Shown piece by piece: positions 1 to 32,000 of a stretch of DNA of 32,000 bases. Each line of letters begins with the position of its first letter. Position 1 is the stretch's first letter. The notes below the pieces were generated by a model that saw only the letters and a program-made list of their open reading frames with translations, searched no databases and was not told where the DNA came from. Location: positions 2,460,001-2,492,000 of the forward strand of contig JAIZWK010000001.1 of the NCBI GenBank assembly GCA_021498095.1. The letters run 5' to 3'. The DNA is from Candidatus Harpocratesius repetitus (GTDB lineage Archaea; Asgardarchaeota; Lokiarchaeia; Sigyniarchaeales; Promethearchaeaceae). A program made the position numbers and the translations under genes.

Positions 1-1029
1 TTGATGATGCCATTAATGCGTTTTATTGGTAATTTAGGTTATGTAGCAGTAGTTATTCTTGGCGGATGGTTGGCAAGTATTGGAAGCATTTCAGTGGGAG
101 ATATCCAGGCGTTCATTCAATATGTGCGCTCATTCACACAACCTATGTCACAATTGGCAAATATATCCAATGTTCTTCAACAAACAGCCGCTGCAGCTGA
201 ACGAGTCTTTGAATTTTTATCTGAGGAAGAAGAAACACCAGATACACCTAATCCAATAAAAGTTCCAGAAGTAATGGGAGAAGTAGAATTTCAACATGTG
301 CATTTCGGTTATACACCCGATAAAATAATTATCAAAGATTTTTCAGCTAAAGCAAATCCAGGGCAAAAAATAGCTATTGTTGGTCCAACAGGAGCAGGAA
401 AAACTACAATGGTTAAATTACTAATGCGGTTCTACGATTTGAATGAAGGTGCCATTTTAGTTGAAGGTCATAACATTACAGAATTTACTCGACGGGATTT
501 ACGTTCAATGTTTGGAATGGTACTGCAAGATACCTGGTTGTATAATGATACAATCATGGAAAATATTCGTTATGGGAAACCTGATGCTACAGATGAAGAA
601 GTCATTGCTGCAGCAACTGCGGCTCATGTGGACCATTTTATTCACACATTACCAGGAGGATATCAAATGGTTTTGAATGAAGAGACAACTAACTTATCTC
701 AAGGACAAATGCAGCTTTTAACGATTGCCAGAGCGATTTTAGCCAATCCAAAGATTCTCATTCTGGATGAAGCCACGAGTTCAGTAGATACACGCACAGA
801 AATATTGATTCAAAAAGCGATGGATAAATTAATGGAAAATCGAACAAGCTTTGTAATTGCACACCGATTATCAACCATACGAGATGCAGATTTAATTTTA
901 GTTATGTGCGATGGAGATATTATAGAACAAGGTTCTCATGAAGAATTGTTGGCTAAAAAAGGATTTTATGCAGATATTTACAACAGCCAATTCGAGCATA
1001 TTCCTTTACTGAGCATAAACCAAAAATAA
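1..1029 (+). CDS. ABC transporter ATP-binding/permease protein (multidrug/lipid exporter type), 5'-partial
   Basis: Last TM helices, then Walker A GPTGAGKTT, Q-loop VLQD, signature LSQGQMQ, Walker B ILILDE, H-loop IAHRL. The ORF runs off the left edge. Confidence 0.95.
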   Translation: MMMPLMRFIGNLGYVAVVILGGWLASIGSISVGDIQAFIQYVRSFTQPMSQLANISNVLQQTAAAAERVFEFLSEEEETPDTPNPIKVPEVMGEVEFQHVHFGYTPDKIIIKDFSAKANPGQKIAIVGPTGAGKTTMVKLLMRFYDLNEGAILVEGHNITEFTRRDLRSMFGMVLQDTWLYNDTIMENIRYGKPDATDEEVIAAATAAHVDHFIHTLPGGYQMVLNEETTNLSQGQMQLLTIARAILANPKILILDEATSSVDTRTEILIQKAMDKLMENRTSFVIAHRLSTIRDADLILVMCDGDIIEQGSHEELLAKKGFYADIYNSQFEHIPLLSINQK

Positions 1030-1790
1030 TAGTATTTTTGACTATTTTTAAGAATGAAGGATCAATTAAGAGAAGCCTTATTTTTTAAATTATTTCAATA
1101 TTATCGTTCAAAAAAATCTCATTGACAATTTCATTGAAGTTTTAGAGCAAAACATACACTATTTTAAAGCTTATGACAAAGAAAAGTAGGAATATGCATA
1201 AATTGATATTTTTATAAAACTCTCAAACTGGCAAAAATATGTTTTCCGCAGTTACAGTTGCTATAAAGGAAATACAAGACTATTTGTGACAAAAGTTTTA
1301 TTAAATTATCTGGCGGAGAATATTAATAGTAGGATTAAGACTCGCGTGCATTAAACTGGTCCTAAAACACCTGAGGGTTTAGAACAGCGACTTCAGGCAT
1401 ATATTACAATCACAAATGAACCCAAAATCTTATAAATTACCATTGTTTCACACCGATTTAGCCCAAAAATGCTCTTTAATGAGTGGAATAATTCAGGAAT
1501 TAAACGATTATTTCAATTAAACGAAAAATGGGGGAAAAAAATTCAAACCGAGGTGTTAGTGAATTGATCCTTCGTAATTAAAAATAGCCGTATTTTTATT
1601 TTTTCATCTTTTTTTCAAATACCATATATTTCTTTTATTCTCATGCGATTAATGTTCATAAGAAGAATTATCAGAAATTTTTCTATTATCCTTAAATTAC
1701 TTACTGCAATAGCACATCTCTATTAGCTGAACATAAAAAAAAAACTGCGAACAATCGATCCAGCAAATTATAAATAAATACCCATGAAAA
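833..1790 (+). repeat. Left copy of a diverged direct repeat (ABC 3' end plus downstream spacer), interrupted by the 1040-1589 insertion
   Basis: 833-1029 aligns with 7441-7634 (153/177 nt identical over 850-1026 vs 7458-7634 by hand count). 1591-1790 aligns with 7643-7827. Confidence 0.9.
1040..1589 (+). mobile_element. Non-autonomous, internally deleted IS derivative (MITE-like, 550 bp)
   Basis: 28-bp TIRs GACTATTTTTAAGAATGAAGGATCAATT (1040-1067) and 1562-1589 (24/28 match). Exact 8-bp TSD GTATTTTT at 1032-1039 and 1590-1597. Interior is collinear with both ends of the 4413-6024 element minus ~1.06 kb. The paralogous locus at ~7635-7650 lacks the insertion. Confidence 0.9.
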
Positions 1791-1882
1791 TAATAAATTT
1801 TGAATTTTTAAATTCGATGATGAATTTTCAAGTCGAAGGATAAATTAGAAGATTACTCATTTTTCTTTTTTCATCTCACATT

Positions 1883-2697
1883 TTAACACACCAATATATC
1901 CAACAAAGGAGATTTTAGAATTTTGGTATTTAGGAATGAATATTGAAAGTTATGGCGAATAGTAATTGAGTCCAATATCGTCGGATTATTTTGACAGATG
2001 ATGCAGGCTCGAATTCGCTTCTCGATACTCTCGACCGTTTTCGGCACTGTTAATACAAGAAAATTCGAAAGCAAACTATTTTTATGTTCTGCAAGATTAT
2101 TTTGGATGTGTTTTAATGCGTAAAGATGTATAACTTCTGCTAACGCTGCGCCAACAGCAGGAGAAATTTCTTTACCAACTCATACCGTTTTTCGGTACGG
2201 ATCAATTTTTGCATAGCCCCGTTTTCCCTTGTTAAATACGGTGCGAAATCTTTTTCGGCCTCGTTTTTTCTTCACTTTTGAAGATTGCTTTTTCTTATTT
2301 TGATTGTTCTTTACTTCTTTCGGTCTACCTCGCTTCTTTTTAAGCTGATGGTTCAAATTTTCAATTTTCTCTGTGTAAAAATATTTCTTTTTCGCTCTTT
2401 TTTTGGCAAAATCTGATTTCACTCCAATTGTGGTAGTGATTCGATTGTTTTTTTCGTAGTTAAATCTTTCAATCACAATGTCTTTATAGGTTTTTTTATG
2501 TTTGTGCATAATTAGGGTTATTGGGCGATTTAGATTCTTAACACAAGCCCGAGTTCCATTCCAAGCATCTGCTGTAAGAACTTCAATCCGTTCTTGTGAG
2601 TTAGAATCCGCTTCCAAGATTACATCACGAATATCTTCCCATTTACGTGTTTCAGAAACTTTTAAGCCTAATACTTTATGAGTAGAATATTATGTAC
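1883..2697 (-). pseudogene. 5'-truncated DDE transposase remnant (IS6/IS1-like), more divergent family member
   Basis: ORFs 2180-2617 and 1883-2074 are one frame split by TGA at 2180-2182. Contains VLTADAW (2nd Asp), KKRGRPK, and NNLAEHKNS (Glu). Homology to the 4413-6024 copy stops at ~2697. Only a weak TIR-like sequence at ~1800-1826. Confidence 0.85.
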
Positions 2698-2770
2698 CCA
2701 AATTCGAAATTCTTCTTCAACTTGAAAATGCATCCAAATGTTTATATATATGACTATGACTAATATATAT

Positions 2771-2789
2771 TGTAAACTTTATGTTTACA
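2771..2789. promoter_or_regulatory. Candidate operator: perfect 7-5-7 palindrome upstream of the three-gene cassette
   Basis: TGTAAAC-TTTAT-GTTTACA, ~110 bp before the 2898/2907 start. Confidence 0.4.
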
Positions 2790-2897
2790 TTTAAACAAAA
2801 CAAATTACTCCATATTAATTTGAATTTAAATATCAACTAAAATTTTTTAATATCAATTAGAATATTTAAATGATATGAAATAGGAGGAATATAAAAG

Positions 2898-3500
2898 GTG
2901 AATTTAATGGAAGAAAAGTTTCCGATTGAAAAAATTCGTGAACTTTTAAAAAATGGAATGCCTTTGAATGAAATTATGTCAAGAGTTATGAAAATTGGTG
3001 CCGAAATTGTTGAAAATTTTGGCCATAAAGACTATAGTAGCCCAATGGAACTTTTTAAAGAAATACAAGATGGAACTTCTCCTTTAAATAAAATTGAAGG
3101 ACAATTATCACCTGTTATTCAAGATCAAAAAACAAATGTTTTTGCTGTAAAAGTTTGCCCAATGAAAAAAATTATGCAAGAAATGTCGAAAGGTGATGAA
3201 TACGACCAAAACGTAAATTCTGTTTTAGATGATTTTCATCTAAGAGAAAATGAAACATCAGGAAATTATAGTGATATTGGTTGTTATATTCAACAACAAA
3301 TTAGACAAATGCTTATTTCTTCGTTTACTTTAAACGGTAAATATGATTTTAATTTAATTCATTTAGGGTGTGATAAAGGAAAAGGGAGAAATATCAGCGA
3401 AGGTGATGTTGAAGCAATCAAAATGGACCGAGAAATGCTTTCAAAACTTTTGGATGAAAATGACTGCGTTTATGCAATTTCTGTAAAGGAGGGGCAATAA
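2898..3500 (+). CDS. Hypothetical protein with four spaced Cys; distant V4R/MetOD1-like ligand-binding domain suspected
   Basis: Intact ORF with AGGAGG upstream (start GTG 2898 or ATG 2907). Pattern VCPM...IGCYIQQ...LGC...DCVYAI resembles the V4R-like Cys arrangement. The fold call is inference. Confidence 0.6.
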   Translation: MNLMEEKFPIEKIRELLKNGMPLNEIMSRVMKIGAEIVENFGHKDYSSPMELFKEIQDGTSPLNKIEGQLSPVIQDQKTNVFAVKVCPMKKIMQEMSKGDEYDQNVNSVLDDFHLRENETSGNYSDIGCYIQQQIRQMLISSFTLNGKYDFNLIHLGCDKGKGRNISEGDVEAIKMDREMLSKLLDENDCVYAISVKEGQ

Positions 3501-3501
3501 A

Positions 3502-3801
3502 ATGAGTGAATCAACCTTAAAAAAGGAATTATTTTATAAAATTGTTGAAGTATTAGAAGAGAAAATTTCCATGTCAGCTTATTATACTGTAGAATTAGCA
3601 TGTCAAAATATAAATAAAACTCCTGAACAAATAACAAAAGAAGATTTACCGAATGTTGTTAATGCTATCTTAGATATCTACAAAGAATACTACCCACATC
3701 GAGTTGCTGATGTTGGAAATCATCTCTCTATGGCATTATTACAAAAATTTGATATAAAAAGGAAAAAACGACGACGAGGTTTTGTCTTTTTCAAAAGGTG
3801 A
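3502..3801 (+). CDS. Small helical hypothetical protein with a polybasic C-terminus
   Basis: GGAGG RBS inside the upstream gene and a 1-nt gap. TPEQITKEDLPNVV resembles small archaeal signalling 'output' domains (inference). Ends KRKKRRRGFVFFKR. Confidence 0.75.
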   Translation: MSESTLKKELFYKIVEVLEEKISMSAYYTVELACQNINKTPEQITKEDLPNVVNAILDIYKEYYPHRVADVGNHLSMALLQKFDIKRKKRRRGFVFFKR

Positions 3802-3806
3802 TAATA

Positions 3807-4253
3807 ATGTGGGTTTACCTTGTAATTGACAAAAATGGAATTCCTATAATTCAATATCCACTGTTAGATGATACAAACATCGATGGTCAGATGAAAATGA
3901 ATACTATTTTACTTTCAGGATTATTAAGTGCATTAAATACTTTAAGCATTGAAGCAACTGGAGAAACTATTTCAAAAGTAAATTTTGGATCAATTCAAGC
4001 AGTAATCTCTCGTGATAAAAATAAATGTCTTCATGTAGTTTTTGGAGAAGAGAATATTCCTATTGAAATACTTCGAGAAATTCATATACAAGCTAAAGAC
4101 ACGTTTTTATTATCAATGAATAAATTTAGGTCAGATGATGAGTCATTTAAGTCACTTGATTCAAATGAAATGCAAAATGATGTAAGAGATTTGTTCGCTC
4201 CAATATTCTTTTTATACAAAAAAAAAATCTTGAATTATAATAAAATTAACTAA
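3807..4253 (+). CDS. Longin/roadblock-like domain protein (Asgard type)
   Basis: AGGTGA SD overlaps the previous stop, favouring ATG 3807. YLVIDKNGIPI...LLSGLLSAL..LSIEATGETISKVNF matches the beta-beta-alpha-beta-beta-beta-alpha longin-like pattern common in Lokiarchaeia. Confidence 0.7.
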   Translation: MWVYLVIDKNGIPIIQYPLLDDTNIDGQMKMNTILLSGLLSALNTLSIEATGETISKVNFGSIQAVISRDKNKCLHVVFGEENIPIEILREIHIQAKDTFLLSMNKFRSDDESFKSLDSNEMQNDVRDLFAPIFFLYKKKILNYNKIN

Positions 4254-4276
4254 TGATAACATCTTATTTAAGTATT

Positions 4277-4404
4277 TGGGTTGGTTAGGTATGGTCTTGT
4301 CTAAAAAATGTAGAGAGACCTGCTAACGGCTTAACGTGTTGGTGCTATTGTACCATGGCTGATGAACCGATAATATCGGTTGACTAACTGATACCATTTT
4401 TTTT
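4277..4404 (+). ncRNA. Candidate structured non-coding RNA
   Basis: ~43% GC island in AT-rich intergenic DNA. Three hairpins (4289-4323, 4340-4355, 4365-4381) are closed by a 4281-4288/4384-4391 stem. UGAUGA (4360-65) and CUGA (4388-91) motifs; ends in a T8 tract. No family match recognised. Confidence 0.35.
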
Positions 4405-4412
4405 CAAGTACT

Positions 4413-6024
4413 TGCAATTTTTAATTACGAAGAATCAATTCATTGAAGCCTCGGTATGAATTTTTCTTCTTTTTTTCTTCTTTTTTTCCTCTATTTTTCC
4501 TTCAATTGAAATTATTGCTTAATTCTTGAATTGTTCTATATATTAAATAGAATTATTGGGCGAAATAGGTGTGCAACAATGGTAATTCCTAAGATTTCTG
4601 GTTTATTTCTGGCGATAATAAATGCCCGAAGTCGCTGATCTAAACCCTCAGCTGTTTTAGGAACAGTTAAATGAACACAAGTCTCAATCACACTATTTAT
4701 ATTCTCCGCTAGATTATTTGATATAGATTTGTGCCAAAATTAGTCTTGTGTTTCCCTAAAAGCAGCTGCAACTGTGGGAAGCACATCTTTTGCCAATCTT
4801 AGAGTTTTACGAGAAGGGTCAATTTTTGCATATTTCCGTTTTCCTCTGTCAAAAATTGTAAAGAGTCCTTTCCGTCCTCGCTTTATTTTTGGTTTTTGGT
4901 TTTTTCTTTGTTTTCCTTGCCCGTTTTTCACTCCTTTTGGTTTTCCCCTTTTTTTTGATATTGGCACACTCAAATCATCTTTATTCTCTAGGCAAAAGTA
5001 TTCTCACTTTCGCCGTTTTTTAAAAAAATCGGTTTTAAGACCTATTTTAGTGATTATCCGCTTCGTATTTTCATAGTCAATATGCCAAATAACGGCTTTA
5101 TCATAGGTTTTTTTTTGTTTGTGAATTACTAAGGTAATATTACGCGTCAAATTCTTGCTCATTGTTTGTGTAGCACCCCATGCATCGGCAGTAATTACCT
5201 TTATCGGTAATTTTGTATTTCGATTCGCTTCTTCAAAAACTTCATGGATGTCTTTTTCATTCCGCGTTTTTGAAACCTTTATTCCGAGGATTTTATGAGT
5301 AGTATAACCCGTGAACATTATAATATACAACGCTACACCGTATATCCGAATGAAAGTTTTATCTTCTGCAACTGCAGTATCATTCGTTAATTCCACAACC
5401 AAATTTTTTAATCCCTGAAGATTTGAGATTGTTTTCTCTATCTTAAAACGCAAATAGCAAATGAGAGCATCAGAAACGCTATATTTTTCGGCTATAGCAC
5501 TCTGACTGATTTTTCCTTCCATGATTTCTTTTGTCATCTTACCGAGCATACTGTCAAGCACTTTTTTGACACCTCCAGATGTAGTCAAAGCAAATTGTCG
5601 GGCAGTATTGTGTGTTTTATTGAATAAACATTAAGGATTTTTACACTAATAATATTGAACTCTTCTACCTTTCCGTTTATGAGTGCATATACTCCGACGA
5701 CAGCAGAGCGACATTCTGGGCATAAAACAGGTATTATTTCTAGAATTCCTTCCCTTCCATCTTCGAAATTAATGCATAATGGCACGAATAATGGAAGATA
5801 TTCCTTTTTAGGGCATCCTACCATAGGATAACACTTGATCAATGTGATTTAAACATTTTCAAAACATCGGTTTGCGAACTGACTTGAAATAGATGCTTAA
5901 GGTATTGTACACTTTGCATATAAATTTCAACTAGGTTGCCAAAAATAAATATTTGAAAGATAATTTGGGAATAATTTAGAAAATATTGCTTCTCTTAATT
6001 GATCTTTTATCCTTAAAAATAATC
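4413..6024 (-). mobile_element. Full-length but inactivated insertion sequence (IS6/IS1-like DDE family, ~1.6 kb)
   Basis: TIRs at 4413-4440 (25/28 to the right TIR of the 1040-1589 element) and 5997-6024 (24/28 to its left TIR). No TSD is retained. Confidence 0.85.
4434..5919 (-). pseudogene. Transposase pseudogene: Zn-ribbon, HTH, and DDE core with a large basic insertion
   Basis: Reconstructed frame CPECRS..V.VY(G)THKRKGRRVQYY*CKNP*C (1-nt frameshift ~5685; stops at 5646-48 and 5631-33), HTH SQSAIAEKY, catalytic AEDKT / TADAW / NNLAENIN, further in-frame stops at 5004-06 and 4740-42. ORF-track entries 5585-5842, 5004-5588 and 4740-4973 are pieces of it. Confidence 0.85.
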
Positions 6025-6127
6025 AATTCTATTCTTAATTTGTATTTTAAAAATAAATCTAAAATATGTTAAATAAATAAGAAATGACTGATTTCTGGTA
6101 AAATTTAGAGAAAGATAGTACAAATGA

Positions 6128-6487
6128 TTAAATCTTGCGGCTCTTTATAGTTTTTTCATCACAATGTAGTTATAAGTTACTGAAATTTTTCTATCCTGAA
6201 TTGTTTTAAACCCCTCTGTATTATTGACAAAATCTTCTGTGGTGATTGGGGATGTGTTCTAAGTAGAATTACTCCAAATGGTTTCATTTTTTGATTAAAA
6301 ACTAAATAACCAAAATCTTTATCTAGTGAAATAATAATTCTTTTATATTTTCTACTAATTTTTATAATCTTTTATCCTTAATTCCTCTAAATTTTTCACT
6401 TATTGATATAACATCATATCCTGTATCTTTTAACGAAAGATAAACAGATTTAGGAATATTCTCATCTAAAAGAAATTTAAAATTCAT
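6128..6487 (-). pseudogene. DUF5615 family PIN-like toxin, frameshifted
   Basis: MNFKFLLDENIPKSVY...GYDVISI...G.KD, then after a 1-nt deletion at ~6370, RIIISLDKDFGYLVF...GVILLR. A second disruption lies near 6180. Not in the ORF track. Confidence 0.8.
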
Positions 6488-6820
6488 CAAATTCAACATC
6501 ATAATTGAGGATATTTTATCTTTTTTAATTTAAACGCTTTTTTGAATATCATTCATATATTTCCGACTTAATTCTGAAATATCGCAATTCTTTTTTTGTC
6601 GAACTCGATTTTTTCAAAGAATTTATTAAAAATTTACCATCCTCTTTATAAATTCTTCAATTTGATGTCGATTTTATCATAATTTTTGAATTACATATCT
6701 TAAATTTGGCACCTTGGTAAAATCGACAAAAAATAAGGAAGGATATTTTAGATTTGAGTCGGAAGAATTAAGATGATGAGATGAAAAAATTCGAATCTTT
6801 GAAATTTAAAATACCCTCAA

Positions 6821-7042
6821 TTAAGCTTCAATCTTGAAAATCTGTTCTTCACGAATACTTTTCGTGGCATAATGTAAAACGGCCAAAATATCTTCTTTTG
6901 TAATATTATATTCATCTTGAATTTTATCATAAGACCAATCTTGCGCTAATAATTCCAAAATAAAATCTACTGAAAGACGAGTGCCTTTAATACATGGTTT
7001 TCCGACACAAATAGAAGGATCAATAATAATTCTTTTAGACAT
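6821..7042 (-). CDS. DUF433 domain antitoxin-like protein
   Basis: RIIIDPSICVGKPCIKGTRLSVDFILELLAQDWSYDKIQDEYNITKEDI is the DUF433 signature. ATG 7042 is preferred over the upstream GTG at 7063. Confidence 0.9.
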   Translation of the reverse strand: MSKRIIIDPSICVGKPCIKGTRLSVDFILELLAQDWSYDKIQDEYNITKEDILAVLHYATKSIREEQIFKIEA

Positions 7043-7440
7043 ACAATTAACTAATTTAAACACGATAATATAAATTTCACTTTTAGTCCTTCAGTTTAAA
7101 TTATAAATTTAAGGTAGATTTTGTTAAAATTCTTCATAAAAAAAGTGTACGGGATGATATCTATCATATAATTGATTCAATCATCTTTATTGCACATAAA
7201 AAATTCCTTTTCAAAAAATAATCTCGAATGAACGCTTCAATTTATCTTCATAAGTTCTGATATACTATAGATAGAATTGAATATGGTGCTTTTTTTCTGA
7301 ATATTTCCTTCAACTGGCGCTTTAATATACAAACCCTTGAATCTTGACGACATAAAATATCCGTTAAGAATAGAGTGCTTGTTTTTTAAAAGAACACAGA
7401 AATTAAAAGAAAATAATTGCTGTTATATCTATTTGTTTAT

Positions 7441-7827
7441 TGGATTATCGATAAATCTTTATAATTGCACACCGATTATTAACTATACGAGATGCAGATT
7501 TAATTTTAGTTATGCGTGATGGAGATATTGTGGAACAAGGTATTCATGAAAAATTAATAACCAAAAAAGGATTTTATGCAGAAATTTACAACAATCAATT
7601 CGAGCACATTCCTTTATTGAACATACTCCAATAATAATAATATATTTTATTTCTTCATCTTTTTTTCAATTACCATATATTTTATTATCATGCGATTAAT
7701 GTTCATAAGAAGAATTATCAGAAATTTTTATTATTATCCTTAAATTATTTACTGCAATGGCACATCTCTATTTAGCTGATCAAAAAAAAACCCGTGAACT
7801 ATCTATCCAGCAAATTACCCATAAAAA
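7441..7827 (+). repeat. Right copy of the direct repeat; includes an orphan 58-codon ABC C-terminal fragment (7458-7634)
   Basis: [28 protein letters not shown]...[11 protein letters not shown] is preceded by an in-frame TAA (7452-54) and has no start. The following spacer matches 1591-1790. Confidence 0.9.
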
Positions 7828-7888
7828 GAAAACCCCTAATAAACAATCTGTTAGAGACAAAAAAGCAGAGCAAAGTTGGGGTGATACT

Positions 7889-9166
7889 ATGGGAGGTATT
7901 TTGAGAATTATTAAATGGATTGATCGATATAAGATCTATCGTTTAGGAAAATTTCGTTCAATGTCAGCTTTGAATGCATGGGGACATCTACTAGGAAAAC
8001 TTGTTTTTGGTAGTTCATCCAAAATCCAGAGAAGGGTTAAGGTAAGCTTACGAGCACTGTATCCAAATGCAAGTCCAAAAGCAATTCACACTATGTTCAA
8101 TACTCATGTGAAATACATGGGTATGTTATTAATGGATATTATTTTTAGACTTCCTTTTCTTTGTGATTATCCTCCAGGCGAGCAAGTTAAGGAATTAAAT
8201 TATATCAATTTTGAAAGATTGGAAAAGGTACTTGAGAAAGGAAAGGGTGCAATTGTCCTTATCTTACATCTCGGAGAACACTTTCATAATCCTCTTGGTG
8301 TTTTTATTCACCCTAAAAAATATAACATGTCTGTTGTCGCCAGTATTAAAAACCTTCCGATGTATGAATTTAATAATCGCCCTCATTTTGATAATCTATA
8401 TATTTACGCTAGTACAAAATTTGCAAAAATATCTAAGATACTTCAGAAAAACTTGACAAATAACCATGCTTTAGTCATGTATCATGATTATTCATCCAAA
8501 ACTCAGTTGAAAGTTCCATTTATTGCAGGCAAATTACCTTTTCTGATTAACACACCACAAAGTTACATTAGGCTCCATCGACTTACAGGAGCAGAAATTC
8601 TTCCATTGATTACAGTTCCTGAAGGTGTGTTTGGAAAATCGAAACTTTTCTTTTTAGATAATACAAGTATAAAAAAAGTATCTGAAAAATATTGGAATGC
8701 TCCATCAGAAGAATTTCATGGCAGGATGTCTACAGAGATAAATCGAATAATGTATCCATGGGTTCGAAAATATGCACCTTGGTGGGAAGAACTCATGCGT
8801 CTGGCTGGAATGAGAAGTAAAGATGAATTAAAGATACCTGCAAACATAACTTTAGAAGAATTCTTAACAACAATAAAAGGCAAAATGCAATCTGTTATCT
8901 CAGGTAGTTGGGAGCCAGATAGACAAGATGAGCAGATCCTTCAAAAGATTGAAAATGCGTTTCAAAGTGCATTTGAGAAAATAAAATCACCAAAATCTAT
9001 ATTCCGACCACATAAATCGGTTATTCGCTTATCTCTCATGACTGGAATGGAAGAATTACAAAAAATGGCAAAAATTGTTCAGCAAGAATGTCGAAAAAAA
9101 GGAGAATTAGAATTGGAATCTATTTTTGCCAAATTATCTGAAGAATTTAAAGCTTTAACCCCATAA
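7889..9166 (+). CDS. Lysophospholipid/lipid A lauroyl (LpxL/HtrB-like) acyltransferase family protein
   Basis: NFERLEKVLEKGKGAIVLILHLG..., ALVMYHD, VPF, RLTGAEILP, APWW follow the LpxL-family layout. ATG 7889 has a GGGGTGA SD. The ORF-track start at 7757 lies in the duplicated spacer, where the left copy has ATA instead of ATG. Confidence 0.75.
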   Translation: MGGILRIIKWIDRYKIYRLGKFRSMSALNAWGHLLGKLVFGSSSKIQRRVKVSLRALYPNASPKAIHTMFNTHVKYMGMLLMDIIFRLPFLCDYPPGEQVKELNYINFERLEKVLEKGKGAIVLILHLGEHFHNPLGVFIHPKKYNMSVVASIKNLPMYEFNNRPHFDNLYIYASTKFAKISKILQKNLTNNHALVMYHDYSSKTQLKVPFIAGKLPFLINTPQSYIRLHRLTGAEILPLITVPEGVFGKSKLFFLDNTSIKKVSEKYWNAPSEEFHGRMSTEINRIMYPWVRKYAPWWEELMRLAGMRSKDELKIPANITLEEFLTTIKGKMQSVISGSWEPDRQDEQILQKIENAFQSAFEKIKSPKSIFRPHKSVIRLSLMTGMEELQKMAKIVQQECRKKGELELESIFAKLSEEFKALTP

Positions 9167-9217
9167 AGAATGAAAGTCTGTTTTTCATGTTTATATAATG
9201 ATGCTTGCAGGCTCATT

Positions 9218-10126
9218 TTATTTCTTTTTTGATTTATCTGATTTTTTAACTTTTTCTGCTTTTAGATGTAGGGCGTTAATTTGCTCTTCAGATAGATCTA
9301 AAGGTTTTTCTAATTTTTCAGGATGTTCTATAAAATCCTGCAAAATATCTAATGTCCTACCCCAATAAATACCGTCAGCAATTCGCTCATCCAAATTGAA
9401 ATTCAAATCCATAACTCTATGCACTTGCACCTCACCTGTTTCTTGATTCACTACAGTATCTTTATGAATTTTTCCAATCACTGCAAAAATGGAAGTTGTA
9501 CCCATCTCAAAGAGGTGATGAAAAACTGCATGCATGTTTAAGGACCCTAAATGAGCTAAATATACAGTAGAATACATGGGCAAATCTTTTGTTATTGAAT
9601 GAACAGGATGATTCATTTTATCCAGTTTCCAAATTACTTTAATGAGCAATTTTATAAACCAACGAGGCATTGCTCCAAAGAATCTCACATCTTCAGCATT
9701 GGGATTATCACCCTCCCGAGCTTTATAAATTTCTTTAGTTAAGCGGTCGTGAACTGAAAATAAAGTGTCATTTGGTTTGAAATAAATTGTTGCATTAACT
9801 TCTTCACCGTCATCTGATTTTTCCCGTTTAACAACGAATGAGATTTTCATTTCATTTCGTTGCCATAATCTTCTACCAGAAACAAATCTATTCGCCCTTG
9901 GACGTAAACAAAGTGTTTGAGCCATCGATGAGAGCACCACATCAAAAAGTGTAATTTTATCTGCTCTGTTGGAATTGATACTATCCAAATATGCCAATGT
10001 GTGTTCGAGATCAATTTTCATTGGAAATAAAGCAAAAGAATCGTTTCTTCGGTGCATAATATGAAAAGCAAGTTCTTGATACTTACTTATCCCTTTCACT
10101 AGGGTAGCGTCTGGTCTTCGTGGCAT
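9218..10126 (-). CDS. 2-oxoacid dehydrogenase E2-like acyltransferase, catalytic domain only
   Basis: AQTL...PRANRFV, LGSL, IFAVIGKI and DERIADG (canonical DHRxxDG). No lipoyl or E1/E3-binding domain. Confidence 0.8.
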   Translation of the reverse strand: MPRRPDATLVKGISKYQELAFHIMHRRNDSFALFPMKIDLEHTLAYLDSINSNRADKITLFDVVLSSMAQTLCLRPRANRFVSGRRLWQRNEMKISFVVKREKSDDGEEVNATIYFKPNDTLFSVHDRLTKEIYKAREGDNPNAEDVRFFGAMPRWFIKLLIKVIWKLDKMNHPVHSITKDLPMYSTVYLAHLGSLNMHAVFHHLFEMGTTSIFAVIGKIHKDTVVNQETGEVQVHRVMDLNFNLDERIADGIYWGRTLDILQDFIEHPEKLEKPLDLSEEQINALHLKAEKVKKSDKSKKK

Positions 10127-10199
10127 GATTATATTTTGTGCAAAGACTTTATCAAAGTATTGCTTTTTTATTGCTTTTTTATTGCATTTTTATTATTTT

Positions 10200-12422
10200 T
10201 TATTGCTTATTTAATTGGTTTAAAGACTTTTGCCATGTTTGAATTCGATCAATTAATGATTGTGGAGAAAATGGTTTGAATAAAACGCCTAAATCATAAT
10301 TATCCATAGGAGGAATTTCTTTTTCTGAATATCCTGTAATAAAAAGAACTGCTTGAGTTGGTGTTATTTCTTTAATTCTATGATAAACATCCACTCCATT
10401 CATACTTGGAAGATTAATATCTAAAATTATTAGAGAAAATTGAGATTTAAAGGTTCTATAAATTTGTAATCCTTTTAATCCATCGTCTGACTCATAGAAA
10501 GCGGCTTTAGATTGCAAAAGGAACTTTTTTATAGTCTCTCGGATATCTCTTTCATCTTCTATTATTAAAATAGTTAAATTCGAAAAATCAGGTATTTTTT
10601 TAATTAATTGTTCAGAAGATTTATGTTTTGACTCAATATTAGTTAAACTTGAATTTGCGATGAGTGGAAATGAAAGATTGAAGGTAGTTCCTTTCGTTTG
10701 CTCGCTTTTAAAGTCAATATTTCCTCCCATTGTTGAAACAAAATTATGAACAATGGTAAGACCTAAGCCAGTTCCTTTTTTTCCCTTTTTCTTTGTTGTA
10801 AAGAAAGGATCATATATTTTATCTTGAATTTCTAAAGGGATTCCTTTTCCAGTATCAGATATTGATATTTGAAAATCATACATTTTATCGAATTTCAATT
10901 CAATTTTATTCTGAAGTTGGATTTTTTTGATCATTTCTGAAAGAATTTCTCCTGAAAGAAACTTCGGAATTGGTGTTGTTGAAATTGTTATTGAACCTTC
11001 ACCAGAAATCGAATCCCGAGCATTAATAAGTAGATTTATAAAAATTTGACTAAAATAACTAGGATCCCCAACTAAGAATACCTGTTCAAGATAAAAATGA
11101 GTAACAAGGGTTATTCTTTTATCAATAATATTAGAAAATGAAATATAGACTTCTTTTAAGATAGCATGAATATCTACAATCTGAAATTCTACATCTTTTG
11201 AATGAGAAAAACTTAGAATTTGTTTATTTATTAATTTTGAGCGGGAAATTATTTCATTAATGTGGGCGATGTATTCTTTTGATTCTTTTAGTAGATTTTC
11301 TGGAAAATTATTTACTTCACCACTATTATTTAATTTTGTTGAATGTGTGTTTTGATTTGTTTCTTTTTGTAAATAACTTTCCATCTCATCCAAGTCTAAT
11401 TCAATAAGTGATGTATATCCTTGGATTCCACTAAGTAAATTATTAAAATCATGGGCAATTCCGCCAGCTAATGTTCCAAGTGAATTTAATTTTTGCTTTA
11501 CACTCAAATCTTCCATTAATCTCTGCTTTTCTTCTGCATTTTTCCGAATTATATTGATTTTATCTTTTAAGCTTTTCATTAATATTCCGATAATTAAAGC
11601 AAGTAAAAGACCAACAACCATAATCTGAAAATTATAAAAATATGAAACTTGCCGTAAAAATTCTTGATTAGGTCGAAGTAAAATTTGAATAGGAATATTG
11701 TATAAGTTAAATTCCTTAACAACAACAAAATCATCATCTTTTGTAAAATTTTCATTATAATGATATAGTTCAGTTCCTTCACTTGAAATATACATAGAAT
11801 AATCTTGAATTCCAGGAATACTTTCATTACTTTCGATTAATTGGTGAAATAATATTGTAAAATCAAATACACCATTGAAAAAACCAGTTATATTTCCATT
11901 ATAAATCAAAGGAAAATATGTCACAAATCCAAATCCTCCCTGGAAAAACTGGACTAAACCTGAAATTCCAAAATTACCTGAAGATTCTGCATAAGCAAAA
12001 GCTTCATTATAATCCCCACTAACCAAATATCGAATATTTTTATTTAAAGCACCTTCATTTGGTTCAAATGGATATATCCATCGAATTGTGCCATTCCAAT
12101 CTATCCAGTTTATTGCTAAAAAACCTGAATGTAATTCATAAAATGATGGTACATATTTAAGATATCTATTGTAATCATAAAGAGAAGATTCATTTTCCGT
12201 ATTTAACCATAATTGAGTCAAAAGATGTAAAGATTGAATTCTTGCATCCATTTCAGAAAGAATGCTATCAGTAAGATCATCAGAAACTTTTATTGATTGA
12301 GAAATTTGATTTTGCTGGCGTTGAGAAATATCATTAATCCAAAGTGAAGTGTCAAATATTATTATCAGCAAGACTACTATTGATATATTATGCTTTTCAT
12401 AGAAACGCCTAAAATTTAGCAA
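10200..12422 (-). CDS. Membrane-bound hybrid sensor histidine kinase/response regulator
   Basis: Two TM segments flank an extracellular CHASE/Cache-like region. H-box LAGGIAHDFNNLL, N-box NLLINARD, G1 DTGKGI, F-box FDPFFTTK-like YDPFFTTK, G2 GTGLGL, and C-terminal REC (IEDE, LDINLP, FITGY, KPF). Confidence 0.92.
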   Translation of the reverse strand: MLNFRRFYEKHNISIVVLLIIIFDTSLWINDISQRQQNQISQSIKVSDDLTDSILSEMDARIQSLHLLTQLWLNTENESSLYDYNRYLKYVPSFYELHSGFLAINWIDWNGTIRWIYPFEPNEGALNKNIRYLVSGDYNEAFAYAESSGNFGISGLVQFFQGGFGFVTYFPLIYNGNITGFFNGVFDFTILFHQLIESNESIPGIQDYSMYISSEGTELYHYNENFTKDDDFVVVKEFNLYNIPIQILLRPNQEFLRQVSYFYNFQIMVVGLLLALIIGILMKSLKDKINIIRKNAEEKQRLMEDLSVKQKLNSLGTLAGGIAHDFNNLLSGIQGYTSLIELDLDEMESYLQKETNQNTHSTKLNNSGEVNNFPENLLKESKEYIAHINEIISRSKLINKQILSFSHSKDVEFQIVDIHAILKEVYISFSNIIDKRITLVTHFYLEQVFLVGDPSYFSQIFINLLINARDSISGEGSITISTTPIPKFLSGEILSEMIKKIQLQNKIELKFDKMYDFQISISDTGKGIPLEIQDKIYDPFFTTKKKGKKGTGLGLTIVHNFVSTMGGNIDFKSEQTKGTTFNLSFPLIANSSLTNIESKHKSSEQLIKKIPDFSNLTILIIEDERDIRETIKKFLLQSKAAFYESDDGLKGLQIYRTFKSQFSLIILDINLPSMNGVDVYHRIKEITPTQAVLFITGYSEKEIPPMDNYDLGVLFKPFSPQSLIDRIQTWQKSLNQLNKQ

Positions 12423-12620
12423 AATTATTCCCCAATGGGTATGCAGATATGATAATATTTATTTATGTTTTTTATAAATAATGTTAGAATAATTCTAATT
12501 ATAAAAAATCTCATTGATAGCAACTGTTTCAATCATATTATCGATTTTCTAGATTGAATAGAAAACAATTATTTAATGCATTTTTATTTTAATATTTGAA
12601 TGAGATTCATGATATTCAAC

Positions 12621-12695
12621 TTAAAAATTAAAAAACTTATCAACAGCAAAAAAATTTTTGATCATAGTTGATTCGTAAAAAAAAATCATATCCAT
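12621..12695 (+). repeat. Left arm of an inverted repeat around the patatin fragment
   Basis: Core 12630-12664 AAAAAACTTATCAACAGCAAAAAAATTTTTGATCA is 34/35 identical to the reverse complement of 13412-13446, with weaker similarity ~10 bp outward and ~30 bp inward. Confidence 0.8.
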
Positions 12696-12827
12696 ATATA
12701 TTGATTTATTTTGATAAATTATGGATTGATCAACACTAAAGTGATTTAATTAAATAAAGAAAAAGTCAAAATAATTATTTTGCTTTTCACCCCAACCTCG
12801 AAGGTGTGAAAGAATTATCAAAAATTT

Positions 12828-13319
12828 GATATAAATTCAGGAGAAGAGGTTATTTTATCTGATGGATCAGTAATCTCAGCGTTAATGGTTAGTGCAGCGA
12901 TTCCTATGATTTTCCCACCTGTTGTAATTGGTCATCACGAATTAATCGATGGTGGTGTCGTGAACAATACTCCTATTTCAACAGCTGTAAAGCTTGGAGC
13001 AACACACATTATTGTATTGCCAACAGGATATACATGTGACCGTAAAACAACTCCAAAATCGATAATTGAAATGATTTTAACTACATTTTCATATATGATG
13101 CATCAAAAATTAGGTACTGACTTAGAATTATATAAAGAACAAGTTCAAATCCACCTTATTCCACCACTATGTCCACTTTCAATATCAGCACATGATTTTT
13201 CCCACTCCAAAAATCTAATTGATGAAGTATATCATAAAACAAATATTTGGATCCAATCTGGAGGATTTCAGAAAATACGACCTCCTAACATTATTAGAAT
13301 TCATACTCATCTTTCATGA
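12828..13319 (+). pseudogene. Patatin-like phospholipase, C-terminal half only
   Basis: DINSGEEVILSDGS...SAAIPMIFPPV...LIDGGVVNNTP is present. The glycine-rich loop and GxSxG nucleophile are absent, and there is an in-frame TGA at 12807-09. Confidence 0.8.
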
Positions 13320-13380
13320 ATTTAATTTTTCTTTTTGTAAGAATGCTCAAAATGATGTATATTGAAATGAAATCCTTTTA

Positions 13381-13458
13381 ATGATAATGATAATTTTTTA
13401 CTGATCAAAACTGATCAAAAAATTTTTTGCTGTTGATAAGTTTTTTTCATATTTTTAA
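13381..13458 (-). repeat. Right arm of the inverted repeat, abutting the serine hydrolase stop codon
   Basis: See left arm. It includes a 10-bp tandem duplication CTGATCAAAA x2 (13401-13420). Confidence 0.8.
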
Positions 13459-14855
13459 TGCTTATGCAATAAATATTTGTCTATATTCACCTTTACTTGC
13501 AAATTGGAAGGATCTATGAAAAATTTTATCTTAATGTTCAGTTTTGGCCATCCTAAAGGAGAATAAAATTCTAATTTTTCTAAATTTGAAGGAATACAAA
13601 TAAAATCTACTGGTTTCAAGAATGATGGATCATTTATTGTAAATTTTAGAAACCCATTTTTTACTGTTAAATGACCTGTTACCACATCTCCATAAGATCC
13701 ATAATTTCCTTCTAAAATTTCAAGTTTTTGTGTAATCATTAATTCTGGGATTGCATCATAGATTTCCTTATCTAAAATAATTGCTAAAATGATGCGAGAG
13801 AGATTTTGAGCAATTGCACCCATATTTGAATTAATTGCAATCGAAATTCCGATTTTTAATTCTGGAATAAGTGCAGTATAATTTGAAAAATTTAATCCAT
13901 TTCCCTCAATATGAACAAGTTTGTTATTGAAAAAATTATCTTCAATGAACCATCCATATCCAAAACTTGCATTATTTGGTGAGTAGATTGAATTTTCTTC
14001 AAGATCAATATGTTTGGTCCAAATTTTTCTAATTGATTCTTTAGAGATTATTTTTTTACCATCATATATTCCATTATTTAACAAACATTCAAGATAGGCT
14101 TTCATCTCATTTATAGAACTAAATAGTCCTCTATTTGCATATTCAATTTCATAATCAAGCGTTTCAAAATGCTGTAAACTTTTATTTTCTTGATTATGAA
14201 TATATCCTTTAGCAAAATTTCCATCTTTATGGACATTATCTAAATGATAAGTAGATCTTTTCATTTGCAAAGGAGAAAGTATATTTTTTTTAATATAATC
14301 CGCATATTTATCTCCAGTTACTTTTTCAATAAGCGCAGCAAGAACAGAAAACATTGTGTCATTATAGAGAAATTTCTGCTCAGGGGGACATATAATTTGA
14401 GATTTTGCATGATTTAGGTATTGAAAAAAACTTGTCCAATCAGCAATAGGTAAAAATCTTTGATCCTTTTTCTTTAATCCCGCTGAAATTATTGCTCCAA
14501 AATTTAAATCTGCAATACCAGAAGAATTTGATAAAAGATGATGAATTTTTATTGGATGATCTGGCATTTCTACCATGAAATCTAAATATTTAGAAATGTT
14601 ATCATTTAGTGAGATTTTCTTTTTCTCTACTAATTGCATTATTGCTAAAACACAGAAGGTTTTGGAAACACTAATCATTTTTAATAAAGTATCGTTAGTC
14701 ATAGGCAGTATTTTTTCGAAATCTCTAATTCCAAATGAGTTAGTATAAAATTCTTGCCCATTATTAAATATTGTAATACTCAATCCTGGAATATTCGCAC
14801 CAATCATCATATCATTAATAACATATTCGATTTTTTCCAAGTAATCATTTTTCAT
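13455..14855 (-). CDS. Serine hydrolase, beta-lactamase/D-aminopeptidase (class C-like) family
   Basis: IPGLSITI, SxxK (SVSK), IHHLLSNSSG, YND variant of the YxN motif, IEKVTG, GYGW. The third motif is degenerate (HIEG). ATG 14855 is preferred to 14918. Confidence 0.88.
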   Translation of the reverse strand: MKNDYLEKIEYVINDMMIGANIPGLSITIFNNGQEFYTNSFGIRDFEKILPMTNDTLLKMISVSKTFCVLAIMQLVEKKKISLNDNISKYLDFMVEMPDHPIKIHHLLSNSSGIADLNFGAIISAGLKKKDQRFLPIADWTSFFQYLNHAKSQIICPPEQKFLYNDTMFSVLAALIEKVTGDKYADYIKKNILSPLQMKRSTYHLDNVHKDGNFAKGYIHNQENKSLQHFETLDYEIEYANRGLFSSINEMKAYLECLLNNGIYDGKKIISKESIRKIWTKHIDLEENSIYSPNNASFGYGWFIEDNFFNNKLVHIEGNGLNFSNYTALIPELKIGISIAINSNMGAIAQNLSRIILAIILDKEIYDAIPELMITQKLEILEGNYGSYGDVVTGHLTVKNGFLKFTINDPSFLKPVDFICIPSNLEKLEFYSPLGWPKLNIKIKFFIDPSNLQVKVNIDKYLLHKH

Positions 14856-14925
14856 TATAGAACCATCCTTATAAAAAAAATAAAAGAAATTTACTTGATA
14901 ATTTGAATTATAGATCATTTATATT

Positions 14926-16038
14926 TTAAGAAATAGAAAATTTCGTCCATTTATCAAGATATTCTTCTTTTACATCTGCGCCTAAACCTGGTTTTTCATT
15001 TACATTAATTAAACTCATGTTTTCTTTGCCGAATTCTATTCCACCAATAATCGGATCTTCAGCAATCATGAAAGCAGAATCAAGATCTAAAAAGAAAATA
15101 TTAGGTCGTGCAATTGCTAAATGCGCTGCTGCAGTTAAACCTAATCGACTTTCCGAAAAACATCCAATCATGCATTTTGCTCCATATGATTCTGCGATAG
15201 CATTAATTTTTAATCCTGTATGAATGCCTCCAGATTTACCTAATTTAATATTTAAATAATCTGCTGCACCAAGTTTACAAATTTTAAAGGCATCTATTTC
15301 ATTAAATACAGATTCATCTGCACAAACTGGAGTATTTATCTTTGAGCGTAAACGTGCCATATCTTCCAAATTCCATATGGGAAGTGGTTGTTCTATATAT
15401 AATAAGTTTAAATTCTCCATCAACCGTGCATTTTTTAATGATTCTGCTAAATCCCATCCTTGATTTGAATCAATTTTAAGTTCAATTTCATCTCCAATAA
15501 CCTCTCGTACACCTTTTACATGTTTATAATCAGTTAAACCAGGTCTTCCAGTTTTCATTTTGATTTCATTAAATCCTTGCTCTATGAATTTTCTTGCTTT
15601 ATTTTGCACATCTTCAACACTTTTTTCATGTCCCATTGTTTGATCTGTGCGTAGTTGATGGTTTTTTCCTCCAAGCAATTTATATATTGGTTGATTAGAT
15701 TCTTTTCCTAATAAATCCCACATTGCCATGTCAAAAGCAGAATGAATTGATGTATGAGAAGGAAGAGACCTTTTCAGTAGGCTAAGATTTTCTTCTATTG
15801 CTGTAGGATCTTTTCCTATTAATAATTTCCCAAGGAATTTTGCAGCTTCAATGCAAGTATTTTGTGTTTCTGCTGTAATGAATGAAAAGGGACTTGCTTC
15901 CCCCCATCCAATTAAATTCTCATCCGTATTTATTTTAATTAATACATTTTCTGCTGATGGTATTGAACCAATAGAAGTTGCAAAAACACTAGATAATTTC
16001 ATATTCATTTTATAAATATCAATACTGGTAATTCTCAT
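14926..16038 (-). CDS. Dipeptide epimerase (L-Ala-D/L-Glu epimerase type, YkfB/YcjG-like, enolase superfamily)
   Basis: GWGEASP, KxK (IKMK), metal ligands DSNQ / EQP / DES, KLGKSGG, C-terminal DLD motif characteristic of dipeptide epimerases. Confidence 0.9.
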   Translation of the reverse strand: MRITSIDIYKMNMKLSSVFATSIGSIPSAENVLIKINTDENLIGWGEASPFSFITAETQNTCIEAAKFLGKLLIGKDPTAIEENLSLLKRSLPSHTSIHSAFDMAMWDLLGKESNQPIYKLLGGKNHQLRTDQTMGHEKSVEDVQNKARKFIEQGFNEIKMKTGRPGLTDYKHVKGVREVIGDEIELKIDSNQGWDLAESLKNARLMENLNLLYIEQPLPIWNLEDMARLRSKINTPVCADESVFNEIDAFKICKLGAADYLNIKLGKSGGIHTGLKINAIAESYGAKCMIGCFSESRLGLTAAAHLAIARPNIFFLDLDSAFMIAEDPIIGGIEFGKENMSLINVNEKPGLGADVKEEYLDKWTKFSIS

Positions 16039-16093
16039 GTTATCACGCTTGTTAATTGTTTTTTGTTAATAATTGTAAATAAGCTCTCAAAAA

Positions 16094-17209
16094 TTATATT
16101 TTCCACATCCCTTCGTGATATATAAGTTGATCATCAACATATATTTTTGATGATGAAGTACTCATATCTTTCAAAATGTCCCAATGGATTGCAGAAATTG
16201 CTTGGCTACCTGTTTCTTTTATGCCATTTCCTAAAGCAAGATGAATTGTTCCACCAATTTTCTCATCAAAAAGCATACTTTTAGTAAAATTTTTTATAGT
16301 ATAATTTGTACCTATTGCAAATTCCCCAATATAATCGGCTCCCTCAATTTTTAATAAAGAATGAAGCAGATTTTCACCTTTAGAGGCACTTGCTTCTATC
16401 ACTCTTCCTTCCTTAAATTTTAAAGAAATATCTTCTATTTCCTGTCCTTGAAATATTCCTGGGAAAGTAAAGCGAATTTGGCCATTAAGTGAATTTTCTA
16501 CAGGACCTGTGAAAACTTCACCATCTGGAAGATTATGATGGCCTGCTGCATTTATCCATTTTCGACCCTTCACTGAAAAGGTCAAATCAGTATCTTCTCC
16601 TATTACATGAACTATTTTTCGATTATTATTCAAAAAATCCACATATCTTTGTTGTATTTCTTCCACTTCTTTCCATGATTTTGTTGGATTTGGTTCATTA
16701 AGTTTAATTGCACTTGCCACAAAATTAATATAACTATAAAGATCCATCCCAGCTTCTTGAGCTAATGAATTACATGGATAGGGAATAGCACTCCACTTAA
16801 ATTTTCCTTCATCACAACGCATTTCGCGCAATTTCCTTCGAATTGCTCTTTCTGGACTAGATTCATATAATGAAAGCTTTTTAGAATTAAAATTTTGGAA
16901 TTTTTTTGTATTATACTCAGAAAAAATATAGATCCTTCCATCAAAAGAATTAATCAGAGTATTTTCAACAGGAGAAACAAATTGAATTTGATCATCTGAA
17001 CCATAATGAAACAATAATTCTTCTAAACCAGATAATGAGAGATGGACGTAAGGATATGCTCCTTTCTTTAAGATTTCAACATATAAAGCTCGCATTAAAT
17101 CAGCAGCAATTTCAGAACCACTAATAAAAATTTTTTCTTTTGGTTGAACGTAAAGAGCATGTTCTACCGTTAGTTTTGCTAAACGTTCATAAAATTCACC
17201 CATATTCAT
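16094..17209 (-). CDS. Aminopeptidase, peptidase family M29 (AmpS/PepS-like)
   Basis: NLPDGEVF, IGEFAIGTN, LFDEKIGGTIHLALG, SAIHWD. Confidence 0.93.
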   Translation of the reverse strand: MNMGEFYERLAKLTVEHALYVQPKEKIFISGSEIAADLMRALYVEILKKGAYPYVHLSLSGLEELLFHYGSDDQIQFVSPVENTLINSFDGRIYIFSEYNTKKFQNFNSKKLSLYESSPERAIRRKLREMRCDEGKFKWSAIPYPCNSLAQEAGMDLYSYINFVASAIKLNEPNPTKSWKEVEEIQQRYVDFLNNNRKIVHVIGEDTDLTFSVKGRKWINAAGHHNLPDGEVFTGPVENSLNGQIRFTFPGIFQGQEIEDISLKFKEGRVIEASASKGENLLHSLLKIEGADYIGEFAIGTNYTIKNFTKSMLFDEKIGGTIHLALGNGIKETGSQAISAIHWDILKDMSTSSSKIYVDDQLIYHEGMWKI

Positions 17210-17337
17210 AATAATTATGAAAAATTTCCTTCAAATTAAAAGATTGTCTCAAGATTTAGAGAAAAATGGACCTACTAATAACTATTTCAAATATAAATAA
17301 TTGAAATATAATGGGTAAATCACATTCATTTATATTT

Positions 17338-17452
17338 CTACGAGAATATTTCTCCAGTAACTTTTTCTACCAATATTTTTTGTTAATCCAAATCTAACCT
17401 ATGATATTAAGATGAAATACTGAAATAATTTAAATGTTGGCATGGTTAGGGA
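17338..17452 (-). pseudogene. Possible short remnant of a third beta-lactamase-family hydrolase
   Basis: Minus-strand ILVEKVTGEIFS* and upstream FPNHA echo LIEKVTGDKYA and YLNHA in the 13455-14855 protein. There is a short DNA match to ~14305-14330. Confidence 0.35.
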
Positions 17453-17569
17453 ATTCATCTTCTTTATTCTCCAAAATTCATTTTTTTTTTGAAAAAATAA
17501 ATTAAAAAAATTTATACTCACAAATAAATAACTTTAATTTAATAATACAAGAGAGGAAAAGCTTAATCA

Positions 17570-18277
17570 ATGAAAAAAAAAAGAAATCGATCAGTTGATC
17601 TCAAAGAACAACAATTTAATCGAATAATTGCTGAAGCTAAAAAAATCTATGAAAATGAAGGTATTTCAGGATTAAATATTCAAAATATTGCAGAACAAGT
17701 GGGAACAGTTAAGGGGAATTTGTATAATTATGTAAAAAGCAAACGTGAATTATGGTATGCATTATTATATCAAGAAACAAATAAATTTTCCGAGAAAATG
17801 CTTGAAATAATTAAGAACCATAAAGATGATTCCATATCGCTTATCGAAAATCTAATTAAATTTATGATAATTGATTTTCAAATACAATTTCCATCAATAC
17901 ATAAAATGTTGAATGAAACACCACCATCTGCAAAGAAAATTGGAAAATTTGAACGCAAATTTAAAAATTTAAACTTTTTAAAACCAATAATCACAGCAAT
18001 TGATTTAGCTAAATCGCGAAATGAACTTATTCAATTGAAAAGTGAATATCTTGCTTCTTATTTTTGGATAATTTGTCATGGAACATATTACGAAATGAAT
18101 AATACGAAATCTATTGGTATGAATATCGATTTAAGAGACTTTGTCTTTAATCAGCTAAAGGATCAGTTGAAATATGTTTATACAACTGCTGCAAAAAGAG
18201 AAGAATATGTCTTTAAAGAGCGAAATTCACGAATCAGACGAGTTAATATTTCTAAGATAAGATCAATACCCTGGTAA
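17570..18277 (+). CDS. TetR/AcrR family transcriptional regulator
   Basis: RIIAEAKKIYENEGISGLNIQNIAEQVGTVKGNLYNYVKSKRELW is a TetR HTH. Confidence 0.92.
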   Translation: MKKKRNRSVDLKEQQFNRIIAEAKKIYENEGISGLNIQNIAEQVGTVKGNLYNYVKSKRELWYALLYQETNKFSEKMLEIIKNHKDDSISLIENLIKFMIIDFQIQFPSIHKMLNETPPSAKKIGKFERKFKNLNFLKPIITAIDLAKSRNELIQLKSEYLASYFWIICHGTYYEMNNTKSIGMNIDLRDFVFNQLKDQLKYVYTTAAKREEYVFKERNSRIRRVNISKIRSIPW

Positions 18278-18329
18278 AATGATCAATCTTTAAATATAAT
18301 TTCTGATGTAATTTTGGATAAAACATAAT

Positions 18330-18349
18330 TAAATGAACATTTTTCATTA
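18330..18349. promoter_or_regulatory. Candidate operator TAAATGAA-N5-TTCATTA, copy 1
   Basis: TAAATGAACATTTTTCATTA upstream of the 18653 hydrolase operon. The same 15 positions recur at 28190 and 28437. Confidence 0.6.
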
Positions 18350-18652
18350 AAATATTCAATAAAATTACCAAATATTTTATTATTGCTTCAATAGATTTGA
18401 TAATTAAACAAAAAAATCATAAAAATTTCATTAATCTTTCGTTTTTCATTGAATTTTTCTCTTAAATTATAGTTTTTGAGATTGATATCAAGATACCTAC
18501 ATTTCATAATATTAATAAACTACTAAGATTAACATATAAACAAACTCCGTTCATTTAATTCTAAAACGAGACAACTTTTTTTTTAGAACTAATAATGGTT
18601 TGGATATTAGCAATAATAAAAATTAACGTGAAAATCATCTTCATGTTAAAAT

Positions 18653-20071
18653 TTGGAGATAAAGACATTGATAAATCAAGAAATTCAATCAAAAATTGAG
18701 GAATTAATCATAAATAATTTACAAGAATCCCAAATTCCTGCATTAAGTATAGCTATTGTTGAAAACAATCAAGTAATTTATGCGAATGGCTTTGGAGCTC
18801 GCAGAATTCGAGGAAATTTACCCGCTAGTGAAAAAACATTATATGGGATCGGAAGTTCTACAAAATCTTTTACAGCTCTTGCAATAATGCAATTAGTTGA
18901 GGAAGAAAAAATCAATCTTGATGATCCAGTTCAGAAATACATTACATTTAAACTGGGTTCTGAAAAAAAACCAATCACAATTAGACATTTATTGTCTCAT
19001 TCCTCTGGAATACCTGATTTAGATGCATCTATTCGCTCTATTGTCGAAAAAGTATGTTTCCCAGATCCTCTTTTTCCCATGTCAAGTAAAAATGATTTTC
19101 TAAGACATGTAAATAGGGCACAATCGGAATTTTTCTTTGATCCTGGTGAACACTTCTTTTATAATAACGATATGTTTACTCTTTTGTTACTTATCATCGA
19201 AAAAATTACGGGTATGCCATTTGAGGAATATATACAGAAAAAAATCTTACTACCATTAGATATGAAAAGATCAACTTTCTCAAAAGAAGTTTTTGATAAC
19301 GATCCCTTAAACGATAAATTTACAGGATATATGATAAAACCTGGACCAGATGGAATTAATATGCAAGAAACGGATTTTCCATTTAATTGGCTACTCTATG
19401 CATGTGGAGGTTTAATTTCTTCAGTAGATGAAATGTCAAATTATCTTATCACAATGTTAAATAAAGGTGTTTACAATGGTAAAAAAATAATTTCTTCTAA
19501 ATATTTCGATGAATTGTGGAAAACTATTATATCAAGTCCTTATGGAGCTGGAAAAAATCCACAATATTGCCTTGGTTGGATACGAGAAGATGATTTCTTT
19601 AATACAACCTTGATTCATCATGGAGGAAATACAGGAATGTCTTCGAGTTACATGGCACTATTACCAGAAAAGAAAATAGGGGTTGTAATGGAATCAAATA
19701 CAAATTTTCTTTATTCAAGTACATTAACACGGGAAATTCTTACCTTATTATTAGGAAAGAATCTTGATGAATTAGATGTTTTTCATAGAAAGAAAATTCT
19801 ACAGAATATTTGTGGTGTTTATCATTCTTATCAAGGAATAAATAAATTAGAAGTTAACCTGCAAGGTGGAAAACTCTTCGGAACAATTACGTCTGGACCT
19901 TCATCTAATACTTTCCCTTTATATGCTCTAGATTTTGCTAAACTACGTTTTTCAATTCCAAAACCGTATTTTGGAAATGATCCAGGAATGGAATTTCAGT
20001 TTTTTGTATCTTCTGAATCAAATAAGGTTTTAGTAACAGCAGATCGATTCTTATTTCATAAAATAAATTAA
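18653..20071 (+). CDS. Serine hydrolase, beta-lactamase/D-aminopeptidase (class C-like) family
   Basis: IPALSIAIV, GSSTK (SxxK), IRHLLSHSSG, YNN, ACGGLISS, HGG; paralog of 13455-14855. TTG start. Confidence 0.92.
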   Translation: MEIKTLINQEIQSKIEELIINNLQESQIPALSIAIVENNQVIYANGFGARRIRGNLPASEKTLYGIGSSTKSFTALAIMQLVEEEKINLDDPVQKYITFKLGSEKKPITIRHLLSHSSGIPDLDASIRSIVEKVCFPDPLFPMSSKNDFLRHVNRAQSEFFFDPGEHFFYNNDMFTLLLLIIEKITGMPFEEYIQKKILLPLDMKRSTFSKEVFDNDPLNDKFTGYMIKPGPDGINMQETDFPFNWLLYACGGLISSVDEMSNYLITMLNKGVYNGKKIISSKYFDELWKTIISSPYGAGKNPQYCLGWIREDDFFNTTLIHHGGNTGMSSSYMALLPEKKIGVVMESNTNFLYSSTLTREILTLLLGKNLDELDVFHRKKILQNICGVYHSYQGINKLEVNLQGGKLFGTITSGPSSNTFPLYALDFAKLRFSIPKPYFGNDPGMEFQFFVSSESNKVLVTADRFLFHKIN

Positions 20072-20155
20072 CTTAAGTTGTTTTATTAGTGGGAAATTCG
20101 CACTTTTTTTTCCATTTTCACAGATTTTAACTATAATAATATGAGGGATAAATAA

Positions 20156-21994
20156 TTGAAATTTTCTGATGATTTACAAAAAATTCATTTTGGTTCGTAT
20201 TTGAAATTACGAAATATTGAATATCATGAATATTTAGAATTTTCTCAATACATTTCAATGAGAGACGGTATCCAGATTGCAGTTGATGTAGTAATTCCAC
20301 AATCATCAAAAAGTAATGAAAAATTTCCAACATTGCTTTATCAAACACGATATTGGCGAAATATCATCCCTCGAAAATTGTTTAAAAAAATATGGAGAAA
20401 AATAAATCCAAAAGGAGACCTAATAAAGCGTTTCTTCACAAATTATGGCTATGCAATGGTGCTAGCTGATGTAAGAGGGACTGGAGCATCATTTGGAACT
20501 AAAGATCATCCCTTTTCTAAAAATGAAATTGATGATAGCAAAGATATTTTGGATTGGATTATTTCACAATCATGGTCAAATGGAAAAGTTGGCACTTATG
20601 GAAATAGTTATCCAGGTACTGTGGCAGAATTAACTACTATTCATCATCATAAAGCATTAAAATGTGTTTTTGTTAGAGGAAATGAATTTGACTCATTCTC
20701 AGATATTTTTTTTCCAGGAGGTTTATTTCCTTCCGCTTTTTTCAAAGATTGGGGAGAAAAAACCAGAAACTTGGATCTAAATAAACCAAATCAATTTTTA
20801 ATGAAATTATTCACAAAGGGTGTAAAACCAGTAGATTCTGATAATCAAAGAATTCTTTTAAGGAAAGCAATTAAAGAACATAAAAAAAATGCGAATTTCT
20901 TTACTTCTTTAAAAAAAATACAATTTCGGGAAGATTCATTTGGTTCAACAAATTTAACTATCGATGACTTTAGTATTCACAGCAAGAGAAATCGAATTGA
21001 AAATTCGAATGTTCCGATATTTCACTGGGGTAGCTGGCTTGATGCCCAAGTAAGTAATGTTGTAATTCATAGATTTTTAAATTACAACATAATTCAAACT
21101 GGATTAATTGGATGTTGGGCACATGGAGGAGGAAATCCAGTAGTTCTTTCAAAAAAGGGAAAATATGAAATAGGGCTAGATCCTCTTTCTCAAATGGGGG
21201 AGATATTAAGATTTTTTGATTTTTACTTGAAAAATATGCATAATAATGGATGGACAGAGCAAAATAGAATAATTTATTATACAATTAAGGAAAAAAAATG
21301 GCAAACTACAAATAAATGGCCTCCAAATAATTGTTCTTCAAAAAGGCTTTTTTTTGGTAAAAATTCAAGACTAATTCCAAAAATGAATCCAAATTTATAT
21401 GGAAATACACCCTATAATGTAAGTACTAAACCAACAACTGGAAAACGCAATCGATATTACACTCAATATGGGGGAGGAAAAGTAAAGTATACAAATAGGG
21501 ATAAAGCAAGAAAATATTTTCTTTCTTTTATTTCAGAACCTATTGAAAATGATATTAAAATAATCGGTTATCCTGTAGTAAAGTTATACTTAACTTCATC
21601 ACAACCTGATGGGGCAATTTTTGTCTATTTGGAAGAAGTTTCTCCTTCTGGAGATATCTTCTACATTACTGAAGCCTTAATACGTTTAGGTTCTTGCAAA
21701 GAATCAAGTCCACCTTATATTACACCAATTCCTTATCATTCTTTCAAACGTGAAGATTATCATCAATTAAAAGAAAATGAAATAATATCTTTACACTTGG
21801 CGTTTATTCCAACTTCAATTGTATTAAAGAAAGGTTCAAGAATCCAAATATCAATATCTGGGAACGATTCTCAGACATTTGATGAAATTAATTTGAAGAA
21901 TAGAAAGAATCAGAAATATACAATTTACCATGACAAAACTCATATTTCTTATATAGATATCCCTGTTACAAATGATTCAATTCTTTTTTCTTAA
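20156..21994 (+). CDS. CocE/NonD family hydrolase (peptidase S15-like alpha/beta hydrolase)
   Basis: MRDGIQIAVDV, DVRGTGASFG, nucleophile GNSYPG, GCWAHG, C-terminal jelly-roll region (DGAIFVYLEEV, GSRIQISIS). Confidence 0.92.
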   Translation: MKFSDDLQKIHFGSYLKLRNIEYHEYLEFSQYISMRDGIQIAVDVVIPQSSKSNEKFPTLLYQTRYWRNIIPRKLFKKIWRKINPKGDLIKRFFTNYGYAMVLADVRGTGASFGTKDHPFSKNEIDDSKDILDWIISQSWSNGKVGTYGNSYPGTVAELTTIHHHKALKCVFVRGNEFDSFSDIFFPGGLFPSAFFKDWGEKTRNLDLNKPNQFLMKLFTKGVKPVDSDNQRILLRKAIKEHKKNANFFTSLKKIQFREDSFGSTNLTIDDFSIHSKRNRIENSNVPIFHWGSWLDAQVSNVVIHRFLNYNIIQTGLIGCWAHGGGNPVVLSKKGKYEIGLDPLSQMGEILRFFDFYLKNMHNNGWTEQNRIIYYTIKEKKWQTTNKWPPNNCSSKRLFFGKNSRLIPKMNPNLYGNTPYNVSTKPTTGKRNRYYTQYGGGKVKYTNRDKARKYFLSFISEPIENDIKIIGYPVVKLYLTSSQPDGAIFVYLEEVSPSGDIFYITEALIRLGSCKESSPPYITPIPYHSFKREDYHQLKENEIISLHLAFIPTSIVLKKGSRIQISISGNDSQTFDEINLKNRKNQKYTIYHDKTHISYIDIPVTNDSILFS

Positions 21995-22039
21995 AATAGA
22001 AAAAAAGTAAAAAAATTCTTAATTCACCAATTTACCTTC

Positions 22040-23401
22040 TTATTCTCTGAATAAATGACACCAAACACTATGATCCTCGTTAATTTGGATTTTACCAGGA
22101 TATTTATTTTCACATAATTCCAATTGTGAGTCTTTAAAGCTGCATCGTGGGTGAAAAGGGCAACCTCGAGGTGGATTAATTGGACTGGGAACTTCTCCTT
22201 CAAGAATAATACGCTTGATTTTATGTTCTGGATCAATTTCAGATCTTGCAGAAAGTAAGGCTTTAGTATATGGATGTTTTGGATTTTCAAATATTTCATC
22301 CACTTTGCCGTATTCAACCAATTTACCCAAGTACATTACAGCAATATTATCTGCAATATGATGAACAACAGATAAATTATGAGTAATAAATAAGTATCCA
22401 TATCCATAATTTGATTGAAGATCTTTTAATAAATTTAAAATTTGGGCTTGAACTGAAACATCTAATGCAGATGTTGGTTCATCTAATATAATTAATTTCG
22501 GATTGCTTGCTAATGCACGGGCAATTACAATTCTTTGTTTTTGTCCTCCAGAAAATTCATGTGGAAAACGATCAAGGTGTTCGCGTTTCATTGAAACTTG
22601 ATTAAGAAGAGCAAGTGCTTTATCCCGAAGTATATCTTTATCGGTAATCCCCATTAAATTTCTATAAGGTTCAGAAAGGATATCTACTACCTTCATTCGA
22701 GGATTCAATGCAGCATCAGGATCTTGAAAAACAAGTTGTATTTTTTGTCGTAATTGAGCATTAAAAACTTTTGGTAATTTCTCCTTCTCAAAAAAGATTT
22801 CTCCATCTTCTTTGGGAATTAGTTCAAGTAAGCTTTTTGCTATTGTTGATTTTCCACAACCACTCTCTCCAACTAAACCTAAGGTTTCTCCCGATTTTAT
22901 TGTGAATGATACACCATTAACCGCTTTTATTTCACCCACTTTATGTTTTAAAATACCTCCATAAATAGGATAATATACTTTCAGATTTTTTACTTGTAAA
23001 AGAGTTTCATATTTTTTTGTATTTTTAATTGATTGAAGTTTTTCAAAATCAATTTTTCGGATTATTATAAAACGAACTAAGATTAAACAAATAATCGTAA
23101 GAATTAATCCTGCAGAAAGAATTTTGTACCAAAAACCTCCTGTATATAGTGAAATTCCAAATTCGATATTCAAGATTGATAATCTAAAATTATTAAGTGA
23201 AAAAATAAAACCTATGATCAAACTTGCCAATCCAGGGATTAAACTTAAAATATGAATTATAATTAATTTGTCTTTCTGAATTAATTGAATTTTATCTCCC
23301 CAATTGCCAATAAAGATCGTTATGCTAAAAAAAACGATTAAACTAATAATAAAGAGAAAAATTGATATAAAATTGTCAGATAATTCTGTGTTAAGAATCA
23401 T
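22040..23401 (-). CDS. oppF: Oligopeptide ABC transporter ATP-binding protein with a fused N-terminal membrane domain
   Basis: GESGCGKS, FSGGQKQR, LDEP, oligo_HPY tail (HPYT...GCPFHPRC). The first ~120 aa contain about 3 hydrophobic helices. Confidence 0.9.
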   Translation of the reverse strand: MILNTELSDNFISIFLFIISLIVFFSITIFIGNWGDKIQLIQKDKLIIIHILSLIPGLASLIIGFIFSLNNFRLSILNIEFGISLYTGGFWYKILSAGLILTIICLILVRFIIIRKIDFEKLQSIKNTKKYETLLQVKNLKVYYPIYGGILKHKVGEIKAVNGVSFTIKSGETLGLVGESGCGKSTIAKSLLELIPKEDGEIFFEKEKLPKVFNAQLRQKIQLVFQDPDAALNPRMKVVDILSEPYRNLMGITDKDILRDKALALLNQVSMKREHLDRFPHEFSGGQKQRIVIARALASNPKLIILDEPTSALDVSVQAQILNLLKDLQSNYGYGYLFITHNLSVVHHIADNIAVMYLGKLVEYGKVDEIFENPKHPYTKALLSARSEIDPEHKIKRIILEGEVPSPINPPRGCPFHPRCSFKDSQLELCENKYPGKIQINEDHSVWCHLFRE

Positions 23402-23404
23402 TTG

Positions 23405-25381
23405 TTAATTCGCACTCCTTTTGGAATTTAGATTTTGGATTTTCTGTTCAATAGTATTATTTGATTTGTATAAATGACAAGCAACAAAATGATTTTTTTC
23501 TACTTCTATGATCTCTGGAGTAATGGATTCACATTCTGGAATTCTTTTTTCACATCTTGGATGAAATCGGCAACCAGAAGGGGGATAAATTAAATTTGGA
23601 ACAGAACCAGGAATTGTTGCTAATTTCTCTGTTTTTCGTGACACAACTGGAACTGCTGCGATTAAATTTTCTGTATAAGGATGTAGTGGATTATTGAAAA
23701 TACTCAGTGTATCTCCAGATTCAACTATTTTTCCACTATACATAACTGCGATTCTATCACATATTTGTGAAATGACCCCTAAATCATGCGAAATAAAGAG
23801 AATTGAAGTATTATATTTTCTTCGTAATTCAGTAATTAATTCTAATATTTGGGCTTGAATTGTAACATCTAAAGCGGTTGTTGGCTCATCTGCCAGTAAT
23901 AATTTCGGATTGCATGCTAATCCCATTGCTATCATAATTCGTTGTCGCATTCCTCCACTTAATTCATGAGGATAACGATCGTATATCTTTTCTGGGTCGG
24001 GTATCCCTACATCTTTCAAAATTTGAATTGACCAAAGTCTGGCAATATAATAAATTGAAGTTCTTTTTTCTAAATTAGATATTTGATTTTTTAATTCTTT
24101 CAAAGATTGAGTCAAATTTGCGTTATTATTAGGATTATTTTTAATCATTCTCTTTAGTTCTTCAATATCATTCTTGAGAGAATGAATTTTTTTTGTATTT
24201 TCTTGTGCTATCTTCATTAATTCCTTCTTTTTGTGTAAAAGATAAACTTCGGATATTTGATCTCCAACTTTAATAACAGGATTTATCGAATTAAGAGGAT
24301 CTTGAAAAATCATGGTTATCTTATTTCCCCTGTAATCTCTAATTTCATCTTTCGATTTTTCTAGGAGATTTTCTCCATTATAAATAATGGAACCATCTAT
24401 GATTTCTCCTGGTTTTCTAACTAATTGCAATATAGAAAGAGCAGTAACCGATTTACCACAACCAGTTTCCCCAACCAACCCAAGATTTTCGTTCTCATAA
24501 ATTTCAAAACTTACTTTTTCTACTGCTCGAACAATTCCTTCTTCTGTAAAAAAATAGGTGGTAAGATCCTTTACTTCTAAGACGGGCTTTTTCTCTTCAA
24601 TCTGCTCATCTATTGAAGAACCATTTAAAATCTTAGAATCTACTTCATTTTCAAAATAATAATCTGAATTAATTTTCATAATAGATTTTTTAACTAATAA
24701 AAAAGCAAATATGTAAAGGATAATCAAGATCCCATATCCATTTATTTCAAATAAATATCCTCTTCTCACAATGCCAAAATAAAGTATTTGAATACTCCAG
24801 ATGCACCCTGAGATGATTGTTGCAATAAAATTAATTTTAGAGATTATTTCTGGTTGAATTCTTTTTGATTCTGATTTGAGAATATTAATTATTTTTGAAG
24901 TCAAATTACATATGCCTAAAATTAAGAAAGTCCACCAAAAGCCCAGCTTCATCTCTCGAATATAAGATACATTGAGAATTTTAAAAATTGAAAATAAAAT
25001 ACCAAGAAATGCAAGAAAGACCAATGATATCAGATGATATTTCTTTAGTTCTTTCATATATTTATTTAAATTACTCTTTCTGAGTATATTTATTAGAATA
25101 CTATAGGATATCAAAGCAGTAATCGCTAATTGTAAAAAGAAAGGGAATGGAATCTGAATAAATTTTTCAAAAAACCAGCGAAAAATAAAACTAAGGATAT
25201 TTCCAGTAAGAATAATTATAGGTATTTTATGATTAAACTCATATTCGACCTGTTTTTCTTTATCTATAATTGAAAATTCATTAAATTTTAAGTAAAGATA
25301 AGATATTATCCCCATAATCAAAACTTGTTCAATAATAATAATATTGAATCTTGATGCAGTGTACTCACTTAATAATGTCAT
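23405..25381 (-). CDS. oppD: Oligopeptide ABC transporter ATP-binding protein with a fused multi-pass membrane domain and coiled-coil insert
   Basis: GETGCGKS, LSGGMRQR, ADEP, HPYT...GCRFHPRC. The first ~240 aa have about 6-7 hydrophobic helices, and there is a ~55-aa insert after the Q-loop. Confidence 0.9.
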   Translation of the reverse strand: MTLLSEYTASRFNIIIIEQVLIMGIISYLYLKFNEFSIIDKEKQVEYEFNHKIPIIILTGNILSFIFRWFFEKFIQIPFPFFLQLAITALISYSILINILRKSNLNKYMKELKKYHLISLVFLAFLGILFSIFKILNVSYIREMKLGFWWTFLILGICNLTSKIINILKSESKRIQPEIISKINFIATIISGCIWSIQILYFGIVRRGYLFEINGYGILIILYIFAFLLVKKSIMKINSDYYFENEVDSKILNGSSIDEQIEEKKPVLEVKDLTTYFFTEEGIVRAVEKVSFEIYENENLGLVGETGCGKSVTALSILQLVRKPGEIIDGSIIYNGENLLEKSKDEIRDYRGNKITMIFQDPLNSINPVIKVGDQISEVYLLHKKKELMKIAQENTKKIHSLKNDIEELKRMIKNNPNNNANLTQSLKELKNQISNLEKRTSIYYIARLWSIQILKDVGIPDPEKIYDRYPHELSGGMRQRIMIAMGLACNPKLLLADEPTTALDVTIQAQILELITELRRKYNTSILFISHDLGVISQICDRIAVMYSGKIVESGDTLSIFNNPLHPYTENLIAAVPVVSRKTEKLATIPGSVPNLIYPPSGCRFHPRCEKRIPECESITPEIIEVEKNHFVACHLYKSNNTIEQKIQNLNSKRSAN

Positions 25382-25404
25382 TTTTTCATTTAACCTCTAT
25401 ATTA

Positions 25405-26538
25405 TTATGATATATATCTTGGATCCAAGGCATCCCGCAAACCATCCCCGATAAGCATAAATCCTAAGACGGTAATAGAAATAAAGAAACCAGGCCATAA
25501 TACCGCCCATGGGGCGACCTGTAACATTGCAGCACCTACATTTATATCTCTCCCCCATTCAACAATGTTGGGTTCTCCCAGACCAATAAAGTTTAAAGAA
25601 GCAATTCCCAAAATTGTTGACCCTAAATCGAATGTTGCTGCGATGACGATAGGAGATATTGAATTTGGTAATAAATATTTAAACATAATTTTGAAATCTC
25701 TAGCACCAGAGACTTTAGCTGCTTCTATATATGTTTTATTTTTCTCTTGTAATACAGAACCACGCGTTAATCGAGCAAATTCTGGAATTAAAAGTATACT
25801 AAATGCAATAAGTATATTTTCCATGGTTTTTCCCAAAATTCCGATAATTACCATTGCTAAAATCAATCCTGGAAAAGACATGATAATATCAATAATCCTC
25901 ATTATAAGATTATCAATAAATCCTCCAAAATATGCTGCAATTAAACCAATAATTACTCCAATAATCAATCCAAGAGAAATAGCAATAAGTCCAGAAGTTA
26001 ATGATGCACGTGACCCCCAGATTAATCGTCCTAAAACATCTCGACCAAATTCAGTCGTTCCAAAAAGATGAGCAGATGAAGGAGCCTCAAAATCTCCCGC
26101 AAATATATTAATTGCCACATCCAAATAGGAATATGGAGACAACCATGGCGCAAAAACCGCCAATGTAATCATAATTAATATTATAATCAAACCAACAATT
26201 GAAAGTGGAGTTAATAATTTCCGAAATATCGAACGTTTTGATTTATTTTTAGCAATTTCTTTTTCCAATGAGAGAACTTTTTCTGATTTTTTACTAAAGA
26301 AAAATTTGAAATAAATCTTTAATGAATTTTCATCGTGTTCTCGATTTAAAACGTTCCAATCGGTATAACTAGAGGTTAGTTGATTTGGGAGAAATAGAAA
26401 TCTAAGTATATTTTTCAAAGTATCAAATCTATTATTTTCTTTAAATGGAGATTTTGAAAAGGTTTTTTTTCTATCTTTTAAGATATTTTGATTAAAAGAA
26501 GCACCCAAATCATTTGTTTTTAGTTGTTTTTTATTCAT
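25405..26538 (-). CDS. oppC: Oligopeptide ABC transporter permease
   Basis: HLFGTTEFGRDVLGRL, EAA motif YIEAAKVSGA, PWAVLWPG. ATG 26538 overlaps the oppB stop (ATGAATAA). Confidence 0.92.
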   Translation of the reverse strand: MNKKQLKTNDLGASFNQNILKDRKKTFSKSPFKENNRFDTLKNILRFLFLPNQLTSSYTDWNVLNREHDENSLKIYFKFFFSKKSEKVLSLEKEIAKNKSKRSIFRKLLTPLSIVGLIIILIMITLAVFAPWLSPYSYLDVAINIFAGDFEAPSSAHLFGTTEFGRDVLGRLIWGSRASLTSGLIAISLGLIIGVIIGLIAAYFGGFIDNLIMRIIDIIMSFPGLILAMVIIGILGKTMENILIAFSILLIPEFARLTRGSVLQEKNKTYIEAAKVSGARDFKIMFKYLLPNSISPIVIAATFDLGSTILGIASLNFIGLGEPNIVEWGRDINVGAAMLQVAPWAVLWPGFFISITVLGFMLIGDGLRDALDPRYIS

Positions 26539-27574
26539 ACACAATCCTCGGGTCAATAATTGTATAAATAATGTCTGCAATAAGATTACTGAAAATATTT
26601 ATAACCCCAATAACAATAACAATGCCAATAATCATCCAATAATCGTTAGTTTCAATGGCTTTTACAAGTCCATAACCTATTCCTTTATAGTTGAATGTCA
26701 TCTCAATAATTGCTGAACCTGCTAAAATACCACCAATTCTATTAATTGCAATTGTAACTGTTGGAATAAGTGCATTTCTCAAGGCATGTTTATTATAAAC
26801 AGATTTTTCACTTGCACCTTTCGCTCGAGATGTGCGAATATAATCATTTTCTAAAACATCCAGCATACTAGCTCGTGTCTGTCGAGTAATTGTTGCAAAA
26901 GAAAGGGCAGTTAAACATAATACAGGAAGAATCATATGAATTAAAGCATCTTTTAGTAAATATTGATCATTTGCAAGAATACTATCTATTATTCGAAATC
27001 CAGTTACAAATGGAGGATCAGCACCTCCAGGAGTTTTAACACCATATACTGGAAGAGAAATCCAATCTCCAGTAGCATCAGGGAGAATTATTCCAAAAAG
27101 ATACTGAAAAAGCATCCCTAAAAAGAAACTTGGTAATGCTACAAGCAGAACAGCGAAAACTCGAATTAATGTATCTTGCCATTTATCCTTATACTTGACA
27201 GAAATTAAACCTGTTTTAATTCCAATAATTGGTACCAAAACGATAGGAATGATTGCTATTTCAATAGTTCTAGGCAAAGCAATTCGGATATAGTCTGAAA
27301 CTTTCTCATTTGGTGAAACACTCGAGGAGATTCCTAAATCTCCATGAAAGAAATTAATAAAATATGTTTTAAATTGAATATACCAAGGATCATTCAAATG
27401 GAATTTTTCTTGATAAGCAGCGATTACTTCAGGTGGCGTTCCTAAAGGAAAATTACTGGAAGGATCACCCGGCATAAGTTGAGCAAAGATCCAAGTTAAA
27501 ACCATCAAAATAAGAATCATAGGAATCGCTAAAAGTATACGTTTGATAATATAAATCATCATTTTATTTACCAT
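26531..27574 (-). CDS. oppB: Oligopeptide ABC transporter permease
   Basis: LMPGDP, GDLGIS, ALPRTIE, YIRTSRAKG, HALRNAL, NLIADIIYTIIDPRI. Confidence 0.93.
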   Translation of the reverse strand: MVNKMMIYIIKRILLAIPMILILMVLTWIFAQLMPGDPSSNFPLGTPPEVIAAYQEKFHLNDPWYIQFKTYFINFFHGDLGISSSVSPNEKVSDYIRIALPRTIEIAIIPIVLVPIIGIKTGLISVKYKDKWQDTLIRVFAVLLVALPSFFLGMLFQYLFGIILPDATGDWISLPVYGVKTPGGADPPFVTGFRIIDSILANDQYLLKDALIHMILPVLCLTALSFATITRQTRASMLDVLENDYIRTSRAKGASEKSVYNKHALRNALIPTVTIAINRIGGILAGSAIIEMTFNYKGIGYGLVKAIETNDYWMIIGIVIVIGVINIFSNLIADIIYTIIDPRIVYE

Positions 27575-27579
27575 TTTCT

Positions 27580-28119
27580 TTAGTTCACTTCCTTTTCTAT
27601 AACATAATCTTTAGTTTTTGGCATTAAAGGGATCAATTGGATAACGCCTTGTTTAAGAAGTTTATATTGTTTAAATTTCCGACCGATTAGTGCACCTATT
27701 AAGAGTATGGTAAAAAGAATTAAAAAATTCAAATAACCTTGAAAAAAACCAAAAATAAGAATAAAAGGATTGATAGAAAAACCAAATTCTTCCCAGTACC
27801 ATAACACAGAGAAAATAATAATTACAGATCCCAATCTTAAAACTTGTTTTATTCCTATAATCGAAATATCTTCTTGATAAACAAGAAAAGCACTTGTTAC
27901 TATGAGAATAAGAATTAAAATTCCATGATAAATTTCAAAATAAAGTTGATAAAACCATATTAACCTTTCATCTGTATTGTAATTTAGATAATTACAAATT
28001 ATCCCAAAGAAAATAAAATGAATAATAATTACGGATATACTAAAATTGCCAATTCTTTTGAAATTTAGAGAAATTTCCTTTTTTTTTAGAAAATCAATCA
28101 ATTCCTTCTTCTCTTTCAT
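27580..28119 (-). CDS. Hypothetical membrane protein (4-5 TM), first gene of the opp operon
   Basis: Hydrophobic 179-aa ORF, 5 nt from the oppB start, same strand. Confidence 0.75.
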   Translation of the reverse strand: MKEKKELIDFLKKKEISLNFKRIGNFSISVIIIHFIFFGIICNYLNYNTDERLIWFYQLYFEIYHGILILILIVTSAFLVYQEDISIIGIKQVLRLGSVIIIFSVLWYWEEFGFSINPFILIFGFFQGYLNFLILFTILLIGALIGRKFKQYKLLKQGVIQLIPLMPKTKDYVIEKEVN

Positions 28120-28189
28120 TGTTTCACTTCCAATTATACATGAATAAAAATCATTTTCATTTAAAAAACTTAATTAATTAATTTACTAT

Positions 28190-28209
28190 TAAATGAATTA
28201 TGTTCATTA
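28190..28209. promoter_or_regulatory. Candidate operator TAAATGAA-N5-TTCATTA, copy 2
   Basis: TAAATGAATTATGTTCATTA, 70 bp upstream of the leftward opp operon. Confidence 0.6.
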
Positions 28210-28436
28210 GAAAAAGAATAAAATGTCAATCAGGTCAAATAATTCTTTTAATTATTCGTTAAAAACAGTTATTAAATTGTAATAAAGATTGATAAAATTG
28301 AAAACAATAATAATAGATATCTGGAAATAGTTTTTAAACAATATTGTAAATTGAATTAATAAAGATTATAAGGATGTTTTCATAAAATCTTGAGTACTAG
28401 CGCTTTTTTATAATAAAGTAAAAATAAAATAAATTA

Positions 28437-28456
28437 TAAATGAATATTATTCATTA
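28437..28456. promoter_or_regulatory. Candidate operator TAAATGAA-N5-TTCATTA, copy 3
   Basis: TAAATGAATATTATTCATTA in the divergent opp/oppA intergenic region. Confidence 0.6.
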
Positions 28457-28807
28457 ATAAATAATCAAATTACAACTAAATCATTAGAATAAAATCATAT
28501 TTTTTAATGTAATTCGCAAATATGAAATATATGACTTTCAGATTTAACATGATATATTAAATTTACAATTTGAAATTAGAAAACAAAATAGGACAAGACA
28601 TTTCATTTGTTTACCAAAGATTTTTAAATATATTTGTCAATGGAAGAAATAGATAACTTGTATTCATTTATATAGGTTATCAATTTAGATTTCAATCATT
28701 ATTTTCTAAACGAAAAATCTATTGATGTGGAAACATCTTTGGTGTTTTTTTTTAGTGGCGAAAAATTCTTGGAAATGATTTTAATTCAAAAATTGGAATG
28801 AGCAATA

Positions 28808-30661
28808 ATGAATAAAACAAAAAAAACTATGATTTTTGGATTGTTGTTGGGGTTTTTAATGGTTATGGCTATGCAAACTCATGAAAGATATTATGATTTT
28901 TCAAAATTAGGAATTCCTGATAGTGCAGAAGATTCTGATGAACTTTCGTTTACATATGCCTCAAAATTATCCGCTGAGATGGATACATTTGATCCAATGT
29001 TTTTTACATTGAATACGGAACAACATATAATTAATCAAGTAGCAGAACCTTTATTTGGGAAATTATCAACAGATGGTGATTATGAACCAATTCTTGCAGA
29101 CTCAATTACTCAAATTGATACTGTTACCTATAAAGTCTCATTGAAAGAAAATATCACCTTTCAAGATGGAAGTGAAATGAATGCCAGTGCAGTTGAATGG
29201 AATTTTCGACGATTGTATAATGCGGTAACTTATTTATCTTCTAGTTTAGCAGATACAATGTACATTTCTTCTGATATTTTTCGAGGATTAAGTTATCTTG
29301 ACTTGAGTTGGGTTCCAGAAGGTGCACCTGTTTATATTATAAACGAAACAAAAGTAATTGATAATTATAATGTAGAATTTAAATTGAATGTTCCTTATGA
29401 TATTTATTCGATTTTCGAAGATGTATTCATTATCTCACCGACAACTCATGCAGATTTTATTAATGCAACAATGACTACGGACGATGGATTAGTTGGAACT
29501 GGAGCTTACACCATTGAGAGTTATTCAGTAACAGAGAGTGAAGTTATACTTAAAGCTTATGAAAACTATTGGGGTGGAGCTCCTGATGTTAAAAAATTAA
29601 TCTTTTCTTTTGTTGAAAATGATGATGCACGACACATTTCATTTTTGGCGGGAGAAATTGATATGATTGATGCTCCAGATAATGATCAACTTAAAGATGC
29701 TGAAAACATCACAATCATGGAAGCTGGTGCAGATCCTTCATCCTTTTATATTGCTTTATTTGATACAATTGATATAAAAGTTAGAGAAGCTTTGAATTTT
29801 GCATTTGATTATAATTATATAATAGAAGAAGTTAAAGCAAATGCCTCAGTCCGATCTGGTGGAGCAATTTTTAAATCTGTTGATTACCATAATGATACTT
29901 TGGATTTACCAGGATATGATTTAGAATATGCAAGACAAGTCCTCATAGATGCAGGAATCGCACCGTCATCAGCAGATTCATGGTCAGATACTGATTGGCA
30001 AACAATAGCTGATGGAGAATCTCCATTATATTCAATCAAAATTGGTTATATTTCACCATTATTTGATGATTATATTGTTGTTTTTAATGATGCTTGCCGA
30101 AATTTGGGAATTAAACTTGATTCTATTTCATATGATCAAGCCAATTTCATTGGATTTATCACTTCAAATAGCGACGAGGATATTAAAAATACTTTTGATT
30201 GTTTTGTAATGGGAGTCGGCTTTGGAACATCTATCTACCATCTATTAATGCGTTTGCACTTAAGTACAGGATTCTTTAATATTGCTACTCTCAATGATAC
30301 AATAGTAGATGATTTGATCAACGATTTCTTAACTGCAAGTAATAATGCAGAACGTCAAGATATTGCAAATCAAATTGCAGATCGAATTCAAAATGTTCTT
30401 TTTGCATATATTTGGATTGATCAAGCAAAAAACCAAATTGCATATCAAAATAAATGGACTGGAATAAATCCATATATCTTTCTTAGTCGAACTGTAAAAT
30501 TAGCTGGGAGCTCTTCAGATGATACTGGAAATGATGATTCTGGTGAAAAAATAGGAATTCCTGGATATTCAACTGGTTTTATAGGAATTGCTGGAATGCT
30601 TTCAATATTATTCATAACTCGTAAACGAAAACAGAACAACATAAAAACAAACAAATTGTAA
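28808..30661 (+). CDS. oppA: Peptide ABC transporter substrate-binding protein (family 5) with a Loki-CTERM-like C-terminal anchor
   Basis: Signal peptide, TFDP, EPLF...LA, L.ENITFQDGS..NASAV.WNF, VGTGAY, ENYWGG, VREALNFAFD. Ends with a D/G/S-rich linker + IPGY + TM helix + RKRK. Confidence 0.9.
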   Translation: MNKTKKTMIFGLLLGFLMVMAMQTHERYYDFSKLGIPDSAEDSDELSFTYASKLSAEMDTFDPMFFTLNTEQHIINQVAEPLFGKLSTDGDYEPILADSITQIDTVTYKVSLKENITFQDGSEMNASAVEWNFRRLYNAVTYLSSSLADTMYISSDIFRGLSYLDLSWVPEGAPVYIINETKVIDNYNVEFKLNVPYDIYSIFEDVFIISPTTHADFINATMTTDDGLVGTGAYTIESYSVTESEVILKAYENYWGGAPDVKKLIFSFVENDDARHISFLAGEIDMIDAPDNDQLKDAENITIMEAGADPSSFYIALFDTIDIKVREALNFAFDYNYIIEEVKANASVRSGGAIFKSVDYHNDTLDLPGYDLEYARQVLIDAGIAPSSADSWSDTDWQTIADGESPLYSIKIGYISPLFDDYIVVFNDACRNLGIKLDSISYDQANFIGFITSNSDEDIKNTFDCFVMGVGFGTSIYHLLMRLHLSTGFFNIATLNDTIVDDLINDFLTASNNAERQDIANQIADRIQNVLFAYIWIDQAKNQIAYQNKWTGINPYIFLSRTVKLAGSSSDDTGNDDSGEKIGIPGYSTGFIGIAGMLSILFITRKRKQNNIKTNKL

Positions 30662-30663
30662 GT

Positions 30664-30722
30664 TAATTTCTATTTTTTTTTTTAGGTTTTCTTTTTTTCA
30701 TTAGATTTTTTTTCTTTTTTCC
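30664..30722 (+). terminator. Oligo-T archaeal-type terminator region after oppA
   Basis: Several T7-T11 runs directly after the stop codon. Confidence 0.55.
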
Positions 30723-30975
30723 ATTTTCACTATTTATCTTTACCTTTCTTTAGGCTATTTATTTGTTATAAGACCTGGAACAGTTAATATTACTTTTGTG
30801 TGTTTTCTACTAATAATTGGGATGGAATCTAATATTAATAACAAGTATTTCAAAATAAAAATCAAATTAAGGAATTTGAAAAACAATGGAACCCTTATCT
30901 TATAAAAATTAACGAGCATAGAAATGATTACTTAATAGAATGATGTTGATTCAAAAACTAATGTGATGATTTTTC

Positions 30976-32000
30976 ATGGATGAACAAAATCCCAATCTAT
31001 CTTTCAATCATAATATTACAAAAATAGATGAAAAAGCAAAAGAATCAGAAGATAAACGAAATTTCTCAATGTATATTCAATTCTGGATAGGTCAAGTATT
31101 TTCACTCATGGGTTCCGCAATAGTATCATTTATTATTATTTGGCAGCTTTCAGAAATGGAACCAGGAAATAATACATTAATTTCTGTAGCGTTTTTCGTA
31201 AGCTTTTTTCCACAAATAGTCATTTCTCCACTGGCAGGAGTAATCGCTGATAAAATGAATAAAAAAATAATAATAATAATCAGTGATTTTGCACAAGCGA
31301 CCTTAACCTTGATTTTGATTATTCTATTTGCCTTAGGAGTGGTTGAAATATGGCATATTTTATTATTAATCTTCTTTAGAGGCATTTGTCAAGCATTTCA
31401 AGCCCCGATTTCTATTGCAATTATTCCTCTTATGGTTCCTAAGGATAAAATGACTCGAGTCAATGGTTTAAATTATCTTTTATCCAGCCTAATCAATATG
31501 ATCAGCCCAATTGTTGGAGCATGGCTTTTAATTGTTTTATCGCCTTCTCAAGCATTATGGATCGATATTTTTACATTTTTCATTGCTTTCTTCACAATTA
31601 TCAGAATAAGAATTCCCAAATCAAAAACTGAAACTACTAACTTTGATGAGATTCAAGAAAAACAAAAGAAGATTAGTTTTTTTAGTGAAATAAAGGCAGG
31701 ATTGGATGTAATTCATGATATAAAAGGATTAGGTAGTGTAATTATCATGGCGATTTTTCTGAATTTTATCTTTATGCCTGTTGATGCGTTGATGATTAAT
31801 TTTATAAAAATAAACCACGGAGGCACCAAAGTCGAATTAGGATATTTTATGGCTGCCCTTCAATTAGGAATGTTATTAGGAGCCTTATTAACAATACTTG
31901 TTAAAAAATGGCGGAATTGGTTTGCTTGGATAATTCTTGGGTTAGTAAGTGAAGCATTAGCTTATCTTGCTTTAGGGCTGATTCCAGAAGGTTTCTTTAT
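30976..32000 (+). CDS. MFS transporter (MefA/DHA3 macrolide-efflux-like), 3'-partial
   Basis: Open frame from ATG 30976 to the window edge, absent from the ORF track. WIGQVFSLMGS, motif A-like AGVIADKMNKK, AFQAP, VPKDKMTRVNG. Confidence 0.88.
   Translation, partial: MDEQNPNLSFNHNITKIDEKAKESEDKRNFSMYIQFWIGQVFSLMGSAIVSFIIIWQLSEMEPGNNTLISVAFFVSFFPQIVISPLAGVIADKMNKKIIIIISDFAQATLTLILIILFALGVVEIWHILLLIFFRGICQAFQAPISIAIIPLMVPKDKMTRVNGLNYLLSSLINMISPIVGAWLLIVLSPSQALWIDIFTFFIAFFTIIRIRIPKSKTETTNFDEIQEKQKKISFFSEIKAGLDVIHDIKGLGSVIIMAIFLNFIFMPVDALMINFIKINHGGTKVELGYFMAALQLGMLLGALLTILVKKWRNWFAWIILGLVSEALAYLALGLIPEGFF

Follow-up and report, generated by a model that had tools for sequence, protein, structure and literature searches.

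Genes and sequence features of the locus

The window, by which we mean the whole 32,000-nucleotide stretch of DNA analysed here, comes from an Asgard (Promethearchaeota) archaeon with a 4.36-Mb genome that is 93.6% complete. Approximately 17 kb of it holds two Pab87-type S12 genes, genes for a dipeptide epimerase, an M29 aminopeptidase, an S15 hydrolase and a TetR-family regulator, and an Opp importer (Table 1). Near the locus are remnants of mobile elements and of a patatin gene. Pfam and NCBIfam profile searches located every gene listed in the original prediction where it had been placed. Searching the genome with tblastn showed that the epimerase and S15 genes are single-copy and that two of the three CubicO genes lie, together with them, within 8.5 kb, and this clustering is therefore not due to chance. 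The tetR gene is also single-copy by tblastn.

Table 1. Features of the locus and their positions in the window
Feature	Position	Strand	Basis or context
S12a, divergent CubicO/Pab87-like S12 serine hydrolase	13455..14918	-	Pfam, PDB, motif alignment
Enolase-superfamily dipeptide epimerase	14926..16038	-	MR_MLE_N and MR_MLE_C, residue alignment, single copy
M29 aminopeptidase (AmpS/PepS/AmpT family)	16094..17209	-	PF02073, 249 bits (cut-off 27)
TetR-family regulator	17570..18277	+	PF00440 TetR_N, 27 bits (cut-off 24)
Palindrome AATGAA-N5-TTCATT, candidate operator	18332..18348		Between tetR and S12b
S12b, canonical CubicO/Pab87-type S12 peptidase	18653..20071	+	Pfam, PDB, motif alignment
S15 CocE/NonD-family serine hydrolase	20156..21994	+	TIGR00976, 283 bits (cut-off 66)
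OppF/DppF-type ATPase	22040..23401	-	Pfam, NCBIfam
OppD-type ATPase	23405..25381	-	Pfam, NCBIfam
OppC permease	25405..26580	-	Pfam
OppB permease	26531..27574	-	Pfam
179-aa membrane protein (orf179), first gene of opp operon	27580..28119	-	
Palindrome copy 2	28192..28208		73 bp upstream of orf179
Palindrome copy 3	28439..28455		Divergent opp promoter region
OppA/DppA-type family-5 solute-binding protein	28808..30661	+	Pfam

By sequence, S12a and S12b are homologues of Pab87, the CubicO self-compartmentalising S12 peptidase of Pyrococcus abyssi (Delfosse et al. 2009, PMC2651629). Pfam Beta-lactamase matches reached 161 bits for S12a and 200 bits for S12b, and the C-terminal lipocalin-like octamerisation domain Pab87_oct (PF13969, cut-off 27 bits) was found in both, at 27.6 and 35.9 bits respectively. 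The Pab87 structure (PDB 2QMI) matched S12b at E 1.2e-78 and S12a at E 6.7e-56, with the next-best structures approximately 150 and 120 bits lower. S12b has the SxxK, YxN and HxG motifs of penicillin-recognising proteins, as SSTK at residue 68, FFYNN at 168 (Y170-N-N) and HGG at 323. S12a has SVSK at 83 and YND, but alone among the Asgard CubicO proteins aligned, all others of which have HGG, its third motif reads HIEG, with I-E-G at the HGG position and without the motif-3 histidine; we counted this against a role in D-peptide breakdown. The true start of S12a is likely Met22, and no orthologue above 38% identity was found among 60 relatives. The CubicO motif YAEAF/L (YAEAF in Pab87) is not kept, and aligns with DASIRS in S12b, NFGAII in S12a and ELDGNV in other Asgard members. 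FFYLN is represented by the conservative variants FFYNN in S12b and FLYND in S12a, and the C-terminal ERY of Pab87 by DRF..HK in S12b, DKY..HK in S12a and DRY..HK in most Asgard members. The S12 proteins had been predicted to have no signal peptide, and indeed neither has an N-terminal hydrophobic segment, placing them in the cytoplasm, whereas OppA carries an N-terminal hydrophobic anchor or signal.

A homodimer model of S12b gave an ipSAE of 0.68, compared with 0.00 for the best control (pLDDT at least 88, runs sharing at least 88% of contacts), and passed a mark that 20 of 30 proteins solved as pairs also reach, as does 1 of 23 solved as single chains. In this model of a dimer rather than of the D4 octamer, loop residues 121-124 are predicted to contact the C-terminus (462-467), the same loop and C-terminus contact that Pab87 uses. 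The pass may reflect memory of 2QMI.

Each of the epimerase residues K160-x-K162, D190, E216, D241, K265 and D318-L-D320 has its counterpart in B. subtilis YkfB (K160, K162, D191, E219, D244, K268, D321 and D323), such that all catalytic and ammonium-binding residues of YkfB are kept. The protein thus has the KxK and second lysine, the Asp/Glu/Asp metal ligands and the DxD at the end of strand 8 that define dipeptide epimerases. The DxD signature separates these from N-acyl-amino-acid racemases, and is missing from the equivalent site of the N-succinyl-amino-acid racemase 2P88. The M29 protein matched AmpS (PDB 1ZJC) at E 1.7e-19, with acidic and histidine residues aligned. In the S15 protein, S151 (in GNSYPG), D296 and H323 were invariant or nearly so across 28 homologues, with D296 the putative catalytic acid; tblastn found no other full-length homologue in the genome, and Pfam added two marginal partial matches.

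The importer is complete: besides its family-5 solute-binding protein it has two permeases and a pair of ATPases, each with an oligo_HPY region at the C-terminus. The ATPases both have unusual hydrophobic N-terminal extensions, of approximately 120 aa with 3 hydrophobic helices in OppF and 240-270 aa in OppD. The orf179 product has 4-5 hydrophobic helices and matched no family in Pfam or NCBIfam. An MFS gene follows the OppA gene.

TetR is presumed to be a local repressor. Exact copies of the palindrome were found at 10 sites genome-wide, three of which are in the locus, all intergenic. TA...A flanks are common to these three and absent from the other seven; the extended form at the site between tetR and S12b is TAAATGAA..TTCATTA. 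The palindromes mark the S12b-S15 and opp promoter regions. No copy was found at the M29-epimerase-S12a operon, which we counted against a common role in D-peptide breakdown.

Recurrence of the gene neighbourhood

The expectation that the whole cluster would be conserved did not hold when synteny was checked: only sub-modules are kept, and the 17-kb cluster is lineage-specific. CubicO, epimerase and S15 genes were adjacent in three genomes (36-48% identity), and this trio recurs in another Promethearchaeota family. CubicO and epimerase genes alone were adjacent in three more, of which one is of the same genus and in one the contig ends there. A further Promethearchaeia MAG has the order S9, MFS_2, S15, M28, second epimerase, AsnC, MFS_2, epimerase, S12 and another S15, and there are two paralogous Asgard epimerase clades, each found beside S12 and S15 genes. 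In a Helarchaeota MAG, an Asp/Glu racemase gene lies two genes from a CubicO gene. Outside the archaea, a single island of a marine gammaproteobacterium unites CubicO and an epimerase of 51% identity with DgcN and an M55 D-aminopeptidase; the gene order there is CubicO, M24, DgcN (488 bits against a cut-off of 480), two epimerases, Aldedh, S12 and the M55 gene.

Most CubicO genes are isolated. Across 80 loci from 80 species, an epimerase gene was within 10 kb in 9, an S15 gene in 4 and a full opp set in 1. In two close relatives, a 76-77%-identical epimerase gene is located beside sugar genes, or beside a PLP enzyme with GntR. These isolated genes and unrelated contexts count against a role of the locus in D-peptide breakdown.

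Proposed uptake and breakdown of D-residue peptides

Pab87 has been shown experimentally to act as a D-aminopeptidase and as a DD-carboxypeptidase on muropeptides, favouring D- over L-Ala-pNA; it adjoins a Dpp transporter, and its role was proposed in 2009 to be digestion of bacterial cell-wall debris (PMC2651629). The description of the window genes as a non-orthologous enzyme set therefore does not wholly hold, since the core enzyme is homologous to Pab87 and the same hypothesis, with transporter synteny, was already published; the concept is not new. As in the window, the Pab87 neighbourhood (PAB0086-PAB0095) has a cytoplasmic S12 protein with the Pab87 octamerisation domain beside an Opp/Dpp importer, both organisms are archaea that make no murein, and the role proposed is the same, namely to digest peptides with D-residues from the environment or from bacteria. 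The window locus differs in having two S12 paralogues, one with a degenerate third motif, and a dipeptide epimerase, S15, M29 and TetR in place of the aminotransferase and D-aminoacylase of Pyrococcus, and its host is an Asgard archaeon rather than a hyperthermophilic euryarchaeon. By analogy with Pab87, S12a and S12b would be D-stereospecific amino-/carboxypeptidases. However, the kcat/Km of Pab87 on D-Ala-pNA is very low, at 3.9 M-1 s-1 (PMC2651629), so that the physiological substrate is unproven even for this reference enzyme, and this counts against the D-peptide reading.

The B. subtilis dpp (DppA M55 and Dpp ABC importer) and ykfABCD (LdcA, YkfB epimerase, YkfC NlpC/P60) genes follow the same logic, in that a peptide ABC importer is combined with a D-stereospecific peptidase and with an enolase-superfamily dipeptide epimerase, which renders a D-residue dipeptide cleavable by L-peptidases. 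The D-peptidase is of the S12/CubicO family in the window and of the M55 family in B. subtilis. Marine proteobacterial D-amino-acid islands with DgcN have also been described (Yu et al. 2023, as cited in PMC12363236). These contain the same epimerase clade (51-53% identity) and CubicO or S12, with DgcN, M55 or a class IV aminotransferase. Unlike them, the window genome yielded no DUF1611/DgcN gene, and DgcA (N-acetyl-D-Glu racemase) was rejected as an identity for the epimerase, which scored 138 bits against the equivalog cut-off of 400.

We propose that the locus serves regulated import and cytoplasmic breakdown of oligopeptides containing D-amino-acid residues, a reading we consider somewhat likelier to be right than wrong. 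It is supported by Pab87 homology, the DxD epimerase, the recurrent CubicO, epimerase and S15 neighbours and the gammaproteobacterial island. From the predicted pathway for bacterial necromass or D-residue peptides, uptake and intracellular D-peptide breakdown thus stand, and murein specificity, novelty and whole-cluster conservation do not. We envisage that anchored OppA would capture peptides for import by OppBCDF. Cytoplasmic S12b, and perhaps the altered S12a, would then take D-residues off the peptide ends in the manner of Pab87, with the S15 hydrolase trimming the rest of the peptide. The epimerase would turn dipeptides ending in a D-residue into L-L dipeptides, which the M29 aminopeptidase would split, releasing L-amino acids for fermentation. 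The TetR-family protein, as a repressor acting on the palindromes, would place the S12b-S15 operon and the opp genes under joint control.

Other genes bear on this proposal. An asp_race-type racemase is encoded in the genome, which we counted in its favour, and no D-Ala-handling enzyme was found in the genome, which we counted against it. At 233 aa, the open frame that matched Ala_racemase_N is shorter than a full alanine racemase would be and presumably YggS-like, and both class IV aminotransferases in the genome are BCATs. In culture, Asgard archaea live alongside bacterial partners and grow slowly, using amino acids and peptides. D-amino acids form a sizeable share of old sedimentary organic matter. 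A regulated importer and enzyme set for D-residue peptides would link Asgard nutrition to bacterial cell debris in a testable way, and would provide a joint physiological context for three families, CubicO, S15 and the non-Ala-Glu dipeptide epimerases, that are widespread but functionally obscure. More tentatively, and on balance doubtfully, CubicO, epimerase and S15 could form a conserved Asgard "stereo-inversion" module, in which S15 and CubicO would reduce D-residue peptides to L-D dipeptides for the epimerase to invert. Peptide-fermenting Asgards would then need no racemases for free D-amino acids in order to live on peptides that are racemised or stem from bacterial necromass. On that view S15 would represent a new, D-tolerant type of exopeptidase, and the degenerate S12a could serve as a subunit without catalytic function within mixed CubicO particles.

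Alternative explanations

An ordinary L-peptide nutrition locus, in which Opp imports normal oligopeptides, S12, S15 and M29 are general exopeptidases and the epimerase has a side role or a non-peptide substrate, is unlikely but deserves serious weight. The lineage ferments peptides, the isolation of most CubicO genes is consistent with such a role, and tblastn revealed several Opp systems and three M29 genes in the genome. S15 homologues also occur within plain peptide modules in other Promethearchaeota (for example, MFS_2, S15, M20 and TetR in one genome), and the partner aminopeptidase differs between loci (M1, M20, M28 or M29). However, a dipeptide epimerase is useful only where D-residues are present, and this single-copy gene is separated from the M29 and S12a genes on either side by 55 and 7 bp, respectively. 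Among characterised proteins, the one most closely related to the S12 genes is D-stereospecific, and bacterial members of the epimerase clade sit with DgcN and M55.

Strict recycling of murein peptides is improbable. The locus would then import L-Ala-gamma-D-Glu tri-/tetrapeptides for an epimerase acting on L-Ala-D/L-Glu, as in Bacillus ykf or E. coli mpaA-ycjG. The dipeptide epimerase family was originally defined via Ala-Glu epimerases tied to peptidoglycan recycling (PMC13338154), and Pab87 strips terminal D-Ala from muropeptide pentapeptides (PMC2651629). Against this, the epimerase scored below the cut-offs of both NCBIfam Ala-Glu epimerase equivalogs (NF041118, 196 against 500; NF011708, 91 against 343), and has G24 in place of YkfB R24, as do all ten Asgard homologues with N-termini compared. 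Klenchin and colleagues are said to have found in 2004 that YkfB R24 binds the Glu gamma-carboxylate. The nearest structures, both ahead of YkfB, were 3JVA (E 1e-73, 252 bits) and 3Q45 (E 3e-66, 227 bits), which are distant matches from differing host contexts; both have G24, and 3Q45 shares the segment F-x-ESRLG with the window epimerase. These are reportedly the Enterococcus faecalis and Cytophaga hutchinsonii dipeptide epimerases of Lukk and colleagues (2012), and we take these nearest solved relatives to bind Xaa-Tyr or Ala-Val/Ala-Ala dipeptides. The murein specificity originally predicted for the epimerase is thus not supported: its sequence suggests that the substrate is probably not Ala-Glu, and D-residue peptides in general are a better fit than the Ala-Glu peptides of murein. 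In contrast to B. subtilis, a six-frame search of the 93.6%-complete genome found no S66 LdcA, NlpC/P60 or M55 (DppA), and no PBP transpeptidase was found in the genome, making endogenous murein recycling unlikely.

Hydrolysis of esters, xenobiotics or beta-lactams under a TetR sensor, with S12 and CocE/NonD as esterases or amidases and the neighbouring MFS protein as an exporter, is very improbable. Carboxylesterases, alpha-amino-acid ester hydrolases and cocaine esterase do belong to the S12 and S15 families, small xenobiotics are frequent ligands of TetR regulators, and the MFS gene lies after that of OppA. However, esterase matches were far weaker than the Pab87 match, both S12 proteins have the C-terminal Pab87_oct domain, the epimerase, M29 and Opp are peptide-specific, and beta-lactams would have no target without a PBP transpeptidase. 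Finally, that unrelated genes of a peptidase-rich genome became neighbours by chance is hardly credible: the full arrangement is not conserved and the mobile-element and patatin remnants lie nearby, but 8.5 kb of the 4.36 Mb hold both single-copy genes along with two of the three CubicO paralogues, the pairings recur in another Promethearchaeota family and a gammaproteobacterial MAG, and the locus holds three of the 10 exact palindromes, with their distinctive flanks.

Gene content and candidate operators

The original prediction described a locus for scavenging D-amino-acid or bacterial cell-wall peptides in the genome of Candidatus Harpocratesius repetitus (4.36 Mb, one contig; window G000:C1:2460001-2492000). 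The source names of its closest homologues assign the genome to the Promethearchaeota (Asgard), and by kinship in genome searches it shares a family, though not a genus, with Promethearchaeum syntrophicum MK-D1. All of the genes it listed were confirmed with Pfam and NCBIfam. The interpretation was upheld in part: homology of the serine hydrolases to Pab87, the S12 peptidase of Pyrococcus abyssi, supports it, and Ala-Glu specificity of the epimerase was not supported. We regard regulated import and cytoplasmic breakdown of D-residue peptides as the likeliest function of the locus, at slightly better than even chances, with a substrate range that is probably wider than, or unlike, murein Ala-Glu peptides.

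Features of the locus, by position in the window
Feature	Position	Strand	Assignment or placement
Patatin-like ORF	12885-13319		Last third of patatin domain alone (profile positions 158-190 of 191)
S12a (putative CubicO-type serine hydrolase)	13455-14918	-	Pfam/NCBIfam; 3' of epimerase
Dipeptide epimerase	14926-16038	-	Pfam/NCBIfam; 3' of M29
M29 aminopeptidase	16094-17209	-	Pfam/NCBIfam
TetR	17570-18277	+	Pfam/NCBIfam
Palindrome copy 1	18332-18348		Between tetR and S12b
S12b (CubicO-type serine hydrolase)	18653-20071	+	Pfam/NCBIfam; after TetR
S15 (CocE/NonD-family hydrolase)	20156-21994	+	Pfam/NCBIfam; after S12b
orf179, OppB, OppC, OppD, OppF, in that order	28119 down to 22040	-	opp operon
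orf179	27580-28119	-	First in opp operon
Palindrome copy 2	28192-28208		Divergent opp promoter region
Palindrome copy 3	28439-28455		Divergent opp promoter region
OppA	28808-30661	+	Divergent from opp operon
MFS_1/MFS_3 transporter	30976-31998	+	After OppA, same strand; extends past window edge

An N-terminal hydrophobic segment is absent from S12a and S12b, in agreement with the predicted lack of signal peptides, but is present in OppA. The exact palindrome AATGAA-N5-TTCATT occurs three times in the window and only 10 times genome-wide, and TA...A flanks are common to the three window copies alone, the other seven sites having no extended flanks. The palindrome fits a candidate operator for the adjacent TetR protein. 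Its presence at both the S12b-S15 and the opp promoters argues that the two would be co-regulated. No copy was found in the promoter region of M29-epimerase-S12a. A TetR homologue near a CubicO paralogue in a relative (G007) was also considered, and had no matching palindrome (two-mismatch sites, 3 vs 1.6 expected).

Several other features of the window were observed. Within window 22040-25381, OppF (453 aa) has an in-frame N-terminal extension of ~120 residues with three hydrophobic helices, and OppD (658 aa) one of 240-270 residues with 6-7 hydrophobic helices, each followed by a complete nucleotide-binding domain. The ABC_tran match of OppD spans 215 residues against a 137-position profile, and OppD therefore has an insertion besides its extension. 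The 179-aa product of orf179 has 4-5 hydrophobic helices, with no Pfam or NCBIfam family match and no paralogue within the genome. The patatin-like ORF is a gene remnant, because stops lie upstream in all frames; beside a CubicO homologue elsewhere (L033), an intact patatin gene lies two genes away.

Relationship of the serine hydrolases to Pab87

S12a and S12b share 36% identity, and each comprises a Beta-lactamase domain and a Pab87 octamerisation domain (Pfam). Pab87 (PDB 2QMI) is the best solved relative of both, by a wide margin over others (E 1.2e-78 for S12b, 6.7e-56 for S12a). Pab87 assembles as a D4 octamer ('CubicO'), favours D-Ala-p-nitroanilide over the L-form, acts as a DD-carboxypeptidase on muropeptides and has a dipeptide ABC transporter in its genomic neighbourhood, and CubicO proteases were proposed to degrade bacterial cell debris with D-amino acids (PMC2651629). 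The original prediction is therefore a published family hypothesis transferred to an Asgard genome. The concept has been known since this 2009 work; what the present locus adds is its Asgard setting, a recurring trio of CubicO, epimerase and S15, an epimerase that is probably not of Ala-Glu type, a second, degenerate CubicO paralogue, and palindromes specific to the locus.

We aligned the motifs of S12a and S12b with those of Asgard and Bathyarchaeia CubicO homologues. Every member has SxxK and YxN. The equivalent of the ERY motif of Pab87 is a conserved C-terminal DRY..HK, whereas the CubicO motif YAEAF of Pab87 is not kept among these homologues. The third motif is HIEG in S12a and HGG in every other member, and no S12a orthologue above 38% identity was found among the 60 relatives searched. 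These comparisons mark S12a as a paralogue that has diverged and is specific to its lineage.

S12b modelled as two copies passed the binding test (score 0.68 vs 0.00 for the best control); among proteins of solved structure, 20 of 30 pairs and one of 23 single chains attain the mark. Contact agreement between runs was at least 88%, with pLDDT of at least 88. In the modelled interface, loop 121-124 touches the C-terminus (residues 462-467), as the equivalent elements do in Pab87. The model may echo memory of 2QMI, so that it indicates likeness to Pab87 and does not demonstrate assembly.

About 80 kb upstream of the window (G000:C1:2378544-2379923) lies another CubicO-like paralogue, the third in the genome, which shares 38% identity with S12b. 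An S33 hydrolase is 1.3 kb away; a scan of the neighbourhood found no related gene, and the paralogue stands alone.

Substrate class of the epimerase and the wider pathway

Alignment of the epimerase to YkfB, the L-Ala-D/L-Glu epimerase of Bacillus subtilis (1JPM/1TKK), matched K160/K162, D190, E216, D241, K265 and D318-L-D320 to the catalytic lysines, metal ligands and DxD motif, bearing out the DLD motif noted originally. The N-succinyl-amino-acid racemase 2P88 has no DxD at the corresponding site, so that DLD favours a substrate whose N-terminal amine is free, i.e. a dipeptide. The family inverts the C-terminal residue of dipeptides, and the specificities of its members are diverse (PMC13338154). 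Several results spoke against Ala-Glu specificity. Both NCBIfam Ala-Glu equivalogs scored far under cut-off. The best matches were the epimerases of Enterococcus (3JVA) and Cytophaga (3Q45), which share Gly at position 24 with the window epimerase, whereas YkfB has Arg. In YkfB this Arg reportedly binds the Glu side chain, and 3JVA and 3Q45 were reportedly crystallised with Xaa-Tyr and with Ala-Val or Ala-Ala dipeptides. Assignment as the N-acetyl-D-Glu racemase DgcA was rejected (138 vs a cut-off of 400 on the NCBIfam equivalog; its partner DgcN was not found in the genome); this low score was counted among four results against Ala-Glu specificity.

A genome search did not find M55 DppA, S66 LdcA, NlpC/P60, DgcN or a PBP transpeptidase. 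The accessory set for murein peptides of Bacillus and E. coli is missing. One M14 carboxypeptidase is encoded outside the locus. The sole free-D-amino-acid enzyme detected genome-wide was one asp_race-type racemase. Other candidates were rejected, namely two class IV aminotransferases (both ilvE_II BCATs) and an Ala_racemase_N match in a 233-aa open frame, which we take to be probably YggS-like. Inversion by the epimerase at the dipeptide stage could allow the cell to dispense with free-D-amino-acid enzymes.

Homologous loci carry links to D-amino-acid metabolism. In an uncultured gammaproteobacterium (L105, 687-11787), a one-directional array encodes CubicO, M24, DgcN (with a score exceeding the equivalog cut-off), a pair of epimerases, of which one shares 51% identity with the window epimerase, then aldehyde dehydrogenase, another S12 and M55 D-aminopeptidase. 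DgcN there precedes dipeptide-epimerase-like enolases, none a DgcA equivalog. In Paremcibacter, a 53%-identical epimerase lies 3' of S12 and M28 and 5' of a class IV aminotransferase and DUF1611. An Asp/Glu racemase is two genes away from a Helarchaeota CubicO gene.

Conservation of the cluster

The epimerase and S15 are single-copy in the genome. There are three CubicO genes, of which two lie in the locus, three M29 genes and ~3 other Opp-type gene sets. Among 60 relatives, the adjacent trio of CubicO, epimerase and S15 was found in three (G042, G021, G052; 36-48% identity), and CubicO and epimerase were neighbours in G049 and G036, both at contig ends, and likewise in the congeneric G001. 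The epimerases of two close relatives (G013, G002) are 76-77% identical but in unrelated contexts. Another Promethearchaeia MAG groups two epimerase paralogues, S12, two S15, M28, S9 and two MFS_2 transporters. In a set of 80 CubicO loci, each from a different species, nine had an epimerase within 10 kb, four had S15 and one, in a Thermoproteota genome, had a full OppBCDF. This pattern indicates that sub-modules of the proposed cluster recur and that the 17-kb assembly is confined to its own lineage.

The epimerase tree had two well-supported Asgard clades with S12 or S15 genes beside both; its backbone was unresolved, and independent acquisition is not claimed. Three further CubicO contexts (P0122, P0128, P0170) were isolated genes, and two bacterial S15 contexts (P0244, P0247) were unrelated and uninformative.

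A second case of TetR alongside an S15 peptide module was observed in a relative (L128 8592-13792; G004:C17). This operon encodes MFS_2, S15 (38-40% identical to the window S15), an M20 peptidase and a TetR homologue (30-31% to the window TetR), with an abutting, convergent AAT/C45-family gene. A distant enolase-superfamily paralogue (24-26% identity, ~395-405 aa) lies a few kb from S15 homologues or the epimerase in four relatives (G026:C31, G050:C97, G035:C387, G060:C17).
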